DNA from: an uncultured Candidatus Saccharibacteria bacterium | GTDB taxonomy: Bacteria > Patescibacteriota > Minisyncoccia > 2-02-FULL-40-12 > GWA2-44-9 | DNA: 57,038 bases | Direction: 5' to 3' | NCBI GenBank assembly: GCA_964488565.1 | Contig: CAZAUE010000003.1 | Location: 1 to 57,038 of the forward strand | In this document: in pieces, positions 1-57,038 of the stretch | Numbering within the stretch: position 1 is the stretch's first letter | Layout: every line of letters begins with the position of its first letter | The notes under the pieces: generated by a model | Databases searched by the model: none | Told to the model about the DNA's origin: nothing | What the model saw: the letters and a program-made list of their open reading frames with translations, nothing else | Position numbers and translations under genes: made by a program

Positions 1-52
1 GCCTAAGGCGGGTAACTTTTTGTTACCAATCGCTTCACTCTTGGACAAAAAT

Positions 53-277
53 TTAGGCAAAGAATACTCTGGCAACAGAAACACCGAGAAACAAAATAGC
101 AAAAACTATCGTGGCCCAAAAAATTACTTTCTCTGCACCTCTCTTGGTGCTGTATTCCAAAGAGCCACCCCCGAAAGAAGAGGAAAGACCCGTTCCGCGC
201 TGTTGAAGCAAAATAGCTGCGATGAGTAGTAATGATAATCCTATCTGAGCATATGTTAATATTTGTGTTGTATTCAT
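53..277 (-). CDS. secG: Preprotein translocase subunit SecG
   Basis: Two TM helices around ILLQQRGTGLSSSFGGG; TKRGAEK motif typical of SecG. Confidence 0.93.
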   Translation of the reverse strand: MNTTQILTYAQIGLSLLLIAAILLQQRGTGLSSSFGGGSLEYSTKRGAEKVIFWATIVFAILFLGVSVARVFFA

Positions 278-283
278 ATTGTA

Positions 284-634
284 TTATTTAATTGCCTTTG
301 TGCCAGCTGACACAAAAAGATTTACTATGGAAATTATGACGACAGCATATAAAAGCGCTGTTACGTCTCTGATTGCCATGAAGTCAAAGATATAATCAAC
401 TGTCCATAAAATCAACCCATTTATGACCAGAGTGAAAAGTCCGAGAGTAAGAATTATTAACGGCATAGATATTGCTTTCAGGACTGGTCTGACCACAAGG
501 TTCAGTAGTCCCAGAAACGCTCCGGCCATTAAATACTCTTTCCAGCCCCCACTTATTACAAAACCAGGAACGAAGTAATAAGCTACATAAAGAGCCAAGG
601 AATTGCCTAATATTCTGATTATAAAGCTAATCAT
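284..634 (-). CDS. 4-TM phage holin family / YvlD (DUF360) membrane protein
   Basis: LGLLNLVVRPVLKAISMPLIILTLGLFTLVINGLILW signature. Confidence 0.85.
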   Translation of the reverse strand: MISFIIRILGNSLALYVAYYFVPGFVISGGWKEYLMAGAFLGLLNLVVRPVLKAISMPLIILTLGLFTLVINGLILWTVDYIFDFMAIRDVTALLYAVVIISIVNLFVSAGTKAIK

Positions 635-701
635 ACTGTAATTAATACGATAGCACCAAAAGAATTAAAATTCAACCATTCACGCAACCTCCGCCAGTTG
701 T

Positions 702-1073
702 TTGGATAAAAACGCGATGCTCTTGCTTAAGAACCAAAAGTGTTGTATGATTTTAACATCTCAAAGCTTAAGAGAAAAAAGAGGTACTGTGACAACAAGA
801 AGAGCACCTGAGTCGTATCTCAATCACAGGCGACCGCCGCTTTTGGAGGCGATAGTTGCAGAAGGCGACATGTCGATAGGCGAAGCTGTGGAGTCACTTA
901 AAAAGAAAGGGTACTATACTCCCCATCCAAGACCATGGCAGTTGGGTTATAAAGATCGTGGACTTGGCAGAGGAGATTATGCAGTCCTTGACCGTTTCGG
1001 AGACCTTGTGGCCGAGTTCGAAAGCAAGGCAGATGCCGAGCTCGTCATCTCTGTGGTTAATGCACAAAAATGA
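702..1073 (+). CDS. Hypothetical protein; true start uncertain (ATG 870 plausible)
   Basis: C-terminal ~70 aa look protein-like (PWQLGY...YAVLDRFGDLVAEF); N-terminal part may be untranslated. Confidence 0.45.
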   Translation: MDKNAMLLLKNQKCCMILTSQSLREKRGTVTTRRAPESYLNHRRPPLLEAIVAEGDMSIGEAVESLKKKGYYTPHPRPWQLGYKDRGLGRGDYAVLDRFGDLVAEFESKADAELVISVVNAQK

Positions 1074-1366
1074 CGGTATATTTTTAGAGAAATTGAGGGG
1101 TGCCACAACACCCCTTTTTTGTTTGAGATTAAAATTTATAATACCCAGCCCCATCGCTTTTATGTCACTTTGACGAGGCGAGGAAACAGATGAGGTTGGT
1201 TGATTATTGATTTCCAAAATAATAGGTCGAGCGCCCCGCCTATCGTAATGATGGACGGGGAGGCAAGCGAGGGTTACCTGTTATTTTGGTTTAAATCAAT
1301 TCAATCATACCGAATCTGTTTCCGAGATGAGGAACCGGTGACAGAAAAGTGATGGGGCGAGAGCGC

Positions 1367-2623
1367 CTATCTAAAAGGTTTTCTGTGCAGTTTTCTGTAA
1401 TACTCAATTGCAAATCTGTGGGCTTCCGAGTCAATCGTTAAGAGGAGGTTTTTGTCTGCTGGCGATAGCTTTGTTAGTGGAAGCGGGGTTTTTCGGCCAG
1501 GAATTATTAATTGGTGCCCCATGTGACGTTCATTTTTAGACATACCTATAACTTGGATTTTTATGGACATTTTTTTAAGAACCTTAACCGCTGTGCTTAC
1601 TTGGCCTTTTCCACCATCAATAAGTATCAAGTCGGGGAATGGCCATTCACTATGCCTGAAACGACGTTCAAGTATCTCTTTTAACATGGCAGTGTCATCT
1701 GGGGTATTTTTTGTTTGAATTTTGAATTTACGATAAAAATTTTTATTTGGCTGACCATCAACAAATGTCACCATTGAACCGGTTGCATGTAGGCCTTGGA
1801 TGTTTGAAACGTCATAACCCTCAATCTTAATTATGGGTTTTGACATTTTTAACAAAGACCCAAGTCCTGAACGATGAGCTTTTAAAATATCAGAATTTTT
1901 TATTATTTTGGCATTTCTAAATATTCTCTCAAGCTTGGTGATTTTGTCGCGTAGTTCTATGGCTTTTTCAAAGTTATCTTTTTTGGCAAAGTCGTCCGCC
2001 TCTTTTCGGAGTTCCTTAACGAAGGAATTTTTTTTACCGCTTAATATTTTCTCAATGGACTTAATGTTGTTTAAATAGTTTTTTCGGTCTTTACCTGAGG
2101 GGCTAGATTTTAAGCAACAAAAACCGAGACATTTTCCGATGTGATAGTTTAAACAGTAGTTGTGATGAGATTGTGTGCAAGTGCAATAGGGGAAAACCGA
2201 TCGCAGGAAACGCAATGTTGTTTTTAAAGCACTCCCATCAGTAAATGGTCCAATATACTTATCGCCATTCAACTGATGGGTTAAATAAATGCGGGGCATT
2301 TCATTTTTAGTAAACCCTACAAAAAAATATTGTTTGTCATCTCGCATTACAATGTTGAATTGGGGACGAAATTTTTTTATTAATTGTGACTCTAGTATCA
2401 AGGCCTCAATATCAGACTCTGTTTCTATGAATTTTAAAATGTTGGCAGAATCAATCATTTTTTTAATCCGAGGATCATCAGTTCTCAAATACGAATTCAA
2501 ACGATTCTTTAGATTAGAAGCTTTGCCTACATAGATAGGTTTGTGTCTGCTGTCCTTAAAAATATATATTCCCGAATCAGGGGGTAATTTTCTTATTTGC
2601 TCTTTGAGTGTGGAATTTAACAT
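1367..2623 (-). CDS. uvrC: UvrC-family excinuclease (GIY-YIG, UVR, RNase H-like; no C-terminal HhH)
   Basis: SGIYIFKD, IYVGKASNLKNR, ALILESQLIKKFRPQFN, IEGYDVSNIQG, LILIDGGKGQ, DSEAHRFAI. Confidence 0.9.
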   Translation of the reverse strand: MLNSTLKEQIRKLPPDSGIYIFKDSRHKPIYVGKASNLKNRLNSYLRTDDPRIKKMIDSANILKFIETESDIEALILESQLIKKFRPQFNIVMRDDKQYFFVGFTKNEMPRIYLTHQLNGDKYIGPFTDGSALKTTLRFLRSVFPYCTCTQSHHNYCLNYHIGKCLGFCCLKSSPSGKDRKNYLNNIKSIEKILSGKKNSFVKELRKEADDFAKKDNFEKAIELRDKITKLERIFRNAKIIKNSDILKAHRSGLGSLLKMSKPIIKIEGYDVSNIQGLHATGSMVTFVDGQPNKNFYRKFKIQTKNTPDDTAMLKEILERRFRHSEWPFPDLILIDGGKGQVSTAVKVLKKMSIKIQVIGMSKNERHMGHQLIIPGRKTPLPLTKLSPADKNLLLTIDSEAHRFAIEYYRKLHRKPFR

Positions 2624-2717
2624 TAGTCAATATTATACCACGAATTAACTTGATTGACGATAGTGTATTTATAACGTAAACTCATGGCACTTAAGAACTT
2701 TAAAAAATGAGATAAAG

Positions 2718-3935
2718 ATGAACAGAACCGAACAGTTGATAGCTGAAACAGATAGATATCTTGCTCACAACTACCATCCATTACCGGTCGTCTTTACAAA
2801 GGCGAAGGGTGTTTGGTATTGGGACGTTGAGGGAAAAAAGATTATGGACATGCTTGCTGGTTATTCGGCTGGTAACCATGGCCACTGTCATCCTCGTATT
2901 GTTAAGGCGTTAAAGGATCAATGCCAAAGACTGGTAGTTGCTCCTCGTTCAGCTTACTCAGATAAGCTTGCAGAATTTGGGCGGGTTATTACTGAGTTTT
3001 GCGGAATGGATAAAATCCTACCTTCTAACGGTGGGGTTGATGCTGTTGAAACGGCAATAAAATTAAGCCGTAAGTGGGGATATACTTACAAAGGCATTGA
3101 AGAGAAGAGTGCCGATTCTGAAATCATTGTTTGTTCCGGTAACTTTCATGGCCGAACCACAACTGTTGTGGGCTTTTCCACTGAGAGTCAGTATCGAAAA
3201 GGATTTGGGCCTTTTGCTCCCGGATTCAACGTAATTGAATTTGGAAATTCAGATGCTTTGGAAAAAGCGATTACCAGAGATACCGTAGCGTTCTTGGTTG
3301 AGCCCATTCAGGGTGAGGGTGGAATAAATATTCCCCCAAGCTCCTATTTTAGAGAAGTTGAACTGATTTGCAGAGAGAAAAATATCCTTTTGATTTTGGA
3401 TGAAATCCAGACTGGATTCGGAAGAACTGGTTATGATTTTGCTTTTCAGCATGAAAATATCCGACCCGACATTCTGATAATTGGAAAATCTCTTGGTGGT
3501 GGTATGGCCGTTTCTGGGGTTTTAGCAAGTAATGAAATAATGAGTGTCATGACTCCTGGTGATCATGGAAGCACCTTTGGTGGAAATCCTTTGGCCTGTG
3601 CTGTTGCTATTGAGGCAATCAATGTTTTGAAGGATGAGGAACTTTCAAATAGATCAGCTTTGATGGGAGATTATTTTAAGTGGAGACTAAAAGCAATAAA
3701 GAGCCCGCTTATAAAAGAGGTCAGGGGAAGAGGGTTAATGATAGGTGTTGAGCTTACTCCTCAAGCTGGAGGGGCAAGACGGTTTTGTGAAGCTTTGCTG
3801 AATGAAGGAATTTTCTGCAAAGAAACTCGCGACAACATTATTCGGTTTACTCCGCCACTTATCATAACGCAATCGCAGATAGATTGGGCGATGAAAAGAA
3901 TAGAAAAAGTTTTTCAAAATGAGGTGAGGAAATGA
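2718..3935 (+). CDS. rocD: Ornithine aminotransferase (class III PLP-dependent)
   Basis: AHNYHPLPVV, MDMLAGYSAGNHGHCHP, EPIQGEGG, DEIQTGFGRTG, PLP Lys in IIGKSLGGG, HGSTFGGNPLA. Confidence 0.88.
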   Translation: MNRTEQLIAETDRYLAHNYHPLPVVFTKAKGVWYWDVEGKKIMDMLAGYSAGNHGHCHPRIVKALKDQCQRLVVAPRSAYSDKLAEFGRVITEFCGMDKILPSNGGVDAVETAIKLSRKWGYTYKGIEEKSADSEIIVCSGNFHGRTTTVVGFSTESQYRKGFGPFAPGFNVIEFGNSDALEKAITRDTVAFLVEPIQGEGGINIPPSSYFREVELICREKNILLILDEIQTGFGRTGYDFAFQHENIRPDILIIGKSLGGGMAVSGVLASNEIMSVMTPGDHGSTFGGNPLACAVAIEAINVLKDEELSNRSALMGDYFKWRLKAIKSPLIKEVRGRGLMIGVELTPQAGGARRFCEALLNEGIFCKETRDNIIRFTPPLIITQSQIDWAMKRIEKVFQNEVRK

Positions 3936-4870
3936 GCAAAGTATTATTTGGTGGAATTTTATTTATTTTAGCATTAACTCTTGTTGCGTGTAATCCGCCA
4001 CCCGTTGAGAATGTTTACCGTAAGGAGATGCGTTTTCCCTCAACCCTTAATGTTCCAGTAGCATTTCTAGCGGTTGAATGGGGCGGTAAGCTTCGAGGTT
4101 CGGGTTCCGCGTGGCTCATTGATGGCGGTAATGGGGTTTTGTTTACCGCAAAACATGTCACTGATGCTCTCATGAATAATCAGATTGAGTTGGGTGCTAA
4201 TGAGTGTAAATTGTTTTTGGGAAACGGTAGGGTCTTTACCTGCATTACTGTTAGGGTTCCGCCATTGCGGGATGCTGTAGTGTTGAGGTTGCTTGAAAAA
4301 TTCAACCTCGAAGAGATGCCTAAGCCATATAAGATTTCAGAAAAGAAACTTAAGGTTGGGGACAAGATTTATGTTCAAGGATTTCATTCTCACCCACTTG
4401 ATGTGACTATTTCGAACAAGGAAGACGGGTTTGAAGATTTGACCGTCCCAATTTTGGAAAATTTTTACGAAATAAGGGAGGCTGATCCTTTAAGACAAAG
4501 AGAGGTCGTATTTGATAGCTTGGAGGCGGTGGTGGTTGATGTTGATGCCCGCGTTAATATTGGTAGCGATGAACCAAATTCTTACGATGCAATTAGATAC
4601 AAAACCAATGATTATATTAAGGTTATTACCACCAGAAATCATAAATTCTCCTTCGGAGGATTAAGTGGTGGTGTAGCGGTGAAGATTAATGATCAGGGAG
4701 TTCCTGAGGCTGTGGGGATTGTGACAGCCGAAAGATCCGAAAGATGGGGATATGATAAAAAGGGTAACCTTGAGGGTGTTAAAGCCCCCGTAATTATTTC
4801 GGACACCATCTTCATAACGCCAATCAGTTCTGTAAAAGAGCTTTATGAGTATGCAAGGCAAATTAGATAG
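3932..4870 (+). CDS. Lipoprotein, trypsin-like serine protease
   Basis: Lipobox LVA-C; triad candidates TAKH, RDAVVL, GGLSGG; ATGA overlap with rocD. Confidence 0.7.
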   Translation: MSKVLFGGILFILALTLVACNPPPVENVYRKEMRFPSTLNVPVAFLAVEWGGKLRGSGSAWLIDGGNGVLFTAKHVTDALMNNQIELGANECKLFLGNGRVFTCITVRVPPLRDAVVLRLLEKFNLEEMPKPYKISEKKLKVGDKIYVQGFHSHPLDVTISNKEDGFEDLTVPILENFYEIREADPLRQREVVFDSLEAVVVDVDARVNIGSDEPNSYDAIRYKTNDYIKVITTRNHKFSFGGLSGGVAVKINDQGVPEAVGIVTAERSERWGYDKKGNLEGVKAPVIISDTIFITPISSVKELYEYARQIR

Positions 4871-4874
4871 TTTT

Positions 4875-4908
4875 ATCCCACACATAGAATCCTATGTGTG
4901 GGATTTTT
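4875..4908 (+). terminator. Intrinsic terminator
   Basis: 13-bp stem atcccacacatag/ctatgtgtgggat followed by T run. Confidence 0.8.
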
Positions 4909-4977
4909 GTTTGATTGACCTTCTTTGTTATTTTCAGTATTATCTTGGGCAAGTACGTTAAAAATTGAGAGACAGAA

Positions 4978-6120
4978 ATGGCACTCACAGACCCGAATGA
5001 AGCGAGAAAATTAATCAGAGCTTTAAAGGCTCAACCAGAGAAGTTTTTATTCGGACTCAACAGGGCAGTTTACAATGCTGTACTGGCACTTGTTACGCCA
5101 ATCGCGAAGGATGGGCCAATGGGCAAAGAATGGGCTCAAGCTCACACACTGGTCTCAGACGTTCCTGGTACCGGTAAAACGGCGATGTTTAATTATTTGG
5201 CTTCAGCGATGAAAGCTAAGCTTGGAAGGGTCGATGGTAGACCTGATTTGATGCCGAGTGATTTTACGGGCAGAGAAGAGAAGGATAAATTTTCTGGCGT
5301 CAGAACCCTTTTGAAGGGCCCTCTCTTCAGCAACATCTTTTTTGCCGATGAAGTTAACAGAACTCCTCCCAAGAGTCAGGCTCCAATGCTTGGCGCCATG
5401 GAAGGTGGTCATGTTTATATTAATATAACGAATGAAAAGGATGGGGTAATTGAGTCAAAATCGTTTCCTCTTTTTCCGGTTCCGGATGATCCGACCAGAA
5501 TGTTTTTCATCACTTTCGCAACAATGAACCCAATTGAGTTTGAAGGAACCTATCCTTTGTCAGAAGCTCAGCTGGAGAGATTTACCTATCGTTTTGTGAT
5601 GGGTGCTCCATCAAGAGAAGAAGAAAAGATGATTAGGTTTGAAAACGTTGTTGGAAAAAAAGTTGAGATCGTGATGGGTTTGGGCGATCTTCTTGATATT
5701 CAAGAAATGGCAAAGAAAATCAGATTAACAGATGAAGCGAACGATCTTATTATGCGCTATCTGCAGAATTCAAGAACCCATGCTCAGGATGAGCGAGAAT
5801 TTGGCAAAACTCAAAAACGTGACGCCTCAAAAGATCTCGTGACCTTTGTTAATCAGTATGTTACTTCAGGTTGTTCACGAAGAAGAAATTATCACATGCA
5901 AGGTGCAGTGTTGGGCCATCGGCTGATGCGTTTGTTGTTGTCCGATGATAAACCAATTGAAAACCTTGATAATGTTAAAGCTACTGTTGATGATGTGAAA
6001 GCTATTGCTCCGCTTACAATGGAGCATGTGATTCTTCTTGAACCCAGATCTCTCGGAGATGATGTCACTACCAAGAAAGTGGTGAGAAGGATTATTGAAG
6101 AAACACCAATGCCATCATGA
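4978..6120 (+). CDS. MoxR-family AAA+ ATPase (MxaR-like)
   Basis: Walker A DVPGTGKT, GRPDLMPSDFTG, FADEVNRTPPKSQ, NPIEFEGTYPLSEAQLERF. Confidence 0.9.
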   Translation: MALTDPNEARKLIRALKAQPEKFLFGLNRAVYNAVLALVTPIAKDGPMGKEWAQAHTLVSDVPGTGKTAMFNYLASAMKAKLGRVDGRPDLMPSDFTGREEKDKFSGVRTLLKGPLFSNIFFADEVNRTPPKSQAPMLGAMEGGHVYINITNEKDGVIESKSFPLFPVPDDPTRMFFITFATMNPIEFEGTYPLSEAQLERFTYRFVMGAPSREEEKMIRFENVVGKKVEIVMGLGDLLDIQEMAKKIRLTDEANDLIMRYLQNSRTHAQDEREFGKTQKRDASKDLVTFVNQYVTSGCSRRRNYHMQGAVLGHRLMRLLLSDDKPIENLDNVKATVDDVKAIAPLTMEHVILLEPRSLGDDVTTKKVVRRIIEETPMPS

Positions 6121-7055
6121 AGGACCTAAGTTTCAACGACGTCCTTGCGGCGCTGACTCATATTAAGAGCGGTATCCCACTAGAAAGATTAACAAGCAGA
6201 ATTCGTCTGGGTGAACACAGGAGTTTATTTTTTGGTCCGAGTCATAATTTGTATGACATCAAAGAATTTGATCCAGAATGTGATCCACCAAATATGATTG
6301 TTGAAGTTCCGGGTGGCGATGAAGATGTTGTTTATGCTAGAAGATGTATTGAAACCCACGAGGTTAAAATAAATTTCCTTATAGATTTAAGCCCTTCTGT
6401 TTATGCGGGCGTGGATCTGAATAAGAGAAAATTACTTCTTGAGGCACTAGGCTTTATCGGAGTTACCGGTGTTCGTTATGGTGATCCAGTTGGATTCACT
6501 GGTTTTACAGATAAGATAGTTTTAAATTCAACGCCAAGGTGTGGTGCTAATAATTTTTATTATCTTGTTAGGATTGTTTACGATTATTTAAGAGACAACG
6601 ATCCAACCAAAAAGAAAATCAAGAAAGATAAAACCGATTTTTTTGCAGCATTGGATTTTGTGAGAAGGTCGTTTGATAAGTCGTGTTTTATTCCCGTGAT
6701 ATCTGATTTTGTGGGCTTTGAGAAGGTTGTTGATTCGCCCCTCTTGCGCATGGTTGCATCAAAGCATGAGTTGATATTTATATTTTTGGACGACCCGCTA
6801 GAGTTGTTGGGAGCTCAAGGTTTTGGGCAAATAAGAACAGAAGACATAGAAAGTGGAGACCAAATTGTTGTCTCAAGAAGAAGATTGTCTCAAATTGAAA
6901 AAGAAATTAGAGCTGAACGGAGAGAATTAAGAACAAAATTAAGGAGAATGGGTATCGATTCTGTTGTTTTGGAATATGGTAAACAGGGAAGACATTTTAA
7001 TAGATTAACTAGGTTTTTCCTGAGAAGACACAAGAGACTAAGTTTTAGAAGATAG
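6117..7055 (+). CDS. DUF58 / MxaS-like vWA-associated protein
   Basis: GEHRSLFFGPS, KEFDP, FLIDLSPS (DxSxS), VISDF; coupled to MoxR by ATGA overlap. Confidence 0.82.
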   Translation: MKDLSFNDVLAALTHIKSGIPLERLTSRIRLGEHRSLFFGPSHNLYDIKEFDPECDPPNMIVEVPGGDEDVVYARRCIETHEVKINFLIDLSPSVYAGVDLNKRKLLLEALGFIGVTGVRYGDPVGFTGFTDKIVLNSTPRCGANNFYYLVRIVYDYLRDNDPTKKKIKKDKTDFFAALDFVRRSFDKSCFIPVISDFVGFEKVVDSPLLRMVASKHELIFIFLDDPLELLGAQGFGQIRTEDIESGDQIVVSRRRLSQIEKEIRAERRELRTKLRRMGIDSVVLEYGKQGRHFNRLTRFFLRRHKRLSFRR

Positions 7056-7063
7056 AATTAGTC

Positions 7064-7089
7064 ACCGCCCTTTACTGGGCGGTTTTTTT
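7064..7089 (+). terminator. Intrinsic terminator
   Basis: accgccc/gggcggt stem followed by T7. Confidence 0.75.
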
Positions 7090-7133
7090 GTTATACTATC
7101 TTCGCAAAGAACCTTAACATTTTAGAGGATGCG

Positions 7134-8243
7134 ATGAGATACAAACTGCTCATCTGCGCTTTTCTATTGTTAATTGCTACACCAGCATTAAGTCAAGAAT
7201 TTTCTCCGATTGTTATTGAAACTGGCAAGCCAAATCCGAGTGTCGTTAAAAGTGGGGAACCTTTCAAGGTTACCTATAGGGCTAAGTTTTTTGACACCGT
7301 TCTTATTTATGAAGAGCGGATGAGTCCTGATAATTTGGCTCTTGAAAAAGTTGAAGCCATTGACCTTGAGGTTTCTAAGGTAAGAGTAAACAACGACTCC
7401 CTCGGATTCGTAAATGTTTGGGATTTTACTTACACCTTCAGAATTATTCAACCAGAGAAACAGGGATATAAGATTCCGCCGTTTAACTTTATTTGGGCTG
7501 AGAAAAAAGCAGGAGTTACTGAAGTTCAAACCAAAGAAAATGAAAAACCAAGAGAGATTTTAACTGAAGAGGTTGGTGTTAATTATGTTTCTTCGATTGT
7601 GAAACCGCCACCCCTTGATATTAGGGATGATATTGATTTCACTCTCCCACTGGTAGGTGGTACTGTTTTGCGCCGATGGGCCTATGCTGTAATGGGAGTT
7701 TCGTTCTTGATTTCTCTGTTTACTATTTTCAGGTTTTCTAGACGTTTAAAGCTCAAGAAAACTCAGGATCTCAGCAGGAAAGATATTTCCACAGAAGTTC
7801 CAGGCGATGACTTCATTGTTGGCACAGAACTAATTCTTTCACCAAAGAAAGCCAGAAAGAGATTCTTGGGAGAATTGAAAAAGTTGTATTTATACGATGA
7901 GGAATCGTTTGGATTAACAAAAGAAAGAAGACTTCGCCAGCTTAGTAGAGATTTACTGTTAGCAGAATTACAGGGAACGATACGAGATTCAATGTCTGAA
8001 AATGAGATTTGTGCCAAATTGTGCGAGCTTGATGAGAAACAAAAAAAACTGATTGGCTTAAAGTATTCAACCATGCTCGGTGTGGCAAGAAGATTGAAAA
8101 AATATCAGGAATGTATTGATTCGGGAACATATTTCCTGAGTGTTAATGATGAGATTGTCGAATTGCACAAGATGGTTTCTGGTCTTAAGTTCTATAAACA
8201 AGTCTTATCTTTCATTAGTCACTTAACCAAGAGGGGGAATTAA
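7134..8243 (+). CDS. Signal peptide + Ig-like + TM protein (MxaA/BatD-like)
   Basis: N-terminal signal ATPALSQE, VVKSGEPFKVTY, YKIPPFNF, single TM near residue 185; position in MoxR cluster. Confidence 0.6.
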   Translation: MRYKLLICAFLLLIATPALSQEFSPIVIETGKPNPSVVKSGEPFKVTYRAKFFDTVLIYEERMSPDNLALEKVEAIDLEVSKVRVNNDSLGFVNVWDFTYTFRIIQPEKQGYKIPPFNFIWAEKKAGVTEVQTKENEKPREILTEEVGVNYVSSIVKPPPLDIRDDIDFTLPLVGGTVLRRWAYAVMGVSFLISLFTIFRFSRRLKLKKTQDLSRKDISTEVPGDDFIVGTELILSPKKARKRFLGELKKLYLYDEESFGLTKERRLRQLSRDLLLAELQGTIRDSMSENEICAKLCELDEKQKKLIGLKYSTMLGVARRLKKYQECIDSGTYFLSVNDEIVELHKMVSGLKFYKQVLSFISHLTKRGN

Positions 8244-8244
8244 G

Positions 8245-9396
8245 ATGTCCTCAAGTTTATTCTATGTTTGGGAATTAATCAGAGCGGGCCTAAAAAGTTT
8301 CCGAGATACGAATTTTGATCTTGTCGGATTTGATTCACGGGGCCTTGCTTTTGGAGCGGGCCTTTTTATTATTCTAATTCTGTTGTTTAAGCTTTTGTGG
8401 GGTCGTAATAAGTTTAGTCATGTCAGTTCTGGGCACCGCATTTCTAGGAAATATCAGCAAGGAAAACTTGTTAAGATTATCTTTTTAACTCCCAAGATTC
8501 TTCTTGGTGTGGCCACTGTCTTTTTACTGATTGGTTTGGCTAATCCTTATTTACCCAAAACCACCGAAGAAAAGGTGGTTCAGTCACGGGAAAGAATTGA
8601 TTTGATTGACACATCATCTTCAAAGGGCTGGGAATTTGAACGCACTGGAAAATCTGCCGGACAACTTGGTCGTGAAGCATTTCTAAGATTCTTAAAAATG
8701 CGTCGAGGCCAAAACGACAGAACTTCGCTTTGGACTTTTTCCGACAACCCATATATAAGAGAAGATTTTATCATTGATGATGATATCTACATGATGCAAG
8801 CTGAGGATGCTCCCTATATAACTGTTAGTGAAGGACATCCAGCTCTTCCTGAAAACGATAAGGATGATCAAAATTTAGATATAATTACCCCGAGAGATAA
8901 AATCCAGTTTATCAATGGAGAAGCTGGCACAGATTTGAACAATGCTCTTGATGCCGTGATTAAGTATTTTGACAGAGAGGGGAATAAAAAAATTAAGAAC
9001 AAGGCTTTGCTAATAGAAACTGATGCGGCCGTTGAAGATGATGCGGAGCCGTATTTGAGGGAGCTTAAAAAAAGAAACATAAAAGTATATCTTCTACACA
9101 TTAAGCCAAACATAGAAGGCGAGAGTCAGTATGCCAACTTGAAAGGCCTTGAACATGCCGCACTGTTAAAGAAGAAGGTCTTGCAATATGGTGGTAATGT
9201 TTATGACATTCAAGACAAGAAAAGTATTGAAAATGCTTATAGAGAGATTGATAAACTAGAAAAGGCGCCCATCCTGACAGTTAGACATCTTTTTAGAGTT
9301 TTTATCTATCAAAGACCACTCTTTGTTGCGATTGCGCTGATGCTTTTGGCAATAGCAATGGGTTTGTTGATGGAAATAGTTAATGAGAATCCATAA
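8245..9396 (+). CDS. Membrane vWA protein (MxaC/BatA-like)
   Basis: N-terminal TMs, LIGLANPY, MIDAS DTSSS, AGTDL, LIETD, IENAYREIDKLEK, C-terminal TM. Confidence 0.78.
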   Translation: MSSSLFYVWELIRAGLKSFRDTNFDLVGFDSRGLAFGAGLFIILILLFKLLWGRNKFSHVSSGHRISRKYQQGKLVKIIFLTPKILLGVATVFLLIGLANPYLPKTTEEKVVQSRERIDLIDTSSSKGWEFERTGKSAGQLGREAFLRFLKMRRGQNDRTSLWTFSDNPYIREDFIIDDDIYMMQAEDAPYITVSEGHPALPENDKDDQNLDIITPRDKIQFINGEAGTDLNNALDAVIKYFDREGNKKIKNKALLIETDAAVEDDAEPYLRELKKRNIKVYLLHIKPNIEGESQYANLKGLEHAALLKKKVLQYGGNVYDIQDKKSIENAYREIDKLEKAPILTVRHLFRVFIYQRPLFVAIALMLLAIAMGLLMEIVNENP

Positions 9397-9420
9397 TCCC
9401 CGCTAAAGTGCGGGGATTTT
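9395..9420 (+). terminator. Intrinsic terminator
   Basis: aatccccgc/gcggggatt stem with T tail. Confidence 0.7.
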
Positions 9421-9526
9421 TACCCCCACACTCATTCATGAGTGTGGGGGTTTATTTTTGACAGTGCTGGAACTTAGTTTTATAGTAATCCCAAGAACTT
9501 TTAAAATTGCATAATAAGAAGGGAAT

Positions 9527-10240
9527 ATGAGAAAAAGAACCGCTGTCGGTGGTTGGGTTGTGCTTTTTGTGAAGCTGGCATTAGTTGTTTCTGTGGCAAC
9601 AGTTTTAAGCTTTACACTTATTACTCTCGCCAACCTTAGCGATAATGTAAAAAGATTTTCTTTCTACGTTAAAATAAATGATGCTGAAATGGCCAAAAAA
9701 GAACTTATTGGTCTCCATTATTTTTATGACCTAAGCCGTAAGTGGAAAGTTCAGTGGCTGGCGGACAAATATTTATTTGGCGACGCACTATTTTATGAGG
9801 TTTCCGATTCGTACCTCATAAGAGATTGGGAGAAAGTTCGGAACGATCTAAAAGAAAAATTAGATGATCCGAAATCTTATCCTTATGGAAATGCAAAATT
9901 TAGACAAGCTCAAGCCCTCTATAATAATGGTTATGAAAAAGAAGCACTGGAGCTTGTGTTAACCGAGGTGGCTGCTGATTATGAAAAAGCTCTCAGAAAT
10001 TGCTTGGGTTCGATGGCGCCATACGACAAATGCTTTGATCGTGTTTGGAATTATGATTTGGCAACCAACAAGAAAAATGCCGAAGAGGCCTTGAAGAATC
10101 CTTCGCCTGTGGTGCCATTTATTCTTGGGCCGCCAAAAAAAGATGGAGAGCCAATATTGCCTCCGCCCAAAGTGCCAGGTGGTGGGGGTAAAGAAAGTGA
10201 AGAAAAGCCAGGTGGTGGGGGAGCCAAAAAAAGACCATGA
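9527..10240 (+). CDS. MxaK-like TPR-type membrane-anchored protein
   Basis: N-terminal TM; YGNAKFRQA...ADYEKALR...WNYDLA pattern resembling MxaK/BatC; Pro/Gly-rich tail. Confidence 0.55.
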   Translation: MRKRTAVGGWVVLFVKLALVVSVATVLSFTLITLANLSDNVKRFSFYVKINDAEMAKKELIGLHYFYDLSRKWKVQWLADKYLFGDALFYEVSDSYLIRDWEKVRNDLKEKLDDPKSYPYGNAKFRQAQALYNNGYEKEALELVLTEVAADYEKALRNCLGSMAPYDKCFDRVWNYDLATNKKNAEEALKNPSPVVPFILGPPKKDGEPILPPPKVPGGGGKESEEKPGGGGAKKRP

Positions 10241-11424
10241 GTCTTCATTTCCTTGAGCCAGATTTTTTATATCTTCTGATCCCTTTAGCTACTTTATTTA
10301 TCTTTTGGATCGGTGTTACAGCGATTAAGATTTCGAAAAGACCCAATCGCACTTATGGTTCAAAATATCCGCTTATCGGAAAAATAAAATTATGGGGATT
10401 GTTTGTCATACCAGCTGGAGTTTTGATGGTTTTGGCCTTAGCCAAGCCGAGTTTCGATCAGAGCTCTTTCAGGGCATCACAGGGTGATGTAGAAGTAATT
10501 CTGGTTGTTGATCGGTCAATATCCATGCGGGCTGATGATATAAAACCGTCTCGTTTGGAGATAGCCAAACGGGAAGCTGTTAATGTGGAATCTCTTTTGA
10601 GAGAAGATGACAAGGCGGCTTTATTTATCTTCGGAAAAGAATCTCACAGAAAAATTTATCTTTCTGGAAGGTTTGAAACTACGTTTGATAGACTGGCCAG
10701 AATCTCATTCCCCGAGAGTTTAGCGGGGGACGGTCTTATTTGGGATTCTGATTTTGCCACCATGTTGGAAAACATTTATCAATCCATGGATAGACAAGAC
10801 GCAAACAGTGAAGGATATTCGGGGAAAAATTATGTCCCCAAAAAAAGATCAAATAGAATTGTTATAATTTTCAGTGATGGGGAAGATCAGTTAAAGAAAG
10901 AAAAACCAGTTTCGCCGGAAGAAATTCAGAGTCATAAGAATTATCTTAAAAGACTCAACGGAGCTTTAGCGGAATTTAAAAAGAGGGGCCTTAAGATTTA
11001 TCCCGTAGGAATTGGTACTCAAAAAGGTGTTGGGTGGACATCTTTGCTGAGGGATTACGACGCTGGTAAATATGTTCAGGGTGAAGGTTCTATGTATTAT
11101 GACGCGGGTGATTATAGCGAGGATTTATTGAAAGAATGGAAAGATAAAATTACCCGTCTTGATAAAGAAAACCTTATGTTTCTATCCAGACAATCTGGAA
11201 CTGAGCAAGGAAATAAAATCTGGTCAGTTGAAAATAGCGCAACGACAGTTAAGGATTATCTTCAGTTTGCCATTGATTCAAACAGAAGAACGTTGCTTGA
11301 ATTTAGTCAGGGTGAGGGCGATCAGGATTTGTGGCAGTACTTTCTCCTTTCTGCTGTCGGTATTTTAGGACTTGGAATTTTGTTCTATCCTGTTTCGGGA
11401 TATTTCAAAAAAAATAAAACTTAG
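10237..11424 (+). CDS. Membrane vWA protein (MxaL/BatB-like)
   Basis: LALAKPS, MIDAS VDRSISM, ADDIKPSRLEIAK, IFSDGED, YPVGIGT, C-terminal TM. Confidence 0.8.
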   Translation: MSLHFLEPDFLYLLIPLATLFIFWIGVTAIKISKRPNRTYGSKYPLIGKIKLWGLFVIPAGVLMVLALAKPSFDQSSFRASQGDVEVILVVDRSISMRADDIKPSRLEIAKREAVNVESLLREDDKAALFIFGKESHRKIYLSGRFETTFDRLARISFPESLAGDGLIWDSDFATMLENIYQSMDRQDANSEGYSGKNYVPKKRSNRIVIIFSDGEDQLKKEKPVSPEEIQSHKNYLKRLNGALAEFKKRGLKIYPVGIGTQKGVGWTSLLRDYDAGKYVQGEGSMYYDAGDYSEDLLKEWKDKITRLDKENLMFLSRQSGTEQGNKIWSVENSATTVKDYLQFAIDSNRRTLLEFSQGEGDQDLWQYFLLSAVGILGLGILFYPVSGYFKKNKT

Positions 11425-11481
11425 GTATGGCCCCGTTGTTGCGGGGCTTTTAATTTGCCTAGATTTTTGTATTGTAGGGTT

Positions 11482-12471
11482 ATGTATAGTTTGCGAAACT
11501 CAATTCTGGCAACCTTGGTCTATCACGATATTTTAGATTTCCCCCTAACTTTGCTTGAGGTTAATAAGTATTTGATAAACCCTGGGCGATTATCCAAAGA
11601 TCCTGTTTTGGGAACAATTTCTTTGAATCAAGTTGCAGAAAGCCTTGAAAGTTTAGTTGCTGCCGATCTTGTTGGCTCAAAGAATGGTTTTTATTTTTTA
11701 CCACAAAGAGACGCTCTTTATGAGTTAAGAATAAGGAGAGAAAAAATAGCTGCTCAAAAATGGAAGAAATTTTTGAGAATTGCAAAATGGTTTCAGGCGG
11801 TGCCTTATTTGAGGGGGGTTTTAGCTTCAGGTTCTCTGTCTATTAATAATACTGAACACGAAAGTGATTTCGATGTTTTACTGGTGGTAAGGTCTGGTAG
11901 ACTTTATTCGTGTAGAATATTTTTGTCTCTGGTGGCTTCGGCTTTTAGAGCAAGAAGAACGAGGTACGAAAGAAGCGCGCCAGATAAATTTTGTTTTAAT
12001 CATTACATAACTGACGGAAACATGAACATCAAGCATGAGAGTTTGTTTAATGCTCAAGCTTATGTCAATCTCAAGCCAGTTTTAGTTGCCGATGGAATTT
12101 TTAGTCGTTTTTATACTGAAAATATTTGGCTAAATAAATATGTCTATAATTTTAAACCAGCCGAGGAGTTTGTTTTAAGAAAAGTTTTTTATAATCCCTT
12201 GTTGTCTTTTGTTGGTAGTGTGGGGGAATTTGTTCTAGATTCTTCGTTGGGAGATAAATTTGAGAATTGGGCCAAGAAATATCAGCAGAAAAGAATAAAA
12301 AACAATCCGACGACTTATGAGTCTGGTGGCAGGGTTGTTTTTAGTGACAATGAACTCGAGTTTCATCCCCGTTCTTTTGAGGCGTTTGCTATTGATAAAT
12401 ACAATAAAAAATTAAAACAACTTGGCACCATTACTTATGCCGAAGAAAGGGATTCAGGGCTTAATCTCTAA
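11482..12471 (+). CDS. Nucleotidyltransferase-fold protein (pol beta superfamily) with N-terminal helical domain
   Basis: ASGSLS..N...SDFDVLLV motif; ATG 11482 chosen as start. Confidence 0.65.
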   Translation: MYSLRNSILATLVYHDILDFPLTLLEVNKYLINPGRLSKDPVLGTISLNQVAESLESLVAADLVGSKNGFYFLPQRDALYELRIRREKIAAQKWKKFLRIAKWFQAVPYLRGVLASGSLSINNTEHESDFDVLLVVRSGRLYSCRIFLSLVASAFRARRTRYERSAPDKFCFNHYITDGNMNIKHESLFNAQAYVNLKPVLVADGIFSRFYTENIWLNKYVYNFKPAEEFVLRKVFYNPLLSFVGSVGEFVLDSSLGDKFENWAKKYQQKRIKNNPTTYESGGRVVFSDNELEFHPRSFEAFAIDKYNKKLKQLGTITYAEERDSGLNL

Positions 12472-12909
12472 TCGCTCTCACCCCTCGCCAAACATCCTCT
12501 CGCTACGCTCGCTCACCCAGCGTGTTCGCTCACTGCTATTGCTCATAAGCTCTCCGCCTAAACGGCGGAACCATGCCCGCTTATTTCGCAAAAGCCGCTC
12601 GAGAATGCATTGGCTCGGGTTGTTAGCATTTTCTCCGTCATTTTCGAAACCATTGTGGAGGGATAGATACAAACAAAGCTTTACCTTAAACCGACAGGAA
12701 AGCTGGAACTGACCCTGTGTTTTCTTTAAAAAACACAGAAGGGAATTCCGGAAGGCTTCCGGAGGTTTTAAAGCTATTGTTTGTCTAGACCGGAACACGG
12801 GTTGAGAAGGTGATGGGGAAAATGATGGGAGGCGAGAGCTGGTTGCGGCTTTTAGCTATTTAATTTATACTTCCTCCAGATTCTTTCGGTTCTTTGAAAA
12901 GAGAACGAA

Positions 12910-14724
12910 ATGAAGTGCTTTTTCAGACTTCTCTCAGCCTTTCTTTTAGTCGGACTTTTTGGCGTTGATGCCTTTGCCAATATCCCCAAAATACTCTTAT
13001 TGAAAGACCTTAAGCCAGGAACGCTGGCGATTGGTTTTTCTGTTTTTAAGGGCGTAGAGCCATTACCTTTTAACGTTGTTCTTGGTGAGTCAATAGACAA
13101 GATGGGAAGCCGTTTTATTTTAGCCAGAATTTCTGGTGGCCCGATGGATACACCTCTTGAAAAGATTGGTGCAATTTCTGGCATGAGCGGTAGCCCGATC
13201 TTTGTTAATTGCACTGATCTGGGTGACTGTATTAAAAACGGAACCTTGGTTGGCGCCTTAAGTTATCGGATCGGAAGCTTTATTGAGGGTGGGATGAATT
13301 GCCTTCTTACTCCGGCCGAGTATATGCTCGGGTCTAGATTTGGCGGATATATGGCGGCGTCTCAACTTTCAAATCGCATGTCGAGCAAGATTAACATTGA
13401 AGGCAAGGAGTTTGTTAATCTGATGGTTTTGCCAAAGATTGATGGTTTGGGATCACAGGCGACATTGGATCAAAAATGTGACGAATCAGTAAAAGGCGAA
13501 CTTAAGCCGGGCTCAATGGTTACTGTGTTTCTGACCAAGGGCACGATTTCCTTTGGAGGTTCTGGTACGGTGGTCTGGAGAGATGGTGATGAGATTTATA
13601 TTTTTGGACACCCGTTTCTCGGTACCGGCATGATTAATTATCCATTTGTTCACGTTGCGGTGGCTGACACTGTTCAGACACCGACTGGTGCTTATAAACT
13701 ACCTAGTTGCTCATTGGATACCGAGGGAACGATGCTTGTTGATGGTGCTTTTGAGGTGGCTGGTTTGATCGACAGAACTCCAGCACCCACTATTCCCTTG
13801 AAGGTGGAGCTCCACTTAAATGACAACGGTGCCATTATGGAGGAAGATGTTGTGCCAAGTCCCATGATGAGTGATGTTATTAAACAAATCCCAGTCCTTT
13901 GGGCAGGTCAATTATTGGGTGATCTCAACACGCTATCCATTGCCTATCAGGTGCGAATTGTTGTAAAGAATAATCCTGAAATTTTTCTAAAAAATATTAC
14001 CTCTGCGCGGGCAGAGGGTAATCCGTTTGCCAAGCTGTTTGGTAAAATCGATGCAACGCTTCAAAAGCTTGATGCGCTGGGAGTGTCTGGTTATGGAATT
14101 GAAAAGATTGATGTGCATGTTGATTTTATTGAGAGCCCCAATATTTGGATTAAAAAGACGGCATTTCTTTCTCAAAAAGAGGCAACTCCCGGAGAAGTGA
14201 TTTATGCCAATGTGGTTTTGGAGGAAGTTTCTTCTGGCACTATTAAGCAGATGAGTTTCCCCGTAAAAGTTCCACTTGATTTCAAAGACAGAATGGGTGT
14301 GGGTGCCTCCAGTGTGGATATTTTGATTCAAAGTAGCGGTAAGTTTACTGACAAGAAGAGTCCTGTCGGAGGAGCCTCTGTTGGAGATTTTGTCAGACAG
14401 TTAAACCAGACCATGAATTATAAAACCAATGTTTTGTATATCCAGCAAATAATGCCTCGGTTGAAATCTGATGAGGAGACGGATGGTGCTAATGCCAAAA
14501 CATCAGTCAAGCCAGCATGGAAGTGGACCGAACTTCAGGAAGGTGACTTAAGACTATTTCCAAGTAACGATAAAAGTGAAATCGTTTTGACACTTTCACC
14601 GGAGCTGAAGGGCTTCATTGATTTTGATGCAACACTTAGTCTGGAAGTTAAAGACGAGGAAGCAGTTGTTTTGGAAAAGAAGGAATCTAAAAAAAGAAAA
14701 TGGTTTGATTTTTTAAAGAAATAA
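12910..14724 (+). CDS. Secreted SpoIVB peptidase S55 domain protein
   Basis: Signal peptide; FILARISGG, GAISGMSGSPIF, VGALSY, GTVVW..DEIYIFGHPF. Confidence 0.78.
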   Translation: MKCFFRLLSAFLLVGLFGVDAFANIPKILLLKDLKPGTLAIGFSVFKGVEPLPFNVVLGESIDKMGSRFILARISGGPMDTPLEKIGAISGMSGSPIFVNCTDLGDCIKNGTLVGALSYRIGSFIEGGMNCLLTPAEYMLGSRFGGYMAASQLSNRMSSKINIEGKEFVNLMVLPKIDGLGSQATLDQKCDESVKGELKPGSMVTVFLTKGTISFGGSGTVVWRDGDEIYIFGHPFLGTGMINYPFVHVAVADTVQTPTGAYKLPSCSLDTEGTMLVDGAFEVAGLIDRTPAPTIPLKVELHLNDNGAIMEEDVVPSPMMSDVIKQIPVLWAGQLLGDLNTLSIAYQVRIVVKNNPEIFLKNITSARAEGNPFAKLFGKIDATLQKLDALGVSGYGIEKIDVHVDFIESPNIWIKKTAFLSQKEATPGEVIYANVVLEEVSSGTIKQMSFPVKVPLDFKDRMGVGASSVDILIQSSGKFTDKKSPVGGASVGDFVRQLNQTMNYKTNVLYIQQIMPRLKSDEETDGANAKTSVKPAWKWTELQEGDLRLFPSNDKSEIVLTLSPELKGFIDFDATLSLEVKDEEAVVLEKKESKKRKWFDFLKK

Positions 14725-14825
14725 TTAGTTAAGCAGCGCAAGGGCGCTGCTTTTATTGTGGTTGACAATGTGTCATTTTTGAGTAAAATATGACTACGTA
14801 AATCAACTAATAAATAGCTAGAAAT

Positions 14826-15113
14826 ATGACCAAAATCACACCACTTTCAGACCATGTTTTAATAGAACCCCTAAGAGAGGAAAAGAAAAAGGGAGGAATT
14901 ATTTTGCCAGAAACGATTGAAAAAGAGAAGCAGGAAAAGGGCAAGGTTGTCGCTGTTGGATCCGGTAAAATTAAAGATGGCAAGAGGGTGCCCATGGAGG
15001 TTAAAAAGGGTGATGTTGTTTTGTTTACCAAATACGGGCCCAATGAAATCAAGGTTGATGGTAAGGAATATTTAATAGCTAGAGAAGAAGATATCTTGGC
15101 GATTGTAAAATAG
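14826..15113 (+). CDS. groES: Co-chaperonin GroES
   Basis: [38 protein letters not shown]. Confidence 0.97.
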
Positions 15114-15133
15114 TTGTAAAAATAAAAATTTAA

Positions 15134-16846
<1,713 letters not shown>

Positions 16847-16863
16847 GATTATTTAAGAAGTTT

Positions 16864-16903
16864 AGTCACAAACAAACCGCTTGCTAGCGGTTTGTTTGTG
16901 ACT
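16864..16903 (+). terminator. Long hairpin after groEL (probable terminator)
   Basis: 17-bp perfect stem agtcacaaacaaaccgc/gcggtttgtttgtgact. Confidence 0.7.
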
Positions 16904-17036
16904 GGGTGTGGTTATCCACACATCTTTTGAGTGAAAAAATGCTATGGTGTAAATAGCTAAAAAACTATTTTGGTGTCTAACGTATTAGCCTTTATTTAAG
17001 CGCTAGCTCTTACACCAAGTGGTCTCAAAATTGAAT

Positions 17037-18029
17037 ATGAAAACTTTTAAAAAGTTTTCGGGAGTTATGGTGGTTTTTTTCTTAATGCTTGGTCTGGTCG
17101 GACCATACTCTGCGATTGCGGCAACAACCCCATCCTTAGGGGCAGCAGCAAGCTACGGCGTTCTCGGCAGTACGTATACCAACACGGTAGCAGGAACCAC
17201 TGTTAATGGAGATGTTGGATTCACTACGGGGCCAGCAGTCGCTCCTTTAGGAGTCCACACTAATTATGGATCAGGTGCCCCGTATTCTACAGCAGGCATA
17301 GATCAAAATAGTGCCTTGTCTGCTTTGAATTCTCAGGTTTGTACATTTACCTTTGCGCCAGGAGCAATTGATTTGGCTACTGACACAACTCATGGCCCAA
17401 TTGGAGTTTATGCACCAGGGGTTTATTGCGTATCAGGAGCCGCTTCTATCGGGGCAGCTGGAATTTCTCTTAGTGGTACAGGAACATATATTTTCAGAAT
17501 CAATGGTGCATTTACCACAGTAGCTAATTCCTCGGTTACATTGCCTGGTGGCGCATCATCTTGCGATGTTTTTTGGACACCGACTTCTGCCACTACACTT
17601 GGAGCTAATTCCACAATGAGAGGAACAATAATTGATGCCTCAGGAATTACTATTGGAAGTACAGCATTATTAACAGGACGAGCTTTGGCTTTTGGTGGAA
17701 CAGTCACAACTGATGCTGACACAATTACAGTTCCTTCATGTGTGGCTCCTACCCCAACTCCTACACCTACACCTACACTTACACCAACTCCTACTCCTAC
17801 ACCAACCCCAGCACCTACGCTTTCTCCTACTCCAACACCAACTTCAACACCAATCGCAACTCTTACCCCAACTCCTTTCCCAACATTACCACGTGCAGGA
17901 ATCGCTCCCGATAATGGAACCTCATGGAATCTTGTTGCCATGGTTGGAATTTTTGCCACCCTAGCTTCGCTTTATTTTGCTCGAAGAAAGCAAGCGACCG
18001 AAGGGGAGCGCAGTGCCCAGCGCCAGTAG
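17037..18029 (+). CDS. DUF3494 ice-binding-like protein, PT-repeat stalk, sortase signal LPRAG
   Basis: Signal peptide; LGAAASYGVLG, YAPGVYC, YIFRINGA, CDVFWTP, GRALA; (PT)n linker; LPRAG + TM + RRK. Confidence 0.82.
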   Translation: MKTFKKFSGVMVVFFLMLGLVGPYSAIAATTPSLGAAASYGVLGSTYTNTVAGTTVNGDVGFTTGPAVAPLGVHTNYGSGAPYSTAGIDQNSALSALNSQVCTFTFAPGAIDLATDTTHGPIGVYAPGVYCVSGAASIGAAGISLSGTGTYIFRINGAFTTVANSSVTLPGGASSCDVFWTPTSATTLGANSTMRGTIIDASGITIGSTALLTGRALAFGGTVTTDADTITVPSCVAPTPTPTPTPTLTPTPTPTPTPAPTLSPTPTPTSTPIATLTPTPFPTLPRAGIAPDNGTSWNLVAMVGIFATLASLYFARRKQATEGERSAQRQ

Positions 18030-18071
18030 GTGGCGGGTGCAAATAATTTAACTAACTAAAAATTATTTAAC

Positions 18072-19883
18072 ATGAAAATGAATAACAAAAATTCAATAAC
18101 TATAATAACCATAACCGTGTTGATTCTGTCCTTAATGCTTGGTCTGGTCGGACCAAATTCTGCGCAGGCGGCAACGGCGCCAGTTTTGGGAACCGCTTCT
18201 GGTTATTCAGTTTTTGGTAATGCCGGCATAACGGAAACCGTTGCACAGACCTCTCATCTTTGGGGAAATGCTGGCGGTAATGGTTTTGGTCACGCCAGTC
18301 TTATTGCTTCTCAGGTTGATGGGACAATAGATGCTGGGGCCAATGCTTCGGTTGTGAGTGCAATATCCTTTGCATATGGAGATCTGGCTGATGAGGCACA
18401 AACAGGAGCAATTGATTTGGCCACATCACCTACGGTCACACCGGGCGTATATGATGTTGCCGCGACGGCATTTAGTTCCACCCTTACTCTTAATGGTGCG
18501 GGTGTCTACATTTTCCGAAGTACATCAAGCATTGCTCAAACAGCTGGAGGTACGATGCTTTTGACTAATGGTGCAACGGCCTGTAATGTTTTTTGGCAGA
18601 TTCCTACATCTATGACATTTGCTGCTGCTGGAAATATTGCGGGAACGATTATTACAAACACAGGACTCATTTCATTTGTATCAGGATTGAATTTGCAGGG
18701 TCGAGCTTGGGCAGCTACTCAAGTAACGATGAGTAATAACCAGATTACTGAACCGACATGTGTTACAGCTACTTCCACCCCGGCACCTTCACGAGCAGTA
18801 GCAACAATTAATGTTGTAAAAAATGTTATTAATGATAATGGCAGAACAAAGATTGCTGCTGATTTTCCATTATTCGTTAACGGAACACCAGTTATCTCTG
18901 GAATGACATATACCTTTCCTGCGCCTGCTAGTGTGTATTCAGTGACCGAAACAGGTGATTCAAATTACACTCGTGTATTTTCTGGTGATTGTGACACAAA
19001 CGGTCAATTCAATCTAAACCCAGGTGATAACAAATTTTGTATTGTCACAAACAACGACATAGGTGCACCCATAGTTCCTCCAGTACCACCGCTTATTGAT
19101 GTATTGAAAGTTCCAAGCCCGTTAGCTTTACCAGCTGGTCCCGGTCCGGTTACATATACTTATACGCTCAAAAATGTTGGAACAGTTCCTGTAACTGATA
19201 TAACCATGGTTGGTGATACATGTAGCCCAATAGTCCGCGTTTCTGGTGACTCAAACGGAGATAATAAGCTTGATATAACTGAGACTTGGATACACACATG
19301 TTCCACAACACTAACAGAAACTCATACCAACATTGTTACCGCTACTGGATGGGCCAACGGTATTTCTGCGGTTGATATCGCCTCTGCCACAGTTATTGTT
19401 GGATCACCGGTAGTTCCACCATTGATACATTTAATAAAAAGACCAAGCGTGTTTACTCTTCCGGCGGGCGGAGGGGCGGTTACCTATACATATATAGTAA
19501 GTAATCCAGGCACAGCGCCTTTGAGCAATGTAAAAATTAGTAGTGACAAATGCACTGGAGTTCCAAGCCGTGTTTTGGGACATCCTGGAGACATTAACAA
19601 AAACAGTTTACTTGAGAGTGGCGAAGAGTGGTTGTTTACTTGTTTAACAAACATTACACAAACAACAACAAATACAGGCACAGCTAGTGGCGATGCTAAT
19701 GGTTTTACAGCTCGAGATTTAGCGGTTGCTACGGTTGTTGTGGCCGCCACTATTCCAAAGTTGCCGAGTACTGGAATTGCCCCGGATGAATTAAGTGTTC
19801 TTTGGAATATTACCATACCAACAGGAGTCTTTATTGCACTACTTTCATTCTATTTTGTTCGAAGAAAACAAGAGGACTACTAA
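18072..19883 (+). CDS. DUF3494 ice-binding-like protein with Ig-like/DUF11-type repeats and LPSTG signal
   Basis: VTPGVYDV, GVYIFRS, ACNVFWQI, LQGRAWA; two VTYTY..N.G..P repeats; LPSTG + TM + RRK. Confidence 0.8.
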   Translation: MKMNNKNSITIITITVLILSLMLGLVGPNSAQAATAPVLGTASGYSVFGNAGITETVAQTSHLWGNAGGNGFGHASLIASQVDGTIDAGANASVVSAISFAYGDLADEAQTGAIDLATSPTVTPGVYDVAATAFSSTLTLNGAGVYIFRSTSSIAQTAGGTMLLTNGATACNVFWQIPTSMTFAAAGNIAGTIITNTGLISFVSGLNLQGRAWAATQVTMSNNQITEPTCVTATSTPAPSRAVATINVVKNVINDNGRTKIAADFPLFVNGTPVISGMTYTFPAPASVYSVTETGDSNYTRVFSGDCDTNGQFNLNPGDNKFCIVTNNDIGAPIVPPVPPLIDVLKVPSPLALPAGPGPVTYTYTLKNVGTVPVTDITMVGDTCSPIVRVSGDSNGDNKLDITETWIHTCSTTLTETHTNIVTATGWANGISAVDIASATVIVGSPVVPPLIHLIKRPSVFTLPAGGGAVTYTYIVSNPGTAPLSNVKISSDKCTGVPSRVLGHPGDINKNSLLESGEEWLFTCLTNITQTTTNTGTASGDANGFTARDLAVATVVVAATIPKLPSTGIAPDELSVLWNITIPTGVFIALLSFYFVRRKQEDY

Positions 19884-19904
19884 GTATTGATAAAAGTTGA
19901 AAAC

Positions 19905-19935
19905 CAAGAGTCCCGCCACGGTGGCGGGACTCTTG
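19905..19935. repeat. Near-perfect 31-bp palindrome between adhesin and sortase genes
   Basis: caagagtcccgccac-g-gtggcgggactcttg. Confidence 0.8.
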
Positions 19936-19959
19936 TGGCGATAATTTTTTGAAAAGTTT

Positions 19960-20559
19960 ATGAAATTAAAAACATTATCAACGAGAACATTGGTGATTGG
20001 AATTATTGCTGCTTCAATGTTTTTGTTGGCACTATTTTTTGATATTTTTCAGAAAAATAGTTCGGCGAGACTTATTGAAAATTTTGACAAAAACTTCACA
20101 CAAGAGCAACTGGGTCGTGGACTGCCAATGCGTCTTAAAATTCCAAAAATTAATGTTGATTCCGATGTTGAAAGTGTGGGCCTTGCCCCCGATAGTTCAA
20201 TTGGTGTTCCAAGAGAGCGAGAGAATGTCGCTTGGTTTAATACTGGATCACGCCCAGGTGATAATGGTAGTGCTATTATTGTCGGACATTATGGAATAAA
20301 TAATAAAAAAACTTCGGCATTTGATAATCTGCACAGATTGCGCAAGGGGGATAAATTATATGTGGAAGATGACAAAGGGGTAGTTACAACTTTTGTTGTT
20401 CGTGAAAACAGAAGATACGACCCCGATGCAGACTCTTCAAGTGTGTTTGGTCCAAATGACGGAAAGTCACACCTCAATCTTGTCACTTGCGAGGGAACTT
20501 GGGATGAAGAGAACCAGCAGTATACTAAGCGATTAGTAGTGTTTACTGACAAAGAATAA
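19960..20559 (+). CDS. Class F sortase
   Basis: N-terminal TM; PMRLKIPKINVD, RPGDNGSAIIVGH, LNLVTC, KRLVVF (His/Cys/Arg triad). Confidence 0.9.
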   Translation: MKLKTLSTRTLVIGIIAASMFLLALFFDIFQKNSSARLIENFDKNFTQEQLGRGLPMRLKIPKINVDSDVESVGLAPDSSIGVPRERENVAWFNTGSRPGDNGSAIIVGHYGINNKKTSAFDNLHRLRKGDKLYVEDDKGVVTTFVVRENRRYDPDADSSSVFGPNDGKSHLNLVTCEGTWDEENQQYTKRLVVFTDKE

Positions 20560-20621
20560 TAATACTCTTTGAATAAAAGTTAGATTTCGGCTATACTAAT
20601 TTAAATTTAGAATTATCACAC

Positions 20622-20710
20622 GGAGGAGTCGGATAGTGGTTTATTCCACCGCCTTGGAAAGGCGGCATCCCGCAAGGGATACGTGAGTTCGAATCTCACC
20701 TCCTCCGCCA
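20622..20710 (+). tRNA. tRNA-Ser(GGA)
   Basis: Acceptor ggaggag/ctcctcc-GCCA; anticodon arm ccgcc-ttGGAaa-ggcgg; long variable arm atccc-gcaa-gggat; T arm gtgag-ttcgaat-ctcac. Confidence 0.96.
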
Positions 20711-20818
20711 ATGTTTACCAATACAGCCAGTGGTTGTATTCCTCAAAAAGAGTATAATTAGGGCATTAGCTCCTTCTCTGTCGGGAGGTGAGTTCTTAAA
20801 ACAACTAATCAATTTATT

Positions 20819-21154
20819 ATGAAATTTAATAAAAAAGATGTCAGGAAAATAAAAAATGCAACTCAAGAAGAGCTAGGTAAGTTACAAGAGGAATATGAAA
20901 CAGTAACAAAAAACATTCACACCATGAGTCCCGCTGGGCTTATGGCAATTGCAGTTCTTGGTGTTTTGGTAATAATTTATTTCCGAAACAATTTTTTTGA
21001 CTTCATTGGACTTGTAATGTTGTTGTACCCGCTTTATGTGTTCATTCAGCGAGGAGCACACCGTAAGGGCTACTTTGATGGATACTATGACATGATGACG
21101 AAGATGAATACTCGAGTTGAGGATAAAAGCTCTGAAAAATCAGACAAGGAATAA
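20819..21154 (+). CDS. Hypothetical 2-TM membrane protein
   Basis: Two hydrophobic segments; promoter-like tataat upstream. Confidence 0.65.
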   Translation: MKFNKKDVRKIKNATQEELGKLQEEYETVTKNIHTMSPAGLMAIAVLGVLVIIYFRNNFFDFIGLVMLLYPLYVFIQRGAHRKGYFDGYYDMMTKMNTRVEDKSSEKSDKE

Positions 21155-21190
21155 ACAATTTAAATTTATTTAGAAAACAAAACAAAATAT

Positions 21191-22270
21191 ATGAATTACA
21201 TAAAATACATTTTAATTTCCTTGCTATTTATGCCAGTTTTGGTTTTTGCAGAAACTCAATCGGTTTTACCAAGTGCCGGTCTTACCCCAGAAAGCTCTTT
21301 TTATTTTTTCGATAGATTCGGAGAAACCCTTCAGAGGTTTTTTACATTTAACCCAGAAGGCAAAGCAAGACTTGAAATATCTTTTGCTAAAGAAAGGATT
21401 GCGGAAATCAAACTCATTCTTGAGGATAAAGGTGTTACTGCCAAAGGGTTAGATGTTGCAGAGGCTAAATTGCAAGACAATCTTTCAAGAGCAACAGCTA
21501 TCTTAATAAAAGAGAAACAGGATGGAAACGAAATTGGTGAAATTGCCAAAGAGCTTTCAGATGAAATTAATCCTGCCCAAGAAGAGCTTAAAGACGCTTT
21601 CAAATCTGAAAGAGACGCCCTGAAGGCAAAAGAGGAAGAATTAAAAGCAAAACTAAAAGAAGCTCGCCGAGTTGGAGATACGGCACAAATCACAATCTTA
21701 ACAAAAGAGCTTGCAGATATTAGGGCCGAAAGAGAACTTCTTGATCAGAGTGATGAGGATAATGATGAGGCAATTGACCAAGAGGATGAAAAGATTGACG
21801 AGGCCATGGAATTAAAAGAAGAGGCTGAAAAGAAAATTAGAGAAGCGGAAAAAGATAAGGCAGAATTACTTAAAGAAGCAGAAGATAAAAACGTTGTTTT
21901 TCCTGCCACAACATTTAATACGTTCGATGGGCTAATTTCTCAAGCCAAAACTGCTTTTGCGGCAGGTAAATATGAGGAAGCTAAGCGCTTGGCCAAAGAG
22001 GCTAAGGGTAATCTTAAAGAAGTGGAGAAGAGTTTAGAAAAACTCAAAGATGTTAAAGAAAAGAATGAAGAATTGAAACAAGGATCAGATGAACAACAAA
22101 ATGAGTTGAGAAATAATCTTAAAGAAGCAGATAAAGAAAACGCAGAAAGAATACTAGAAGAAATTAAAAAGAATGAGGAAAATTTAAAAGAAGAGCAAGA
22201 AAAGATTTTGGAAGAACAGAAAAAGATTGAAGAAGAACTCAAGAGTTCAGGAGAACAGGAAAACGACTAA
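21191..22270 (+). CDS. DUF5667 domain secreted coiled-coil protein
   Basis: Signal peptide; AGLTPESSFYFFDRFGE...AKERIAE motif; long E/K-rich coiled coil. Confidence 0.8.
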   Translation: MNYIKYILISLLFMPVLVFAETQSVLPSAGLTPESSFYFFDRFGETLQRFFTFNPEGKARLEISFAKERIAEIKLILEDKGVTAKGLDVAEAKLQDNLSRATAILIKEKQDGNEIGEIAKELSDEINPAQEELKDAFKSERDALKAKEEELKAKLKEARRVGDTAQITILTKELADIRAERELLDQSDEDNDEAIDQEDEKIDEAMELKEEAEKKIREAEKDKAELLKEAEDKNVVFPATTFNTFDGLISQAKTAFAAGKYEEAKRLAKEAKGNLKEVEKSLEKLKDVKEKNEELKQGSDEQQNELRNNLKEADKENAERILEEIKKNEENLKEEQEKILEEQKKIEEELKSSGEQEND

Positions 22271-22349
22271 AAATCTTTAAGGCAAACATTATTGCTAACT
22301 AAAAAGAGTGTGATACACTCTTTTTAGTTACTTAAAAAACGAGATAAAA

Positions 22350-23105
22350 ATGAATAAGGTATTTGTCTTTGATTTGGACGATACGCTTATGGACAATATG
22401 CATGATTATGCCAATCCAATTCTTGATATGGCGAGGGTCATTATTCGAGAGTTGGGTTCAAAAGCCCCTCATGTTTCGGTGATTATTACCAAAGAACAAG
22501 AAATAGATAAAGCACGGGTTCATGAAATTAATCCGGCCACTGGGCGTATTTTTTTGTATTCAATAGAAAGATTTCCTGGAAGCATGGTAATGGTCTACAG
22601 ATATTTTTGTAAGAATGCAAAAGTTGAGCCGAATAAAATGGTTGAACAGGAACTTTACACCATTGGAATGCAGGCATTTGATCCAGCAAGGTATAAAGAC
22701 CAAGTTCGTCCTGACGCCAATTCGACCATATTCTTTTTGTATGATCAAAAAGACCTACCTATGCTTCTCACAAAAGGGGACAAAAGGGTGCAGGCAAACA
22801 AATTTTCAGCTATTGATGCTGGTAGACTTTTTTTCAGATCAAGGATTGTTGAAGACAAAACTCCGGAAACATTTAGACTAATGAAAACCGGTTTCAATGG
22901 TAATGAGTCTTGGTATAGTGTTGGTAATGATTATGACAAAGACATCGTGCCAGCATTTGATGCTGGATTTAAGGGGATTTGGATACCCGTTGAAACGTGG
23001 GAAGCCATGGGTAAGATTGAGGAGATTCGAGCTAGGGTGGACTGGTCGCGATGTGTCGAACTGAGAAGTCTCAGTGAAATTAAGGAAAGGTACGGTGAGT
23101 TGTGA
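22350..23105 (+). CDS. HAD-superfamily hydrolase
   Basis: FVFDLDDTL motif I, LTKGD, VGNDYDKDI motif IV. Confidence 0.85.
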   Translation: MNKVFVFDLDDTLMDNMHDYANPILDMARVIIRELGSKAPHVSVIITKEQEIDKARVHEINPATGRIFLYSIERFPGSMVMVYRYFCKNAKVEPNKMVEQELYTIGMQAFDPARYKDQVRPDANSTIFFLYDQKDLPMLLTKGDKRVQANKFSAIDAGRLFFRSRIVEDKTPETFRLMKTGFNGNESWYSVGNDYDKDIVPAFDAGFKGIWIPVETWEAMGKIEEIRARVDWSRCVELRSLSEIKERYGEL

Positions 23106-23251
23106 GACTTGTGACCATGGCCAAGTCTTTGCCAAGTATATTTTCAGGGTTAGGTGACTCCGTTATGGCGGGGTCTTTTTTTTGCTTGCAAAAGAGGGGA
23201 GGGTTGCTATACTTCGGGCAGATTTCTGCTCTTTGTCAATTAGGACAAGAA

Positions 23252-26200
23252 ATGGCCAAGAAATTGGTTCTTTTGGTTTTGATTATTCTGTTGATGCCGT
23301 TTACTGCTTATGCTCAGTTTGGTAAGAATCAGGTAATTTGGGAAAAGACGACGTGGAATTTTTATCAGTCTGCCCATTTTGATTTCTACTTTTCACTTGA
23401 GATTAAAGACGAAGAAGTCCAAAAGCATTTTGCTAATTTGGTAGCGCACGTGGAAAACTCTAGTGAGTTTTTGAGCGTCAAACTCAATCACCAATTAAGG
23501 AAGCGACCAATCGTAGTTGTGTCACGTACACATAGTCAATTTGAAGCTCTCCACCTTGCTGGTGGCGAGTTTATGCCTGAAGGAGTAGGAGCTTACGCTT
23601 TTCCGCGTGGTTCTCGTCTTACGTCCGATTCAGACATGATTCTTGTTGTTAAGCCGGATTTTTTACCGGTCTTGAACCGCACGATCTTCACTCATGAATT
23701 GGTTCACATTTTTCAGTTTGATATGGTGAGCCGAGGTTTCCTTAGTCGGACTATTGGTGCTGATCCCATTGAACAGTGGTTATATGAAGCAACCGCCGAT
23801 TATTTGGCGAATAAATTTGCTCCATATTCACGTGACGACATTCGCAAGATGGAACAACGTTTGGCTGCGGCTAATGTCAAAAATCCCCAAATGGGATTGC
23901 CTACGTTGGAAATGTTGTCACAAGGCCAAGCCAATCCTTATTCGCTTGGAGCTATGGTGTTTATGTTTCTTGAATCAAAATATGGCGAGCAAGCGACTGC
24001 AGATTTGGTCATGGGTATCTTTAAGAGGCGTGGTCAAAAATTTGACGAACTTTTAGCAGATATTTCACAGGGAGAGTTTTATAATGCCGAGGCATTTGAT
24101 CGGGCGCATCGGAATTATTGGGCAGAAAAATATGCCAAGGATTCTTTGGATAGACCAAAGCCTTATCAGGAAACTTCCAGCATGAAGAGTCGTCAAATTA
24201 TCAAACAACCCTATCCTTATCCGCTGACATCAACCGAGATATCACCCGATGGAAATTTTGTAGCTTTTTTGACTTACAATCCCAAGAACGGGATTGTCTT
24301 GGCGGTATCACATATGCTACCGCAAGATGATTTACCATATGTTCCTTTGGCTAAGCGCAAAAAGTTCCGCGTGTTTGGTAACAAGGTTGCCATTCAGGGC
24401 AAGCCCATACAAGTCTTAACAACATTTATGCCTCCTAAGCATTACGAGTACATTATTGCTCAGGAGTTAAATGTTTGGCCATTCAACGGTTCAGATTTGG
24501 ACTGGTGGCAGGACAAAGAATGGGCGTCTAAGGTTGGAGATGCTGAATATATTCTTGAGATGGACAATAAAAATCTTGCCGAACTCAGGGCAATGGTCTC
24601 AAAGGACAGACCCAACGATTACAATGAAAGGATTGTGGCGATAGAAGAAGAAATTAAGTCTGTTGAAAAGGATATTAAACAACTTAAGCGCACTCCCGAT
24701 GTTAGTAAGATTGCTTTTTTTGCCCGCAACAATAAGGATCATGCCTTATTCGTCCTGGATGTTAATACGGGTAAATTTGTTCAAGAAATTGAAATTCCTC
24801 TTGATCAGGCATTTTCTCCCAATTTTAGTTCTGACGCTAAGTTGATTTATTTCTCCGCAGCCAAGAATATTCAAAGAGATATTTATTCAATGAATCTTGC
24901 AACCCGCGAGCTGAAGAATCTAACTAATGGTGGTGTGTTTAATAGTGCACCTCAAGTATCACCTGATGGAGCTAAGATTGCTTACGTAGCATTTGACGGT
25001 AGTTTTCAGAAGTTATTCATGTTGGATATGGTCACTGGCAATAAGGAACAGTTAACTTATGGCCGATGGAATGATAATTCGCCGAGCTGGTCATCTGACA
25101 ATTCAACTCTTGTATATACTTCTGATGAAAAGGATGGAATTTGGAATCTATACACACTTGATTTGTCAGCCCATGTCAGTAAGCAGTGGTCGGAGGTTTA
25201 TGGAGGTATTTTTACTCCTAAATTTGTTACCGACGAGAACTATGACAGGAATGATCGTGTTGTGTATTCAACCAACATGGAAGACGATCAGTTCAGAAGT
25301 TATATTTTTTCCAACTTTGAATTGTTTGATTCTCGCCTAAAAGAACCACTCAGAACTTTTGCGATTGAAAATAAAAACGAGAATATGGAATTAGCCTTCC
25401 GAAGTCAGGGGGCAGTTGAAGAGCAACTTGAACAGAGTCAGTTAAGTAATCCTCAAGAACCGCCGGCTCGTTGGAAACTCTATGGATCCGATGTAACCAT
25501 TGGCTCAAGTTCATATTGGGGAATATTTGCTAGTTCACAATTTATGCTTCAGGACATGTTGGCTAATCGAACTTATTCTGGTATTTATGCTCAACAGGGC
25601 GGATTCAATTATATGGACTTTTCATACTTGAATCGGTCTCGTCGTTGGGGTTGGGCGGCAAACGTTAACAGGGCTCAATACCCACTGTATTACATGTTGC
25701 GAGATTTTAAGGGTCAATATCCTCGTTATGAGAACCCTAATGGAGAACATGACCAATTTACTCTTAACAATACTTGGGTAAAAGAATTAAGCTCTTCGCT
25801 TTATGTGGAATACCCATTTAACAAGTGGAATCGTCTTGAATTGGGAATTAGACCACACAAGCGTTCATACTTCCTGCCCCTTACAGATGAAAGTCTTGAG
25901 CTTTTTGGAGATTCAATTCCAGAGATTGATCGACAGATGTACAGGTTCTTTAAAGATTCAAATGGTCAGGCAAATGTTGGTTTCACCGCGGCATTCGTGC
26001 GTGATACGATTCTTTATTCCAATGATACGCTTGGACCAATGCATGGCAATGCTCTTCGTGGTCAGGTGGAATATGGACCAGGCCTTAACAAAAATTCAGC
26101 AGCATATTTTACAGCGCAGTTTGATGCGCGTAAGTATATAAGACTATCAAACAGTTCCTTGTTTGCCGTTCGTGCTACAGGACTTAATAGTAATAGGCCT

Positions 26201-26581
26201 AACGGAGAATTCATGTTGTTGGGTGGTAGTGACACGCTTCGCAACTATCCTTACTTCAGTATTGCTGGTAATCAGGTTGGTTATGGAAGCGCAGAATTAC
26301 GATTTCCCGTTGCTGATGTGTTTCTTCTCGGCTCTATCCCATTTCAGGTTAGAGGAACATTTTTTGGTGATTATGCGATAGCTAAATTTAGTAACCCACG
26401 AGCGCAGCGAGCGGAGCTATCGTCGTATGACGGCAACACTTCACTTCCTGCTCGCCGTGAATGGGCGTATGGTGTTGGACTGCAAGCCTATGTCTTTTTG
26501 CCACTGAACTTTGAGTGGGCAAAGACAAGGTTTTCACCGGACAAGTGGACCTTCAATGTCCGAATCGGATTTAGTTTTTAA
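23252..26581 (+). CDS. Zn-peptidase (MA-like) + PD40/TolB-like propeller + Omp85 (BamA/TamA)-type beta-barrel protein
   Basis: Signal ending AYA-QFGKN (ATG 23252); HELVH..E; repeats SPNFSSD, APQVSPDG, SPSWSSD; LGGSDTLRNY lid loop; ends FNVRIGFSF. Confidence 0.82.
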   Translation: MAKKLVLLVLIILLMPFTAYAQFGKNQVIWEKTTWNFYQSAHFDFYFSLEIKDEEVQKHFANLVAHVENSSEFLSVKLNHQLRKRPIVVVSRTHSQFEALHLAGGEFMPEGVGAYAFPRGSRLTSDSDMILVVKPDFLPVLNRTIFTHELVHIFQFDMVSRGFLSRTIGADPIEQWLYEATADYLANKFAPYSRDDIRKMEQRLAAANVKNPQMGLPTLEMLSQGQANPYSLGAMVFMFLESKYGEQATADLVMGIFKRRGQKFDELLADISQGEFYNAEAFDRAHRNYWAEKYAKDSLDRPKPYQETSSMKSRQIIKQPYPYPLTSTEISPDGNFVAFLTYNPKNGIVLAVSHMLPQDDLPYVPLAKRKKFRVFGNKVAIQGKPIQVLTTFMPPKHYEYIIAQELNVWPFNGSDLDWWQDKEWASKVGDAEYILEMDNKNLAELRAMVSKDRPNDYNERIVAIEEEIKSVEKDIKQLKRTPDVSKIAFFARNNKDHALFVLDVNTGKFVQEIEIPLDQAFSPNFSSDAKLIYFSAAKNIQRDIYSMNLATRELKNLTNGGVFNSAPQVSPDGAKIAYVAFDGSFQKLFMLDMVTGNKEQLTYGRWNDNSPSWSSDNSTLVYTSDEKDGIWNLYTLDLSAHVSKQWSEVYGGIFTPKFVTDENYDRNDRVVYSTNMEDDQFRSYIFSNFELFDSRLKEPLRTFAIENKNENMELAFRSQGAVEEQLEQSQLSNPQEPPARWKLYGSDVTIGSSSYWGIFASSQFMLQDMLANRTYSGIYAQQGGFNYMDFSYLNRSRRWGWAANVNRAQYPLYYMLRDFKGQYPRYENPNGEHDQFTLNNTWVKELSSSLYVEYPFNKWNRLELGIRPHKRSYFLPLTDESLELFGDSIPEIDRQMYRFFKDSNGQANVGFTAAFVRDTILYSNDTLGPMHGNALRGQVEYGPGLNKNSAAYFTAQFDARKYIRLSNSSLFAVRATGLNSNRPNGEFMLLGGSDTLRNYPYFSIAGNQVGYGSAELRFPVADVFLLGSIPFQVRGTFFGDYAIAKFSNPRAQRAELSSYDGNTSLPARREWAYGVGLQAYVFLPLNFEWAKTRFSPDKWTFNVRIGFSF

Positions 26582-26594
26582 TTGATAAGATTAT

Positions 26595-26620
26595 GCCCCA
26601 CATTTTGTGGGGCTTTTTTG
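26595..26620 (+). terminator. Intrinsic terminator
   Basis: gccccaca/tgtggggc stem followed by T6. Confidence 0.75.
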
Positions 26621-26721
26621 TGCTTTGTAATTACACTTTTGAATGAGTGCGGGGGTTTACATTTTCGGTAGGTGGCATATAGTTTCAGGCAGATGTCTGC
26701 TCCTTAAAAACAGGAATTCAC

Positions 26722-27360
26722 ATGCACTTTTTATTGGCCGCTTTTCTTGCCTTGGAAATTGTGAGTTCTGGCATTTTTAGCCAGGATATTTCACCGCCTG
26801 ATGTGGAAAATTTCAATATAGTTTTGTCCAAAGAACTTGAGTTTCGTGTGGATGATTATAAGACCGCTTTTGTTGGTCGAGTGGTTGTTTATCAAAACCC
26901 AGACGACCCAAACGAATATACAAGGGTATATTATCGGCAGATAGCTATTATTTCTGAGCGAGCTCAAGAAAAAAGCATCTCAGAAACCGGTGTTTTGGAG
27001 AATAATTCTTCTAATCTGAATTACCATCTTAAACAAGAGGAAGAAGTTTTGGATAGAGTTCAGCAGGCAACCGATGCTTTTGCTTATGTTAAATGGCGAA
27101 CAGATCGCGACCCACGAACTGGGCAAGATTTCAGGGCAGGTCCTCTTCAGTCGTGGCTTTTGGAACAAAATGGAAATTGGGTCTTCAGTTCAGAATTGAG
27201 TATTTTTACGATGCCATTTTCCGAACGCTCAAAGGCAAATCCAGACAAGTTAATTATCGTTGGAATTCAGTTTACTTTGGCGGGTGGATCTCATGTTGTC
27301 CGCATTGATCAAGATGAACTGATTATTTACAAGAAAGGATCGGTCGATGACAAGAAGTAA
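26722..27360 (+). CDS. Secreted hypothetical protein
   Basis: Signal-like N-terminus; overlaps start of next gene by 14 nt; aggaa SD-like site. Confidence 0.65.
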   Translation: MHFLLAAFLALEIVSSGIFSQDISPPDVENFNIVLSKELEFRVDDYKTAFVGRVVVYQNPDDPNEYTRVYYRQIAIISERAQEKSISETGVLENNSSNLNYHLKQEEEVLDRVQQATDAFAYVKWRTDRDPRTGQDFRAGPLQSWLLEQNGNWVFSSELSIFTMPFSERSKANPDKLIIVGIQFTLAGGSHVVRIDQDELIIYKKGSVDDKK

Positions 27361-28621
27361 GGTGCTTGCGCCAATTATTCTATTATTGCTTGCAGTTGGC
27401 CTGACTGCGCAGGCAGGATGTGCCTCTAGTGGTAATAAAAAACCAACCATATTGGTGGATCAATACAATAATGTTCCAGCTGACATTCAGTCTCAGTTTT
27501 TGGATCGCTACAGGCGATTTATAACCGGCAAAGAACGTAAAGAATTTGAGAAACTTCTTACAGATGAAGAACGAGATGTGTTTATTGAAAACTTTTGGGC
27601 CAAACGAGATTCTGATCCCGCAACGCCCGAAAATGAATTTAAGAAAGAAGTTGATGATCGGATTGAGAATATTATTAATGAAAGCTTTTTTGGAACATTT
27701 GGTGCTGGGGGATTAATGTTCAGATCAAATGGTGGGTTCAATGGGGGCATGGCTCATGTTTATCTTCTTCATGGAGAACCCGATGTTGTGGATTTGATTG
27801 AAGGTGGTTCGTTTGTCCCTATGATGCTTTGGGTTTATATCAATCCCGAAAATGGTCGACTTCTTTATGCCTTTATGTTTTATCAAAAAGGTGGCTCAGG
27901 AGAATTTACTTTATTTTACCAAGATTCTTACAAAATGGATCAGTGTGGAGCGATTTATGAAGTCGCTACTGTGCGGAGTTACAACTACAATGGTGGAGGC
28001 GGGCAAAATTGCCCCAGCGATTTGTATGATGTCTATGGAGAAATCGCTAGGTCTACTGGTAAAAATGGTTTTTTGGACGGAAACATGTTTGCTTGGGCAT
28101 TGTTTAACTTTTCAAGTAACTCAGATTTGAAACTTGAAGTCGCCCTTGACCCCCCAAAGCCAGCTTCGGAGATTGCCGTCAAATCAAAGGCGCGCGTGGT
28201 TGGTGAGGCGCCAGAGCTTGTTGGCACCATCGGAACTGACTACATTATTAATTCTTGTGAGAGATGTAATTCATTAATTCCAGCCCAACTTATATTTGAT
28301 AAGGAATTGGCCTTATTAATCAGACGCAGTGATGTTGACTGGCGAGTTGTTAACGATGATGCCGGGTTGGAGTTAAAGGTAAGGGTGATGGTTGAAGACA
28401 ATAAGAATCAAATTCCTTCGTTGGTTTTTGAAAAAAATGTTTCTTTCACCGACAAGAAAGAATCGATCATGTTGGACCCTCTTGGTCAGAACACTGTTGT
28501 TCTCTTGACCGAGGATGAGGTGGCTAAAATTCCGGCCGGCAGTTATCGGGTCAGTGTTTATGTAAAAAACACAATGACTCAAAAGTATAATGCTTGGCTC
28601 AGAGAGATTGTTGTAAAATAG
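27347..28621 (+). CDS. GWxTD domain-containing exported (possibly lipo-) protein
   Basis: FITGKERKEFEKLLTDEERDVFIENFWAKRDSDPATPENEF...R; VYLLHGEPD; signal with AG-C. Confidence 0.75.
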   Translation: MTRSKVLAPIILLLLAVGLTAQAGCASSGNKKPTILVDQYNNVPADIQSQFLDRYRRFITGKERKEFEKLLTDEERDVFIENFWAKRDSDPATPENEFKKEVDDRIENIINESFFGTFGAGGLMFRSNGGFNGGMAHVYLLHGEPDVVDLIEGGSFVPMMLWVYINPENGRLLYAFMFYQKGGSGEFTLFYQDSYKMDQCGAIYEVATVRSYNYNGGGGQNCPSDLYDVYGEIARSTGKNGFLDGNMFAWALFNFSSNSDLKLEVALDPPKPASEIAVKSKARVVGEAPELVGTIGTDYIINSCERCNSLIPAQLIFDKELALLIRRSDVDWRVVNDDAGLELKVRVMVEDNKNQIPSLVFEKNVSFTDKKESIMLDPLGQNTVVLLTEDEVAKIPAGSYRVSVYVKNTMTQKYNAWLREIVVK

Positions 28622-28794
28622 TCAAAAACCATCAAAAAGATGGTTTTTTTATTAATTGACAAAACATCCCAAAGATGATAAATTGGATACACATTTGAAT
28701 AGATAAGTTCTCACGGGGTTTAAAAACCCTTTATAATCAAAAATTTTTGTTGTATTCTGTGCCTATATTAGACTAATTAAATTCTCATTTTTTG

Positions 28795-30567
28795 ATGGAA
28801 GATAACGTCTCCAAAATTAAGGACAGACTTGATGTTGTTGATGTTCTTTCTGGTTATTTAAAAGTCCAAAAAGCAGGCATAAACTACAAAGCTCGCTGTC
28901 CTTTTCATAACGAGAAAACACCATCCTTTGTTATTTCTCCAGAACGCCAAGTATGGCATTGTTTCGGGTGTTCTAAGGGTGGTGATATTTTCAGTTTCAT
29001 ACAAGACATAGAAGGTGTTGATTTTCCGGAAGCCTTAAGAATTCTTGCTGCCAAGGCTGGAGTAGAACTAGATTCTTTTAACCCCGCCGTTAAAGACGAT
29101 AAGGCAAGATTGTTTGAGGTGTGTGAAGCAGCGACTAAGTTTTTTGAAAAACAATTCCATTCCAATACTGGAAAACTTGCTTTGGAATATTTAAAAGAGA
29201 GGGGAGTTTTAGATTCCACAATTCAGGAATTTCGTTTAGGTTTTGCTCCTAATGATTGGAGTGCCTTGGGGACTTTTCTAAAAAATTGTGGTTATTCTGA
29301 AAATGAAATAATTGAAGCCGGATTAGCAATCAAAAGAAACGATGGGTCAGGATCTTACGATCGCTTTCGTTCTAGAATAACTTTCCCCATTTTTGACCTA
29401 AATGGACAGGTTGTCGGGTTCACTGGAAGAATTTTTGGATCTGATGATAAGGAGCCCGCTAAATACATTAACACTCCCCAGACAAGAATTTATGACAAAG
29501 GAAGAATCCTTTATGGACTCAACAAGGCGAAGATGGAAATTAAGCAGGCTGACCAGTGTATCTTGGTGGAGGGTAATATGGATGCCTTGATGTCCTATCA
29601 AGCAGGAGTAAAAAACGTTGTAGCTTCATCCGGAACAGCTTTAACTCCCAGTCACTTAACATTACTCCACAGATATACGACTAATCTTGGTTTTTGTTTT
29701 GATACTGATCAAGCGGGAGCGATGGCCACCAAAAGAGGAATAGGATTAGCCCTCGGTCAAAATTTCAACATTAAAGTTGTTGAGATAAGTGACAAAGAAT
29801 GCAAAGATCCTGCGGATGTTGTAAGAAAAAATTCCGAAAATTGGTCAAAAGTTGTGAGTGAAGCCAAGCCTGTAATGCAGTTTTATTTTGACAAAGCTAA
29901 GGCTGGATTTAATCCTGATTCAGCTGATAGTAAAAAATTAGTAATTTCCGCCTTGGCTCCATTTTTAAAGAGATTGACTAGTCAGGTGGAGAGAGAGCAT
30001 TGGTTGGCTCAGTTGGCCTTTTTCCTCAGGGTTAAAGAAGAAGCGATAGAGGCTGATATAGATTCAGCAAAAGATGATCTTGAGGCCTATGATCGTGAAC
30101 CAGTAATGGTCAAGACAGCAATGAAAGAGGTGACCGCAACAACCGATACTCTTAGCGAAACCTTATTGTCGTTAATAATGAAAGATCCAATATTTTTTAA
30201 AAACGATATTAAAAAAATAAGTCCCGAACTGTTGGACTCTTATACTGCAGAAGCGGTTGTTAAGTTGTCAGCAATTGAATCAGATAATCTGACCGATTTG
30301 CTGAAAGATTTCAGAGAGAAAAACCAAAGTTATAAATTAGAGTTTGCCTATCTTAAGTCTCAGGAATTTTGGAAAGACTCCAAAGAAGAAGAATTAAGGA
30401 TAGAATTTAATAATTTGATAAATAAACTTGAAGAACGCCACCTTAGAACTAAATTGGAAAAAATAGGATTTGAAATGAGGGCCGGAGATGACAAAGATAA
30501 AAGGACGGCTCTGGCGGTAGAGGCAAATAAAATTTTAAACAGATTAGGAGAAATACAAAAAATTTAA
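28795..30567 (+). CDS. dnaG: DNA primase
   Basis: CHC2 zinc finger [17 protein letters not shown]; [10 protein letters not shown]; KYINTP; TOPRIM VEGNMD, FDTDQAG. Confidence 0.97.
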
Positions 30568-30575
30568 ATAACAAT

Positions 30576-31802
30576 ATGAAAAAAAAGCTAAAACTCAAAA
30601 AAGCAAAAAAACCGGCAAAGAAGTCAGTCAAAAAACCAGCAAAGAAAAAGATTAAAAAACCTGCTCGACCTCATCCAAAAAAAGCTGGCAAAAAGGTTAA
30701 GTCAAAGCCATCAACAGCAAAGAAGAGCCCGATTTCGGAGAGCGGGGTTTTAGCTTTAGTTGAAAAAGGCCGATCAAGAGGTTTTGTCACTCAAGCTGAG
30801 GTTCTAAATGCTTTTCCAAGCATAGAAAAAGACATCAAGGGCCTAGAAGCTCTTTATGAAAGATTAGAATCAGCAAATATAAACATAATTGAATCAGGAA
30901 GAGTTTTTGAGGAAGAAAAGGTTAAAGAATATGATGAGAAAAAGAAAATAGAAACTGAATTTGGGGATGTCGCATCCGACTCTGTTCAGATGTATTTGAA
31001 AGAAATTGGACGATATCCATTACTCACTGGAGATGAAGAGGTGGATCTTGCTAAAAAGATTGAGAAAAATGACGAATCAGCACGACACAAATTAGCTGTT
31101 TCCAACCTCCGCTTGGTTGTTTCAATTGCCAAAAAATATGTTGGTCGTTCGGCCAATTTAACCCTACTCGATTTGATACAGGAAGGTAATATTGGTTTGT
31201 TTAAGGCTGTAGAAAAATTTGATTATAAAAAAGGATATAAGTTCTCTACTTATGCTACTTGGTGGATAAGACAAGCAATCACTCGTGCCTTGGCTGACCA
31301 AGGAAGAACTATTCGTATTCCGGTTCACATGGTAGAAACTATTAATAAATATCAGCAGGTTGTAAGGCGTTTAGTCCAAGATTTGGGCCGTGATCCAATG
31401 CCTGAAGAAATTGCTTCAGAAATGGGAATGGAAGTAGACAAGGTAAGACATATTCAAAAAATTTCTCAGGAAACGATATCTCTTGAAGCACCAGTGGGAG
31501 AAGATGATGAAGATAGCTCGCTTGAAAGCTTTATTCCTGATGATGATTCAATATCGCCATCAACATCTGCTGCTCGAAAAATTCTTAAAAGTTATATTGA
31601 TGAAATAATTGCCGACCTTACTCCAAGAGAACAGAAAATTCTTGATATGAGGTTTGGTTTAGCTGATGGCGTGACTCACACTCTTGAAGAGGTGGGTAAG
31701 GTTTTTGCTGTCACCAGAGAACGCATCCGACAGATTGAGGCCAAGGCACTTGAAAAAATTCGCCAACACCACAAACTCGGCAAACTCAAAGGATACGAAT
31801 AA
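30576..31802 (+). CDS. rpoD: Primary sigma factor RpoD
   Basis: [59 protein letters not shown]. Confidence 0.96.
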
Positions 31803-31832
31803 AATACTCAAAAGTGTGCTATACTGTTATTA

Positions 31833-32597
31833 ATGACAAAGAAAACATTAATAATATCTCTAGTAATTTTAGCCGGTGGCTTAACCGCGGTTTTGGTGTT
31901 TAAAAAGGTTGATTTTCTTTCTAGGGTTTTTGAGACACCTCTTCCATCCGCCATCCCTTACAACGGAACCCCTGTCGCAACCCCCATCAATACATCTATT
32001 CCAAAACCTGTCGTAAGCACAGCCGTTTTGGCTAGTGGAATTAATTTAAAAGTTCCGTTCACATCTCAAGCGCCTTCTAAGAACTGGGGACTTCCATTTT
32101 CTGAATTTTGCGAAGAAGCATCGGCTCTTATGGTCGCAAGCTATATAAACGGGTGGACTATCCCAACAATTGAATTTGCTGAACAAAAAATGCTTGAAAT
32201 AAAAGCATTTGAAGATAAAAGATTTGGCTATTATAAAGATACTACCGCCGAAGAAACCGCTGTTATCTTAAGGGAGTTTTATAAATTAGATAAGGTTAAA
32301 GTTGTCTATGAACCAACTGTTCAGATTATGAAAAAAGCATTATCAGAAAATAAGGCGATCTTGATTCCAGTGGCTGGTCGCATGCTTGGCAATCCTTACT
32401 TTCAATCGCCTGGTCCTATTTATCACATGCTTGTTATAAAAGGATATACAAAAGACGGTGATTTTATAACCAACGACCCGGGTACTCGTAATGGAGAAAA
32501 TTATATTTATTCTCCAGAAGTAATCATGAACGCTCTCCATGATTGGAACAGTGTTGATATGAATAAGGGGGCAAAAGTAATTGTTATTGTCGGCTAA
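31833..32597 (+). CDS. C39-like cysteine peptidase, membrane-anchored
   Basis: VPFTSQAP, FCEEAS, HMLVIKGY, NDPG. Confidence 0.8.
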   Translation: MTKKTLIISLVILAGGLTAVLVFKKVDFLSRVFETPLPSAIPYNGTPVATPINTSIPKPVVSTAVLASGINLKVPFTSQAPSKNWGLPFSEFCEEASALMVASYINGWTIPTIEFAEQKMLEIKAFEDKRFGYYKDTTAEETAVILREFYKLDKVKVVYEPTVQIMKKALSENKAILIPVAGRMLGNPYFQSPGPIYHMLVIKGYTKDGDFITNDPGTRNGENYIYSPEVIMNALHDWNSVDMNKGAKVIVIVG

Positions 32598-33952
32598 AGG
32601 CCTTCCAGATGAGGTAATGGGGAATCTTTGATGGCTTCTTTGGCCATCTTTTTTAAACGGTTGGGAATGAAAAGAAGAAGCAAAATTAATTCTGTGGCAC
32701 TGGCCAGGAAGAAAGAAAAAGGCAGAGCGATAATATCAAAACGAGGAACTAAATAAAAAGCTGCTGTTGTTGAAATAATAAATCCAATAATACTAAACAC
32801 GACCGGAATGGTTGTGTTTTTGGTTGCATAAAACGCTCTCGCCATCAATTGTACTAATGATTCAGTTGGAATTGCCAAGGTAAATATTCCCAAGGTTAAT
32901 GCTGTGCGTAAAACACTTTCGTTATCAAAAGATCCACCACCGAGCACTATTCTTATTAGGGGTTCTCGTATGAGAAAAACAATTCCCCCAGCCAAAACAC
33001 TTCCTGAAAATATTACCCAAAAAGATGTCTTCAGTATCTTGTTGAATCGTTCTATGGAGTGGTTTGTGATTGATTGAGCTAGGAGCGGAAAGGTTGTTGT
33101 GGCGATTGTTATGCCTATTAGGCTTACTGGTACGCTTTGGAAATTGCGTGCGAAACTTAAAATTGCGACAGAGCCAGGTTTTAATGCGGAAGCGAAAATT
33201 GTAAAAACCCAAAAGGTCGCCAACTCAACTGGATGGCCGAACATTTTAGGAACCATAAGAGAGATTGTTTTTTTAAATTCGGGTGTAGTCGGATTAAAAT
33301 TAAATTTAAATCTGAAACCTGAACGCATCACATCAACAACCCTGATAAGAAGGTGCAGTAAAGCTCCTATAATGGTTCCGATAGCAACACCCACTATTCC
33401 AAAATGCGGAGTGAGAAATATTGTGCCTAAAATTATGCCGAGGTTGTAAAGAACAGGCGATAATCCGTAGTAAAGAAATCTTCGTTTTACAACAAGTAGG
33501 GCGCCAAGTGTGTTTGAGGCGCCAAATATTATTGGCGACAGTGCTAGATATCGTAAAAGGTGGGCTACAAGAATTTGGTCTTGAGGTTGGAATCCAGGAG
33601 CAATTAAGGAACTTATTTTTCCAGCAAAAATCATTATCATTCCGGCTGCCAAAGTCATGGTGCCCATTGCTCCAGCTATCATGGTGTTGGTATATTCGGA
33701 GGCCCTCTCTCTATCAGATTTTAAAAGTTCGGTTAGTATTGGAACGAATGCTGCGGCGATACCACTGGCGATTAAAATGTTAAACAAAAGATCGGGTAGT
33801 AGGAAGGCGGCGTTATATGCATCAAGCGTTCGAGATGCACCAAATGTCTGGGCAAAAATTCTGTCACGCAAAAGCCCCATCCCATAGGATGCTAAAGTTG
33901 TGGCTCCCAAAATGATACTTCCAGCAGGAATGAACCTTAAAAATCTTTTCAT
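32594..33952 (-). CDS. murJ: Lipid II flippase MurJ (MviN)
   Basis: GLLRDRIFAQTFGA, DAYNAAFLLPD, AFVPIL, RAFYA.KNT.IPV. Confidence 0.9.
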   Translation of the reverse strand: MKRFLRFIPAGSIILGATTLASYGMGLLRDRIFAQTFGASRTLDAYNAAFLLPDLLFNILIASGIAAAFVPILTELLKSDRERASEYTNTMIAGAMGTMTLAAGMIMIFAGKISSLIAPGFQPQDQILVAHLLRYLALSPIIFGASNTLGALLVVKRRFLYYGLSPVLYNLGIILGTIFLTPHFGIVGVAIGTIIGALLHLLIRVVDVMRSGFRFKFNFNPTTPEFKKTISLMVPKMFGHPVELATFWVFTIFASALKPGSVAILSFARNFQSVPVSLIGITIATTTFPLLAQSITNHSIERFNKILKTSFWVIFSGSVLAGGIVFLIREPLIRIVLGGGSFDNESVLRTALTLGIFTLAIPTESLVQLMARAFYATKNTTIPVVFSIIGFIISTTAAFYLVPRFDIIALPFSFFLASATELILLLLFIPNRLKKMAKEAIKDSPLPHLEGL

Positions 33953-34117
33953 ATAAATTTGTTATCTTACCCAAGTATATCAATCATTTGGGAAGCCGTC
34001 ATGCGACGATGGCCATGCGGCCACTGCTCGGCTTTGCACGGTTGCTGCTCCGCTTTGCGGGTTATTGAAAAATCAGTCCATTTTTGCTACTTTCTATGCA
34101 TCTGTTCCTTGAAAGAG

Positions 34118-34939
34118 GTGGCGAAAGTGCTTCCACTTGATTTGGTTTTAGTCAGACACGGACAATCGGAAGAAAATTTGGCTGATACAATGAGTAGAAG
34201 GGGTGATAGAAGTTTTTTTACTCCTGAGTTTGGAGGTAGACATAGTCGTGAATATCGGCTTACGGATACGGGAATTTTACAATCCCAAATTGCTGGAAGA
34301 TGGTTGCGGCAAAATGTTCCAATGCCATTTGATCGCTTTTTTGTGTCGGACTTTATTCGAGCCAAAGAGACCGCAGCTCACCTTCAGCTTCCTGGTGCAA
34401 ATTGGAGGGTTGATTATGAGCTCAGAGAGCGCGATCAATCTTTCGTGAATAATTCTCCGGGTTTTGGGCACAATTATCCATCAGAATTAGAACAATACAG
34501 ATATCCTTTTGATCCGTTTCTTTCTTATCCGGCTGGTGGTGGTGAATCTATTGCTACACTTTGCCTTAGAGCAAGAATCGGAATTTTGGCCAAATTAGAA
34601 AAAGAATGTCAGGGGCATGAAAGAGTGATAGTGGTTTGTCATGGTCACACAATGAGGGCAATACAGATAAATCTGGAAGGACTTGGGCATGATGATTTTG
34701 TAAGGCTTAATGCATCCAAAGAACCTGCCGACAGAATACTTAATTGCCAGATTCTTTGGTATTCTAGATGTGACAATAAAACGCTTGATTTTGATAATTC
34801 AAGATATATTACTGTTCGTTCTGTTTGTGCTGCTGGTTTGGTTGGGGACTATGGCTGGCGTCGTATCAACAGGCATCTTTGTTCTGACGAGGAATTGTTG
34901 GCTGAGGTTGAAAAATATCCACGAATACTTAAAGGTTAA
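34118..34939 (+). CDS. Histidine phosphatase (phosphoglycerate mutase-like) family protein
   Basis: LVRHGQSEEN, SDFIRAKETA, LRERD, VCHG; GTG 34118 chosen as start. Confidence 0.85.
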   Translation: MAKVLPLDLVLVRHGQSEENLADTMSRRGDRSFFTPEFGGRHSREYRLTDTGILQSQIAGRWLRQNVPMPFDRFFVSDFIRAKETAAHLQLPGANWRVDYELRERDQSFVNNSPGFGHNYPSELEQYRYPFDPFLSYPAGGGESIATLCLRARIGILAKLEKECQGHERVIVVCHGHTMRAIQINLEGLGHDDFVRLNASKEPADRILNCQILWYSRCDNKTLDFDNSRYITVRSVCAAGLVGDYGWRRINRHLCSDEELLAEVEKYPRILKG

Positions 34940-34949
34940 ATCCGCATGT

Positions 34950-35216
34950 AGACCCCTAAATTAACACAAATCTCTGGCGCGATGCTGGAGATTTTTAATT
35001 TAGGCAAAGGCATTCTGGTGAAGGTGTAGACTCTACTCCGAGACAGAATTCCAAAGAATAAATTAAAAATAACCGCATCCCTCCGGGTTGTTGCTAAAAT
35101 TGCCCGACTCTTTGTTGCTCCGATTTGCCATAGAGTCTATGCCCACATCGTAGCAACTTCAATTCGGGCAATTTTAGCTATCAACGCGCCGAGAGTTTAT
35201 ATTAAATTAGGGGTCT
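34950..35216. other. Intergenic element bounded by 15-bp inverted repeats (ncRNA or MITE candidate)
   Basis: agacccctaaattaa / ttaaattaggggtct (1 mismatch); internal 15-bp inverted repeat gctaaaattgcccga/tcgggcaattttagc. Confidence 0.5.
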
Positions 35217-35258
35217 TGATTTTTTTAATTAAAAAACCACGCCAAATGCGTGGTTTGC

Positions 35259-35657
35259 CTATTTTACGACCTCAACAAGGCCGTATTTGCTCAGAACTGA
35301 TTCTGGATTACCATTGGAAATGTCTTCAACAAAAACCCATGTTCCGTTTTTGTCAGTTTCATACAAATTTGCCTCCGAATCTTTATTCAGAGAATGATGA
35401 ATAAGGACAGAAAACCATGCCTTGGAAGTGTCGGGGTTGTAAAAAACAATCACCTGAAACGCTTCCGTTTGTTCCTTATTAATAAATTCATAGTGCACGT
35501 CTCGCACTTGAACGGGCTTGCCCTTTAAAACATATGAAGTTGCGTGATCCACTGCCTTGTTCCATTTAGAAAAGTCGGGCATGGAGGGTTGAGCAGATGC
35601 ACAAGTTGCAAACGTAGCAAAAACAACAAATAAGGCTAAGCGACTAATGAGTTTCAT
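35259..35657 (-). CDS. Secreted hypothetical protein
   Basis: Signal peptide MKLISRLALFVVFATFATCASA-Q; ATG 35657. Confidence 0.7.
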   Translation of the reverse strand: MKLISRLALFVVFATFATCASAQPSMPDFSKWNKAVDHATSYVLKGKPVQVRDVHYEFINKEQTEAFQVIVFYNPDTSKAWFSVLIHHSLNKDSEANLYETDKNGTWVFVEDISNGNPESVLSKYGLVEVVK

Positions 35658-35726
35658 TTGAGATTCCTTGGATATGTAAATAAGCCTCAATAAATATAGT
35701 CCCCTAATAAATAAATGTCAAACAAA

Positions 35727-35759
35727 TAAAAACCACTCCCTTGGGGAGTGGTTTTTATA
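35727..35759. terminator. Terminator after csp gene
   Basis: aaaaaccactcccc/ggggagtggttttt hairpin. Confidence 0.8.
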
Positions 35760-35771
35760 AAATCGAGTCTA

Positions 35772-35972
35772 TTAAGCTCGCTGTACGTTCTTGGCAGCTG
35801 GGCCCTTAGGTCCATCAACTACGTCGAAAGAAACAGAATCTCCTTCTCTCAACTCCTCAAATGTCACACCATTCAAGTCGTCTTTGTGGAAGAAAAGATC
35901 TTTTGATTCACCTTCTCTGGCGATGAATCCGAAAGCTCTATCCTCAATCTTCTTTTTTATTGTTCCAGTCAT
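35772..35972 (-). CDS. Cold-shock domain protein
   Basis: FGFI (RNP1), DLFFH (RNP2), VSFDVVDGPKGPAAKNV; long 5' leader. Confidence 0.93.
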   Translation of the reverse strand: MTGTIKKKIEDRAFGFIAREGESKDLFFHKDDLNGVTFEELREGDSVSFDVVDGPKGPAAKNVQRA

Positions 35973-36185
35973 GTTTGTTTTTTAGTTTAAATTATACTTT
36001 GCATAACTGCTTCACTCGAATGAATCATAAGTGAACTTATGCTCATTCTCGCTAACAGCTATAAAGAAACTCGACCTCCGGACTTCCGTCTCTTAACTAT
36101 TACCTATTATACGCTAATCTAGGTAATAATGCAAGAAACGGGAATTTGTGGTATAGTATGGTCGGATAAAAGGTAATCCGACTCT

Positions 36186-37148
36186 ATGATAATAGACAAT
36201 CTAACAATCAGGATACAGGCCGGAAAGGGTGGCGATGGTATCGTTGCTTTCAATAAAAACAAGGGTTCTCAGGGCCCAACAGGTGGCAGGGGAGGCAATG
36301 GGGGCAATATTTATCTTGTGGGAGTTTCCGACCTTGGCGCACTTAATGCTCTTCGTAATTCGAAGGTTTTTAAGGCTGAAGATGGAAAGAATGGCAGGCA
36401 TCAATTGAATGATGGCACTGCAGGAGAAGACCTTTTTATAAGAGTTCCAATTGGAACAGTTATTCATAATTTAACTACTGGTATTGATCAGGAGATTGTT
36501 AAGGTTGGGGAGCAAATTTTAGTTGCCAAAGGTGGGCATGGTGGTAAGGGCAATTTTCTTTTCCGTGGACCACACAGCACTAGTCCGAAAAGATTTCAGG
36601 AGGGTTTGCCTGGTGAGCAGTATAATGTTTTTCTTGAACTTAAAATGATTGCCGATATCGGTATTATTGGACTTCCAAATGTCGGTAAATCAAGTCTCTT
36701 AAACGAGCTTACTAAGGCCCAGAGCAAGGTCGCCAACTACCACTTCACGACGCTGGAGCCCCATTTAGGTGCCTACTACGACCTTATTCTTGCCGACATC
36801 CCCGGTCTTATTGAAGGCGCTTCAGAGGGTAAGGGATTAGGTGTTAAGTTTTTACGTCACATTGAACGAACTCGCGTTCTCTTCCACATTGTTTCCGCTG
36901 AATCTGAAGATCCTGTTAAAGATTATAAATCCATTCGCAAAGAGCTTGGTGCTTACAGTAAGGCAATGTTAGAAAAAGATGAATATCTTTTCTTGGGCAA
37001 GACCGACATGGTTGATTCCGCAACAGTAAAAAAGAAATTAGCAAAACTAAAAAAGTTGAACAAGAATGTTTCTATTCTTTCAATTCATGATTTAGATTCT
37101 ATTACTGTAGTCAAAAAGATTCTCGGCAAAATTTCCAAGGAAAAATAA
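36186..37148 (+). CDS. obgE: GTPase ObgE (short form)
   Basis: AGKGGDG, GGRGGNGG, GLPNVGKSS, YHFTTLEP, ADIPGLIEGA, FLRHIERT. Confidence 0.95.
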   Translation: MIIDNLTIRIQAGKGGDGIVAFNKNKGSQGPTGGRGGNGGNIYLVGVSDLGALNALRNSKVFKAEDGKNGRHQLNDGTAGEDLFIRVPIGTVIHNLTTGIDQEIVKVGEQILVAKGGHGGKGNFLFRGPHSTSPKRFQEGLPGEQYNVFLELKMIADIGIIGLPNVGKSSLLNELTKAQSKVANYHFTTLEPHLGAYYDLILADIPGLIEGASEGKGLGVKFLRHIERTRVLFHIVSAESEDPVKDYKSIRKELGAYSKAMLEKDEYLFLGKTDMVDSATVKKKLAKLKKLNKNVSILSIHDLDSITVVKKILGKISKEK

Positions 37149-37154
37149 TAACAG

Positions 37155-37202
37155 TAGTGGAAAATCAAAAACCCAGTTAACTGGGTTTTTGATTTTCCAC
37201 TA
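37155..37202. repeat. Perfect 48-bp palindrome
   Basis: tagtggaaaatcaaaaacccagtt|aactgggtttttgattttccacta. Confidence 0.9.
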
Positions 37203-37278
37203 ATCTGCTCCGCACTGTGAACAATATTAGAACTATAATTCAGAGGCAAGAGAGGTATATTTACACACCAGATTTGAG

Positions 37279-37728
37279 ATGCTATCATTAGCCGTAAGGT
37301 TCTTTGAAGGAGAATATTCAGTGCAATTAACATTGGGCCAGTTCCAAAAACTTTTACCTGATATTTGCACAAAAGAAACAAGTTTTGACCCCGACAGATG
37401 GATTCCTGAAAATCCATTATGGGGCCATTGCGCGGTAGTATCTTTGTTAGCGAATGATTTTTTTGGAGGTGGATTTGTTAGAGCATTTTTAGACGGCACT
37501 CCATTTGCCGATGTCGGATCTCATTATTGGAATGTTCTTCCTGACGGAACAGAATATGATTTTACAAAAGTACAGTTTGGCAGAACCGAGTTACAGCTAA
37601 AAGGAAAACTTACGAAAAGCGACGGCAAGCCCATAGACAGAGAATATTTACTCAAGAACGAAGAAACTAAAAAGCGATATGAGCTTCTTCGTGAAAGATT
37701 TGAATCTTACCTTCAGCAGGCGAGCTAA
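37279..37728 (+). CDS. YunG-like family protein
   Basis: GHCAVVSLLANDFFGG, SHYWNVLPDG, DFTKVQF, KKRYELL. Confidence 0.7.
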   Translation: MLSLAVRFFEGEYSVQLTLGQFQKLLPDICTKETSFDPDRWIPENPLWGHCAVVSLLANDFFGGGFVRAFLDGTPFADVGSHYWNVLPDGTEYDFTKVQFGRTELQLKGKLTKSDGKPIDREYLLKNEETKKRYELLRERFESYLQQAS

Positions 37729-37782
37729 TGCTCGTCTTTTTATTTTCTCAAAAAGCTCTACCGCCCACATTGGGTCTAACCC

Positions 37783-37811
37783 AAAAAGCCACGCCAAGGC
37801 GGGGCTTTTTG
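37783..37811. terminator. Bidirectional terminator-like hairpin
   Basis: aaaaagccacgcc-aa-ggcggggcttttt. Confidence 0.7.
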
Positions 37812-37815
37812 AAAC

Positions 37816-37837
37816 TGCTCTGCGGCCAGGACTCGAA
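37816..37837 (-). repeat. Inverted copy of the tRNA-Asn 3' end
   Basis: Reverse complement ttcgagtcctggccgcagagca matches 38512-38533 at 21/22 nt. Confidence 0.9.
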
Positions 37838-37838
37838 T

Positions 37839-38246
37839 TTATAATTTTGCCCTGCCGTTCTCAACCTCTGTATGACAGTTTTTACACAATAAAATACATT
37901 TTTGAGCTTCCTTCATAACAGTTGCCCATGAATAACATAATCCCTTAACACTTAGCGCAAAGGATTTAGTTTTAGGGTTAATATGATGAAAATCAAGAGC
38001 GCCACTATATTTTTTATAACCACAAATAATACATTTACCGCCAAATATTTTTACCAATTTTTCCTTCTTGTTTCTGCGACTATCTATGACCCACTCGGAG
38101 GCACATTTACCACAACGATAAGTGTTATCGCCTCGTTTTAAGTGTTTTGTTTTTCCGTGTTTTGAACATTCAATTATCATTGTATTAAGTATAACACTTA
38201 GTGTTAAGACGTAAAACCTTATATCGATTAATTTGAAATCTTTCAT
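37839..38246 (-). CDS. HNH endonuclease with zinc-binding motifs (likely start ATG 38180)
   Basis: CSKHG..YRCGKC; GGKCIICGY; ALDFHH; CILLCKNCHTEVE. Confidence 0.82.
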   Translation of the reverse strand: MKDFKLIDIRFYVLTLSVILNTMIIECSKHGKTKHLKRGDNTYRCGKCASEWVIDSRRNKKEKLVKIFGGKCIICGYKKYSGALDFHHINPKTKSFALSVKGLCYSWATVMKEAQKCILLCKNCHTEVENGRAKL

Positions 38247-38280
38247 TTTTATGTTAATATAATCACGTTGTTTAATATAT

Positions 38281-38531
38281 TCCGCGGTAGCTCAATGGTA
38301 GAGCGGCTCCCTGTCAAATAAGGCAGCTTCACGCAGAAATGCGAGATGAAAAACTGGGCTAATTCGGGGAAACCTTTTAACTGGCAATCCCGAGCTAAAT
38401 TCACGCAAGTGATAAATGTGTAGAGACTATATACCCGGATCCCGTTAGGGATATGAGATAGTCCACCCCATTACGAAAGTTATGGATCATGTGTAAGGAG
38501 ATGGTTCCAGGTTCGAGTCCTGGCCGCGGAG
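38281..38531 (+). tRNA. tRNA-Asn(GTT) interrupted by a group I intron; exons 38281-38314 and 38494-38531
   Basis: Acceptor tccgcgg/ccgcgga + G73; D arm gctc-aatggta-gagc; joined loop CT-GT|T-AA; T arm ccagg-ttcgagt-cctgg. Confidence 0.9.
38315..38493 (+). ncRNA. Group I intron (179 nt, no ORF) between anticodon positions 35 and 36
   Basis: P1 ctgtc/ggcag with U-G pair at the splice site; aattcgggga and aatcccgagc core; P7 gacta/tagtc; P8 atccc/gggat; terminal G. Confidence 0.9.
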
Positions 38532-40162
38532 CACTTGTCATGATTTTGGTTTAAAACATCAGAATCGTGGCGAAGAATCAGTGTTTTTTGAAGTTCGAAA
38601 TTCTTTTTAACTTCGGGAGTCATTGATTCTATTGGTTGAACACTAAGAACGCCAGAAGCCCCATTAATACTGGGGTTTTTGGTTGGTTCGAAATTATTAT
38701 TGAGTTTTGGTGCCCAATCAGCTAAGAATTTGAAACCAGGAGTGTATTCGGCACTTACCTTACCTGCCAATAAATTAATGTTGGAGAAAACATAACTCAA
38801 CAACAACCTCTGTTCATCTTTTGTTATATGCTTGCATTTATATATATCCTTAACATGTAAAGCTAGCTCATGAATGGCCAGCCCAGCCTCATAGTAGGCC
38901 GTACGAGTCTCGCTAAGGCTCTCCAAGGCCTTTATGGCGGAGTTTTTTTCATCGGTGGCATCCTTTATCATTTTTTCACAAATTTCCAAGGGAAGCTCTT
39001 CTAGCAGTTTGCCTCGATATGCTCCTTCGATGATTTTATCAGAGGACTTAATGATTCTTTGGAGGTTTTCTTTCTGACGAGTATGCTCAGTAATCTCTTC
39101 TTTATGGCTGTCTTTTAACGCCTTGGTAAGTTTTTCAACTATTCTTGGATTTTTCATAACTACTGCATTGAAGAATGGTAAAAGTCGATTTTCAAATTCT
39201 GTCTCGAGTATAGTTCCAGCCTGAGAACAGTTTTTGTAGTGATTGCAATTTCCACGCCACTTACCCTTACTGAGATACCAGCTTATTACGCCTTTGCACT
39301 CCTCGCATCTAACCTTCCCTTTATACAGGGGAAGGTGTTTCTGATATTTACCGCCATGTTTGGCGTTTAATCTAGTCTGCACAGAGTCGAATAACTCTGG
39401 TGATATGATAGCTTCATGAGAACCATTTTGAGCCTTATCATTCCAAACCATTTTACCGCAGTAGAACGGGTCTGATAATAATTCATGGAGCCTGCTCTTT
39501 AATACTTTGCCACCCTTCTCATTTCGTAAACCTTTGTCGTATATTGCTTCAACGAGTCTCGATAACGAGTAGTTTCCTGAATTATATTTCTCAAAAGCTT
39601 CTCGCATCAGTCCGTCCATTGGCGGATTTACAACATGATGCTTGTGACCTTTTTCACCGATAGTTTTATAGCCAATTTTAGCCCTGCTTGGATAACCGCC
39701 CATTTTAAGTTTCTGTGCCTGACCCTTCTTAACCTCTTCTGAGAGGTTATTAATGTAAAATCTGGCTATTGCAACTTTCATATCCCAAACCAAATTTTCA
39801 TGGGCTTTAGTGTTCTGATTAAGAATAAAAGATTCTTTGATAAAGTGAACCTCACGCTTCAAATCGCCCTTAACCCACTCGTCAACAATACTGGCATCTT
39901 TGGGAGTTCTGGTCAGTCTGTCTATTTTCTCGCAGAGAATAACTGAAATCTTATGCTTAGCAGTATATTCCAGCATCTCGGTAAATATTTTTCTAATCTG
40001 CTTACCGCTTGCTGACTCAGCAATACGATACTCTTTTACAACATCGAATCCTTTTCGTTCGGCATATTCTTTAAGGAGAGAAAGCTGGGCATCTAAAGAA
40101 TAGCCAGTATCTTCCTGCTCTTTACTACTAACGCGGGCATAAATTACGCATTTAATTTTCAT
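38480..40162 (-). CDS. Large serine recombinase (resolvase + recombinase + zinc ribbon)
   Basis: IYARVSSKEQ catalytic Ser, EKIDRLTR, RCEECKG..CNHYKNC; frame runs through the tRNA 3' exon antisense. Confidence 0.9.
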   Translation of the reverse strand: MKIKCVIYARVSSKEQEDTGYSLDAQLSLLKEYAERKGFDVVKEYRIAESASGKQIRKIFTEMLEYTAKHKISVILCEKIDRLTRTPKDASIVDEWVKGDLKREVHFIKESFILNQNTKAHENLVWDMKVAIARFYINNLSEEVKKGQAQKLKMGGYPSRAKIGYKTIGEKGHKHHVVNPPMDGLMREAFEKYNSGNYSLSRLVEAIYDKGLRNEKGGKVLKSRLHELLSDPFYCGKMVWNDKAQNGSHEAIISPELFDSVQTRLNAKHGGKYQKHLPLYKGKVRCEECKGVISWYLSKGKWRGNCNHYKNCSQAGTILETEFENRLLPFFNAVVMKNPRIVEKLTKALKDSHKEEITEHTRQKENLQRIIKSSDKIIEGAYRGKLLEELPLEICEKMIKDATDEKNSAIKALESLSETRTAYYEAGLAIHELALHVKDIYKCKHITKDEQRLLLSYVFSNINLLAGKVSAEYTPGFKFLADWAPKLNNNFEPTKNPSINGASGVLSVQPIESMTPEVKKNFELQKTLILRHDSDVLNQNHDKCSAARTRTWNHLLTHDP

Positions 40163-40438
40163 TTCTAAGATAAAAGGGATAACTTGCTGGACATAACCTC
40201 TTGCGAGACTATAGGCAAATTATCCCATTTATCCCCACAAGATTATGTTATGTCCATCTAAATTATACCTCTTTTTAATTGATTAGTAAATTGTCCAGGT
40301 TGCCTAACTATTTATTTGCCAGACAAATAAATTTTCTAAACACAGAATTCTTTATTGGTTTTAAGGAAAAAAGAGAGAAAATTCTTTATTCTTTAATTTA
40401 TTTCCTTTTTCTTGTTTCTATTCATCTTATTTAATGTG

Positions 40439-40921
40439 CTATTTCGTGCCTGTAATAAAGGCAGGTTTTTGCACAGACGGTAGGCAAAGTTGTGACGGTT
40501 CCTGATACTTAATAGAAATCTCGTTACTGTTATTAAACCGTCTTTTTGTTGTTATAAATTTTTCTTCCTTGAGTCTTGATATAGCCGACCTCACTGTTCT
40601 TATCGGAATATTAAGGTCTTTTGATATTGTTTTCTGGCTACACCAAACTTTCTCTTTTCTTGATAGGGTTATTTTACCCCTGTTATACTCTGACTTAATA
40701 TGTTTCCAGTCATAAGATAATATACAGCCCAACACTCTCCACGTCGAACCGCTAAGGCGACTACCCCTTAAAAAGAATGAATAAGGAACCACTACCACTC
40801 TTTTTGTTAAGTCCCTGGTAACTAATGGCGCCCATGCAGGCATTCCTGGTGGCATATCATATCCTGGAATATAATCTCTTACCGTCTCTATTTCTCCATC
40901 AATTGTATTATCTTTATCCAT
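40439..40921 (-). CDS. Helix-turn-helix protein (replication-initiator-like wHTH)
   Basis: VWCSQKTISKDLNIPIRTVRSAISRLKEEKFIT pattern. Confidence 0.7.
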   Translation of the reverse strand: MDKDNTIDGEIETVRDYIPGYDMPPGMPAWAPLVTRDLTKRVVVVPYSFFLRGSRLSGSTWRVLGCILSYDWKHIKSEYNRGKITLSRKEKVWCSQKTISKDLNIPIRTVRSAISRLKEEKFITTKRRFNNSNEISIKYQEPSQLCLPSVQKPAFITGTK

Positions 40922-41081
40922 TTTGTGTGTCTTTTTGTGTCCTATGGCTAACTTTTGCCAGTAAGTCGAAATAGCCTAACCAATCATAAGCAAATCTTGA
41001 AACTTCCTGGAAAGAAAAATCTTTGCCATAGTCCTCTTTAATTATTTGTCGTAGTTCACTCACAAACTCTTTTTCGACCAT
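40914..41081 (-). CDS. 55-aa small helical protein (not in ORF track)
   Basis: MVEKEFVSELRQIIKEDYGKDFSFQEVSRFAYDWLGYFDLLAKV...; stop overlaps the start of the HTH gene. Confidence 0.6.
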   Translation of the reverse strand: MVEKEFVSELRQIIKEDYGKDFSFQEVSRFAYDWLGYFDLLAKVSHRTQKDTQNG

Positions 41082-41389
41082 ACACTAAGCCTACACTTGG
41101 TAACTGGTGTAATAAAATGTGGATTAGCCAAATTCCTCGCATTTTGTTTGTCTAAAAGTTTGTTCATTCAGAGCTATTTTCTTGATTTTACTTGTGTTTT
41201 TAGTATTAAATTCAAGGCTCATCATCAATGATTGGGTCTTTGTTAATATGGGGCTTGTAATAATAACCTTTCCGAGAAAAATTCTACATCGGGGTGGTGC
41301 ACGTTCTGGTATTAAAAATATTTTCTAGTCTTCATAAATTATCAGTAGACAGGGCAAATAAAAAGGGTATAATTTAATCAAAACTAAAC

Positions 41390-41516
41390 AGGAGCCTAAA
41401 CTCGGCTGATTTATCAGCAGGGCATGGCACAAAATCGTAGCGTATATAGACCCCATCATAGGGCGTACGCTACGTTGCAGACCGAAAGGTTTGTAGGTCA
41501 CCGAAAGGTGGCTCCT
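41390..41516 (+). promoter_or_regulatory. Structured leader / ncRNA candidate
   Basis: Closing stem aggagcc/ggctcct; 9-bp cgtagcgta/tacgctacg; two GAAA-capped hairpins; tagaca..tataat promoter-like sequence upstream. Confidence 0.45.
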
Positions 41517-41536
41517 GTGGTGGGTTTTATGTTTTT

Positions 41537-42010
41537 ATGAAAACAATAATAGTTCTTCTAGTGTTGGATTTATTTGTGTTTGTTTTAGTCCCCTTGGGGA
41601 GTAAGAGAGAGTGGACTAAAAAAGATTTTAAATACTACTATTTGATGTGGGGCGTATTTTTAGGTATTCCCACACTGCTTTTAATTTCAAAACTTATGGG
41701 CATTATAAATCTAGAAAATATGGCTTCAATATTTCAAATATATGGTTTAAGAGTAATAGTGGGCATAATTTCGGGTGTGGTTTTATTGTTGCTAACTTTT
41801 CTATTATTTTATTGTTTTTTCAGAGGTATTTGGGAAGAAATTAGGAAATCTATAATCAAAGGATTGAAAAAAGATATAAACGGAACTTCGGTTCCTATCA
41901 CCCAAAAAGAAGAAAATATTTTTGACCAACTAGAGGAAGTTCAGCCATCCGAAGGGCAAGAGGAGGAAGCTTATGTGATTTTTCACTCTGATAAAAATGA
42001 ACATAAATAA
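41537..42010 (+). CDS. Hypothetical membrane protein
   Basis: Three hydrophobic segments, acidic tail. Confidence 0.65.
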   Translation: MKTIIVLLVLDLFVFVLVPLGSKREWTKKDFKYYYLMWGVFLGIPTLLLISKLMGIINLENMASIFQIYGLRVIVGIISGVVLLLLTFLLFYCFFRGIWEEIRKSIIKGLKKDINGTSVPITQKEENIFDQLEEVQPSEGQEEEAYVIFHSDKNEHK

Positions 42011-42251
42011 ACACATCTATGTTATTACGGGTGTTGTTATTCTCGTCTTGGCTGGCTATTTTTACTTTATCCAAACCAACAATCAAGAAGTTGTTGAGTC
42101 TCAGGAGATGGGGGCTGATACATCAGAATCATTATCTATAAACCCCAAAGAAATACTTAAATATGACCCGAATGCTCCAGCATGGATGCAAGATGCTGAA
42201 TCGTGCACCAAGGTTAGAGAAAAGATTTTCTGCAAGCTCAAGGGTGAATAA
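41997..42251 (+). CDS. Small membrane-anchored hypothetical protein
   Basis: N-terminal TM, C-terminal C..C; overlaps upstream gene. Confidence 0.6.
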   Translation: MNINKHIYVITGVVILVLAGYFYFIQTNNQEVVESQEMGADTSESLSINPKEILKYDPNAPAWMQDAESCTKVREKIFCKLKGE

Positions 42252-42408
42252 AGCCCAAATCCAGAGTATTCATAGGGAGTTTATAAGGGGTTATTGAGTG
42301 GTTAAATTGACCTAAAATTACCCTGAGGAGCATCCAAAAGACACTTAAAAGACCCTAAATTACATCAAAAAGCATGCTATAGACAAACACTTAAAAACAG
42401 CGCAAGAT

Positions 42409-43458
42409 ATGACTATTGTGACTTACCTAAAAAAGAACTGGTTTCGGGCTATTCTCGTAGTAATAATTGTTATTTCTGTTCTCTCTATGTTTAGCAATTA
42501 CAGTAGTGCCGATGTTTATGTAAATGGTTATTATCGTAGTAACGGAACTTATGTAAATGGATATTACAGGAGTTCTCCCGACAGTAATCCATATAACAAT
42601 TACAGCTATCCAGGAAATACCAACCCTTATACTGGCAAGGTAGCCCCAGGAAACCCCGATACTTATCTAAAGAACTATTACGGAGGTTCGTCAGGTGGCT
42701 CTTCTGGGGGAAGTTATTATAATTACTATTCGACCCCGACACCTACCCCCTCTTGTCCATCCATGTCTAGCTATAACTCTTTAAGTGGTTCTTGTGAGTG
42801 TTATTCGGGGTATGTAGCTGATGGAGGTAGCTGTACGAGTGGTCTGAGTTATTGTTGGTCTAAATATGGCTACAATTCCAGCTATAGTTATCTTAATAAA
42901 AACTGTGAGTGTGATTATGGATATGAATTAAAATATGGGACATGTACCAAAAGTCCAACACCTACACCAACTCCGATTGACCCAGACGCATCGTGCAGAA
43001 GAAGCTTTGGAAACTACTCTTTGGCTAGTACGAGTAAGCCTGGTTATTGTACCTGTGTAAGTGGCTATAAATTTGACGCAAACAAGCAGTGCACTTTTGT
43101 TCCCATTTTTATTCCAACTCCAATACCAACGCCAATCCCGACACCTAATTTTCAGAGCATCTCTAATCAAGCAAAGATTAGCTTAAAAAAGTTCCAAGAA
43201 CCAATACCGTCTTCGACACCAGTAAGCATTAGTTGTAAGGGTGATTATTCAATATCTTTAGATAAAAAACGATGTGTCAAAATTCCAAACAATGCTCATC
43301 CTGCCAATGATGGCAAAAATGTTTGGCTTTGTAATGATGGCTATGTGGAAAAAGGTAATTTTTGTGTTTTAACAAGTCCTTCCTTAAACTCATTTCCGAT
43401 AACTGATACTTCTCCGAAAAGTAATAAAAGTGGTTGGGGTATATTTAAATTCTGGTAA
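42409..43458 (+). CDS. Secreted Cys-rich EGF-like repeat protein with PT linkers
   Basis: YVNGYYRSNGTYVNGYYRS; CECYSGY, CECDYGY, CTCVSGY, WLCNDGY repeats. Confidence 0.75.
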   Translation: MTIVTYLKKNWFRAILVVIIVISVLSMFSNYSSADVYVNGYYRSNGTYVNGYYRSSPDSNPYNNYSYPGNTNPYTGKVAPGNPDTYLKNYYGGSSGGSSGGSYYNYYSTPTPTPSCPSMSSYNSLSGSCECYSGYVADGGSCTSGLSYCWSKYGYNSSYSYLNKNCECDYGYELKYGTCTKSPTPTPTPIDPDASCRRSFGNYSLASTSKPGYCTCVSGYKFDANKQCTFVPIFIPTPIPTPIPTPNFQSISNQAKISLKKFQEPIPSSTPVSISCKGDYSISLDKKRCVKIPNNAHPANDGKNVWLCNDGYVEKGNFCVLTSPSLNSFPITDTSPKSNKSGWGIFKFW

Positions 43459-43463
43459 ATTAT

Positions 43464-43898
43464 ATGCAAACACAAGACAAGAGACGGTTTTGGCTTGGCG
43501 TGGTTTATCTAGGCGTAGTTGTTTCTGGAGTGTATACATTTTTACATTTTGGAGAAAAGATATTTTTCAACGTAAGTCCTATTAATAATCCTTATCTAAT
43601 GTTCGGACGGATTTGGTTTTCCTTTTGGTGTGGGTTGTTGGGCATTTCCCTACGAGCATTTAAATTTTCACGAAACGGGAGAGTTTCTCCTTGGATGCCA
43701 TATCTCTTTAAGTATCCCGTTCTTATTTTTTTTGAATCTGTATTTGTTTTTTCTATTCTAAATATGAGCGAAATTATTTCATTAAGTTATCTCTTTTATA
43801 CATTTACACTCCCAGTAATGTTTTATCTGGGATTTGGAGCCTTTGAGGCTTATTCGGAATTAAAGCAATTATTACGCAACAATTCGGGTATGGATTAA
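43464..43898 (+). CDS. Hypothetical multi-pass membrane protein
   Basis: Four hydrophobic segments. Confidence 0.65.
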   Translation: MQTQDKRRFWLGVVYLGVVVSGVYTFLHFGEKIFFNVSPINNPYLMFGRIWFSFWCGLLGISLRAFKFSRNGRVSPWMPYLFKYPVLIFFESVFVFSILNMSEIISLSYLFYTFTLPVMFYLGFGAFEAYSELKQLLRNNSGMD

Positions 43899-44009
43899 TA
43901 CTAAAAACATGCTCCGTGGTTAAATTCTGTGGTTTATATTAAACAAAGACTGGCAATTCCTGCCATGTTTTGTTAGATTGGTTCAGTATAAATTAATTTC
44001 AATGCAATT

Positions 44010-46604
44010 ATGTCCGATAAATCAAGTTTAAGAGGCTCTGAATGGGGAAAATGGGATTTACATTTCCATACCCCAAGTTCGTATGATTATCAGAATAAAT
44101 CCGTAACTAATTTAGAAATCGTTAGCATTCTAAAGCGTGCCAATATTAAGGTTGTGGCAATTACAGACCACCATTTTATTGATGTCCAGAGAATTAAAAA
44201 CTTAAAAGAATTAGCTGGGGGTGATATAACCTTTCTCCCAGGCATAGAATTCTGCTCTAATTCCAGAGGAAAGGAGCCCATTCATTTTATTGGAATATTT
44301 CCAGAAAACTCGGATGTTGAGTATGTCTGGAACGAGATAAACGCAAAAGCTGAAATAGCAAAACAAAAAAAAGATGGCAAATCTGATTCTGAGATATACT
44401 GCAACATAGAAACAACATCGAAGATAATAAAAGGTCTAGGTGGCCTGATTTCTGTCCATGCTGGTAAGAAATCAAATTCTTTGGAAACTATTACCAATTC
44501 TCTTCCTGTTAATATGGCGGAAAAAGAAGATATTGTAAAACACATTGATATCTTTGAATTGGGACAAGAGGGAGACCAAGACAGCTATATAAAAAAAGTT
44601 TTTCCTAAAATTGGTGACCGTCCCATGGTAATATGTTCCGACAATCACAATATTAAGAAATATAAACTGAAACAATCTTGCTGGATAAAAGCAGACCTGA
44701 CCTTTGAAGGCTTGAGACAGATTTTATATGAACCGAAAGATAGAATAAAAATTCAAGAGCTTAAGCCAGAAGATAAATCCAATTATAATATTATCGATAG
44801 GGTGGAATATAAAAATCCATCCGAAACCGATAACAGGGTTATATATTTTAATCCAAATCTGTGTTCCGTTATTGGAAGTCGTGCTTCAGGAAAATCAAAT
44901 CTGCTAAAAAATATAGCTTTGTCAATTGACCCAGACCAGTGCAGATTAAAAAACATTAGCCACACAGATCTATTTAAACTTAAAGATTTTAAATTATTTT
45001 GGAAAGATGGTAAGAGCAATATCTTAGACCCAGAAACCAAAGAAAAAGGTGTGTTGTTTATACCCCAAGGATACTTGGGGGAAATAGTATACAACAAAAA
45101 TCGCCAATTTGATGATTTCTTATCAGAATTATTTGAGAATAAAGAAGAATTCAGCCAAGCTTTGCAGAGCTACAGAAACTTTGAAGACGGTAATATTTTG
45201 GAAATTACATCCTTAACAAGAGAACTTTTGGCTATGAGAGAAAATGGTAGAGAAAAACAAAACAAGGTCAAGAAACTTGGGAAAAGAGAAGACATAGAAA
45301 TAGACATAAAAAAAATTGATACAAAAATTAAAGAAGTAAATGATGTCGAGAAAAACATTACATTAGAGGAGATAGAAAGTTATAAAAATTTAAACTCGAA
45401 TAGGTCTAAAAAAGAGAAAGAGCTCAAGCTGATTGAGGGGGACATCTCCTCTCTGGAGTTATTAAAAGAAGAAGAGATTATAACAGCAGATAGGATTTCT
45501 GAGTTTGATTTTTCTAAAGAATTCATGGAGAAAATCGAGAAGAAATTAAAAGAGTCTGACGATGCCTTTAAAAAAGATTTTATAGTACTGGAAATAAATA
45601 AACTTGTTAAAAACAAAAAGAAGATTGAAAAGGAAATTTTAGAGTTTGAAGGAAAAATAAAACCACTAAAGATTAAAATAGATAAACACAAGGCGCTAGC
45701 GGAACTAACCAAATCTCTTCAAGACAAAAAAGAGGACCTCGTACTGATAAATTCTCTTAAAAAAGACATCTCTGACCTAAGAGTAGTATACGGTGATAAA
45801 TTGCTTGACATCATCAACAAATATATGTTCTTTGACACTCAATATAAAAGCCTCAGTATTAATATTGGTTCACTAAAATTTTCAGCAGTAGATATAACCA
45901 CAGACTTCGATGATGATTTATTCAAAAATTTTATTGAAAATAATATTAATTATCACAATTCGATTTCTTTCAGAAAAGACCAGGATAAAAAATATGTGTC
46001 GGCAAACAAATTTCTTAGCGATATGGGTCAGTGGGCCTATGATAAGAAGGATTTCTCTATACTATTGAAACAAATTATGCTGGGAATTTTGTCTGGAGAT
46101 TTGCTATTAAAATCAGGGAGGGATGAGGAAAGTGTTATCATAGAATTGTTCAAAAATCGGTTTAAAATTAATTTTTTAAAAAGTATAAAAAACAAGAGTG
46201 GAAATGAATTCGAGGATATGTCAGATGGGGAAAAAGCCCTCGCACTCTTGGAGTTTATTTTTAAGTTTGATAACTATAACTATCCTGTATTAATAGACCA
46301 ACCTGAAGATGACCTTGATTCTAGGGCAATATCAAAACATATTGTAGATTTTATCAAAGAAGAGAAGGGTAAAAGACAGGTCATAATAGTATCGCACAAT
46401 GCAAACATGGTTGTATGCGGAGATAGTGAGGAAGTCATCGTATCAGAAAAAAAAGGTGGCAAAACACCTATCTTTGAATATTCTTCAGGTGCTATCGAAG
46501 ATAAAAAAATTAGTCGGGAGATAATAGAAATATTAGAAGGAGGTAAGATTGCTTTGGCAAAACGTCGTGATAAACTTGGACTATCTAATAATCAAAAACC
46601 CTAA
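44010..46604 (+). CDS. PHP phosphoesterase fused to ABC/SMC-like ATPase (TrlF/Ppl-like)
   Basis: WGKWDLHFHTP, ITDHH, GIEF, SVHAG, CSDNH; Walker A GSRASGKS; coiled coil; MSDGEK; LIDQPEDDLD; VSHN. Confidence 0.85.
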   Translation: MSDKSSLRGSEWGKWDLHFHTPSSYDYQNKSVTNLEIVSILKRANIKVVAITDHHFIDVQRIKNLKELAGGDITFLPGIEFCSNSRGKEPIHFIGIFPENSDVEYVWNEINAKAEIAKQKKDGKSDSEIYCNIETTSKIIKGLGGLISVHAGKKSNSLETITNSLPVNMAEKEDIVKHIDIFELGQEGDQDSYIKKVFPKIGDRPMVICSDNHNIKKYKLKQSCWIKADLTFEGLRQILYEPKDRIKIQELKPEDKSNYNIIDRVEYKNPSETDNRVIYFNPNLCSVIGSRASGKSNLLKNIALSIDPDQCRLKNISHTDLFKLKDFKLFWKDGKSNILDPETKEKGVLFIPQGYLGEIVYNKNRQFDDFLSELFENKEEFSQALQSYRNFEDGNILEITSLTRELLAMRENGREKQNKVKKLGKREDIEIDIKKIDTKIKEVNDVEKNITLEEIESYKNLNSNRSKKEKELKLIEGDISSLELLKEEEIITADRISEFDFSKEFMEKIEKKLKESDDAFKKDFIVLEINKLVKNKKKIEKEILEFEGKIKPLKIKIDKHKALAELTKSLQDKKEDLVLINSLKKDISDLRVVYGDKLLDIINKYMFFDTQYKSLSINIGSLKFSAVDITTDFDDDLFKNFIENNINYHNSISFRKDQDKKYVSANKFLSDMGQWAYDKKDFSILLKQIMLGILSGDLLLKSGRDEESVIIELFKNRFKINFLKSIKNKSGNEFEDMSDGEKALALLEFIFKFDNYNYPVLIDQPEDDLDSRAISKHIVDFIKEEKGKRQVIIVSHNANMVVCGDSEEVIVSEKKGGKTPIFEYSSGAIEDKKISREIIEILEGGKIALAKRRDKLGLSNNQKP

Positions 46605-46660
46605 AGGTGCGATGTTTCTTTTATTTGATTTTTTAGGGTTTTTGAGATAAACATATCTAA

Positions 46661-47026
46661 ATGGATAAGGACTATAAAAGAGAAGCCCTTAGAATACTGA
46701 AGGTCAGTAATTGGACAGATGATATGATTAGCAAAGCTTTTGCCGTTTCTGAGAAAGAAATTATTAGGATAGAATCAACAAAGAAGAATATATACAAGGA
46801 AGAACATAGAAAAAGAATCATGAACATTTTACCACCTGATTTAAAGAAACAGGTTGATTACCTATCTACTTATAGAAAAAGAAATAAAACGATTGTTAAT
46901 GAGCGGGTTAATATTATCAGAAGATTAAGAAGTGAATTCCCTTTTTCTTTTCCAGAGATAGGTCTACTACTCAGAAGAGACCATTCAACGATAATGCATC
47001 ATTACAAATCAAGCGTTGAGCATTAA
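46661..47026 (+). CDS. Small protein with DnaA domain IV-like HTH
   Basis: FSFPEIGLLLRRDHSTIMHH resembles the DnaA C-terminal S.PEIG..F.RDHTTV.HA motif. Confidence 0.65.
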   Translation: MDKDYKREALRILKVSNWTDDMISKAFAVSEKEIIRIESTKKNIYKEEHRKRIMNILPPDLKKQVDYLSTYRKRNKTIVNERVNIIRRLRSEFPFSFPEIGLLLRRDHSTIMHHYKSSVEH

Positions 47027-47283
47027 TTTAGTCCGCCTTAAATCCTGTACACAGTGTTTAGTTGATAACTCAAACTCAATTTTTGGGACAGGGCAATGTA
47101 ACAAATATTCTGATTGTCCAGACCGAAATGGGGACACATAAAACTATCCAGCCAAGGATATAAGGTGTTGAATTTGTCTTAAATCTAACTCTGGAACTGG
47201 GAACGCAGTCTTCCAATCATAAGATTTAAAGGCACTAGTCCATTGTTCTAAGGTTGTCCGCTTCAGCGAGCAGAACAGAACAG

Positions 47284-47315
47284 GACAAGACGACACGAAA
47301 GTGTGTCGTCTTGTC
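47284..47315. terminator. 13-bp stem hairpin
   Basis: gacaagacgacac/gtgtcgtcttgtc. Confidence 0.55.
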
Positions 47316-47366
47316 GTTTAATAGTGCGACGTATTCTGATTTAAGGATTTTTGCTATTATTATTGC

Positions 47367-47597
47367 ATGAACATTCATCCGATTGACGGACTTATTAATA
47401 ATTCTCAGGCTAGGTCAATTTCAAAAGCCATAACCTGGCGAATAATAGCTGCAACTATCACTGGGACTATAGTGTTCGTCTATACAGGGAAACTAAAAGA
47501 GACCGGGGAGATACTTATGGTAGCCGAAATAATACTGACTATTGCCTATTATCTTCATGAAAGATTTTGGATTTTGATTAGAAAAAAGAAATCCTAG
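47367..47597 (+). CDS. DUF2061 small membrane protein
   Basis: RSISKAITWRII...YYLHERFW signature. Confidence 0.8.
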   Translation: MNIHPIDGLINNSQARSISKAITWRIIAATITGTIVFVYTGKLKETGEILMVAEIILTIAYYLHERFWILIRKKKS

Positions 47598-47698
47598 GCT
47601 CTAATGTCTTGGGCAAAACGGAGCAGAATCTAACACCCCAGACCATGGGGAAGCCAAGTTGTTTACTAGTTAGTAAAAATGTGGTACAATATTAGGAC

Positions 47699-48832
47699 AT
47701 GAGAATCGCAACTAATATAACCAGAGAATATCTCGGAGGTATTACTCGATCAAATATAAATTTCTTAGATTCAATTCACGGTAAACACGGTGGTGTTGTT
47801 GGGATAGAATTAAACAGTAGAAGATATATGCAGGCGCCATCGATATTTAGACATTATGATCTAGATTGGTTTAGTCACCATATTATAAACATTCATGACC
47901 TATCTATTTTTACGGCAATTAAGAGGTCTAAATCTATAAAAGATTTAGAAAAAAAATATAAACCAATAATAAAAATAATTAAAACTATATTAATTAAAGA
48001 TAAACCAGACGTAATTTTCTTGAACGGGACATATTATATCCCATGGCTTATATCTATTGCTGCTCATGAATTAAAGATTCCAATAGTTTTAAGGTATGCT
48101 GGTGTCTATACCAAAGAAACAGAAAATTTTACTCCAAAGTTTAAAAAATTTTTCAATGAAATGGAGAAATCTTTTAAAAAAAGAGTCGGCCATTTTATAT
48201 TTCCATCACATTTATGTAGAGATTTGGTTGAGAAAGAAATTTACAAAAAAAGTATTGATAATGCTTTTGTAATTTCAAATTCTTTTAACACCAAAGAAGA
48301 CACTACTGTTTTTAGAACAGCAGAAAGAAGAATTGCTGCCGTCGGTAGATGGGATAGAATAAAGAATTTTAAGGAATTTTTTGAGATTCACAAGATGTTG
48401 AAAAAAAATGGTTGGGAGCATGAAGCCTCATTTGTGACTAGTGATTCAAAAATAAAAGATATGCCTAAGAGCATAAACAGATTAGCGACAATGACACACG
48501 AAGAACTGTTAAATTTCTATTCCTCCCAGGGTCTTATTATTTGTCCATCATTGTTTGAAACGTTTGGAAATGTGCCGATGGAGGCGGTTTGCATGGGAAT
48601 TCCTGTTCTTGTTAGTGACAATATGGGTTGTGCAGAAATTTTAAAAATTGCCGGATTAGGCAACATGGTAATTTCATTTAAGGATAGAAAAAAAGTTGTC
48701 GAAAGGGTCCAGTTGCTTTGTGGTCAACAAATATTACCAAAACAAATAAATAACGTTCGTAAAATTCTTAATTCAAAATTGATAAATGCTGAAATAATGG
48801 CAGTTCTCAGAGATGCTGCCCAAATCGAGTAA
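47699..48832 (+). CDS. Glycosyltransferase family 4 (GT-B)
   Basis: FIFPSHLC, AVGRWDRIKN, IICPSLFETFGNVPMEAVCMGIPVLVS. Confidence 0.88.
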   Translation: MRIATNITREYLGGITRSNINFLDSIHGKHGGVVGIELNSRRYMQAPSIFRHYDLDWFSHHIINIHDLSIFTAIKRSKSIKDLEKKYKPIIKIIKTILIKDKPDVIFLNGTYYIPWLISIAAHELKIPIVLRYAGVYTKETENFTPKFKKFFNEMEKSFKKRVGHFIFPSHLCRDLVEKEIYKKSIDNAFVISNSFNTKEDTTVFRTAERRIAAVGRWDRIKNFKEFFEIHKMLKKNGWEHEASFVTSDSKIKDMPKSINRLATMTHEELLNFYSSQGLIICPSLFETFGNVPMEAVCMGIPVLVSDNMGCAEILKIAGLGNMVISFKDRKKVVERVQLLCGQQILPKQINNVRKILNSKLINAEIMAVLRDAAQIE

Positions 48833-48998
48833 TGCTGGACGGACTACTCCCTCCCGATATTTTCTTGCGGCAGGAAGTGAACTACCTCACTTCCGTCAGG
48901 ACGAGAAAGACGGAGCGATGTAGCTGTCAGTAGACAGACACCGCGAGTCCCGTCCGAGTGCTCAAGTTTGCGACGGCAAACTTGAAGCCGAGGAAGAC

Positions 48999-49015
48999 GT
49001 CCTGGTCGCAGAGCA
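48999..49015 (+). repeat. attR-like direct repeat of the tRNA-Asn 3' end
   Basis: gtcctggtcgcagagca, 15/17 to the tRNA and 16/17 to the inverted copy. Confidence 0.75.
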
Positions 49016-49069
49016 AGATTGACAAAATACCACATTGTGGTATTTTATTTTGAGTTCTAATTTAACAAA

Positions 49070-49523
49070 GTGAAGGTGATTGCTGTGCCAAAAGATACCG
49101 CCGAATTATTGCTTAGAGAACTTGCTCTTCATTTGTCGTATGGGGCGGAGGTTAATGGTTCCAAATCGGCTGGGCGACCAGTCGGTTGTTTGTCCTTATC
49201 AAAGCATGAGGGTGATTTGTGGAAGAGGATTATTGACGTATTGGGAGGGGAACCCGACATGATTAGGGATGTGGTTGGGCCTGCCATTGTTGAAAGGCTG
49301 ACAATGCAACCACTAGTCTGCTCTAGGAGATACTTGCTGCTTTAGGGAATACTTGGATTTGCGCGATAGATCGTACGCAGTGTTTAGTGATCCTCAAGGG
49401 GGCCCAGATTTAATTTTAAGTCTCAAAGGATGTCAGGATCGTCTCAGGAACCTACAAGATAACAGTTGGTCTGTTGAAGAAACCGAGAAGGCCTTGAATG
49501 GGTGGACAAAATCAGCCGACTAG
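49070..49523 (+). pseudogene. Hypothetical gene with apparent frameshift near 49315
   Basis: 91-aa ORF continues in another frame as SALGDTCCFREYLDLRDRSYAVFSDPQGGPDL...WTKSAD*, ending at a terminator. Confidence 0.45.
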
Positions 49524-49605
49524 CAGTCGGCTTTTTTATTTGCGAGAGAATGAGTTATAATTACTAAGTGAGTTGATTTAAAAATTATTAAAATTTAAAA
49601 ACAAT

Positions 49606-50001
49606 ATGAACGAATCACAACAATATCTAGAATTAATTAAACCATTTTGGTCGCCTCCTGCTTGGATTTTCGGTCCGGTATGGTCGGTTCTCTATATAAT
49701 TATTGCCATTTCTTTTGGCGTGGTATTTTACAAAGTTTACACAAAAAAGATTTCATGGATTATTGCCCTTCCGTTTATTTTAAATCTAGTTTTTAACTTT
49801 TCTTTTACATGGTTTCAGTTTGGACTTAAAAATAATCTCCTTGCATCCGTAGATATTGTTTTTGTTTTAGGAACTCTTGTTTGGATGCTTGTTGCTATTT
49901 ACCCTTATACTTCATGGATTGCTTATGCCAATATCCCATATCTTCTTTGGGTTTCATTTGCAACCTGTCTCCAGATTACGATTACATATTTAAATCGGTA
50001 A
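49606..50001 (+). CDS. tspO: TspO/MBR tryptophan-rich sensory protein
   Basis: KPFWSPPAWIFGPVWSVLY, LVFNFSFTWFQFG, PYLLWVSFA. Confidence 0.9.
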   Translation: MNESQQYLELIKPFWSPPAWIFGPVWSVLYIIIAISFGVVFYKVYTKKISWIIALPFILNLVFNFSFTWFQFGLKNNLLASVDIVFVLGTLVWMLVAIYPYTSWIAYANIPYLLWVSFATCLQITITYLNR

Positions 50002-50016
50002 GTTTTGTATGTCCAA

Positions 50017-50742
50017 CTAAAAGACATAGCCGTAGAGTGGCAAGGTTCTCAATATGGTGGCGAGAATAATATAAAACACTAAGTGAATTACGTAGGCATA
50101 TATAAACCCTCCTCGAATGCGTAGTATTAAGTAGGGGAATATGAGAGCTGATAATACGGACCCAGCAATCATCATTAGTGCATATGTGGTAGGGGCTCCA
50201 TTAATAGAAAAAAGAAGTACGTGCGCTAATCCGAAGCATATCGCATAACTAATGACGGTTTCTTTTAGTGAGTTAAATCTGGAATAAAATTCTAAAACCA
50301 AAACAGCTATTAAAATTTGTTGTACAAGAATTTCTATGGACTTAGGAAGAAAATACCAAGGAGTAGAAAAAAGGATGTCGGTATTAAATGATAAAATTGG
50401 CACTTCTAATGCCGGTAAGAATGAAAAGAAATACAACATTCCCCATATTAATCCCGCAGAACCAAGACTTAGTGTTCCATATAACCAGATGTTTTGTTTT
50501 TTTGTTACATTTTTTTTAAACAAGTCCCAAAAAAACAGTGTGCTCACTATTGCCCACAAAAGAAAATAGACAGCAATGACTATTGGCGCAGAATTATAGC
50601 TAAGCCGGAGGCCGAATAGGGGAAGGATGGTGTAGTACCCAACATTGGCAACCGTCCACAACGCGGCGACTTCGCCTAGTGTTTTGTATAGTGGAGCATG
50701 TGACTTGTTCTCAATATGAGTATTTAGTTTTGATTGTTCCAT
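50017..50742 (-). CDS. Multi-pass membrane protein (possibly CPBP-like)
   Basis: About 7 hydrophobic segments; KSIEILVQQ, FGLAH, IHLVFY. Confidence 0.6.
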   Translation of the reverse strand: MEQSKLNTHIENKSHAPLYKTLGEVAALWTVANVGYYTILPLFGLRLSYNSAPIVIAVYFLLWAIVSTLFFWDLFKKNVTKKQNIWLYGTLSLGSAGLIWGMLYFFSFLPALEVPILSFNTDILFSTPWYFLPKSIEILVQQILIAVLVLEFYSRFNSLKETVISYAICFGLAHVLLFSINGAPTTYALMMIAGSVLSALIFPYLILRIRGGFIYAYVIHLVFYIILATILRTLPLYGYVF

Positions 50743-50854
50743 AAAAGTATTGATGTCTATAAATATTACCTTTTTAAGAAAATAATTTAAATAGACAAAA
50801 AGGGTTGCAGTGTGGTATTTTGTTTTTAGGTTTTTGTCTTGTGAAAAAGAGTAA

Positions 50855-51058
50855 ATGCCAAAGCAGGAACATGACGTTCGTTTTGACTATGCCGGATTCA
50901 ACGGCAATAGAGCAAGGTACACTTGTCATAGTGAGGGATGCAATGAAGCGACAATCGTTCGACAACCACACATGGACTATGAGGGGCGTGATAGGTGGGC
51001 CAAGTTAAGAAAAGATTTTTTTGAAAAACATCCTTGTTCAGTAATCAAGGTGGTATAG
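50855..51058 (+). CDS. Small hypothetical protein with Cys/His motif
   Basis: YTCHSEGC...HPC; tagaca-N17-tatttt promoter-like sequence and gag SD-like site upstream. Confidence 0.45.
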   Translation: MPKQEHDVRFDYAGFNGNRARYTCHSEGCNEATIVRQPHMDYEGRDRWAKLRKDFFEKHPCSVIKVV

Positions 51059-51121
51059 GAGAAAGGACGAACCGACTTTGGGTCGGTTTTTATCCCCGCG
51101 CTCATACATGAGTGTGGGGAT

Positions 51122-52387
51122 TTATTTTATTGCATGTTTTCCGGCTACCGCACCAGTGGTCCAGCAAAGTTGGAGACTGTACCCACCTGATGGACGAACA
51201 ATGTTTAGGATATCGCCAGTAAGATATAGGTTGGTGATTTTTCTTGAGCGCATGGTTTTAAAGTCTACTTCTTCAAGGGCGATACCACCGCTTGTTACAA
51301 TAGCTTTTTCTACACCAAGAACACCGGAAACGTGAAGAGGAAGAGCTTTAAGAAATTGAACAAGGCGAAGTCGTGCTTCACGACTGATGGTGTGACAAGG
51401 AGTTTTCTCGTCTATACCAGCAAGTCCACCAAGAACCAGTATTATGGATGCGGGCAAAAAATGTGTGACGACGTTTTTAAATATTTTATTTCTATTGAGC
51501 TTAAATATGTTTTGAATTGCTGTGTCTGTTCTCTTGTGATCTAGATTAGGAACAAAATCGGCCGTTATGACAACGGTACCATATTCTAAAAGTTCTCGAA
51601 CCTGATTGCTCATGTTCAGGATTGTTGGACCACTGACACCGAAGTGGGTAAATAAAATTTTTCCCTTGTGAACGGCCTGTCTTTTGTCGTTTTGTAATAC
51701 ACTAAAGCGAACCTTGGAGATTGTTACTCCTTGTAGTTTTTTTATCCACGGGTCACTAAGTTTAATTGGAACAAGTGATGGTGCTGTGTCTGTGACTTTG
51801 TGACCCAACGAGCGAAGCCATTCAAATCCGTCTCCAGTGGAACCTGTTTCGGGATGAGATTTTCCGCCTGTGGCAAGAATAAATTTTTTCCCATGAACAA
51901 TGTCTCCATTCGCCAATTTAACACCTGAGATTATTTTTTTATTAGAATTAACAAAACCTATTACCGGCGAGCTGGTTAGAACACTCACTTTTCCATCATT
52001 CATGTATTCACTTAAAACATTCCAGACGGATTGAGCTTTGTTGCTTGTCGGAAAAACTCGCAATTCGTTTTCAATCTTTGTTTCCATGCCATGATCATGA
52101 AAGAATTTTAATGTGTCCTTAACATCCCATTGAGAAAAAGCAGAGAAGAGGAATTTGCCTGATTTACCAAACTTAGCCAAAAGCTTTTTATTATCCGTTT
52201 CGGCGTTAGTTACATTACAACGCCCCCCACCGGTAATTAGAAGCTTTTTGCCAAGGGTGGCGTTTTTCTCTAAAAGAAGAACACGCGCACCCAAAGATGC
52301 AGCTGTTCCAGCCGCCATCATTCCCGAAGGACCCCCTCCAATAACTACAACATCCCAAGGTTTTTTAGAAATTAAGACCGATTTCAT
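51122..52387 (-). CDS. HI0933-family flavoprotein (NAD(P)/FAD oxidoreductase)
   Basis: VIGGGPSG, KLLITGGGRCNVTN, ATGGKSHP.TGSTGDG, TSGGI, GGYSLQLCWTTG; ATG 52387. Confidence 0.92.
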   Translation of the reverse strand: MKSVLISKKPWDVVVIGGGPSGMMAAGTAASLGARVLLLEKNATLGKKLLITGGGRCNVTNAETDNKKLLAKFGKSGKFLFSAFSQWDVKDTLKFFHDHGMETKIENELRVFPTSNKAQSVWNVLSEYMNDGKVSVLTSSPVIGFVNSNKKIISGVKLANGDIVHGKKFILATGGKSHPETGSTGDGFEWLRSLGHKVTDTAPSLVPIKLSDPWIKKLQGVTISKVRFSVLQNDKRQAVHKGKILFTHFGVSGPTILNMSNQVRELLEYGTVVITADFVPNLDHKRTDTAIQNIFKLNRNKIFKNVVTHFLPASIILVLGGLAGIDEKTPCHTISREARLRLVQFLKALPLHVSGVLGVEKAIVTSGGIALEEVDFKTMRSRKITNLYLTGDILNIVRPSGGYSLQLCWTTGAVAGKHAIK

Positions 52388-52469
52388 GGTGGATAACAGT
52401 ATAGCATATTTACTGAATTGGAGAAACATGGTATAGTATTGGGCTATAACCGTATAGACATTACACAAC

Positions 52470-53921
52470 ATGGCACAAGGAGAAACAATAATCAGGTTTG
52501 AGAAAGTTTCATTTGAATTCGGACACAACAAGCCCATTCTAAAGGAGGTGGATTTTTCGGTTAGACGAGGAATGAAGATGACTATTATGGGTCAGAATGG
52601 AGCAGGAAAGAGTACTATTTTTCAACTTATTACTCGTGGACTTAAACCAGAATCTGGGGCGGTTCATTTGGCACCCAACCTTACAATTGCGATTGCTCGT
52701 CAGGTAATTCCCCGAGACCAGCTCGATTTAACTATAAGAGATTTTTTCCAAGCGTGTTTCAGAGATAAGGTGTACGATATTGATCCTAAGATTGATGCTG
52801 TTTTGGAGGTGGTTAATTTAAATGCGCCCCACGATAGAATTGTACGTTCTTTTTCGGGTGGTCAGCAGGCGCGATTGCTTTTGGCATCGGCATTAATACA
52901 AGACTCAGATGTTCTGCTTTTAGATGAGCCAACAAATAACCTTGATAAGGCCGGCATCACTCATCTTCGTCAGTTTTTGATTGATTACAAAAAGACGTGT
53001 TTGGTTATTTCTCATGATGCAGATTTCCTAAACGCTTTTACTCAGGGCGTTTTGTATTTAGATGTGCGAACCTTAAAAGTCGAACAGTATCAAGGAAACT
53101 ATGCAAATGTGGTGCAACAGATAACTGCTCGTATTGAAAAGGAAAATAGTGCTAATGCTCGTTTGGCCAAAGAGGCGATAGATAAAAAAGAAAAAGCTAA
53201 TTTTTTTGCTATGAAAGGTGGACGATTACGCGTACTCGCAAAAAGAATGCGTGAAGATGCTGAAGAGATGGAAGAGTCTAAGGTTGAAGTTCGCAAGGAA
53301 GACAAAACTATTCGTAGCTTTACTATTCCAGCACAGAAAGATTTAATTGGTAACATTGTTGTTTTGTCTTCTGTAGGAATTTTCAAGAAACACAAGCCCG
53401 TTCAGAAAAAAGTAGATATCACACTCAACAAAAATCGCCACCTTTTGCTGTCAGGCCCAAATGGTATTGGCAAGAGCACACTTCTTGAGGCACTTGCTTC
53501 AGGAAAAGCAAAGGGAGCCACCATAACTTCTGGTGTTACTGTGGGTTATTATCGTCAGGATTTTTCAACCTTAAATTTTGAAGACACAGTATACGAATCT
53601 CTTCATGAGGTTACAAGAAACTTGGATGAGGAGGAGATTCGTTCAATTGCGGCCGGATTTTTAATTACGAGTGATGTTATTAAAACAAAAATAGGAAATT
53701 TATCCGAAGGGCAAAAAGGTTTAGTTGCATTTGCCCGATTGGTAATGCAAAAGCCAGGGTTGTTAATTCTTGATGAGCCAACCAATCACATAAATTTCCG
53801 ACACTTGCCAATTATTGCCAAAGCTCTGGATCAATATCAGGGTGCCATGATTCTTGTTAGTCATGTTCCTGAATTTGTGAGTCAAATAAGAATCGATGAA
53901 ACATTGGATCTTGGTGACTAG
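52470..53921 (+). CDS. ABC-F family ATPase
   Basis: Two ABC domains (GQNGAGKST/FSGGQ/DEPTN; GPNGIGKST/LSEGQ/DEPTN), no TM domain. Confidence 0.9.
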   Translation: MAQGETIIRFEKVSFEFGHNKPILKEVDFSVRRGMKMTIMGQNGAGKSTIFQLITRGLKPESGAVHLAPNLTIAIARQVIPRDQLDLTIRDFFQACFRDKVYDIDPKIDAVLEVVNLNAPHDRIVRSFSGGQQARLLLASALIQDSDVLLLDEPTNNLDKAGITHLRQFLIDYKKTCLVISHDADFLNAFTQGVLYLDVRTLKVEQYQGNYANVVQQITARIEKENSANARLAKEAIDKKEKANFFAMKGGRLRVLAKRMREDAEEMEESKVEVRKEDKTIRSFTIPAQKDLIGNIVVLSSVGIFKKHKPVQKKVDITLNKNRHLLLSGPNGIGKSTLLEALASGKAKGATITSGVTVGYYRQDFSTLNFEDTVYESLHEVTRNLDEEEIRSIAAGFLITSDVIKTKIGNLSEGQKGLVAFARLVMQKPGLLILDEPTNHINFRHLPIIAKALDQYQGAMILVSHVPEFVSQIRIDETLDLGD

Positions 53922-53985
53922 GAATGGTTTCCATTATTGCCGTTTTCTGCTATAATCAGTGGGTAATAAATTAATTAATACACAT

Positions 53986-54105
53986 ATGGGAAAAAGACGA
54001 ACTGGAGTGGGAAAGTTTCAAAAAACAAGTTCTCGCAAAACCAAAAAAAGATTAGAAATAAAAAGAGTTAGATTGGCGGCGTTAAAAAAGAAGAGAAATA
54101 GATAA
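53986..54105 (+). CDS. 39-aa highly basic small protein (not in ORF track)
   Basis: MGKRRTGVGKFQKTSSRKTKKRLEIKRVRLAALKKKRNR; tataat upstream, hairpin terminator 54125-54150. Confidence 0.6.
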   Translation: MGKRRTGVGKFQKTSSRKTKKRLEIKRVRLAALKKKRNR

Positions 54106-54182
54106 ATCTCAGAACAGTAATTTACAAAATACCACGAGAGTGGTATTTTGCTTTTGGTTCCTAATTAACCACAGAGGTGTGT

Positions 54183-54308
54183 ATGCGCCAGTTGCTTAGG
54201 GGGTCCAAGGTTTATGTTCGTTACTTGAGTGTCGGAATAATCATAAGCGTCTTAATTTGGGCCGGATTTTTCTTTATGGGTGAACGCCTGCTCTCTATCT
54301 TTTTGTAA
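54183..54308 (+). CDS. 41-aa single-TM small protein (not in ORF track)
   Basis: gaggtg SD; MRQLLRGSKVYVRYLSVGIIISVLIWAGFFFMGERLLSIFL; terminator right after stop. Confidence 0.55.
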   Translation: MRQLLRGSKVYVRYLSVGIIISVLIWAGFFFMGERLLSIFL

Positions 54309-54375
54309 GGCCGACATGTTTGTCGGCTTTTTTTGGGGATTAAAATGGCCTCTATGTGTTATAATTACTTCACGC

Positions 54376-55320
54376 ATGAGGTCTTATTTAATTAAATTGT
54401 TTGGCGGTCTATGTGTCGTCTTTTTGCTTTTGGGTTTTGGTTATTATCATAGAGATAATATTGGCAGTGTTTTTCGTAATCTTCTCAACAGGTTTCGACC
54501 TTGCCAGCGACCAATAACATATTCAATTGAACGCATTGATCCTCAATTTGGAATAACAAAAGAAGAGTTACTGAACAGTATGGGGCGAGCTGAAAAAATA
54601 TGGGAGTCATCGATTAACAAACCGCTATTTGATTATTCACCAACAGGGGATTTAAAAATTAGTCTCATTTATGATTATCGACAGAAAGCTACTGATGAGT
54701 TGCACAAATTGGGAATAGTTATTAGTGATGACAGGGCTTCTTATGATACGGTAAAAGCCAAGTACGATTCGCTTGTTGTCTTGTATGATAAAGAAAAAGC
54801 ACGTTTAGCGACCTTGGTCGATACTTATAATCGTGATAAAGATTCTTTTGAAAAGGATGTTAAGTATTGGAATGGTCGTGGTGGGGCACCAAAGAGTGAA
54901 TATGATGATTTGCAACAAAGAAGGAGTGATTTAAACAATCAAGTTACCATAATCAACCAAGTCCAAGACTCCTTAAACAACTTGGGTGATACTATAAATT
55001 CAACAGCAATAATTCTTAATAAGCTTATTACCGAACTTAATCTTCAGGTTAATGCTTATAATACTGTTGGCGCATCAACCGGTAAGGAATTTAACGAAGG
55101 TGAATACATAAGTAGCGCGAGTGGAATCTCAATCAATATTTACCAGTTTGATAGTGAAAATAAGCTTTTGAGAGTCCTTGCTCATGAGTTGGGTCACGCG
55201 CTTGGGCTTGGGCATTTGGACAACCCTAAAGCTATAATGTATTACCTCAATGAGGGTATGAATGAAAAATTAACATCAGATGATCTTAGGGCTTTGAAAG
55301 GTAAATGTGGAATCGATTAA
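54376..55320 (+). CDS. Matrixin-like (metzincin) metalloprotease with coiled coil
   Basis: HELGHALGLGH, Met-turn AIMY; N-terminal TM; ATG 54376. Confidence 0.88.
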   Translation: MRSYLIKLFGGLCVVFLLLGFGYYHRDNIGSVFRNLLNRFRPCQRPITYSIERIDPQFGITKEELLNSMGRAEKIWESSINKPLFDYSPTGDLKISLIYDYRQKATDELHKLGIVISDDRASYDTVKAKYDSLVVLYDKEKARLATLVDTYNRDKDSFEKDVKYWNGRGGAPKSEYDDLQQRRSDLNNQVTIINQVQDSLNNLGDTINSTAIILNKLITELNLQVNAYNTVGASTGKEFNEGEYISSASGISINIYQFDSENKLLRVLAHELGHALGLGHLDNPKAIMYYLNEGMNEKLTSDDLRALKGKCGID

Positions 55321-55353
55321 ACTAAAAACCCACCAAAGAGGTGGGTTTTTAGT
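55321..55353. terminator. Bidirectional terminator
   Basis: actaaaaacccacc/ggtgggtttttagt between convergent genes. Confidence 0.8.
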
Positions 55354-55369
55354 TTGCCCTGTTTAGGGA

Positions 55370-55627
55370 CTAGGATAAATGTTTAGAAACGAGCTTTGTC
55401 ATTTCAAACATGTTAACAACTTCTTTTCCTCCGAATACCTTTTTCAAGGCTTCATCGGCATTGATGTTTCTCTTGTTGGCTGGATCCTGAAGATTCTTGC
55501 TCTTTATGTAAACCCAAAGTTTTTTGACAACTTCGGATCTTGGCATAGGACCTTTACCGACAACTTCAGCTAAATCTGAGCTGATGTTCATTGGCTTCAT
55601 GAACGCAGAATTTGTTTTTCCGGGCAT
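55370..55627 (-). CDS. Stand-alone SWIB/MDM2 domain protein
   Basis: LAEVVGKGPMPRSEVVKKLWVYIK.KNLQDP.NKRNINAD..LKKVF. Confidence 0.92.
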   Translation of the reverse strand: MPGKTNSAFMKPMNISSDLAEVVGKGPMPRSEVVKKLWVYIKSKNLQDPANKRNINADEALKKVFGGKEVVNMFEMTKLVSKHLS

Positions 55628-55811
55628 ATTGTTGTGAATTTGTTAATTTGTTTATTATAGGTATTCGACCTTATATAGATACAAGCATATATCAATTTAA
55701 GCCAAATAGCAAACTTTATGAGGGAAAAGGTGGTTGGGCAATCTACTTGACTAAGGTCAATAGAATGGTAGTATCTTTGAAACGCATTTAGGTAGTCTGC
55801 TGGAGAAACAT

Positions 55812-56099
55812 GTGGCCAAGCCCATTAACAACGAACTGTTAGTACAACATCCACTTCTTGCCTTTTTGCTCATTGAAATAGCATCAGGAAATACATATTC
55901 AGACTTGGATTTTGAGATTTGTTGGGATAGGGTTTATATATTTTCCACCTTAGACAAGGGTCATCCCAAGGAAGAGAGTTCGCTCGAGGCCATGGAAACG
56001 ATTGCGCCCTTAGTCACAGAATGGGGCTTTGTGTCCGAGCCTCTTTTCAGAAACTCTCAAAACGGAGACAGGGTTGACGGGGTTAGGATTCATTTGTGA
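55812..56099 (+). CDS. Hypothetical protein
   Basis: ggaga SD before GTG; terminator after stop. Confidence 0.6.
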   Translation: MAKPINNELLVQHPLLAFLLIEIASGNTYSDLDFEICWDRVYIFSTLDKGHPKEESSLEAMETIAPLVTEWGFVSEPLFRNSQNGDRVDGVRIHL

Positions 56100-56207
56100 G
56101 TTGTTCGCGTAAACAACCCCGATTGGGTTGTTTTTTATTTTTTTAACCTGTTTACCTTCGGGTGTGTTGATTTTCTTGATTGTGGAATTCGTTTACGGTA
56201 ATATTGA

Positions 56208-56963
56208 ATGATGGAAAACAATATAAATGAAAATTTTGAAGTAGAGTTGGCACAAGTAAAAAATAAATCGGAAATGATTTTTGATAAAACAAAACTTATC
56301 TTGCCAGGAGCAATTTTAATCGCAGCGTTAATGATAAGTGGTTCGGTTGTTTTTTACTCATTAAATACTGGTAAGACTGGAGCAAATATAAAACAAGCTG
56401 CTGGACTAACACCAGGAGAGAAGGTTAAGGTTTCGGTTGACGATGACGCTTTTATTGGCAACGAAAATGCCAAAGTAACAGTAATTGAGTTTAGCGACTT
56501 TCAGTGCCCATTCTGTCGTTCGTTCTGGAGTGGTGCCTACCAGCAAATAAAGAGTGAATATATTGATACTGGTAAAATTAAGTTTGTTTTCAGGGATTAT
56601 CCATTACCATTCCATCAGGCTGCCCAGATTTCAGCTGAAGCTGCTGAGTGTGCAGAGGACCAAGGAAAATTCTGGGAAATGCATGACAAGATATTTAGTG
56701 AGCAGGGCAAACAGGGAACTGGAACTGTGACGTACGGAGCTACTGAATTGAAAAAATGGGCCTCTCAATTAGGATTAAATTCAACTAAATTTAATCAATG
56801 TCTCGATTCTGGAAAATACAAATCAGAGGTAGAAAAAGATTTGGCCGATGGTTCGTCTTATGGAGTTTCTGGAACACCGACATTGTTTGTGAACGGTTAT
56901 CCAATAGTTGGTGCTCAGCCATTTGCAGTATTTAAGGCTTTGATTGATAAAGAATTAAAATAA
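56208..56963 (+). CDS. DsbA/thioredoxin-fold membrane-anchored oxidoreductase
   Basis: EFSDFQCPFC, FVFRDYPL, GVSGTPTLFVNG, GAQPF. Confidence 0.92.
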   Translation: MMENNINENFEVELAQVKNKSEMIFDKTKLILPGAILIAALMISGSVVFYSLNTGKTGANIKQAAGLTPGEKVKVSVDDDAFIGNENAKVTVIEFSDFQCPFCRSFWSGAYQQIKSEYIDTGKIKFVFRDYPLPFHQAAQISAEAAECAEDQGKFWEMHDKIFSEQGKQGTGTVTYGATELKKWASQLGLNSTKFNQCLDSGKYKSEVEKDLADGSSYGVSGTPTLFVNGYPIVGAQPFAVFKALIDKELK

Positions 56964-57038
56964 ATTAATTTAAATTAAAATAACAGAGTTCCCAATATAA
57001 GTCGCCGACGCGTGTCCCCATTGCTCCTCTCGGGAGCA

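Follow-up and report, generated by a model that had tools for sequence, protein, structure and literature searches.

A peptidase-propeller-barrel protein of the Omp85 superfamily in a gene neighbourhood shared among Candidatus Yanofskybacteria

Within the Omp85 superfamily, a branch of "WD40-Omp85" proteins has been described (PMC4104836). We scanned a collection of 185,579 species genomes, CPR included, and confirmed 451 relatives of the barrel protein reported here; CPR account for only 9 of the best 80, and the others are from Thermoanaerobaculia, Vicinamibacteria, and other Acidobacteriota (23-29% aa identity), the exceptions being a record from candidate division B38 and two whose titles say only "uncultured bacterium." The nearest relatives outside CPR are WD40-Omp85 proteins of Acidobacteriota (24-29% aa identity). 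Of 74 non-CPR loci, nearly all of them acidobacterial, 69 have the barrel gene in another conserved operon, after genes for a TPR lipoprotein and a ~235-aa protein. CPR bacteria reportedly have no outer membrane (PMC12102498; PMC10160955), and the ancestral outer membrane is inferred to have been lost in CPR (PMC10160955). Candidatus Yanofskybacteria, a small clade of ultra-small CPR bacteria thought to be free of an outer membrane, nevertheless stably keeps a gene that joins a protease to an outer-membrane-type (Omp85/BamA-like) barrel. It is unexpected for a CPR clade to have an Omp85-superfamily barrel under purifying selection, and the finding merits follow-up.

The DNA analyzed (the window; 57,038 nucleotides) is a groundwater contig of Candidatus Yanofskybacteria (Parcubacteria/CPR), and named relatives of its genes are Candidatus Yanofskybacteria, Patescibacteria, or Paceibacterota. 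A preliminary description listed five gene sets in this window, separated by core-like genes (groESL, tRNA-Ser(GGA), DUF5667, and dnaG). All five sets are present where it placed them, the names it gave mostly hold, and all of the separators were confirmed. The features are as follows.

3932..4870, + strand: trypsin-fold serine protease lipoprotein, 312 aa (lipobox, catalytic motifs)
4978..11424, + strand: six-gene MoxR/Bat-like cluster (Pfam, NCBIfam, motifs), comprising the next six lines
4978-6120, + strand: MoxR AAA+ protein (Pfam AAA_3, 115 bits; Walker A GTGKT)
6117-7055, + strand: DUF58 protein (Pfam, 55 bits)
7134-8243, + strand: protein with signal peptide and TM segment
8245-9396, + strand: VWA membrane protein
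9527-10240, + strand: TM protein
10237-11424, + strand: VWA_2 membrane protein (Pfam VWA_2, 37 bits)
11455..12471, + strand: u338, conserved cytoplasmic protein (61-72% identical in relatives' loci L009, L015, L094, and L095)
12910..14724, + strand: secreted S55-like serine peptidase homolog, 604 aa (signal peptide, remote PF05580 homologs)
14826..16846, + strand: groES and groEL, core genes (Pfam Cpn10, Cpn60)
17019..20559, + strand: two Ice_binding-like proteins and a sortase, a monoderm-type surface block (Pfam Ice_binding, 89 and 75 bits; Sortase, 86 bits)
20622..20710, + strand: tRNA-Ser(GGA) (ARAGORN, Rfam tRNA)
21191-22270, + strand: DUF5667 secreted coiled-coil protein (Pfam)
22350-23105, + strand: HAD-like hydrolase (Pfam)
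23252..26581, + strand: exported 1109-aa peptidase-propeller-barrel protein (AlphaFold2, Foldseek, NCBIfam, motifs)
26722..27360, + strand: u212, clade-specific secreted 212-aa protein (signal peptide)
27347..28621, + strand: GWxTD-domain lipoprotein, 424 aa (NCBIfam TIGR04514, 48.3 bits vs. a cut-off of 28)
28792..31802, + strand: dnaG and rpoD, the conserved core anchor downstream of the barrel, u212, and GWxTD genes (the trio) (Pfam)

In Yanofskybacteria-type contigs, the order is lipoprotein protease, MoxR cluster, u338, S55-like gene, groESL, and, further on, barrel, u212, GWxTD, dnaG, and rpoD. This synteny holds across barrel-protein identities as low as 33-35%, although only one relative locus reaches far enough upstream to show where the lipoprotein protease lies. 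Because at least six assemblies, and distant relatives too, share the window gene order, it reflects neither a misassembly nor an island. The exact window GroEL protein occurs on 13 contigs, and the six places listed, from assemblies of several runs, have identical gene order; junctions linking groEL, the barrel gene, and dnaG-rpoD are common to >25 contigs, the longest of 265 kb, sampled at different sites. The misassembly for which the preliminary description had allowed was thus not found. In GC, GC3, tetranucleotide, and codon usage, the five sets fall within the range of the core genes, tetranucleotide uniformity being one of the checks proposed in that description. Core-like composition, shared order, and clade-restricted families support its view of an old, ameliorated acquisition rather than a recent island. 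Its statement that no transposase or integrase is nearby holds for the region itself, where no integrase was found, but a serine recombinase is encoded ~10 kb beyond it, at 38480-40162. On balance, this 25-kb stretch is probably a conserved, vertically inherited chromosomal neighbourhood of Candidatus Yanofskybacteria that holds four separately transcribed envelope units rather than one system.

The barrel protein is a Sec-exported, POTRA-less member of the WD40-Omp85 branch, in which a zinc metallopeptidase (HExxH...E) and the propeller are fused to a barrel with a canonical C-terminal aromatic beta-signal. Its parts are as follows.

Residues 1-22: signal peptide
Residues ~23-300: gluzincin-type metallopeptidase, with HELVH at 148-152 and E179
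Residues ~305-705: TolB-like beta-propeller, with a coiled-coil insert at 421-480, then a linker
Residues 741-1109: 16-strand Omp85/BamA-type barrel, with the C-terminal end ...RIGFSF

AlphaFold2 modeled this protein (pLDDT 84.2, pTM 0.84) with a closed 16-strand barrel at high confidence, and Foldseek aligned the model to BamA barrels (E ~1e-10, TM-score ≤0.63) and also to TolB; the NCBIfam TolB propeller matched at 93 bits. Remote homologs carry PF13485 and PF01103, and the window protein itself falls below Pfam detection for both. Residues H148, E149, H152, and E179 are invariant among 46 sequences. A C-terminal F or W, within an FxFRIGFNF-type beta-signal, is present in 57 of 57 clade barrel proteins. 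The Omp85 motifs L6 LR(G/N)Y and beta13 FxDx(G/A) were found, in the window as LRNY, in which the L6 glycine is substituted, and FFGDYA; the L6 motif is degenerate in a few members. Along the barrel strands, hydropathy correlates with that in non-CPR homologs (r = 0.68), and the faces still alternate; the mean Kyte-Doolittle value for the hydrophobic face is 0.68 in the clade vs. 1.02 in the non-CPR (mainly acidobacterial) homologs. Within the crown group, conservation of the barrel (64%) and of the peptidase domain (74%) is about alike.

The barrel may hold the peptidase and propeller in a lipid bilayer beyond the cytoplasmic membrane, and this bilayer could belong to the cell itself or to a host. 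As in tricorn- and DPP-IV-type enzymes, the propeller could control the passage of peptides or unfolded proteins to the zinc site. Partners would be u212 and the GWxTD lipoprotein, encoded by a bicistronic pair that follows the barrel gene.

The barrel gene is flanked by a promoter-like site (23186-23213) and a terminator-like hairpin (26595-26613) of its own and therefore shares no operon with u212 and GWxTD. The end of u212 overlaps the start of the GWxTD gene by 14 bases, and a terminator-like hairpin lies 3' of the latter (28624-28648). Others lie 3' of the S55-like gene (14731-14752) and at 4875-4904, where the hairpin sets the lipoprotein protease apart as its own unit. Such hairpins follow most of the blocks for which a terminator was originally claimed.

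The protein u212, which the preliminary description did not mention, has no Pfam or NCBIfam match. Its gene adjoins the barrel gene in 13 of 13 relatives' loci and 14 of 14 metagenome loci of sufficient extent, and its position between the barrel and GWxTD genes is constant. The protein resembles the acidobacterial ~235-aa partner at most weakly (hhalign probability 4.5%). The GWxTD lipoprotein, whose Cys25 is nearly invariant within AQAGC, combines an N-terminal GWxTD domain with a clade-specific C-terminal beta-sandwich, and its AlphaFold model is confident only at residues ~300-424. This family comprises 63 full-length representative clusters; outside these, GWxTD matches cover the domain only (profile positions ~35-187), in proteins of 600-1200 aa. 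In every locus that extends far enough, the barrel, u212, and GWxTD genes are followed, after zero or one gene, by dnaG-rpoD, and rpoD identity is 81-99% across all syntenic loci.

The lipoprotein protease has an LVAC lipobox at residues 17-20 and a catalytic triad of H75, D114, and S245 within TAKHV (72-76), RDAVV (113-117), and GLSGG (243-247); the Pfam Trypsin match, at 19.8 bits, is just below the 20.6 cut-off. In the MoxR cluster, both VWA proteins have DxSxS MIDAS motifs (DTSSS and DRSIS), and NCBIfam gave weak BatA/BatB matches. MoxR and DUF58 have neither a signal peptide nor a TM segment, which goes against the proposal that every member is exported or membrane-bound. The u338 gene, whose product has no Pfam or NCBIfam match, always sits between this cluster and the S55-like gene, which in turn is always directly 5' of groES-groEL. 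The S55-like protein has no direct Pfam or NCBIfam match; it matches ~600-aa PF05580-bearing proteins (E ~1e-21 to 1e-14, 21-32% aa identity), on which the S55 model covers only profile positions 93-194 of 210. Within Yanofskybacteria, the family shares 38-89% aa identity, and M92, S93, G94, S95, P96, G233, H234, and D278 are invariant, as is the GMSGSP motif. In the two outside S55-like loci examined, the gene is paired with one for a ~750-aa propeller protein, and no MoxR/VWA genes occur within 10 kb. Neither MoxR/VWA clusters nor trypsin-like lipoproteins are confined to diderms, as both also occur in monoderms and archaea. Only the unit at 23252-28621 is truly diderm-type, and the proposed diderm character applies to that unit and not to the MoxR-DUF58-VWA cluster or the trypsin-like lipoprotein; the latter two and the S55-like peptidase make up the other three units, with no demonstrated tie to an outer membrane.

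Regarding origin, the barrel, S55-like, and GWxTD families each form a clade-restricted block, beyond which matches outside CPR drop to 22-29% identity or to the domain only; this pattern fits an old acquisition. The taxon-named outside relatives, one to three per family, are all from Acidobacteriota, namely for the barrel, for the S55-like protein (Terriglobales), and for GWxTD (Aminicenantales, Acidoferrales, and Thermoanaerobaculia). In a neighbour-joining tree, the CPR barrel clade has a long stem and branches outside the sampled Acidobacteriota rather than within them, so the tree fixes neither donor nor direction; the single donor phylum raised in the preliminary description agrees with the few names. 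Ancient acquisition is supported, and we infer that the trio came in once, long ago, into the clade ancestor from an acidobacterium-like diderm and then gained new partners; Acidobacteriota barrel loci have the TPR lipoprotein and ~235-aa partner, whereas Yanofskybacteria loci have u212 and GWxTD.

It is unlikely that the five gene sets form, as first proposed, one coherent protease/barrel/metal-loading system taken from a single host lineage and used at the host interface. All units lie within one conserved neighbourhood and the named outside relatives point to one phylum, yet each family has so few names, and soil and groundwater data sets sample Acidobacteriota heavily. In the 74 non-CPR loci, the barrel gene has no other window gene within 10 kb; outside S55-like genes keep other partners; and two of the five units are of the kinds also found in monoderms and archaea. 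A close relative, L094 (groEL 91% and rpoD 98% identical to the window), has ~345 bp in place of the ~7.3-kb trio segment but keeps the protease (59% identical, same place), the MoxR cluster (54-67%), and the S55-like gene. In L095, the MoxR cluster is only 25-27% identical vs. 41-73% for flanking genes, which argues for separate unit histories. GWxTD-like regions are fused to VWA domains elsewhere (P0407, P0385, and P0439), and TPR repeats occur both in typical GWxTD proteins and in the neighbour of the acidobacterial barrel gene; the fusions could tie the trio to the VWA cluster, and the independence of the four units is thus not absolute. A chimeric assembly or binning error joining diderm and CPR DNA is effectively refuted: the contig does carry both a diderm-type barrel gene and a sortase block of monoderm type, and two related records are titled "Candidatus Saccharibacteria," but the six listed GroEL places come from different assemblies, the junctions recur, and composition is uniform.

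More doubtful than a single system is vertical descent of the trio without transfer, as a relic of a diderm CPR/Terrabacteria ancestor kept only in Yanofskybacteria. The CPR barrels form one deep clade (internal identity to ~33%) outside the sampled acidobacterial classes, the trio has a fixed chromosomal position beside dnaG-rpoD, and loss of an ancestral outer membrane has been inferred (PMC10160955). However, the long stem may be an artefact of fast evolution, and the rarity of CPR among the best 80 of the 451 relatives means that retention requires very many independent losses. Furthermore, the MA peptidase-propeller-barrel architecture is otherwise concentrated in one phylum, and neither a POTRA-bearing BamA nor another outer-membrane gene was found in the 57-kb window. 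Similarly improbable is a domain that no longer works as a membrane barrel in these cells, in a protease that is secreted or wall-associated and keeps its C-terminal part for folding, oligomerisation, or the like. The altered L6 VRGY-type motif, the somewhat lower hydropathy of the hydrophobic face, a lineage thought to be monoderm, and sortase-anchored proteins close by are consistent with this; the unbroken beta-signal, the modeled closed barrel, its conservation much like that of the catalytic domain, and the preserved amphipathic alternation are not, and we know of no soluble monomeric Omp85 barrel. A conserved neighbourhood of separate units, with an anciently acquired trio, remains the preferred reading.

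Sortase/LPXTG surface proteins are typical of monoderms. The block at 17019-20559, which is absent from the preliminary description, is variable, with no matches at this place in relatives' loci; its Ice_binding-like proteins carry the sorting signals LPRAG and LPSTG, and a TM segment and an RRK tail come after each. The HAD-like gene is 58% identical in L095, where it is likewise upstream of the barrel gene. The GTG at 23102 is probably the wrong start for the long barrel ORF; ATG 23252 gives a signal peptide and is located 3' of terminator-like and promoter-like sites. The start of u338 is probably ATG 11482.

The window is a metagenome contig from groundwater (Rifle-type). Based on domain and signal-peptide searches, the gene calls of the preliminary description were essentially right, with caveats; every gene mapped between 3932 and 28621, as well as dnaG and rpoD, lies on the + strand:

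3932-4870, +, lipoprotein protease with trypsin fold
4978-6120, +, MoxR protein (AAA_3)
6117-7055, +, DUF58 protein
7134-8243, +, signal-peptide/transmembrane protein
8245-9396, +, VWA protein
9527-10240, +, transmembrane protein
10237-11424, +, VWA_2 protein
11455-12471, +, conserved cytoplasmic protein of unknown function (u338)
12910-14724, +, secreted 604-aa protein with GMSGSP (S55-like)
3' of the S55-like gene, +, groES and groEL
17019-20559, +, two Ice_binding-like proteins (LPRAG/LPSTG sorting signals) and a sortase
between the sortase and barrel genes, +, tRNA-Ser(GGA), small membrane protein, DUF5667 protein and HAD-like hydrolase
23252-26581, +, large exported protein (the barrel protein)
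26722-27360, +, secreted 212-aa protein (u212)
27347-28621, +, GWxTD lipoprotein
3' of the GWxTD gene, +, dnaG and rpoD

The exact GroEL protein of the window is encoded on 13 contigs, and the records of relatives with the same gene order carry the names Ca. Yanofskybacteria, Patescibacteria group or Ca. Paceibacterota; in NCBI taxonomy, Ca. Yanofskybacteria belong to the Parcubacteria group within Patescibacteria. The six places shown, which come from assemblies of different runs, all keep the order from MoxR to the barrel gene. Because this order recurs at these six places and the relatives carry CPR names, we rejected misassembly or misbinning of the window as very unlikely. Two loci titled “uncultured Candidatus Saccharibacteria” (CAZZGH010000012.1 and CAZENF010000003.1) show full synteny with the window, with RpoD sequences 99% and 82% identical; based on sequence, they are probably Yanofskybacteria-type Parcubacteria with an automatic label. 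At the start of the contig, beside uvrC, a small membrane protein gene (284-634, -) belongs to the Phage_holin_4_2 family (87 bits). The Ice_binding-like (DUF3494) surface proteins have Pro/Thr-rich linkers and sorting signals in which LPRAG or LPSTG is followed by a transmembrane segment and RRK, with the sortase gene 3' of them; this block is missing from this position in all relatives, and several assemblies call its first gene differently.

The long reading frame of the barrel gene opens at a GTG at 23102, and the extension contains a promoter-like site at 23186-23213, preceded by a terminator-like hairpin at 23156-23175. Translation from the ATG at 23252 begins with a signal peptide (MAKKLVLLV...AYAQ) and yields a product identical to a protein in the database (P0001). 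AlphaFold2, using 46 homologs, gave a confident model (pLDDT 84.2, pTM 0.84) with a helical/beta peptidase domain at residues ~23-300, a beta-propeller at ~305-705 that is split by a two-helix coiled coil (421-480), a linker of ~35 residues, and a C-terminal barrel of ~16-17 strands at 741-1105 (pLDDT mostly 80-94). Foldseek searches of the PDB with this model identified BamA barrels (E ~1e-10; TM-score 0.59-0.63 on barrel-only entries) and TolB propellers, and the sequence itself matched the NCBIfam TolB propeller model with 93 bits and Pfam PD40 with 43 bits. As modeled, a TolB-like propeller lies N-terminal to an Omp85 barrel, which is the arrangement of the WD40-Omp85 subfamily, and the barrel is predicted to be of the 16-strand, C-terminal BamA/FhaC type typical of the Omp85/TpsB superfamily.

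HELVH (148-152) and E179 are invariant in 46/46 aligned sequences, CPR and non-CPR; they correspond to the gluzincin zinc site of MA-clan metallopeptidases, with catalysis predicted. PF13485 is carried by remote relatives only. At E <= 0.01, PF01103 has no match in the window protein, and in precomputed annotation it is present in P0032, a clade member with 55% identity, and in relatives with 22-27% identity. Most barrel proteins of the clade (the Yanofskybacteria-type family) fall short of PF01103, which would explain why marker surveys based on that model miss them.

Within the barrel, GGxDTLR(G/N)YP...AELRFP resembles the VRGF region of loop 6, and FFGDYA resembles the FxDxG motif of beta13. 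Loop 6 reads LRG followed by Y, C or A in non-CPR relatives and in 9/13 deep-branching CPR members, whereas the window and most of the crown group have N in place of this glycine (LRNY); the motif is degenerate in a few members. F1038 and D1040 of the beta13 motif are invariant, with A in place of the final G. The C-terminal residue of the clade proteins is F (48/57) or W (9/57), in an alternating FxFRIGFNF-type tail, and it is F in 84/84 non-CPR relatives; by sequence, this end has the character of the aromatic beta-signal of the Omp85/TpsB superfamily. Two insertions are specific to the crown group, a coiled coil within the propeller and a helical one within a barrel loop.

In the model of the window protein we found no POTRA domain (no beta-alpha-alpha-beta-beta unit), and the sequence has no POTRA Pfam match; the protein is therefore not BamA. 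BamA proper, in which one to five POTRA domains are expected, was ruled out, as a peptidase, a propeller and a ~35-residue linker precede this barrel. BamA, the core of the E. coli/Salmonella BAM complex, is nevertheless the best structural match for residues ~741-1109 (TM-score ~0.6 on barrel-only structures), and it has analogous GGxDTLR(G/N)Y...AELRFP and FxDx(G/A) motifs and a C-terminal beta-signal; however, sequence identity is ~14-15%, and nothing about the window protein indicates insertase activity. A further comparison is BepA, which acts at the BAM complex in the periplasm and combines a zinc metalloprotease with a repeat domain. This likeness is a working analogy only; BepA belongs to the M48 peptidases, its repeats are TPRs, and it lacks a barrel. 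The same applies to PlpD of type Vd secretion (PMC4104836), which likewise fuses an N-terminal enzyme domain to an Omp85 barrel but has a patatin passenger and a POTRA domain. No sequence relationship of the window protein to PlpD or BepA was found.

The combined sequence and model evidence places the barrel protein in the WD40-Omp85 branch, which was defined bioinformatically by Heinz and Lithgow (2014) (PMC4104836). As in that branch, a TolB-like N-terminal propeller replaces the POTRA domains and is fused to a 16-strand C-terminal Omp85 barrel with recognisable L6 and beta13 motifs and an aromatic end. The window protein differs in that it occurs in a CPR lineage held to be monoderm, in that the L6 glycine is an asparagine, and in its extra N-terminal gluzincin peptidase domain, which it has in common with acidobacterial relatives. 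The gene partners differ as well, being u212 and the GWxTD lipoprotein here and a TPR lipoprotein and a ~235-aa protein in Acidobacteriota. To our knowledge, no member of the WD40-Omp85 subfamily has been studied experimentally. The barrel protein is a variant of this bioinformatically defined subfamily, unexpected in its lineage and new in its gene partners.

A word-based protein search identified ~57 full-length relatives of the barrel protein (32-100% identity), with CPR names wherever they were named; the next proteins, which have PF13485 and PF01103, are 21-27% identical. We also used an alignment of the CPR members to scan one genome per species across 185,579 species, and 451 relatives were confirmed. 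Among the best 80 of the 451, nine are Yanofskybacteria-type CPR, and nearly all non-CPR relatives are Acidobacteriota (Thermoanaerobaculia, Vicinamibacteria and “Marinacidobacterales”; 23-29% identity), the exceptions being one candidate-division B38 record and two titled only “uncultured bacterium.” Every CPR locus that reaches far enough has the order barrel, u212, GWxTD, (0-1 gene), dnaG, rpoD, even at 35% barrel identity. A metagenome scan for u212 added 14 loci with the same order wherever they were long enough; these matches are all close clade members, and the scan found no u212 relatives outside the clade. The upstream order of MoxR cluster, u338, S55-like gene and groESL is equally conserved.

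One close relative lacks the trio of barrel, u212 and GWxTD genes. On this 450-kb contig (L094; GroEL 91% and RpoD 98% identical), the lipoprotein protease, MoxR cluster, u338, S55-like gene, groESL and dnaG-rpoD are all retained. Nucleotide alignment places ~345 bp in L094 opposite ~7.3 kb in L009, a CPR locus in which that segment contains the barrel, u212, GWxTD and GATase genes, and the absence looks, from this alignment, like a deletion. When L094:15375-16170 is set against L009:9131-16920, exactly the barrel/u212/GWxTD (+ GATase) segment is missing, and the HIT ORF called upstream is shortened. Because L094 lacks the trio and keeps the rest, the trio behaves as one unit of loss, independent of the other flagged genes in the region. 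The preliminary description had, as a hypothesis, treated the lipoprotein protease, the mxa-like cluster and the S55-like, barrel and GWxTD genes as one coherent, host-derived diderm module; the loss of the trio alone contradicts this, as do the non-CPR barrel loci, where the other genes do not accompany the barrel gene. In 74 such loci, we found none of the other window genes within 10 kb of the barrel gene, relaxed thresholds included.

Instead, a ~235-aa secreted protein gene adjoins the barrel gene in 69/74 non-CPR loci, directly upstream where examined, and 65 loci also have a TPR lipoprotein gene, beside dprA/topA. Across these loci (L011-L013 and L022-L093, almost all Acidobacteriota), the TPR lipoprotein, the ~235-aa secreted protein and the MA-peptidase/PD40/Omp85 protein form a conserved trio, located ~1.5 kb upstream of the barrel gene; the ~235-aa protein has a weak FlgT_M-like match. 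We know of no characterisation of this trio. As a candidate diverged copy of the ~235-aa acidobacterial protein, u212 shows only a faint local resemblance to it (36 columns, hhalign probability 4.5%), and no cross-matches between the two came up with jackhmmer.

In a distance-based, midpoint-rooted neighbour-joining tree of the barrel proteins, the CPR sequences form one deep clade on a long stem, which branches off between acidobacterial groups and an unnamed, more remote one; the clade is nested in no sampled class. An exhaustive profile search for the GWxTD family found 63 full-length representative clusters; beyond these, the N-terminal domain alone matches, within proteins of 600-1200 aa. 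The three outside GWxTD proteins with taxon names are from Aminicenantales, Acidoferrales and Thermoanaerobaculia, all Acidobacteriota. The S55-like proteins form a Yanofskybacteria block (38-89% identity), beyond which there are 21-32% matches to ~600-aa proteins, mostly with PF05580, one of them named Terriglobales. By sequence, the barrel, S55-like and GWxTD families point to one phylum, Acidobacteriota, with few names, low identities and heavy sampling of that phylum.

The rest of the proposed toolkit, beyond the barrel, is ordinary. The MoxR cluster has matches to AAA_3 (115 bits), DUF58 (55 bits) and VWA_2 (37 bits) in Pfam, and its second VWA protein falls below the cut-off yet carries DTSSS; the adjacent AAA_3, DUF58 and MIDAS VWA genes are, by sequence, those of a MoxR/Bat-type AAA+-VWA cluster. 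The Bat operon of Bacteroides and Leptospira and mxaRSACKL of methylotrophs have the same domain order (AAA_3, DUF58, membrane, VWA, membrane, VWA, with MIDAS). However, the NCBIfam matches to BatA and BatB score 15 and 31 bits (cut-offs 380 and 350), and no match to BatC, BatD or BatE was found in the window. The 57-kb window contains no methanol dehydrogenase, PQQ dehydrogenase or mxa genes, and identity with mxaRSACKL was rejected because linkage to mxaFI/xoxF is missing from it. With the Bat cut-offs far off and methanol dehydrogenase genes absent, the proposed role in metal loading is only an analogy. Clusters of this MoxR-DUF58-VWA type, including the Bat operon and mxaRSACKL, are widespread in diderms, monoderms and archaea, so the cluster, contrary to what had been supposed, is no marker of a diderm envelope; neither is the lipoprotein protease, which has a plausible Ser/His/Asp set and nothing diderm-specific.

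In the Ca. Yanofskybacteria assembly GCA_001794435.1 (L095), the MoxR cluster is 25-27% identical to that of the window, whereas flanking genes are 41-73% identical, which suggests a separate history of the cluster; it may be a xenologous replacement. At L095:1-6687, the flanking u338, S55 and GroEL proteins are 61%, 41% and 73% identical, and a BamB/PQQ-type propeller gene (497 aa) is inserted.

The S55-like protein shares the invariant GMSGSP with SpoIVB S55 (PF05580) and full-length similarity with the ~600-aa acidobacterial PF05580 carriers. Unlike SpoIVB, it has no direct PF05580 match, no PDZ domain and no sporulation context; its relatives match positions 93-194 of 210 alone, the C-terminal half of the S55 model, and the invariant GMSGSP and GH occur in the order Ser...His, the reverse of SpoIVB. 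In the two outside loci examined, a ~750-aa propeller protein is encoded 3' of the S55-like gene, and no MoxR cluster was found within 10 kb. Sequence searches of the PDB with the GWxTD, S55-like and lipoprotein protease sequences gave no meaningful match.

The GWxTD lipoprotein matches TIGR04514 with 48.3 bits (cut-off 28), and some clade members match PF20094, consistent with membership in the GWxTD domain family; we found no mention of this domain in the searchable literature. AlphaFold gave a poor model of this protein (pLDDT 58). In the window, the domain stands in a lipoprotein of 424 aa whose C-terminal beta-sandwich is specific to the clade; outside CPR, it is fused to TPR repeats, to an M56 peptidase with TonB_C, or to VWA domains, in proteins of 600-1200 aa. 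GWxTD-like regions are fused to VWA domains in 3/9 outside proteins examined, the rest having TPR repeats or M56/TonB_C; these architectures hint at joint action of GWxTD domains with VWA or protease/transducer modules, and the VWA fusions argue for some cross-talk between the units. Among the outside proteins, P0407, P0385 and P0439 combine a GWxTD-like N-terminal region with Big_7 and VWA, and P0380, P0384 and P0374 combine it with a BlaR1-type M56 domain (TonB_C once).

From sequence and model together, the trio system has export signals, an intact zinc site, and a propeller and closed Omp85-type barrel with a beta-signal, and the barrel gene is strictly linked to the secreted protein and lipoprotein genes. 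We propose that the barrel would sit in a lipid bilayer beyond the cytoplasmic membrane and keep the peptidase and propeller in the space beneath it, or at the surface. The propeller might limit access to the zinc site, by analogy with tricorn- or DPP-IV-type peptidases, and u212 and the GWxTD lipoprotein would be partners of the barrel protein.

As a genomic marker of an outer membrane, Omp85/BamA-family barrels are the most general one in use. CPR have been reported to be without such a membrane and are counted among the lineages in which it was lost (PMC10160955, PMC12102498), and the same window that encodes the barrel protein also encodes sortase-anchored surface proteins. The bilayer could be an unrecognised second membrane in this clade, or it could be the outer membrane of a diderm host into which the barrel is inserted; alternatively, the membrane function of the barrel may have been lost. 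Set beside this last alternative are purifying selection on all domains of the protein, conservation of the barrel to about the level of the catalytic domain, and barrel-strand hydropathy that correlates with that of non-CPR homologs (r = 0.68), with alternating hydrophobic and polar faces retained. At somewhat less than an even chance, these data may mean that Ca. Yanofskybacteria keep a working outer-membrane-type barrel, either in a second membrane of their own, as diderm or partly diderm CPR, or as an Omp85-anchored protease with a GWxTD partner that the epibiont plants in a diderm host's outer membrane, the host perhaps being an acidobacterium.

Either form, own membrane or host insertion, would make this the first description of an outer-membrane-type beta-barrel system in CPR. 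We found no report of Omp85-family proteins in CPR in the searchable literature, and none that links Patescibacteria with Omp85, Parcubacteria with BamA or Yanofskybacteria with an outer membrane. A CPR clade that has long retained a protease-fused barrel with an intact beta-signal offers a handle on the envelope architecture of uncultured CPR and on how epibionts engage diderm hosts, and it illustrates that divergent barrels can escape marker surveys. If the link to Acidobacteriota holds, it yields a hypothesis, open to testing, about the host or donor of a CPR group from groundwater.

The view that these genes are an old, ameliorated acquisition rather than a recent island was supported. In GC, GC3, tetranucleotide correlation and codon usage, the flagged genes overlap with groEL, dnaG, rpoD, murJ and obg; no integrase was found within 3.9-28.6 kb, the nearest recombinase being at 38.5 kb; and the position of the trio and its neighbourhood is fixed throughout the clade. 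On these grounds, a genomic island or recent horizontal transfer was rejected. The suggestion that each block has its own terminator held in part: terminator-like hairpins follow the protease, DUF58, both VWA, S55-like, HAD, barrel and GWxTD genes, but the scans were consensus-level, with 25 hairpins found against 17 expected.

Downstream of the region are a serine recombinase gene (38480-40162, -), a group I intron-like RNA, a LOOT RNA and a low-GC segment. The intron match (Rfam RF00028; 38301-38485, +; 65.5 bits, over the gathering score) sits between an HNH-endonuclease-like ORF (37839-38246, -) and the large serine recombinase gene, with no obvious host rRNA or tRNA gene there. The LOOT RNA (RF03000; 41393-41513, +; 73 bits) lies directly 5' of a gene for a small membrane protein with four transmembrane segments (41537-42010). 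At ~43000-48900, GC is 0.32-0.34, compared with ~0.39 elsewhere; this stretch, beside the recombinase, encodes an 864-aa PHP/SMC-like ATPase, a DnaA_C-like HTH protein and a GT4 glycosyltransferase, and it may be a mobile or defence island.

Follow-up and report, generated by a model that had tools for sequence, protein, structure and literature searches.

A Bat-type MoxR/vWA gene cluster with Mxa-like gene order in a CPR genome

Positions 4978-11424 of the 57-kb stretch of DNA analysed here (the window) carry six genes that probably make up a whole trans-membrane MoxR/vWA machine of the Bat/Mxa type, one that selection has maintained and whose form is peculiar to a Parcubacteria clade (Yanofskybacteria-like CPR). 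The DNA comes from a groundwater bacterium of this kind. Our preferred explanation, to which we assign as a whole a probability of about 0.6, is a Bat-type maturation machine that works in an Mxa-like manner and whose propeller client has been lost or relocated in this lineage. Bat-type MoxR/vWA membrane machines are widespread and poorly understood, and the linkage of this one to a propeller gene in related genomes points to what it was built to serve.

Gene content, membrane layout and conservation

An ORF check of the window recovered six intact, co-directional ORFs (g1 to g6) at exactly the positions given in the original prediction, and the gene content fitted the description given there: a MoxR AAA+ ATPase, a DUF58 protein, a protein with a signal peptide and TM segment, a first vWA protein, a helical (TPR-like) protein anchored by a TM helix, and a second vWA protein. 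The first gene, g1 (4978..6120, + strand), encodes a cytoplasmic MoxR-type AAA+ ATPase of 380 aa that scores 115 bits against Pfam AAA_3 (MoxR; cut-off 27) and carries Walker A (GTGKT, aa 64-68, nt 5167-5181) and Walker B (FFADE, aa 121-125, nt 5338-5352) motifs. Its homologues comprise about 73 clusters at 42-92% identity, the named ones being CPR, after which identity falls sharply to 33%; g1 is a member of a divergent CPR-specific MoxR subfamily, and its sole PDB match is the Cytophaga MoxR 2r44. Overlapping the end of g1 by 4 bp, g2 (6117..7055, + strand) encodes a cytoplasmic, vWA-like DUF58 protein of 312 aa (Pfam DUF58, 55 bits) with the motif DLSPS at aa 90-94.

The product of g3 (7134..8243, + strand; 369 aa) is a bitopic membrane protein, as judged by AlphaFold, Foldseek and TM layout, with a signal peptide and, in the centre, a single TM segment (helix at about aa 183-201 from sequence features and the AlphaFold model). 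The model (pLDDT 87) places a BatD-like, extracytoplasmic Ig-like beta-sandwich at aa 26-151 and a cytoplasmic helical bundle at aa 237-368, and Foldseek matched it to Ig-like and pilin domains (best E 5.7e-4). Pfam searches with the g3 family found BatD in 11 of 59 members (best E 2e-4) and DUF4381 in 2, while g3 itself, like g5, matched no Pfam family above threshold. Next is g4 (8245..9396, + strand; 383 aa), which hhalign and its MIDAS identify as a BatA/MxaC-type vWA membrane protein with a TM-TM-vWA-TM layout and weak Pfam VWA/VWA_2 matches; the MIDAS is complete (DTSSS at aa 122-126, nt 8608-8622; GT at aa 228-229, within nt 8923-8937; D260, within nt 9013-9027) and invariant in an alignment of ten orthologues (10/10).

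The AlphaFold model of g5 (9527..10240, + strand; 237 aa) has an N-terminal TM helix, an all-alpha region beyond it and a disordered Gly/Pro/Lys-rich tail (aa 198-237). The best Foldseek matches were nearly all TPR proteins, none of them significant (best E 0.34), so that the 'short TPR-like protein' predicted here is plausible rather than proven. None of the 82 members of the g5 family has a Pfam domain, and all named ones are CPR, which, together with the named relatives of g1, supports the predicted CPR-type host. Finally, g6 (10237..11424, + strand; 395 aa) shares its first 4 bp with the end of g5 and encodes a BatB/BatA-type vWA membrane protein, again TM-TM-vWA-TM (Pfam VWA_2, 37 bits; hhalign). 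Its MIDAS contains DRSIS (aa 92-96, nt 10510-10524) and D214 (within nt 10870-10884); DxSxS was found in 8/9 orthologues, with Ser at the Thr position in most sequences, and the intact DxSxS motifs foreseen for both vWA proteins were thus borne out.

The same genes in the same order were found in about 20 related CPR contigs, down to 42% MoxR identity, a recurrence that takes the cluster far beyond chance. Comparison of the window with the related locus L166 gave pN values of 0.07-0.22 versus pS values of 0.64-0.76 for g1-g6, and dN/dS was 0.05-0.15 for g1, g3, g4 and g6, the genes with computable dS. The cluster is kept under purifying selection in the window and its close relatives, although these lack the propeller gene.

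The vWA domain of g4 is predicted to face outward and the helical domain of g5 to lie outside the cell. An outward vWA domain in g4 and g6 agrees with the experimentally mapped topology of the BatA-like protein BB0173 (PMC5700661), which supports the predicted layout. Exposed MIDAS domains might also act as integrin-like adhesins in host attachment of a presumed episymbiont, with the MoxR ATPase controlling their conformation: by prediction the ectodomains are on the outside of a cell lacking an outer membrane, a sortase and cell-wall-type surface proteins are encoded nearby, and the Borrelia Bat-cluster vWA protein BB0172 binds an integrin (PMC5700661). We consider this very improbable, as the vWA proteins are TM-anchored at both ends and have short ectodomains, unlike known adhesins, show conserved MIDAS and core rather than host-range-type sequence variability, and in relatives belong to a cluster whose strict linkage with an ADH-like propeller (see below) would be left unexplained.

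Bat-like sequences in an Mxa-like order

The original prediction had matched the gene order of the cluster to mxa rather than bat. This order is indeed identical to that of genuine mxaRSACKL clusters of Methylobacterium and Paracoccus (L067, L068) and unlike that of bat operons: the vWA genes are adjacent in Bacteroides, Leptospira and Cetobacterium but apart in the CPR cluster, where the TPR(-like) gene lies between them instead of after both. The sequences, however, group with Bat. Profile scores were 135-167 bits to Bat MoxRs versus 56-59 to MxaR for g1, 28-93 bits to Bat-type DUF58 versus 4-20 to MxaS for g2 (Bacteroides DUF58 93, Cetobacterium DUF58 72, two MxaS 20 and 4) and 31-70 bits to BatA/BatB versus 4-16 to MxaC/MxaL for g6; the g4 profile scored 28-53 bits against BatA (Cetobacterium 53, Bacteroides 51, Leptospira 28) versus 34-35 against MxaC. 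By hhalign, g4 matched BatA with 99.0% probability (E 3.5e-18, full length), BatB with 98.2% and MxaC with 97.8%, and g6 matched BatB (99.6%, E 5e-25), BatA (99.6%), MxaC (94.7%, N-terminal part only) and MxaL (77%). The only PDB matches of g6 were 3ibs (BatB) and 4jdu (an aerotolerance-related membrane protein), its plasmid relatives (tblastn, 72,556 plasmids) were exclusively Bat-type, the closest from Bacteroidota, Cetobacterium and Vibrio with no mxa plasmid among them, and CPR MoxRs did not join MxaR in an NJ tree. Neither g3 nor g5 matched MxaA, MxaK or BatC significantly in sequence; the best, though weak, match of g5 was to the TPR-like region of MxaK (33% hhalign probability, versus 6% for BatE and <1% for BatC).

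Like the Bat operons of Bacteroides, Leptospira, Borrelia (bb0170-bb0176) and Cetobacterium, the CPR cluster encodes a MoxR-proper ATPase with a DUF58 protein, two TM-TM-vWA-TM proteins and a TM-anchored TPR(-like) protein, and it is in the Bat family that g1, g2, g4 and g6 find their best profile, hhalign and PDB matches. The third gene of the Bacteroides finegoldii operon, annotated 'BatD family' (362 aa), encodes a bitopic protein, as g3 does. Unlike Bat operons, the CPR cluster has neither a large BatD (~600 aa) nor BatE, its g3 and g5 form CPR-specific families outside Pfam, and its MoxR is only ~30% identical to Bat MoxR. The TM layouts of g3 to g6 are common to both Bat and Mxa counterparts, g3 sharing its architecture with MxaA and the third bat-operon gene alike; the third, fourth and fifth genes of mxaRSACKL have the per-gene membrane architecture of g3-g5, and both systems contain three vWA-type proteins with DxSxS motifs. 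On the other hand, MxaR, MxaS, MxaC and MxaL are far more distant in sequence from the CPR proteins than Bat proteins are, a single TM segment at the N-terminus is found in MxaL where g6 has the BatB-type pair, the window lacks the mxaF, mxaI, mxaJ and mxaG of mxa loci, and the CPR host, unlike MxaRSACKL hosts, is monoderm and without PQQ synthesis. Judged by sequence and architecture, all components that can be recognised fall in with ordinary Bat clusters rather than with Mxa, whereas the gene order is Mxa-like.

A search confirmed that no PQQ dehydrogenase lies in the window, which had led to the cluster being described as an orphan. Bat clusters occur in many phyla without an adjacent enzyme, and the mxa order is found without a methanol dehydrogenase on plasmid p3 of Caballeronia sp. 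Lep1P3 (L078) as well: this MoxR-DUF58-bitopic-vWA-small TM-vWA cluster has no dehydrogenase nearby, as in the window, sits in a proteobacterial metal-resistance island and, unlike the CPR cluster, encodes proteins of the Mxa sequence subfamily (its MoxR groups with MxaR). As a rule, MoxR/vWA clusters of bacteria come without a methanol dehydrogenase, and orphan status is therefore unsurprising in itself.

A quinoprotein-ADH-like propeller in related loci

The cluster of related CPR loci has, as in mxa and unlike in Bat operons, a physical link to a member of the MxaF enzyme superfamily, a secreted 'PQQ' protein of ~500 aa from the quinoprotein alcohol-dehydrogenase family. The gene for this propeller lies inside or beside the cluster in 12/12 distinct CPR loci encoding it and occupies four different positions, most often between g6 and g7 and, in three loci, between g0 and the MoxR gene on the opposite strand. 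All five loci checked for a small Cys-rich secreted protein encode one alongside the propeller, whereas only 2 of the 73 non-CPR propeller homologues have any MoxR or vWA neighbour. The CPR propeller aligns with MxaF over the full length (E 1e-30 to 1e-38) and matches quinoprotein ADHs with E 7e-54 versus ~1e-5 for BamB. Because the deepest branches of the MoxR+DUF58 tree are propeller-bearing loci, the association is probably ancestral. The original prediction had taken grouping with Bat and lack of a co-inherited partner as signs against itself; the former is what the comparisons gave, but a partner exists and is Mxa-like in kind. The premise that an enzyme of this kind would be of no use to a CPR cell is undermined by a gene of the same family inside the clusters of related genomes.

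The propeller gene is absent from the 57-kb window and its close relatives, and at least seven CPR clusters lack it, so that the tie between machine and propeller is not a strict one. That these clusters are nonetheless under purifying selection, that all recognisable parts are Bat-like by sequence, that Bat clusters of many phyla have no adjacent enzyme and that GroES/GroEL and two secreted proteases adjoin the cluster would all suit an ordinary Bat-type envelope-stress or 'aerotolerance' module, that is, general membrane housekeeping with no dedicated client, for which the propeller of relatives is one of several beneficiaries or a passenger. We regard this as a real but clearly less probable possibility: a passenger would not be expected in 12/12 clusters at four positions versus 2/73 outside CPR, and, according to PMC3557215, a general function of Bat systems has been demonstrated nowhere. 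A local rearrangement bias in the syntenic UvrC-to-GroEL region could explain part of the persistent propeller linkage.

Under the preferred explanation, a Bat-type maturation machine, a g1 MoxR hexamer and the vWA-like DUF58 adaptor g2 would act in the cytoplasm, and g3, crossing the membrane, would use its cytoplasmic helical bundle to connect them with the outer face. There its Ig-like domain, the TPR-like domain of g5 and the two MIDAS domains (g4, g6) would form a binding platform. ATP-driven remodelling, passed on to the MIDAS domains, would open an exported client for metal or cofactor loading, by analogy with MxaRSACKL, NorQD and CbbQO. To our knowledge, the action of a cytoplasmic ATPase on extracytoplasmic domains has been explained in no Bat-type system. 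The ancestral CPR client would have been the secreted, 8-bladed quinoprotein-ADH-like propeller together with the small Cys-rich protein; in the lineage of the window the propeller gene may have been lost or moved beyond these 57 kb, and the machine, for which we identified no client within the window, would serve another exported protein or a client encoded elsewhere.

MxaR, S, A, C, K and L are each needed for Ca2+ loading of MxaFI (PMC12276312), and MoxR/vWA pairs drive metal insertion or activation by remodelling their targets (PMC9976466, PMC13036017). NorQ/NorD, CbbQ/CbbO and RavA/ViaA combine, like the CPR machine, a MoxR-class hexameric ATPase with a MIDAS vWA partner (PMC9976466, PMC13036017), but consist of two components that act on the ATPase's side of the membrane, whereas the CPR machine as predicted has its ATPase inside, its vWA domains outside and DUF58 and the bitopic protein between them. 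In contrast to MxaF, the Cys-Cys pair, both Ca2+ ligands (E177 replaced by N, N261 by T, L or V) and E55 are all missing from the CPR propeller; on these residues it may not bind PQQ or metal canonically, and 'metal loading' is therefore an analogy rather than something demonstrated. Genes for PQQ biosynthesis are absent from CPR genomes (bioRxiv 10.64898/2026.07.10.737718).

Flanking genes and intergenic signals

Upstream of the cluster, g0 (3932..4870, + strand) encodes a lipoprotein with a trypsin-fold serine protease domain (312 aa; weak Pfam Trypsin match), with lipobox Cys20 and catalytic H75, D114 and S245; the triad and the lipobox Cys are invariant among orthologues. A g0 orthologue precedes the MoxR gene in every locus with that side visible, including the loci that diverge most and those in which g0 itself follows a different gene; its membership in the machine is uncertain.

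Consensus scans of the + strand, whose hits are pattern matches only, detected in the g0/g1 gap a terminator-like hairpin at 4875-4904, with a T-run after its 13-bp stem, and at 4915-4943 a promoter-like site, a second terminator-like hairpin (9422-9451; 13-bp stem) and promoter-like site (9458-9486; 11/12 positions matched) in the g4/g5 gap, and weaker hairpins after g2 (7064-7083) and g6 (11429-11448).

The original prediction had named the neighbouring proteases or a PD40 propeller/Omp85 protein as possible clients. Maturation of an exported neighbour in the window, be it g0, the S55-like protease g8 or the PD40 protein, would fit the constant position of g0 with its invariant triad and lipobox, and the recurrence of g8 and the PD40/Tricorn-like protein downstream in many loci. 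Adjacency is weak evidence, however, because the entire UvrC-to-GroEL region is syntenic across the CPR clade of the window; the strong terminator-like hairpin and the promoter-like site stand between g0 and g1, three loci have the propeller gene between these two on the opposite strand, several loci have another gene in place of g8 or a highly divergent version of it, and Pfam found PD40 and DPPIV_N domains but no Omp85 domain in the PD40 protein. We therefore consider such a client unlikely, and the clients named originally unsupported.

GroES/GroEL and two secreted proteases adjoin the cluster, and a sortase and cell-wall-type surface proteins are encoded near it. Immediately downstream, g7 (11455..12471, + strand) encodes a cytoplasmic nucleotidyltransferase-like protein of 338 aa (SDFDV, aa 137-141), a constant neighbour with orthologues at 51-86% identity in all loci examined, one of which gave a faint NTP_transf_2 match.

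A conserved six-gene MoxR/vWA cluster

Six co-directional ORFs (g1 to g6) exactly fill positions 4978-11424 of the window. The first, g1 (4978-6120), encodes a MoxR-type AAA+ ATPase that scores 115 bits with Pfam AAA_3 (PF07726; cut-off 27) and matches PDB entry 2r44 at an E-value of 4e-26, with the Walker A (GTGKT), Walker B (FFADE), sensor 1 (TMNP) and arginine finger (LERF) motifs all intact; the above-threshold AAA_3 match, these motifs and the neighbouring DUF58 and vWA genes together place g1, as judged from sequence, among the MoxR proteins proper. Downstream lie a DUF58 gene (g2, 6117-7055; Pfam) whose product also has a DxSxS motif, g3 (7134-8243; no Pfam family above threshold), g4 (8245-9396; weak Pfam VWA matches), g5 (9527-10240; no Pfam match) and g6 (10237-11424; Pfam VWA_2). 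The MIDAS (DxSxS, GT, D) of g4 is unchanged in 10 of 10 orthologues and that of g6 is kept in eight of nine, with serine at the usual threonine position in most. The original prediction of a six-gene MoxR/vWA cluster with intact DxSxS motifs is borne out, since ORF span, Pfam domain content and MIDAS alignments all agree with it. Adjacent genes overlap by 4 bp at g1/g2 and g5/g6 and a single base separates g3 from g4, and simple pattern matches place terminator-like hairpins 3' of g2, g4, g6, the upstream protease gene g0 and the downstream secreted-protein gene g8, and promoter-like sites 5' of g1, g5 and groES. The sole NCBIfam match, of g6 to BatB_Lepto, is below threshold.

Topology prediction from hydropathy and the positive-inside rule assigned no transmembrane (TM) segments to g1 and g2, a signal peptide, an ectodomain of ~160 aa, a TM helix and a cytoplasmic domain of ~170 aa to g3, and an N-terminal TM helix with the remainder outside to g5. 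Both g4 and g6 are predicted to be TM-TM-vWA-TM proteins with a basic TM1-TM2 loop inside and the vWA domain outside, in agreement with the experimentally mapped, outward-facing vWA domain of the BatA-like Borrelia protein BB0173 (PMC5700661). The AlphaFold model of g3 (pLDDT 87) features, besides the TM helix, an Ig-like beta-sandwich (aa 26-151) and a bundle of helices (aa 237-368), and its Foldseek matches are Ig-like and pilin domains. In that of g5 (pLDDT 76), eight short helices follow the TM helix and a Gly/Pro/Lys-rich tail is disordered; its best Foldseek matches are nearly all TPR proteins, none of them significant. We also considered that the cluster is a vWA-MoxR conflict or anti-phage defence system, but rejected this possibility, as no PADLOC defence-system model matched among g0-g8 and the vWA domains have membrane anchors and a predicted extracytoplasmic location.

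The named closest relatives of g1 and g5 are from Candidatus Yanofskybacteria, Taylorbacteria, Colwellbacteria and the 'Patescibacteria group', and identical proteins are present on groundwater-metagenome contigs (PRJNA268031). The g1 family comprises about 73 clusters at 42-92% identity, followed by an abrupt fall to 33% with ordinary MoxRs, and the families of g5 (82 members) and g3 (87 representative clusters) lack a Pfam assignment and have exclusively CPR bacteria among their named members. A block running from g0 (encoding a lipoprotein trypsin-like protease) through g1-g2-g3-g4-g5-g6 to g7 (encoding a nucleotidyltransferase-like protein) was found again in about 20 related contigs, usually flanked by uvrC or an ornithine aminotransferase gene on one side and by g8-groES-groEL on the other. 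Comparison of the window with a related locus of 88% identity (L166) revealed saturated synonymous sites (pS 0.64-0.76) and pN of 0.07-0.22 for the cluster genes, with dN/dS of 0.05-0.15 for those with computable dS (g1, g3, g4 and g6); g8 was left out of this comparison owing to its poor alignment (27% identity). By these ratios the cluster genes are under purifying selection.

Mxa-like gene order and Bat-like sequences

The cluster had been likened to the mxaRSACKL genes of methylotrophs rather than to Bat (Bacteroides aerotolerance) operons. For comparison we used the mxaFJGIRSACKLD plasmids of Methylobacterium nodulans and Paracoccus methylovorus, located by tblastn with an MxaF query sequence (93% identity to a Methylobacterium plasmid), Bat-type clusters of Bacteroides finegoldii, Leptospira interrogans, Cetobacterium somerae and Alloyangia pacifica, and a Caballeronia plasmid cluster with mxa order but no methanol dehydrogenase (MDH). 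The window shares the R-S-A-C-K-L order with both mxa plasmids: every CPR locus has g5 placed between g4 and g6, whereas batA and batB are adjacent and followed by batC in Bat operons, and the vWA genes are likewise paired in three of our Bat-type references (L077, L080 and L081). Per-gene membrane architecture is common to all three cluster types (CPR, Bat and Mxa), except that MxaL has a single N-terminal TM segment whereas g6 and BatB have two.

The sequences point the other way. BLASTP with g2-g8 gave no matches in any of the non-CPR loci compared, and we therefore used profiles built from 9-10 CPR orthologues per gene. The g1 profile scored 135-167 bits with Bat MoxRs versus 56-59 with MxaR, the g2 profile 28-93 with Bat DUF58 proteins versus 4-20 with MxaS, and the g6 profile 31-70 with BatA/BatB versus 4-16 with MxaC/MxaL, so that Mxa scores were mostly 2-4 times below Bat scores. 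The exception is g4, whose profile scored 28-53 bits with BatA and 34-35 with MxaC (negative with MxaL), Leptospira BatA (28) and the first vWA protein of Alloyangia (15) both falling under MxaC; what favours Bat for g4 is the scores of Cetobacterium (53) and Bacteroides (51) together with hhalign (g4-BatA 99.0%, alongside g6-BatB 99.6% and MxaC-BatA 99.5%). PDB sequence matches were limited to Cytophaga MoxR 2r44, Bacteroides BatB 3ibs and 4jdu, and a tblastn search of 72,556 plasmids with g6 returned Bacteroidota, Cetobacterium, Vibrio and similar, but none of the mxa plasmids. In a neighbour-joining tree the CPR MoxRs formed their own clade, separate from one uniting MxaR and the Caballeronia MoxR. 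Compositional bias could in principle underlie the preference of g1 for Bat over Mxa; we rejected this explanation on the score of Alloyangia, a high-GC alphaproteobacterium, which at 135 bits is far above MxaR (56-59).

The remaining two proteins gave weak matches. The g3 ectodomain resembles Pfam BatD below threshold in the window copy (E 0.018), 11 of 59 family members match (best E 2e-4), and hhalign gave a weak match to the BatD N-terminus (51%); in Bacteroides, too, the third gene encodes a 362-aa protein of the 'BatD family'. The layout of g5, an N-terminal TM helix followed by ~200 aa of helices, is BatC-like, with no significant TPR match by Pfam, hhalign or Foldseek and a lone, weak hhalign hint to MxaK (33%). 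Deeper alignments of g3 and g5, run by hhalign against the small reference alignments, brought no gain over the 9-sequence ones, and the cluster holds no large BatD or BatE gene. Both g4 and g6 share the TM-TM-vWA-TM layout and MIDAS of BatA/BatB, and the CPR proteins do not group with MxaR, MxaS, MxaC or MxaL. The cluster is Mxa-like in gene order and Bat-like in sequence; CPR, Bat and Mxa clusters are versions of one machine, and that of the window is a CPR-specific variant. The proposed mxaRSACKL likeness thus holds for gene order and architecture but not for sequence affinity (profiles, hhalign, PDB, plasmid tblastn and tree), and the label of an orphan cluster without MDH was an over-interpretation of a real cluster, as MoxR/DUF58/vWA genes without MDH are ordinary.

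In the proteobacterial Caballeronia cluster, plasmid p3 of Caballeronia sp. Lep1P3 (L078:5036-10239) carries Mxa-type sequences in exact mxaRSACKL order without MDH, within a heavy-metal and arsenic resistance island and adjoining IS91 and integrase genes.

A quinoprotein-like propeller in sister lineages

As predicted, no PQQ dehydrogenase is encoded in the 57-kb window: tblastn with MxaF and with the CPR propeller described below, together with Pfam, detected no homologue of either. Three of the first nine related clusters, however, are adjoined by an opposite-strand gene of ~500 aa with PQQ repeats. Its product bears a signal peptide and aligns with MxaF over its full length (24-25% identity over about 545 residues, E 1e-30 to 1e-38), and we rejected a BamB-like identity because the matches to quinoprotein alcohol dehydrogenases (PedH/PedE; E 7e-54) far exceed those to BamB (about 1e-5). 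Canonical PQQ methanol/ethanol dehydrogenases have a vicinal Cys-Cys pair, the metal ligands E177 and N261 (plus D301 in XoxF) and the catalytic D303. The CPR propeller retains R109, T159, W243, D303, R331 and N394 (MxaF numbering), but C103-C104 is deleted, the Ca2+ ligands are replaced (E177 by N; N261 by T, L or V) and E55 is R, and on these active-site residues it is neither a canonical MDH nor XoxF. Its nearest non-CPR relatives (about 40% identity), acidobacterial dehydrogenases of ~530 aa and quinohaemoprotein dehydrogenases of ~790 aa, keep E55 and N261.

We then surveyed loci starting from the propeller instead of MoxR, by three contig look-ups and a metagenome scan. All CPR-type copies, at 12 of 12 distinct loci, lie in or adjoin the cluster, in four arrangements: g6/PQQ(+)/g7, g6/PQQ(-)/g7, g0/PQQ(-)/g1 and g2/PQQ(+)/g3 (L002:8356-9855(-), L076:8362-9870(-), L071:16892-18385(-), L083:10001-11497, L084:4598-6100, L085:10001-11509 and L086-L092). 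Among 73 loci of non-CPR homologues, by comparison, one has a MoxR gene (8 kb off) and one a weak vWA match. In each of the five loci checked, the propeller gene is also adjoined by a gene for a small secreted Cys-rich protein of 124-149 aa (L083:9499-9906, L084:4040-4489, L085:11603-12010, L076:16645-17058 and L072:7098-7472), whose C-terminal ~60 aa form a module containing 8-10 conserved Cys and which belongs to no Pfam family. Propeller-less clusters occur in the window, L166, L001, L069/L070, L074, L075 and one further contig, and no remnant of the propeller or Cys-rich gene was found in the window. Because propeller-bearing loci are the deepest branches of a Bat-rooted MoxR+DUF58 tree and are interleaved with propeller-less ones, the tree suggests that the association is ancestral and has been lost repeatedly.

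This asymmetric pattern fits the propeller as client and the cluster as machine, since the propeller was never found without the cluster whereas the cluster was often found without the propeller. A MoxR hexamer and its DUF58 adaptor would work in the cytoplasm and g3 would couple them across the membrane, while at the outer face both MIDAS domains would join the Ig-like and TPR-like domains in binding the exported client, whose ATP-driven remodelling would allow loading of a metal or cofactor. There is precedent in the Ca2+ loading of MxaFI, which needs all six MxaRSACKL proteins, as shown by co-expression and metal analysis in E. coli (PMC12276312), and, for MoxR/vWA remodelling, in NorQD (PMC9976466, PMC13036017); by analogy, the CPR cluster may load a metal or cofactor into an exported quinoprotein. 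According to a recent preprint, PQQ biosynthesis is encoded in none of the CPR genomes and six-bladed PQQ-type proteins in many (bioRxiv 10.64898/2026.07.10.737718). A bolder reading, at odds of roughly three in ten, takes the CPR cluster as an independent equivalent of Mxa derived from Bat. This trans-membrane MoxR/vWA machine would ancestrally have matured, in organisms unable to make PQQ, a secreted propeller of quinoprotein-ADH type, perhaps bearing a scavenged cofactor and a metal site out of the ordinary, together with its Cys-rich partner.

For the window itself, the client gene may lie beyond these 57 kb; alternatively, the machine may act on a different exported protein. The neighbouring protease named in the original prediction remains a candidate, as g0 is a constant neighbour and its product, a serine protease and lipoprotein, has an invariant catalytic triad, but it appears to be a transcription unit separate from the cluster. 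In the other proposed client, the PD40/Omp85 protein, no Omp85 domain was found.

Few conserved gene clusters are as widespread in bacteria as the Bat-type MoxR/DUF58/vWA ones, yet according to PMC3557215 their function has never been demonstrated. Mxa is the lone relative with a known role, and a second, extremely distant, minimal-genome lineage that keeps the machine linked to the same enzyme superfamily offers a natural comparison and a small, tractable test system. The most interesting result is the strict sister-lineage linkage to a quinoprotein-ADH-family propeller, which makes Bat-type function more testable; the finding owes its weight to this linkage, as Mxa-like order alone would be a curiosity, and the window's own copy, a well-conserved client-less member of the CPR variant, is a more modest result. 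If correct, the bolder reading would provide a second, phylogenetically remote pairing of a Bat-type machine with a PQQ-propeller and argue for a general role of Bat systems in maturing exported enzymes, and the client-less window lineage would represent a client switch or a relic retained because some other exported protein needs it. Some CPR bacteria carry eight-bladed quinoprotein-like enzymes alongside a probable maturation apparatus of their own, yet cannot synthesise PQQ, which bears on symbiont use of host- or community-derived cofactors. A literature search found no paper tying MoxR clusters to quinoproteins in CPR bacteria.

Other features of the window and related loci

Upstream of the cluster, an ornithine aminotransferase gene (2718-3935) overlaps the start of g0 (3932-4870) by 4 bp, which suggests translational coupling, and the pair was found again in several relatives (L074, L076 and L166). 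One related locus has two tandem paralogues of the BatA-like g4 (L074:13221-14396 and 14495-15637). Two others have an RVT_1 reverse transcriptase gene a few kb upstream of the cluster (L076:3161-4530 and L166:5352-6389), adjoined in L076 by a bAvd-like accessory gene, and these loci may be diversity-generating retroelements; the window starts close to uvrC, and the counterpart of this region lies beyond it. Downstream, g8 (12910-14724) encodes a secreted protein of 604 aa with a GMSGSP motif (aa 91-96) and with orthologues that faintly match Peptidase_S55 (SpoIVB-like); most relatives have g8 between the cluster and groES/groEL, and in some it is replaced or highly divergent.

Positions 17019-20559 encode two secreted Ice_binding-like (PF11999) proteins, one with an additional DUF7507 domain, followed by a sortase, suggesting a locus for surface proteins that a monoderm CPR cell anchors by sortase. 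Further along, a group I intron (Rfam RF00028, 65.5 bits, 38301-38485) splits a tRNA gene (38281-38535, + strand): the acceptor, D-arm and 5' half of the anticodon stem lie just upstream and the T-arm and 3' half of the acceptor just downstream, and ARAGORN detected the tRNA only after in-silico splicing. Adjoining this gene is a probable integrated element (38480-48832) in which GC falls to 0.32-0.35 and which contains a large serine recombinase gene (38480-40162, - strand), an HTH protein gene (40439-40921, - strand), a LOOT RNA (RF03000, 41393-41513), a gene (44010-46604) whose 864-aa product weakly matches PHP, SMC_N and AAA_21, each below threshold, and a GT4 glycosyltransferase gene.

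Follow-up and report, generated by a model that had tools for sequence, protein, structure and literature searches.

The window, i.e., the whole stretch of 57,038 nucleotides analyzed, harbors at positions 17037-20559 (+) two secreted DUF3494 (PF11999) genes followed by one sortase gene. The first, IBP1 (17037..18029, +; alternative GTG start at 17019), encodes a secreted DUF3494 protein of 330 aa, and the second, IBP2 (18072..19883, +), one of 603 aa; the dedicated sortase gene (19960..20559, +) encodes a protein of 199 aa with an N-terminal membrane anchor. The locus sits between groEL and a tRNA-Ser gene, as had been proposed from the letters alone: the groES/groEL genes form the upstream flank (14826-16846), and tRNA-Ser(gga) (20622..20710, +; ARAGORN, Rfam RF00005) represents the conserved downstream landmark of a variable interval. 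The groEL terminator hairpin (16864..16903, +), an inverted repeat with a perfect 18-bp stem (MFE −44.6 kcal/mol, z = −9.0), marks the upstream limit of the cassette transcription unit. Every element that the sequence-only reading had listed here, namely, the two DUF3494 proteins, their sorting signals, the sortase, and the flanks, was recovered in its place.

The host is a groundwater bacterium of the CPR, assigned to Candidatus Yanofskybacteria, and its genome (745 kb, 98.7% complete) would fit an episymbiotic lifestyle. A search of the whole genome retrieved IBP1 and IBP2 as the only DUF3494 genes, and the same two proteins as the only ones matching the pattern LPxxG plus TM plus basic tail; since the pairing with a sortase also recurs across the phylum (see below), the layout of the locus goes beyond chance. 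A second sortase of the same genome is of another type and adjoins its own DUF11 surface protein. The presence of four PBP transpeptidase genes and of a FtsW/RodA homologue makes a wall acceptor plausible in this bacterium. The RNA runs from the same studies contained zero reads of the locus, the organism itself being absent from those metatranscriptomes.

The two DUF3494 proteins share the same general plan. IBP1 opens with a signal peptide (aa 1-28, MKTFKKFSGVMVVFFLMLGLVGPYSAIA↓A, the arrow indicating the cut), followed by a β-solenoid head (aa 29-237), a Pro/Thr linker of about 50 residues (aa 238-283), the sorting motif LPRAG (aa 284-288; nt 17886-17900), a TM helix (aa 299-315), and the tail RRKQATEGERSAQRQ, which consists of RRKQ plus 12 residues; its C-terminus reads LPRAG-IAPDNGTSWN-LVAMVGIFATLASLYFA-RRKQ.... 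The signal peptide of IBP2 (aa 1-33) ends with AQA↓A and precedes the head (aa 34-228), a stalk that in the AlphaFold model is made up of three β-sandwich domains (aa 242-329, 342-443, and 453-557), the motif LPSTG (aa 564-568; nt 19761-19775), a TM helix (aa 580-596), and the tail RRKQEDY, with the C-terminus LPSTG-IAPDELSVLWN-ITIPTGVFIALLSFYFV-RRKQEDY. Both the stalks (a Pro/Thr linker in IBP1, three β-sandwich domains in IBP2) and the complete tripartite sorting signals (LPRAG or LPSTG, TM helix, RRK tail) agree with what the sequence-only reading had described. IBP1 has more than 1000 homologues, mostly from CPR and many of them with SpaA-like PF19403 domains, and the architecture of IBP2 is common to more than 1100. 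An LPxxG motif is located within the last 55 residues in 97 of 120 homologues, and the LPxTG signal is here prolonged by a conserved stretch, [IVF]-x-P-[DE]...PWN. The LPRAG of IBP1 carries Ala at the usual Thr position, although 11 of the 97 LPxxG-bearing family members show the LPxAG form.

Pfam, a profile search of the PDB, and the predicted structures agree that both heads are genuine DUF3494 folds, as originally claimed. The PF11999 scores are 89.4 bits for IBP1 and 75.4 bits for IBP2 (gathering cut-off 28.7), the latter protein also containing two DUF7507 domains, and the profile of the IBP1 family matched 25 ice-binding proteins of solved structure (best E = 1.9e-29). In the AF2 models, each head is a discontinuous β-solenoid braced by one long α-helix (aa 83-98 in IBP1, aa 92-106 in IBP2) and is modeled with a pLDDT of about 90-97 (about 95 for the IBP1 head; the mean of the whole IBP2 model is 85.9). 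The Foldseek comparison with solved DUF3494 single-domain chains gave target-normalised TM values of 0.66-0.84; all the 31 best PDB matches of the IBP1 model are DUF3494 ice-binding proteins, while the IBP2 head matches DUF3494 proteins and its stalk is similar to generic Ig/FnIII folds.

The third protein is a sortase (PF04203, 86 bits; cut-off 26.6) with the catalytic residues His110 (nt 20287-20289), Cys177 (nt 20488-20490; within an LVTC motif), and Arg191 (nt 20530-20532), a triad that is invariant in 30/30 cassette sortases. It had been read as a class F sortase, and the class F model NF033748 is indeed the best NCBIfam match, the other classes (C, D, E, GN, etc.) scoring 35 bits at most; however, its 117.4 bits lie below the curated cut-off of 166, and no class F chain was retrieved among the PDB sequences at E < 0.01, where solved sortases match weakly and the best one is the class C sortase 8T28 (E = 3e-6). 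Full class F membership was therefore discarded, and the enzyme is referred to as class-F-like.

The spacer between the IBP2 and sortase genes contains an intercistronic hairpin (19905..19935, +), an inverted repeat whose perfect 15-bp stem precedes a T-run (MFE −30.2 kcal/mol, z = −5.1). Comparable hairpins (z < −2) were disclosed in 21/30 substrate-to-sortase spacers of other lineages, with different stem sequences, and the Rfam search of the spacers returned tRNA only and no known RNA family. The hairpin probably acts as an attenuator or partial terminator, by which the ratio of substrate to enzyme would be set.

The association between DUF3494 and sortase genes is widespread in the CPR. 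In 33 of the 40 DUF3494-bearing Patescibacteria genomes, the 6 kb downstream of the match to DUF3494 include a sortase gene on the same strand; conversely, one to three DUF3494 genes lie upstream of the sortase at 70 of 79 loci retrieved with the sortase, and seven of the nine exceptions are at contig edges. The substrates of the other cassettes end with [LF]PxTG, a TM, and RKK. Against the present enzyme, the sortases of the cassettes reach 105 bits or more and the other sortases of the same genomes 60 bits at most, with the exception of two in a single genome (G295); judging from these similarities, the former are a subfamily distinct from the latter. On the basis of the linkage in both directions and of this distinct subfamily, the locus is one member of a CPR-wide module formed by substrate(s) and a dedicated sortase. 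Some records labeled "uncultured Gammaproteobacteria" would suggest a spread outside the CPR, but they correspond to genomes of only 0.8-1.2 Mb and are probably mislabelled CPR. What is new here is the DUF3494-sortase linkage, the parts themselves being already known; since the proteins had already been annotated and no new mechanism is required, the advance consists of the association and its interpretation. Among the papers searched, none joins DUF3494 and sortase, and those dealing with both sortase and ice-binding leave the pairing unmentioned in their available text.

The whole body of data makes it likely that the three genes form a surface-display operon, with two substrates and a dedicated sortase, in which the heads are fixed to the wall. 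IBP1 and IBP2 would be exported by Sec, their signal peptides being cut at AxA↓A sites, and would be retained in the membrane through their hydrophobic segment at the C-terminus together with the RRK tail. The membrane-anchored sortase would then cut LPRA↓G and LPST↓G through His110/Cys177/Arg191 and pass the proteins to a peptidoglycan precursor, so that the DUF3494 heads would be covalently wall-fixed, the one of IBP1 on a flexible Pro/Thr linker and the one of IBP2 on a rigid stalk of three β-sandwiches; the hairpin preceding the sortase gene probably holds the expression of the enzyme below that of its substrates. The self-contained wall-display system put forward in the sequence-only reading stands as the best one, because the folds are genuine, the signals tripartite, and the sortase intact and specifically linked to DUF3494, the anchoring itself being what these elements predict. 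Points that weigh against it are the Ala in the LPRAG of IBP1, the position of the sortase under the class F cut-off and its weak matches to solved sortases, and the lack of any match in this genome to a MurA-like gene present in a relative.

Two other fates of the exported proteins have to be weighed. Tandem substrates with a dedicated sortase are the classic layout of a pilus locus, and a class C-like polymerisation of the IBPs through Lys-isopeptide bonds, with a DUF3494 tip, might also be suggested by the class C identity of the best PDB match (8T28) and by the SpaA-like domains of many homologues. However, mature IBP1 contains no Lys (and no Glu), and the mature protein is lysine-free in 21/39 family members, most of the others having a single Lys, so that the pilin nucleophile is missing; this argument does not extend to IBP2, whose stalk contains 11 Lys. 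Moreover, 54 of the 70 DUF3494-bearing cassettes have one substrate only, the class C NCBIfam model gives 32.4 bits (cut-off 160), the 199-aa sortase has, by eye, no second (C-terminal) TM of the type usual in class C, and there is no pilin among the 50 best fold matches of IBP2. A sortase-assembled pilus or fibre is, thus, highly improbable, being disfavoured above all by the lysine-free IBP1 and the single-substrate cassettes. It is slightly less improbable, but still quite unlikely, that the proteins stay in the membrane, held by their C-terminal helix, or that the sortase is mainly a releasing protease: the envelope and the acceptor chemistry of CPR cells are poorly known, and the MurA-like gene of a relative finds no match in the host genome, but the transpeptidase triad His-Cys-Arg shows strict conservation, neither sorting signal lacks any of its parts, the genome encodes PBPs and a SEDS protein, and all the characterised sortases are transpeptidases (PMC8225981).

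Covalent display on the wall being the preferred reading, the questions of the target and of the origin of the cassette arise. Ice had been proposed among the targets, together with minerals and a host. In favor of genuine ice-binding or antifreeze proteins, active in recrystallisation inhibition or ice attachment as a cold adaptation, are the sequence and fold homology to proven IBPs (IBPv 5UYT, EfcIBP 6EIO, FfIBP 4NU2, and SfIBP_1 6BG8), the head-on-β-sandwich-stalk logic shared with SfIBP_1, a proposed "ice adhesin" (Vance et al. 2018, FEBS J 285:1511, cited in PMC11645318), and the DUF3494 sequences reported from subsurface and frozen-sediment metagenomes (PMC12337378). Nevertheless, groundwater metagenomes are the source of the window and of its near-identical copies, and the record titles of the other cassette carriers point to aquifer, geyser, lake (including summer lake), peat, and similar sites; since most of the named carriers are groundwater or lake genomes, ice is an unlikely target. 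In addition, the NCBIfam equivalog IBP_CFB (NF045625) gives 36.9 bits with IBP1 and 28.1 bits with IBP2 (cut-off 400), the family has no sequence motif predictive of ice activity, and the literature places DUF3494 proteins also in warmer climates and among "substrate-binding" proteins (PMC11645318; PMC12337378). A role in ice binding is accordingly hard to credit. Attachment to minerals or to a host is plausible, and the ligand of the heads is most likely something other than ice, such as the envelope of a partner cell, a polysaccharide, or a mineral surface. As to the origin, the locus had been likened to an acquired cassette, and a recently acquired genomic island, integrated at tRNA-Ser, would account for the adjacency to this gene, for the variability of the interval (occupied by other genes in every relative examined, and in congeners by pyrG or another gene, with their cassettes at unrelated loci), and for the patchy distribution of DUF3494 (5/41 near relatives, 38/401 genomes of the phylum). 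Against it, the three cassette genes have the same GC3 (0.28-0.30) as groEL, a value within the range of the genome; the GC excess, initially a candidate sign of foreign origin, was dismissed in that it is confined to codon position 2, and the raised GC therefore reflects the amino acid composition. No integrase ORF was found between 12.9 and 26.6 kb, no att-type direct repeats flank the cassette, and no partial tRNA copy exists, the upstream matches to tRNA-Ser being of 13 nt at most. Of the 11 groEL-downstream regions retrieved from relatives, 9 contain the tRNA-Ser gene. Different housekeeping genes are located in the same interval of other relatives, so that this is a generally rearranging spot. 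A recent island is thus unlikely; the earlier idea of an acquired cassette is partly supported, by the variable interval and the different position of the congeners' cassettes, but not by any sign of a foreign insertion.

IBP1 and IBP2, as the only LPxTG-type surface proteins of the 745-kb genome, stand out as candidates for mediating contact of the cell with a substrate or a host. It might be tentatively proposed, as one possibility that we do not rate as probable, that the module is a CPR-wide attachment device, with a head binding a non-ice ligand of the partner cell or substrate and a substrate-specific class-F-like sortase. If so, a second major function would be added to the "ice-binding" fold, and a sortase class of stated unknown physiological role would have its first natural substrates; the head, almost devoid of lysine, could be adapted to prevent a ligation of substrate to substrate by the enzyme. 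The usual reading of DUF3494, after which annotation pipelines also name the CPR proteins, is "ice-binding", and caution is warranted here: the occurrence of DUF3494 proteins predicted to be covalently anchored, with their own sortase, across groundwater and lake CPR argues for a general surface-binding role of the fold.

Among known systems, SfIBP_1 (Shewanella frigidimarina, PDB 6BG8) is similarly an envelope-tethered protein with a DUF3494 head on a β-sandwich stalk, and its structure matches the predicted folds directly (target-normalised TM 0.72-0.76). SfIBP_1 reportedly comes from a cold-marine Gram-negative bacterium, has an N-terminal tether, and possesses a measured ice-binding activity. 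The present proteins differ from it in having an N-terminal head and a C-terminal sortase anchor signal, in belonging to a groundwater CPR bacterium, and in the dedicated sortase gene adjoining them. Dedicated sortase-substrate operons are known, e.g., SrtB-IsdC of Staphylococcus aureus (signal NPQTN) and the class GN "marine" sortase (TIGR03784). As in these systems, a specialised sortase is located beside its one to three substrates and apart from the general sortase; however, SrtB and GN belong to different sortase classes, whose models match weakly, and both the signals and the cargo are different here. The survey of fibrillar adhesin-like proteins by Monzon et al. 2021 (PMC8286594), in which PF19403 was built, lists Ice_binding (PF11999) among 27 "adhesive" domains joined to stalk domains; in its available text, PF11999 is treated as ice-binding, with no dedicated sortase or CPR distribution described. 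The class F sortases, i.e., SrtF of Cutibacterium/Propionibacterium acnes (Di Girolamo et al. 2019) and SrtF1-4 of Actinoplanes missouriensis (PMC13251363), are the best-matching class by more than 80 bits and, like the present enzyme, are short, have an N-terminal membrane anchor, and are associated with LPXTG-type substrates. The present enzyme, however, remains below the class cut-off (117 against 166 bits) and is tightly paired with one substrate family, whereas the SrtF of C. acnes is described as a housekeeping enzyme. In A. missouriensis, the deletion of all four class F genes (SrtF1-4) gave no phenotype, and the roles of class F are stated to be unknown (PMC13251363); the tight pairing disclosed here provides concrete candidate substrates for class-F-like sortases.

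The window is contig C3 of a genome of 745 kb (98.7% complete, GC 39%), whose same-genus relatives are groundwater MAGs named Candidatus Yanofskybacteria (including G002 and G003); near-identical copies of the locus were found in groundwater metagenomes only. Three co-directional genes, IBP1 (17037-18029, + strand, 330 aa), IBP2 (18072-19883, + strand, 603 aa) and a sortase gene (19960-20559, + strand, 199 aa), are located between groEL, which ends at 16846, and tRNA-Ser(gga) (20622-20710, + strand). For IBP1, the ATG at 17037 is a better start than the GTG at 17019, since it yields the MKxxxK n-region of the family consensus.

The assignment of both proteins to the DUF3494 family, proposed in the sequence-only reading, is borne out by different approaches. 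The Pfam Ice_binding/DUF3494 model scores 89 bits with IBP1 and 75 bits with IBP2 (threshold 28.7), and the IBP1-family profile matches 25 solved ice-binding proteins. In the AlphaFold models of the two heads (pLDDT about 90-97) the solenoid and its bracing helix are visible, and the 31 best PDB matches of each protein are DUF3494 structures (EfcIBP, AnpIBP, IBPv, FfIBP, SfIBP_1, ColAFP and others), with target-normalised TM-scores of about 0.66-0.84 against single-domain DUF3494 chains. Past the head, IBP1 continues with a Pro/Thr linker of about 50 residues, modelled with low confidence; IBP2, in which Pfam additionally recognizes two DUF7507 repeats, is predicted to carry three beta-sandwich domains, likest generic Ig/FnIII folds and not Gram-positive pilins. 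As had also been proposed, each C-terminus bears a complete tripartite sorting signal, i.e., LPRAG in IBP1 and LPSTG in IBP2, followed by a hydrophobic helix and RRK; a pattern search of the whole genome disclosed no further protein with such a signal. Across the family, the extended substrate signal reads LPxTG, [IVF]-x-P-[DE], a few residues, PWN, a helix and RKK. At the other end of the proteins, the signal-peptide c-regions of IBP1 (17068-17132) and IBP2 (18118-18182) share 80% DNA identity, and the motif GLxGP...A|A(T/A)(T/A)P(S/V)LG is kept in both subfamilies (alignments A1 and A2), a degree of conservation unusual for signal peptides.

The product of the third gene passes PF04203, and its His110, Cys177 and Arg191 are invariant in 30/30 related enzymes. 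It had been read as a class F sortase; among the NCBIfam models class F is by far the best (117 bits, the other classes scoring at most 35), even though the class F cut-off of 166 is missed. Since, moreover, the best solved-structure match is weak and is a class C enzyme, the predicted enzyme is here called class-F-like. The physiological roles of class F sortases are stated to be unknown (PMC13251363).

The pairing of DUF3494 genes with a sortase is systematic. DUF3494 shows a patchy distribution (5/41 near relatives and 38/401 genomes sampled phylum-wide), and in 33 of 40 DUF3494-bearing genomes a same-strand sortase lies within 6 kb downstream, usually at 0.3-2.5 kb. Of the seven genomes that deviate, at least one has the gene at the end of a contig, and the DUF3494 matches of others are incomplete. 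The DUF3494-adjacent sortases score 105-242 bits against that of the window, vs. no more than 60 bits for the non-adjacent sortases of the same genomes, with the exception of two in G295. When an alignment of cassette sortases was used as query against species-representative genomes, 79 loci were retrieved. In 70 of them the sortase gene is preceded by one to three DUF3494 ORFs on the same strand; for seven of the other nine, the sequence available upstream is shorter than 1.3 kb. Among the lineages represented are Yanofsky-, Magasanik-, Nomura-, Wolfe-, Falkow-, Uhr-, Buchanan-, Doudna-, Berkel-, Peregrini-, Gracili- and Saccharibacteria.

Some loci from these searches deserve a separate mention. 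In G281 (C1:60022-60489) a single frame of 173 aa contains both an incomplete DUF3494 match and part of a sortase, suggestive of a fusion or a pseudogene. An in-frame TGA is present in the DUF3494 frame of G083 (C1:146778-147320) and in that of G449 (C31:1597-2142), a genome titled Gracilibacteria, where it would be consistent with the alternative genetic code used in that group. Six loci with the CPR-type cassette (L064, L066, L087, L091, L113 and L126) are labelled "uncultured Gammaproteobacteria bacterium"; these labels are probably wrong, since the host genomes measure 0.8-1.2 Mb.

The sequence-only reading had also likened the locus to an acquired cassette. The backbone formed by an S55 peptidase, groES, groEL, tRNA-Ser and Omp85 is kept in the relatives, and the interval from groEL to tRNA-Ser spans 0.75 to 3.9 kb with a gene content differing by genome: pyrG (CTP synthase) in three congeners (intact in G002 and G005, in two fragments in G004), an RdgB-like gene in another congener, and, in several members of the family, LemA together with an HtpX-like protease. 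The position of the cassette in the window is lineage-specific, because the cassette-bearing congeners and family members (G002, G003, G006 and G018) have it at other loci, with neither groEL nor tRNA-Ser nearby. Since the interval (16847-20621 in the window, compared with L043-L053) holds pyrG in congeners, the cassette occupies the place of that gene; congener pyrG gave no tblastn match (E <= 1e-3) in the whole 98.7%-complete genome, from which it seems to be missing. In G018 a MurA-like ORF adjoins groEL, and it likewise has no tblastn match (E <= 1e-3) in the window genome. A recent foreign insertion is unlikely: at codon position 3 the three genes have the same GC as groEL (GC3 0.28-0.30), and the locus shows neither an integrase nor att repeats nor partial tRNA copies. 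Their excess GC lies entirely in codon position 2 and reflects products rich in Thr, Ala, Gly and Pro. What stands of the acquisition idea is a lineage-specific site in a variable interval; the module has changed place in the course of evolution, without marks of a recent foreign insertion.

Two functional alternatives to simple wall display were weighed. That the heads bind ice, as their resemblance to solved structures might suggest, is improbable: the source of the window is groundwater, the carriers were recovered from aquifers, lakes, peat and a CO2 geyser, both proteins score far below the cut-off of the NCBIfam ice-binding equivalog, and the literature accepts DUF3494 proteins in warm settings, with "substrate-binding" members (PMC11645318, PMC12337378). 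Also improbable is a sortase-assembled pilus, which the tandem arrangement might recall; tandem substrates occur in 16 of the retrieved cassettes, and most have a single substrate. Moreover, mature IBP1 (259 aa, 17121-17900) contains neither Lys nor Glu, and as the Lys nucleophile is absent, it cannot, on its sequence, be a conventional pilin. Of the genome's 437 ORFs that reach 200 aa, IBP1 is the poorest in Lys (1.2% vs. a mean of 8.1%) and has the longest Lys-free run, followed by IBP2. Members without any Lys amount to 21/39 in the family, and the aligned domain of proven ice-binding proteins does contain Lys. Lys is scarce, too, in the DUF3494 head of the IBP2 family, as it is in other exported proteins of the genome (1.5-2%).

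The best-supported reading is that of an ordinary sortase chemistry acting on unusual cargo. The IBPs would be exported by Sec and retained by the C-terminal helix; the sortase would cleave within LPxx|G and pass them to a wall precursor. A wall is expected to be made, since the genome encodes four PBP transpeptidases and a homologue of FtsW/RodA. The spacer between IBP2 and the sortase gene harbors a hairpin (19905-19935) with a perfect 15-bp stem followed by a T-run. Strong hairpins exist in 21/30 substrate-to-sortase spacers of other lineages, with stem sequences differing by lineage (L054-L124: 12-15 bp stem, loop usually of 4 nt, T-run often after, spacer often about 85 nt); no Rfam family matched. 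Their recurrence suggests an attenuator that might hold the sortase sub-stoichiometric. A weaker, imperfect hairpin (17990-18045, z = -2.3) holds the motif GTGGCGGG, as does the IBP2-sortase one, and overlaps the unusual 12-residue extension (ATEGERSAQRQ) of IBP1 past RRKQ, found also in the homologue P0005; the IBP1 ORF may have been extended into a decayed terminator.

A second sortase, in the contig C13 region 13341-17045 (L133), has no assignable class, scoring about 35 bits with the class C, D and F models alike. It is flanked on one side by a CAP/SCP-domain membrane protein and on the other by a 618-aa DUF11-repeat surface protein ending in ...LNIKTGASSALFISLITGLLSTLGFYWYKVKIV, unlike the IBP signals and a possible non-LPxTG sorting signal. 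It has no match to the cassette sortase at E <= 0.001. The two systems look independent of each other, because the C13 enzyme adjoins its own surface protein with a different signal; "self-contained", as the locus had been described, is thus a fair term.

No paper linking DUF3494 to a sortase was found in the portion of the literature covered by our searches, within which the module is undescribed. In a fibrillar-adhesin survey, Ice_binding is counted as an adhesive domain (PMC8286594), and genome pipelines already name these proteins "ice-binding family protein". The locus thus typifies a widespread module assembled from parts whose kinds are known.

What the first reader, a model, noticed from the sequence alone, without database searches (positions are those of the whole stretch)
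23252..26581. Omp85-type outer-membrane beta-barrel protein in an apparently monoderm CPR genome
Seen: cleavable signal, HExxH..E peptidase domain, PD40 repeats, then an amphipathic beta-rich C-terminus with a GG...LRNY lid-loop motif and terminal FNVRIGFSF. Known: this is the Omp85 barrel signature with a C-terminal Phe beta-signal that needs BAM and an outer membrane, and CPR are generally described as lacking outer-membrane machinery. The frame is intact over 1109 aa and lies 2.7 kb from a sortase gene. Inference: either an unrecognised outer layer, a barrel delivered into the host outer membrane as a peptide-harvesting pore-protease, or a repurposed fold.
Basis: partly seen in the sequence, partly recalled or inferred. 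Interest (0 to 1): 0.85.

Follow-up and report, generated by a model that had tools for sequence, protein, structure and literature searches.

The report
Omp85 barrel peptidase in CPR bacterium
A bacterium from the candidate phyla radiation, a group thought to have only one membrane, carries a well-conserved gene for an outer-membrane-type Omp85 beta-barrel fused to a zinc peptidase, probably acquired long ago from an Acidobacteria-like donor, so the barrel must sit in some lipid layer nobody has yet identified.

Summary
Window 23252-26581 (+) encodes a 1109-aa exported protein with four parts. These are a signal peptide, an HExxH...E zinc peptidase, a TolB-like beta-propeller and a C-terminal 16-strand Omp85 barrel. 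The barrel has an intact lid-lock (LRNY in loop 6, FGDYA on strand 13, Gly1074) and a C-terminal beta-signal. The AlphaFold2 model has pLDDT 86, and Foldseek matches BamA barrels (E~1e-10) and TolB.

The contig is not chimeric. In 11 independent CPR assemblies the gene lies beside the same two secreted partner genes and, where flanks are available, dnaG-rpoD. A sortase with LPxTG/LPxAG substrates lies 2.7 kb upstream.

The protein is not BamA. It belongs to the already described "WD40-Omp85" subfamily. Outside a narrow Yanofskybacteria-centred CPR clade, its relatives are almost all Acidobacteriota (23-28% identity). That suggests one old horizontal transfer, not an ancestral remnant.

Within CPR the barrel is as conserved as the enzyme domains. 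Its lipid-facing surface is as hydrophobic as in the diderm relatives.

The most likely function is a barrel-anchored, propeller-gated envelope peptidase. Which membrane holds the barrel is unresolved. I found no paper reporting Omp85 in CPR.

The parts
23186..23213 (+). Promoter-like site (TTGCAA-16-TATACT with TG). It follows a terminator-like hairpin at 23156-23175 that closes the upstream HAD gene.
   Evidence: This is a consensus match only and is weak evidence. It suggests the gene is its own transcription unit.
23252..26581 (+). Gene for the 1109-aa peptidase / beta-propeller / Omp85-barrel protein (stop codon included).
23252..23317 (+). Sec signal peptide, residues 1-22 (MAKKLVLLVLIILLMPFTAYA|Q).
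   Evidence: Read directly from the sequence. pLDDT is below 50 for residues 1-24. This N-terminus is conserved in homologues.
23339..24151 (+). MA-clan (gluzincin) zinc-peptidase domain, residues ~30-300. HELVH is at 148-152 (nt 23693-23707), E179 at nt 23786-23788, plus Y230.
   Evidence: The catalytic residues are invariant in 80/80 sequences. Diderm homologues hit PF13485 at 53-54 bits. The family profile hits an M1 aminopeptidase (3cia) at E 4.7e-4. Flagellinolysin HExxH gives a weak hit.
24164..25366 (+). TolB-like (PD40) beta-propeller, residues ~305-705.
   Evidence: The family profile hits TolB at E 4.6e-35. Foldseek matches TolB at E~1e-9.
24512..24688 (+). Two-helix hairpin inserted in the propeller, residues 421-479. 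It is found only in CPR sequences.
   Evidence: Helices 422-446 and 457-478 in the model. Column occupancy is 0 in 70 non-CPR sequences and 0.46 in CPR. A weak sub-threshold DUF5667 hit covers 429-486.
25367..25471 (+). Linker, residues 706-740. There is no POTRA domain.
   Evidence: Low pLDDT at 718-722, and no POTRA-like alpha/beta unit in the secondary structure. No POTRA hit in Pfam.
25472..26578 (+). 16-strand Omp85 barrel, residues 741-1109, with long loops L3, L4 (two helices), L6 and L7.
   Evidence: PF01103 in homologues P0032 and P0048.
26237..26248 (+). Loop-6 lid motif L996-R997-N998-Y999, corresponding to (V/I)RG(Y/F).
   Evidence: R is present in 8/10 CPR and 69/70 diderm sequences. 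Motif definition is from PMC4490367.
26363..26377 (+). Strand-13 lock motif F1038-G-D1040-Y-A1042, corresponding to (F/G)xDxG. The partner Gly1074 lies on strand 14.
   Evidence: F in 79/80, D in 10/10 CPR, G1074 in 80/80, and E1015/R1017/P1019 in 80/80. Motif definition.
26546..26578 (+). C-terminal beta-signal-like strand W-T-F-N-V-R-I-G-F-S-F, with alternating hydrophobic residues and a terminal Phe.
   Evidence: Terminal F/W in 10/10 CPR and 68/70 diderm sequences.
26595..26613 (+). Terminator-like hairpin plus T-run directly after the stop codon.
26722..27360 (+). p212, a small secreted protein of unknown fold. It lies next to the barrel gene in all 11 CPR loci.
   Evidence: No Pfam, NCBIfam or PDB match.
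27347..28621 (+). p424, a GWxTD-domain protein with a lipobox-like signal (…AQAG|C). It overlaps p212 by 14 nt (probable operon) and lies next to the barrel gene in all 11 CPR loci.
   Evidence: TIGR04514 scores 48.3 bits against a 28-bit cut-off. Synteny. AlphaFold2 pLDDT 80 with no significant PDB fold match.
17019..20559 (+). Context: two ice-binding-like surface proteins ending in LPRAG/LPSTG + hydrophobic segment + RRKQ, followed by a sortase gene. This is a Gram-positive-type wall-anchoring system.

Best explanation
Shown:
- The gene encodes an exported three-domain protein: an MA-type zinc peptidase, a TolB-like beta-propeller and a POTRA-less 16-strand Omp85 barrel.
- The barrel has a BamA/TamA-type lid-lock and a C-terminal beta-signal.
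- The protein belongs to the WD40-Omp85 subfamily.
- It is a real, conserved gene of a Yanofskybacteria-centred CPR clade. It sits beside two clade-specific secreted partners (p212 and a GWxTD lipoprotein) and, where flanks are available, dnaG-rpoD.

Inferred origin: one old horizontal transfer from an Acidobacteriota-like diderm, followed by vertical inheritance under purifying selection.

Inferred mechanism:
- After Sec export the barrel folds into a lipid bilayer of the CPR cell's own envelope.
- This happens without a canonical BAM complex, either by self-insertion or with help from p212 and the GWxTD lipoprotein.
- The barrel then anchors the peptidase and propeller in the wall space.
- The propeller limits access to the zinc site to peptides or unfolded chains. 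The enzyme trims or harvests peptides for a cell that cannot make its own amino acids.

The bilayer is either the outer face of the single cytoplasmic membrane or a sparse outer lipid layer not yet seen. I cannot tell which.
For: Fold and family:
- AlphaFold2 pLDDT 86, pTM 0.86.
- Foldseek matches BamA barrels and TolB.
- The family profile hits BamA, TamA, TolB and an M1 peptidase.
- PF01103 scores above cut-off in CPR homologues.
- Lid-lock residues and catalytic residues are conserved (motif definitions).
- The WD40-Omp85 subfamily is described in PMC4104836.

Genuinely a CPR gene:
- 67 CPR-type clusters, on contigs up to 265 kb.
- Conserved gene order in 11 CPR loci.
- Sortase system nearby.

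Origin:
- Of 316 relatives in the species-genome scan, about 10 of the best 80 are CPR. The rest are mostly Acidobacteriota at 23-28% identity.
- CPR sequences form one clade on a long stem.
- The two named nearest relatives of the partner's GWxTD domain are also Acidobacteriota.

Selection:
- Mean CPR-to-CPR identity is 0.46 for the barrel, 0.46 for the peptidase and 0.51 for the propeller.
- dN/dS against the closest relative is 0.09 overall. For the barrel pN/pS is 0.20.

Membrane embedding:
- Outward-facing positions of strands 7-16 are 64% hydrophobic and 10% charged in CPR. In diderm relatives they are 67% and 7%.

Self-insertion is plausible: BamA and SonA fold into liposomes unaided (PMC13018214).
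Against: - No localisation, expression or activity data exist.
- CPR are described as lacking an outer membrane (PMC10160955 and PMC12102498).
- I know of no beta-barrel integral to a bacterial cytoplasmic membrane (my own knowledge, not tested here).
- I could not scan whole Yanofskybacteria genomes for BamA-POTRA, Lpt, Lol or TamB genes.
- In/out assignment of barrel residues is by strand parity on an alignment, not from model coordinates.
- The transfer direction rests on taxon breadth and a midpoint-rooted neighbour-joining tree.
- The role of the partner proteins is a guess. Their folds gave no match.
Confidence: 0.45

Rival explanations
1. This CPR clade has a true, unrecognised outer membrane or outer lipid layer. 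The protein sits in it exactly as in Acidobacteriota, with the peptidase and propeller facing a periplasm-like space.
For: The barrel, lid-lock, beta-signal and hydrophobic belt are all kept as in diderm relatives. The conserved partner has a lipobox-like signal, and its GWxTD domain family has its nearest named relatives in a diderm phylum. Paceibacteria envelopes are hardly studied; in PMC10160955 the CPR entry is flagged as not based on cryo-ET because the group is uncultured.
Against: A sortase with LPxTG substrates sits 2.7 kb away, which is typical of exposed peptidoglycan. No other ORF with a beta-signal-like C-terminus that looks like a barrel protein was found in about 200 kb of CPR loci. 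No outer-membrane biogenesis gene was found in the 57-kb window. The literature says CPR lost the outer membrane.
Confidence: 0.2
2. The protein is delivered to a partner cell. The barrel inserts into the host's membrane, and the peptidase and propeller work at the contact site.
For: CPR bacteria live attached to hosts, and Yanofskybacteria attach to and deform Methanothrix. Omp85 barrels can fold into foreign or protein-free bilayers.
Against: No Omp85 protein is known to work this way. BamA/TamA-type barrels are closed by the L6 lid, which is conserved here, so a pore is unlikely. The documented hosts are sheathed archaea without an outer membrane. No secretion or targeting module is linked to the gene.
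Confidence: 0.12
3. The barrel keeps an Omp85 transport function. It acts as a minimal insertase or translocase, for example exporting or assembling p212, the GWxTD lipoprotein or other surface proteins. The peptidase would act as quality control, as BepA does with BAM (comparison from my own knowledge).
For: The lid-lock is insertase-type (FxDx, not GxDxG) and strictly conserved; E1015, R1017, P1019 and G1074 are present in 80/80 sequences. The two secreted partners are always adjacent.
Against: There is no POTRA domain to bind substrates. No other beta-barrel candidates were found nearby. The partner genes form a separate transcription unit and are absent from within 10 kb of the gene in the Acidobacteriota loci.
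Confidence: 0.12
4. The barrel is a repurposed, lipid-free scaffold in the wall or S-layer, or a decaying relic. Only the peptidase and propeller matter.
For: No outer membrane is known in CPR. The last Gly of the strand-13 motif is Ala in 9/10 CPR sequences, and R997 is lost in 2/10.
Against: The barrel is as conserved as the enzyme domains (0.46 against 0.46 and 0.51). pN/pS is 0.20. The outward-facing surface stays hydrophobic, 64% against 67% in diderm relatives. No truncated CPR versions lacking the barrel appear among full-length hits.
Confidence: 0.08
5. Artefact: a chimeric contig or a contaminating diderm gene binned into a CPR genome.
For: None beyond the surprise of the finding. Some public labels for these assemblies are plainly wrong.
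Against: The same gene order recurs in 11 independent assemblies from different studies. GC content is uniform at 0.39-0.41 across the region. CPR copies form their own deep clade.
Confidence: 0.02

Closest known systems
WD40-Omp85 subfamily of the Omp85/TpsB superfamily (Heinz & Lithgow 2014, PMC4104836)
   Same: An N-terminal TolB-like beta-propeller replaces the POTRA domains in front of a 16-strand Omp85 barrel. Full-length homology to diderm members (21-28% identity, E down to 1e-100), which hit PF01103 and PD40.
   Different: The host is a CPR bacterium with a sortase-type envelope. A subset of CPR members, including the window copy, carry a two-helix hairpin inside the propeller. The gene is always linked to p212 and a GWxTD lipoprotein. 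The 2014 paper does not mention the MA-type peptidase domain, which is present in all 80 sequences aligned here.
BamA / TamA (Omp85 insertases)
   Same: 16-strand barrel with L6 (V/I)RG(Y/F)-type and strand-13 FxDxG-type lid-lock, the strand-14 glycine, a helix-bearing L4 and a terminal aromatic residue.
   Different: No POTRA domains. No BamB-E or TamB partners were seen in the window or loci. About 14-16% identity to BamA in the structural alignments. Not an orthologue.
PlpD (patatin-like Omp85, type Vd secretion), as discussed in PMC4104836
   Same: An enzyme domain is fused N-terminally to an Omp85 barrel. This raises the possibility that the enzyme is displayed on the far side of the barrel's membrane.
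   Different: PlpD carries a lipase and a POTRA domain. Here there is a zinc peptidase, a 400-residue propeller and no POTRA. Translocation of the N-terminal part was not tested.
TolB (Tol-Pal system)
   Same: PD40 beta-propeller, best sequence and fold match for residues ~305-705.
   Different: Scores 93 bits against a 343-bit equivalog cut-off. No TolB N-terminal domain, and no Pal or TolQRA in the window. Not a TolB.
Propeller-gated peptidases (tricorn, DPP-IV, prolyl oligopeptidase), compared from my own knowledge
   Same: A beta-propeller sits next to a peptidase domain. Precomputed Pfam hits to Tricorn_N/Tricorn_2nd and DPPIV_N fall on the propeller.
   Different: The catalytic domain here is an HExxH zinc enzyme, not a serine peptidase. 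Gating by the propeller is inferred, not shown.

Membership tests
Omp85/TpsB superfamily | [quoted passage not shown] | tested here: met
   The AlphaFold2 model has 16 strands between residues 741 and 1109, mostly at pLDDT 80-95. Foldseek matches BamA barrels at E~1e-10, TM 0.56-0.61.
Omp85/TpsB superfamily | L6 tip motif (V/I)RG(Y/F) | tested here: met
   LRNY at 996-999. R is present in 8/10 CPR and 69/70 diderm relatives. Motif definition from PMC4490367. This is a variant form: L replaces V/I and N replaces G.
Omp85/TpsB superfamily | Strand-13 motif (F/G)xDxG with a bend glycine on strand 14 | tested here: met
   F1038-G-D1040-Y-A1042 and G1074. F in 79/80, D in 10/10 CPR, G1074 in 80/80. 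The final G is Ala in 9/10 CPR.
Omp85/TpsB superfamily | Significant match to Pfam PF01103 (Omp85) | tested here: inconclusive
   No hit on the window protein at E<=1. Hits above the 24-bit cut-off on its CPR homologues P0032 (41.6 bits) and P0048 (33 bits) and on diderm homologues. The family profile hits BamA and TamA chains.
Omp85/TpsB superfamily | One or more N-terminal POTRA domains | tested here: not met
   No POTRA in Pfam or in the model. Several recognised subfamilies also lack them (WD40-Omp85, noNterm, Metallo).
Omp85/TpsB superfamily | Located in an outer membrane | not testable with these tools
   Only indirect evidence: the outward-facing surface is as hydrophobic as in diderm relatives.
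WD40-Omp85 subfamily | TolB-like WD40/PD40 propeller N-terminal to the Omp85 barrel | tested here: met
   Subfamily description.
BamA (BAM core subunit) | Multiple (typically five) POTRA domains and orthology to BamA | tested here: not met
   No POTRA. About 14-16% identity to BamA in structural alignments. The nearest relatives are WD40-Omp85 proteins.
MA-clan gluzincin peptidase (Pfam Peptidase_MA_2, PF13485) | HExxH plus a downstream Glu as third zinc ligand | tested here: met
   H148, E149, H152 and E179, plus Y230, are invariant in 80/80.
MA-clan gluzincin peptidase (Pfam Peptidase_MA_2, PF13485) | Significant profile match | tested here: inconclusive
   The window protein gives only sub-threshold hits: BSP 14.7 bits and flagellinolysin 27 bits. 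Diderm homologues hit PF13485 at 53-54 bits against a 32.4-bit cut-off. The family profile hits an M1 aminopeptidase at E 4.7e-4. Activity was not tested.
TolB (Tol-Pal) | Full-length equivalog match including the N-terminal domain, and a Tol-Pal gene context | tested here: not met
   93 bits against a 343-bit cut-off, covering the propeller only. No tol or pal genes in the window.
GWxTD domain family (TIGR04514), for partner p424 | Match above the curated cut-off | tested here: met
   48.3 bits against a 28-bit cut-off, residues 51-164.

The most novel reading that the evidence does not exclude
A whole clade of CPR bacteria with a Gram-positive-type, sortase-bearing envelope maintains a functional, lipid-embedded Omp85 barrel. 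That would mean one of three things. These cells may have an outer lipid layer that genomics and microscopy have missed. An Omp85 barrel may work in a cytoplasmic membrane. Or the barrel may be planted in a host membrane. Any of these would be a first.
Probability: 0.35. Interest if true: 0.85.

Novelty: new variant of a known kind. Interest (0 to 1): 0.66.

Why it matters
Omp85 barrels are treated as a marker for a second membrane. CPR bacteria are placed among the lineages that lost theirs. Here a conserved Omp85 barrel under purifying selection, with a hydrophobic surface, sits in a CPR clade next to a sortase system. This shows the marker can be misleading, because a horizontally acquired, POTRA-less family member can persist without the rest of the machinery.

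It also poses a concrete, testable question about where a beta-barrel goes in such a cell. Related Yanofskybacteria are now in enrichment culture with Methanothrix. Cryo-ET, immunolocalisation and liposome-insertion tests are therefore feasible.

The likely foreign origin lowers its weight for arguments about the envelope of the bacterial ancestor.

Tried and rejected
- Pfam on the window protein gave no Omp85 hit. Homologues, a family profile and structure prediction were needed.
- The 58-sequence alignment was too diverse to seed the genome scan, so I repeated it with CPR sequences only.
- Partner proteins:
  - Pfam and NCBIfam found nothing for p212 and only GWxTD for p424.
  - PDB profile searches were empty for both.
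  - The p424 model (pLDDT 80) had no Foldseek match below E 1e-3, only generic Ig-like sandwiches.
  - An exhaustive profile search showed that full-length p424 relatives number only about 60 clusters. Everything else shares just the GWxTD domain.
- Iterative searches found no p212 or p424 relatives in the Acidobacteriota flanks. No neighbouring gene recurred across most Acidobacteriota loci (largest cluster 29 of about 70), and none gave a functional lead.
- A crude scan of about 200 kb of CPR loci for other proteins with a beta-signal-like C-terminus found only the target family and three non-barrel false positives.
- The rest of the window has no outer-membrane biogenesis genes.
- Literature searches pairing Omp85 or BamA with Patescibacteria, CPR or Parcubacteria found no report of this. 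'GWxTD' appears in no paper in the library.
- Supplements of the Yanofskyibacterium transcriptome paper had no TolB, PD40 or GWxTD entry. One file was truncated in storage, so this is not conclusive.
- I rejected the 1159-aa GTG start at 23102.

Full report
**1. What is in the sequence.**

The ORF at 23252-26581 (+) is intact and encodes 1109 aa. A longer reading from GTG 23102 is unlikely. It would run through a terminator-like hairpin (23156-23175) that closes the upstream HAD-hydrolase gene, and through a promoter-like site (23186-23213). The ATG has an AGGA upstream, and homologues align from it. A second terminator-like hairpin (26595-26613) follows the stop codon, so the gene looks monocistronic.

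The product starts with a classic signal peptide (…FTAYA|Q). Pfam finds only PD40 repeats above threshold and no Omp85 hit. NCBIfam finds a partial TolB propeller and a weak HExxH match.

**2. Fold.**

I predicted the structure with AlphaFold2 from a 58-sequence alignment. Mean pLDDT was 86 and pTM 0.86. The model shows:
- a helical peptidase domain (~30-300);
- a beta-propeller (~305-705) interrupted by a two-helix hairpin (422-478);
- a short linker with no POTRA domain;
- sixteen strands from 741 to 1109, with long loops where BamA has L3, L4 (with helices), L6 and L7.

Foldseek against the PDB returns BamA barrels (E 1e-10 to 1e-8, probability 1.0, TM 0.56-0.61 on barrel-only targets) and TolB (E~1e-9). 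A sequence profile of the family hits several chains:

| PDB match | E-value |
|---|---|
| TolB | 4.6e-35 |
| Fusobacterium BamA | 2.9e-13 |
| another BamA | 1.6e-6 |
| TamA | 3e-3 |
| M1 aminopeptidase | 4.7e-4 |

Two CPR homologues score above Pfam's cut-off for PF01103: P0032 (55% identical, 41.6 bits) and P0048 (40% identical, 33 bits).

**3. Signature residues.**

Maier et al. 2015 (PMC4490367) define the Omp85 lid-lock as three elements: (V/I)RG(Y/F) at the tip of L6, (F/G)xDxG on strand 13, and a glycine on strand 14. All three are present here:
- LRNY at 996-999;
- F1038-G-D1040-Y-A1042;
- G1074.

I aligned 10 CPR and 70 non-CPR family members. Conservation was as follows:

| Residue | CPR | Non-CPR |
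|---|---|---|
| R997 | 8/10 | 69/70 |
| F1038 | 10/10 | 69/70 |
| D1040 | 10/10 | 37/70 |
| G1074, E1015, R1017, P1019 | 10/10 | 70/70 |
| C-terminal F or W | 10/10 | 68/70 |

The Phe form of the strand-13 motif is the BamA/TamA type, not the FhaC type. The peptidase residues H148, E149, H152, E179 and Y230 are invariant in all 80 sequences.

**4. Whose gene is it.**

The window's rpoD is 98% identical and its groEL 90% identical to those of assemblies named Candidatus Yanofskybacteria. Named homologues of the target come from Yanofskybacteria, Taylorbacteria, Paceibacterota and 'Patescibacteria group'. There are 67 clusters, on contigs up to 265 kb.

Across the 11 CPR loci the common gene order is target, p212, p424, dnaG, rpoD. 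The two small genes are always adjacent to the target, though inverted in two loci. dnaG-rpoD follows in eight of the loci. GC content is even across the region. A chimeric contig is excluded.

Just upstream lie two ice-binding-like proteins ending in LPRAG and LPSTG plus a hydrophobic segment plus RRKQ, and then a sortase. This is a Gram-positive-type wall-anchoring system. No outer-membrane biogenesis gene occurs in the 57-kb window. No other plausible beta-barrel candidate (a protein ending in a beta-signal-like C-terminus) occurs in about 200 kb of CPR loci. I could not scan whole genomes.

**5. Where it came from.**

A scan of one genome per species found 316 relatives. Among the best 80, ten are CPR. 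Most of the rest are labelled Acidobacteriota (Thermoanaerobaculia, Vicinamibacterales, Aminicenantes), at 23-28% identity and 60-72% GC. These diderm proteins carry Peptidase_MA_2, PD40 and Omp85 domains.

This architecture, minus the peptidase, was described in 2014 as the 'WD40-Omp85' subfamily (PMC4104836).

In a neighbour-joining tree the CPR sequences form a single clade on a long stem, with deep internal branches. The simplest reading is one old transfer into the ancestor of this CPR clade, followed by vertical descent. The root is not established.

The partner p424 has a GWxTD domain. Full-length p424 relatives appear only in CPR. The only two named proteins among the ten nearest domain-level relatives are from Acidobacteriota. 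That is weakly consistent with the same donor lineage.

**6. Is the barrel still in use.**

Among CPR members, mean identity is 0.46 for the barrel, 0.46 for the peptidase and 0.51 for the propeller. Against the closest relative (82% identical), dN/dS is 0.09 overall. The barrel's synonymous sites are near saturation, so I give pN/pS = 0.20 as a conservative figure.

I assigned inward- and outward-facing positions by strand parity, checked against the lumen-facing F1038 and D1040. Outward positions of strands 7-16 are 64% hydrophobic and 10% charged in CPR, against 67% and 7% in diderm relatives. Inward positions are 33% and 30%, against 30% and 33%. The barrel is therefore maintained and still looks lipid-facing. 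This argues against a relic or a soluble scaffold.

**7. How it most likely works.**

Shown: an exported zinc peptidase and propeller joined to an Omp85 barrel, conserved together with two secreted partners.

Inferred: the barrel is a membrane anchor, and the propeller restricts the peptidase to peptides or unfolded chains. The enzyme serves peptide trimming or harvesting in the wall space of a cell with little biosynthetic capacity.

No BamA-type gene was found in the sequence I could examine. That does not rule out folding, because BamA and SonA insert into liposomes unaided (PMC13018214).

Which bilayer holds the barrel is open. It could be the outer face of the only membrane, an unseen outer lipid layer, or, less likely, a host membrane. 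The papers I read describe CPR as having lost or lacking the outer membrane (PMC10160955, PMC12102498). The only documented Yanofskybacteria hosts are sheathed methanogens.

**8. Novelty.**

Five literature searches found no paper linking Omp85 or BamA to CPR. The public records that carry a name call the CPR proteins 'hypothetical'; a few diderm homologues are labelled only 'Tol biopolymer transport system component'.

The family is known. What is new is its presence, conservation and gene context in a presumed single-membrane lineage, plus a helical hairpin found only in CPR copies. I rate it a new variant of a known kind, of real but not top-tier interest. The likely foreign origin removes most of its bearing on ancestral envelopes. 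The cell-biological puzzle stands and can be tested.

Noticed in passing
window 37800-47100: A low-GC stretch (0.32-0.37 against ~0.40) contains a serine recombinase (38480-40162, minus strand), a small HTH protein, several ORFs with no family match, and an 864-aa protein with weak, sub-threshold PHP, SMC_N and AAA_21 hits (44010-46604). It looks like an integrated mobile element or defence island.
   Followed up: partly
window 4978-11424: A cluster of MoxR-type AAA ATPase, DUF58, three ORFs without a family match and a VWA-domain protein. It resembles the Bat/MoxR-VWA operons of Bacteroidetes and spirochaetes (comparison from memory). Only the 3' end of this cluster and the two genes beyond it are shared with related CPR loci L003 and L011, whose flanks start there.
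   Followed up: no
window 17019-20710: Two ice-binding-like surface proteins, one with DUF7507, carry LPRAG/LPSTG sorting signals. A sortase gene and tRNA-Ser(GGA) at 20622-20710 follow.
   Followed up: partly
window 23252-26581 versus L081 3736-7092: Synonymous divergence from the closest relative is very uneven along the gene. pS is 0.40 in the peptidase domain, 0.54 in the propeller and 0.74 in the barrel. This hints at recombination or a mosaic history within the gene.
   Followed up: no
window 21191-22270 and 24512-24688: A highly charged coiled-coil protein with DUF5667 lies two genes upstream. The CPR-only helical hairpin inside the target's propeller gives a weak sub-threshold DUF5667 hit (17 bits), so the insertion may have come from that domain family.
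   Followed up: no
window 54280-55320: A 346-aa ORF with a C-terminal matrixin (Peptidase_M10) match. This is a second zinc peptidase in the window.
   Followed up: no
L010 710-1945 and L015 7615-8751: These are the two non-CPR relatives nearest to the CPR clade. Each has a ~380-410-aa gene directly upstream of, or overlapping, the Omp85 gene; the L010 one has TPR repeats. L015 also encodes flagellar FlhA. Their true phylum is uncertain.
   Followed up: partly
L002, L005, L035, L038, L046 (record titles): Several third-party-assembled genomes carry implausible names. L002 and L005 are labelled 'Saccharibacteria', yet L002's rpoD is 98% identical to Yanofskybacteria-type rpoD. L035, L038 and L046 are labelled 'Bifidobacteriaceae' but have 68-69% GC and cluster within the Acidobacteriota clade. 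Record titles in that series should not be trusted for taxonomy.
   Followed up: partly
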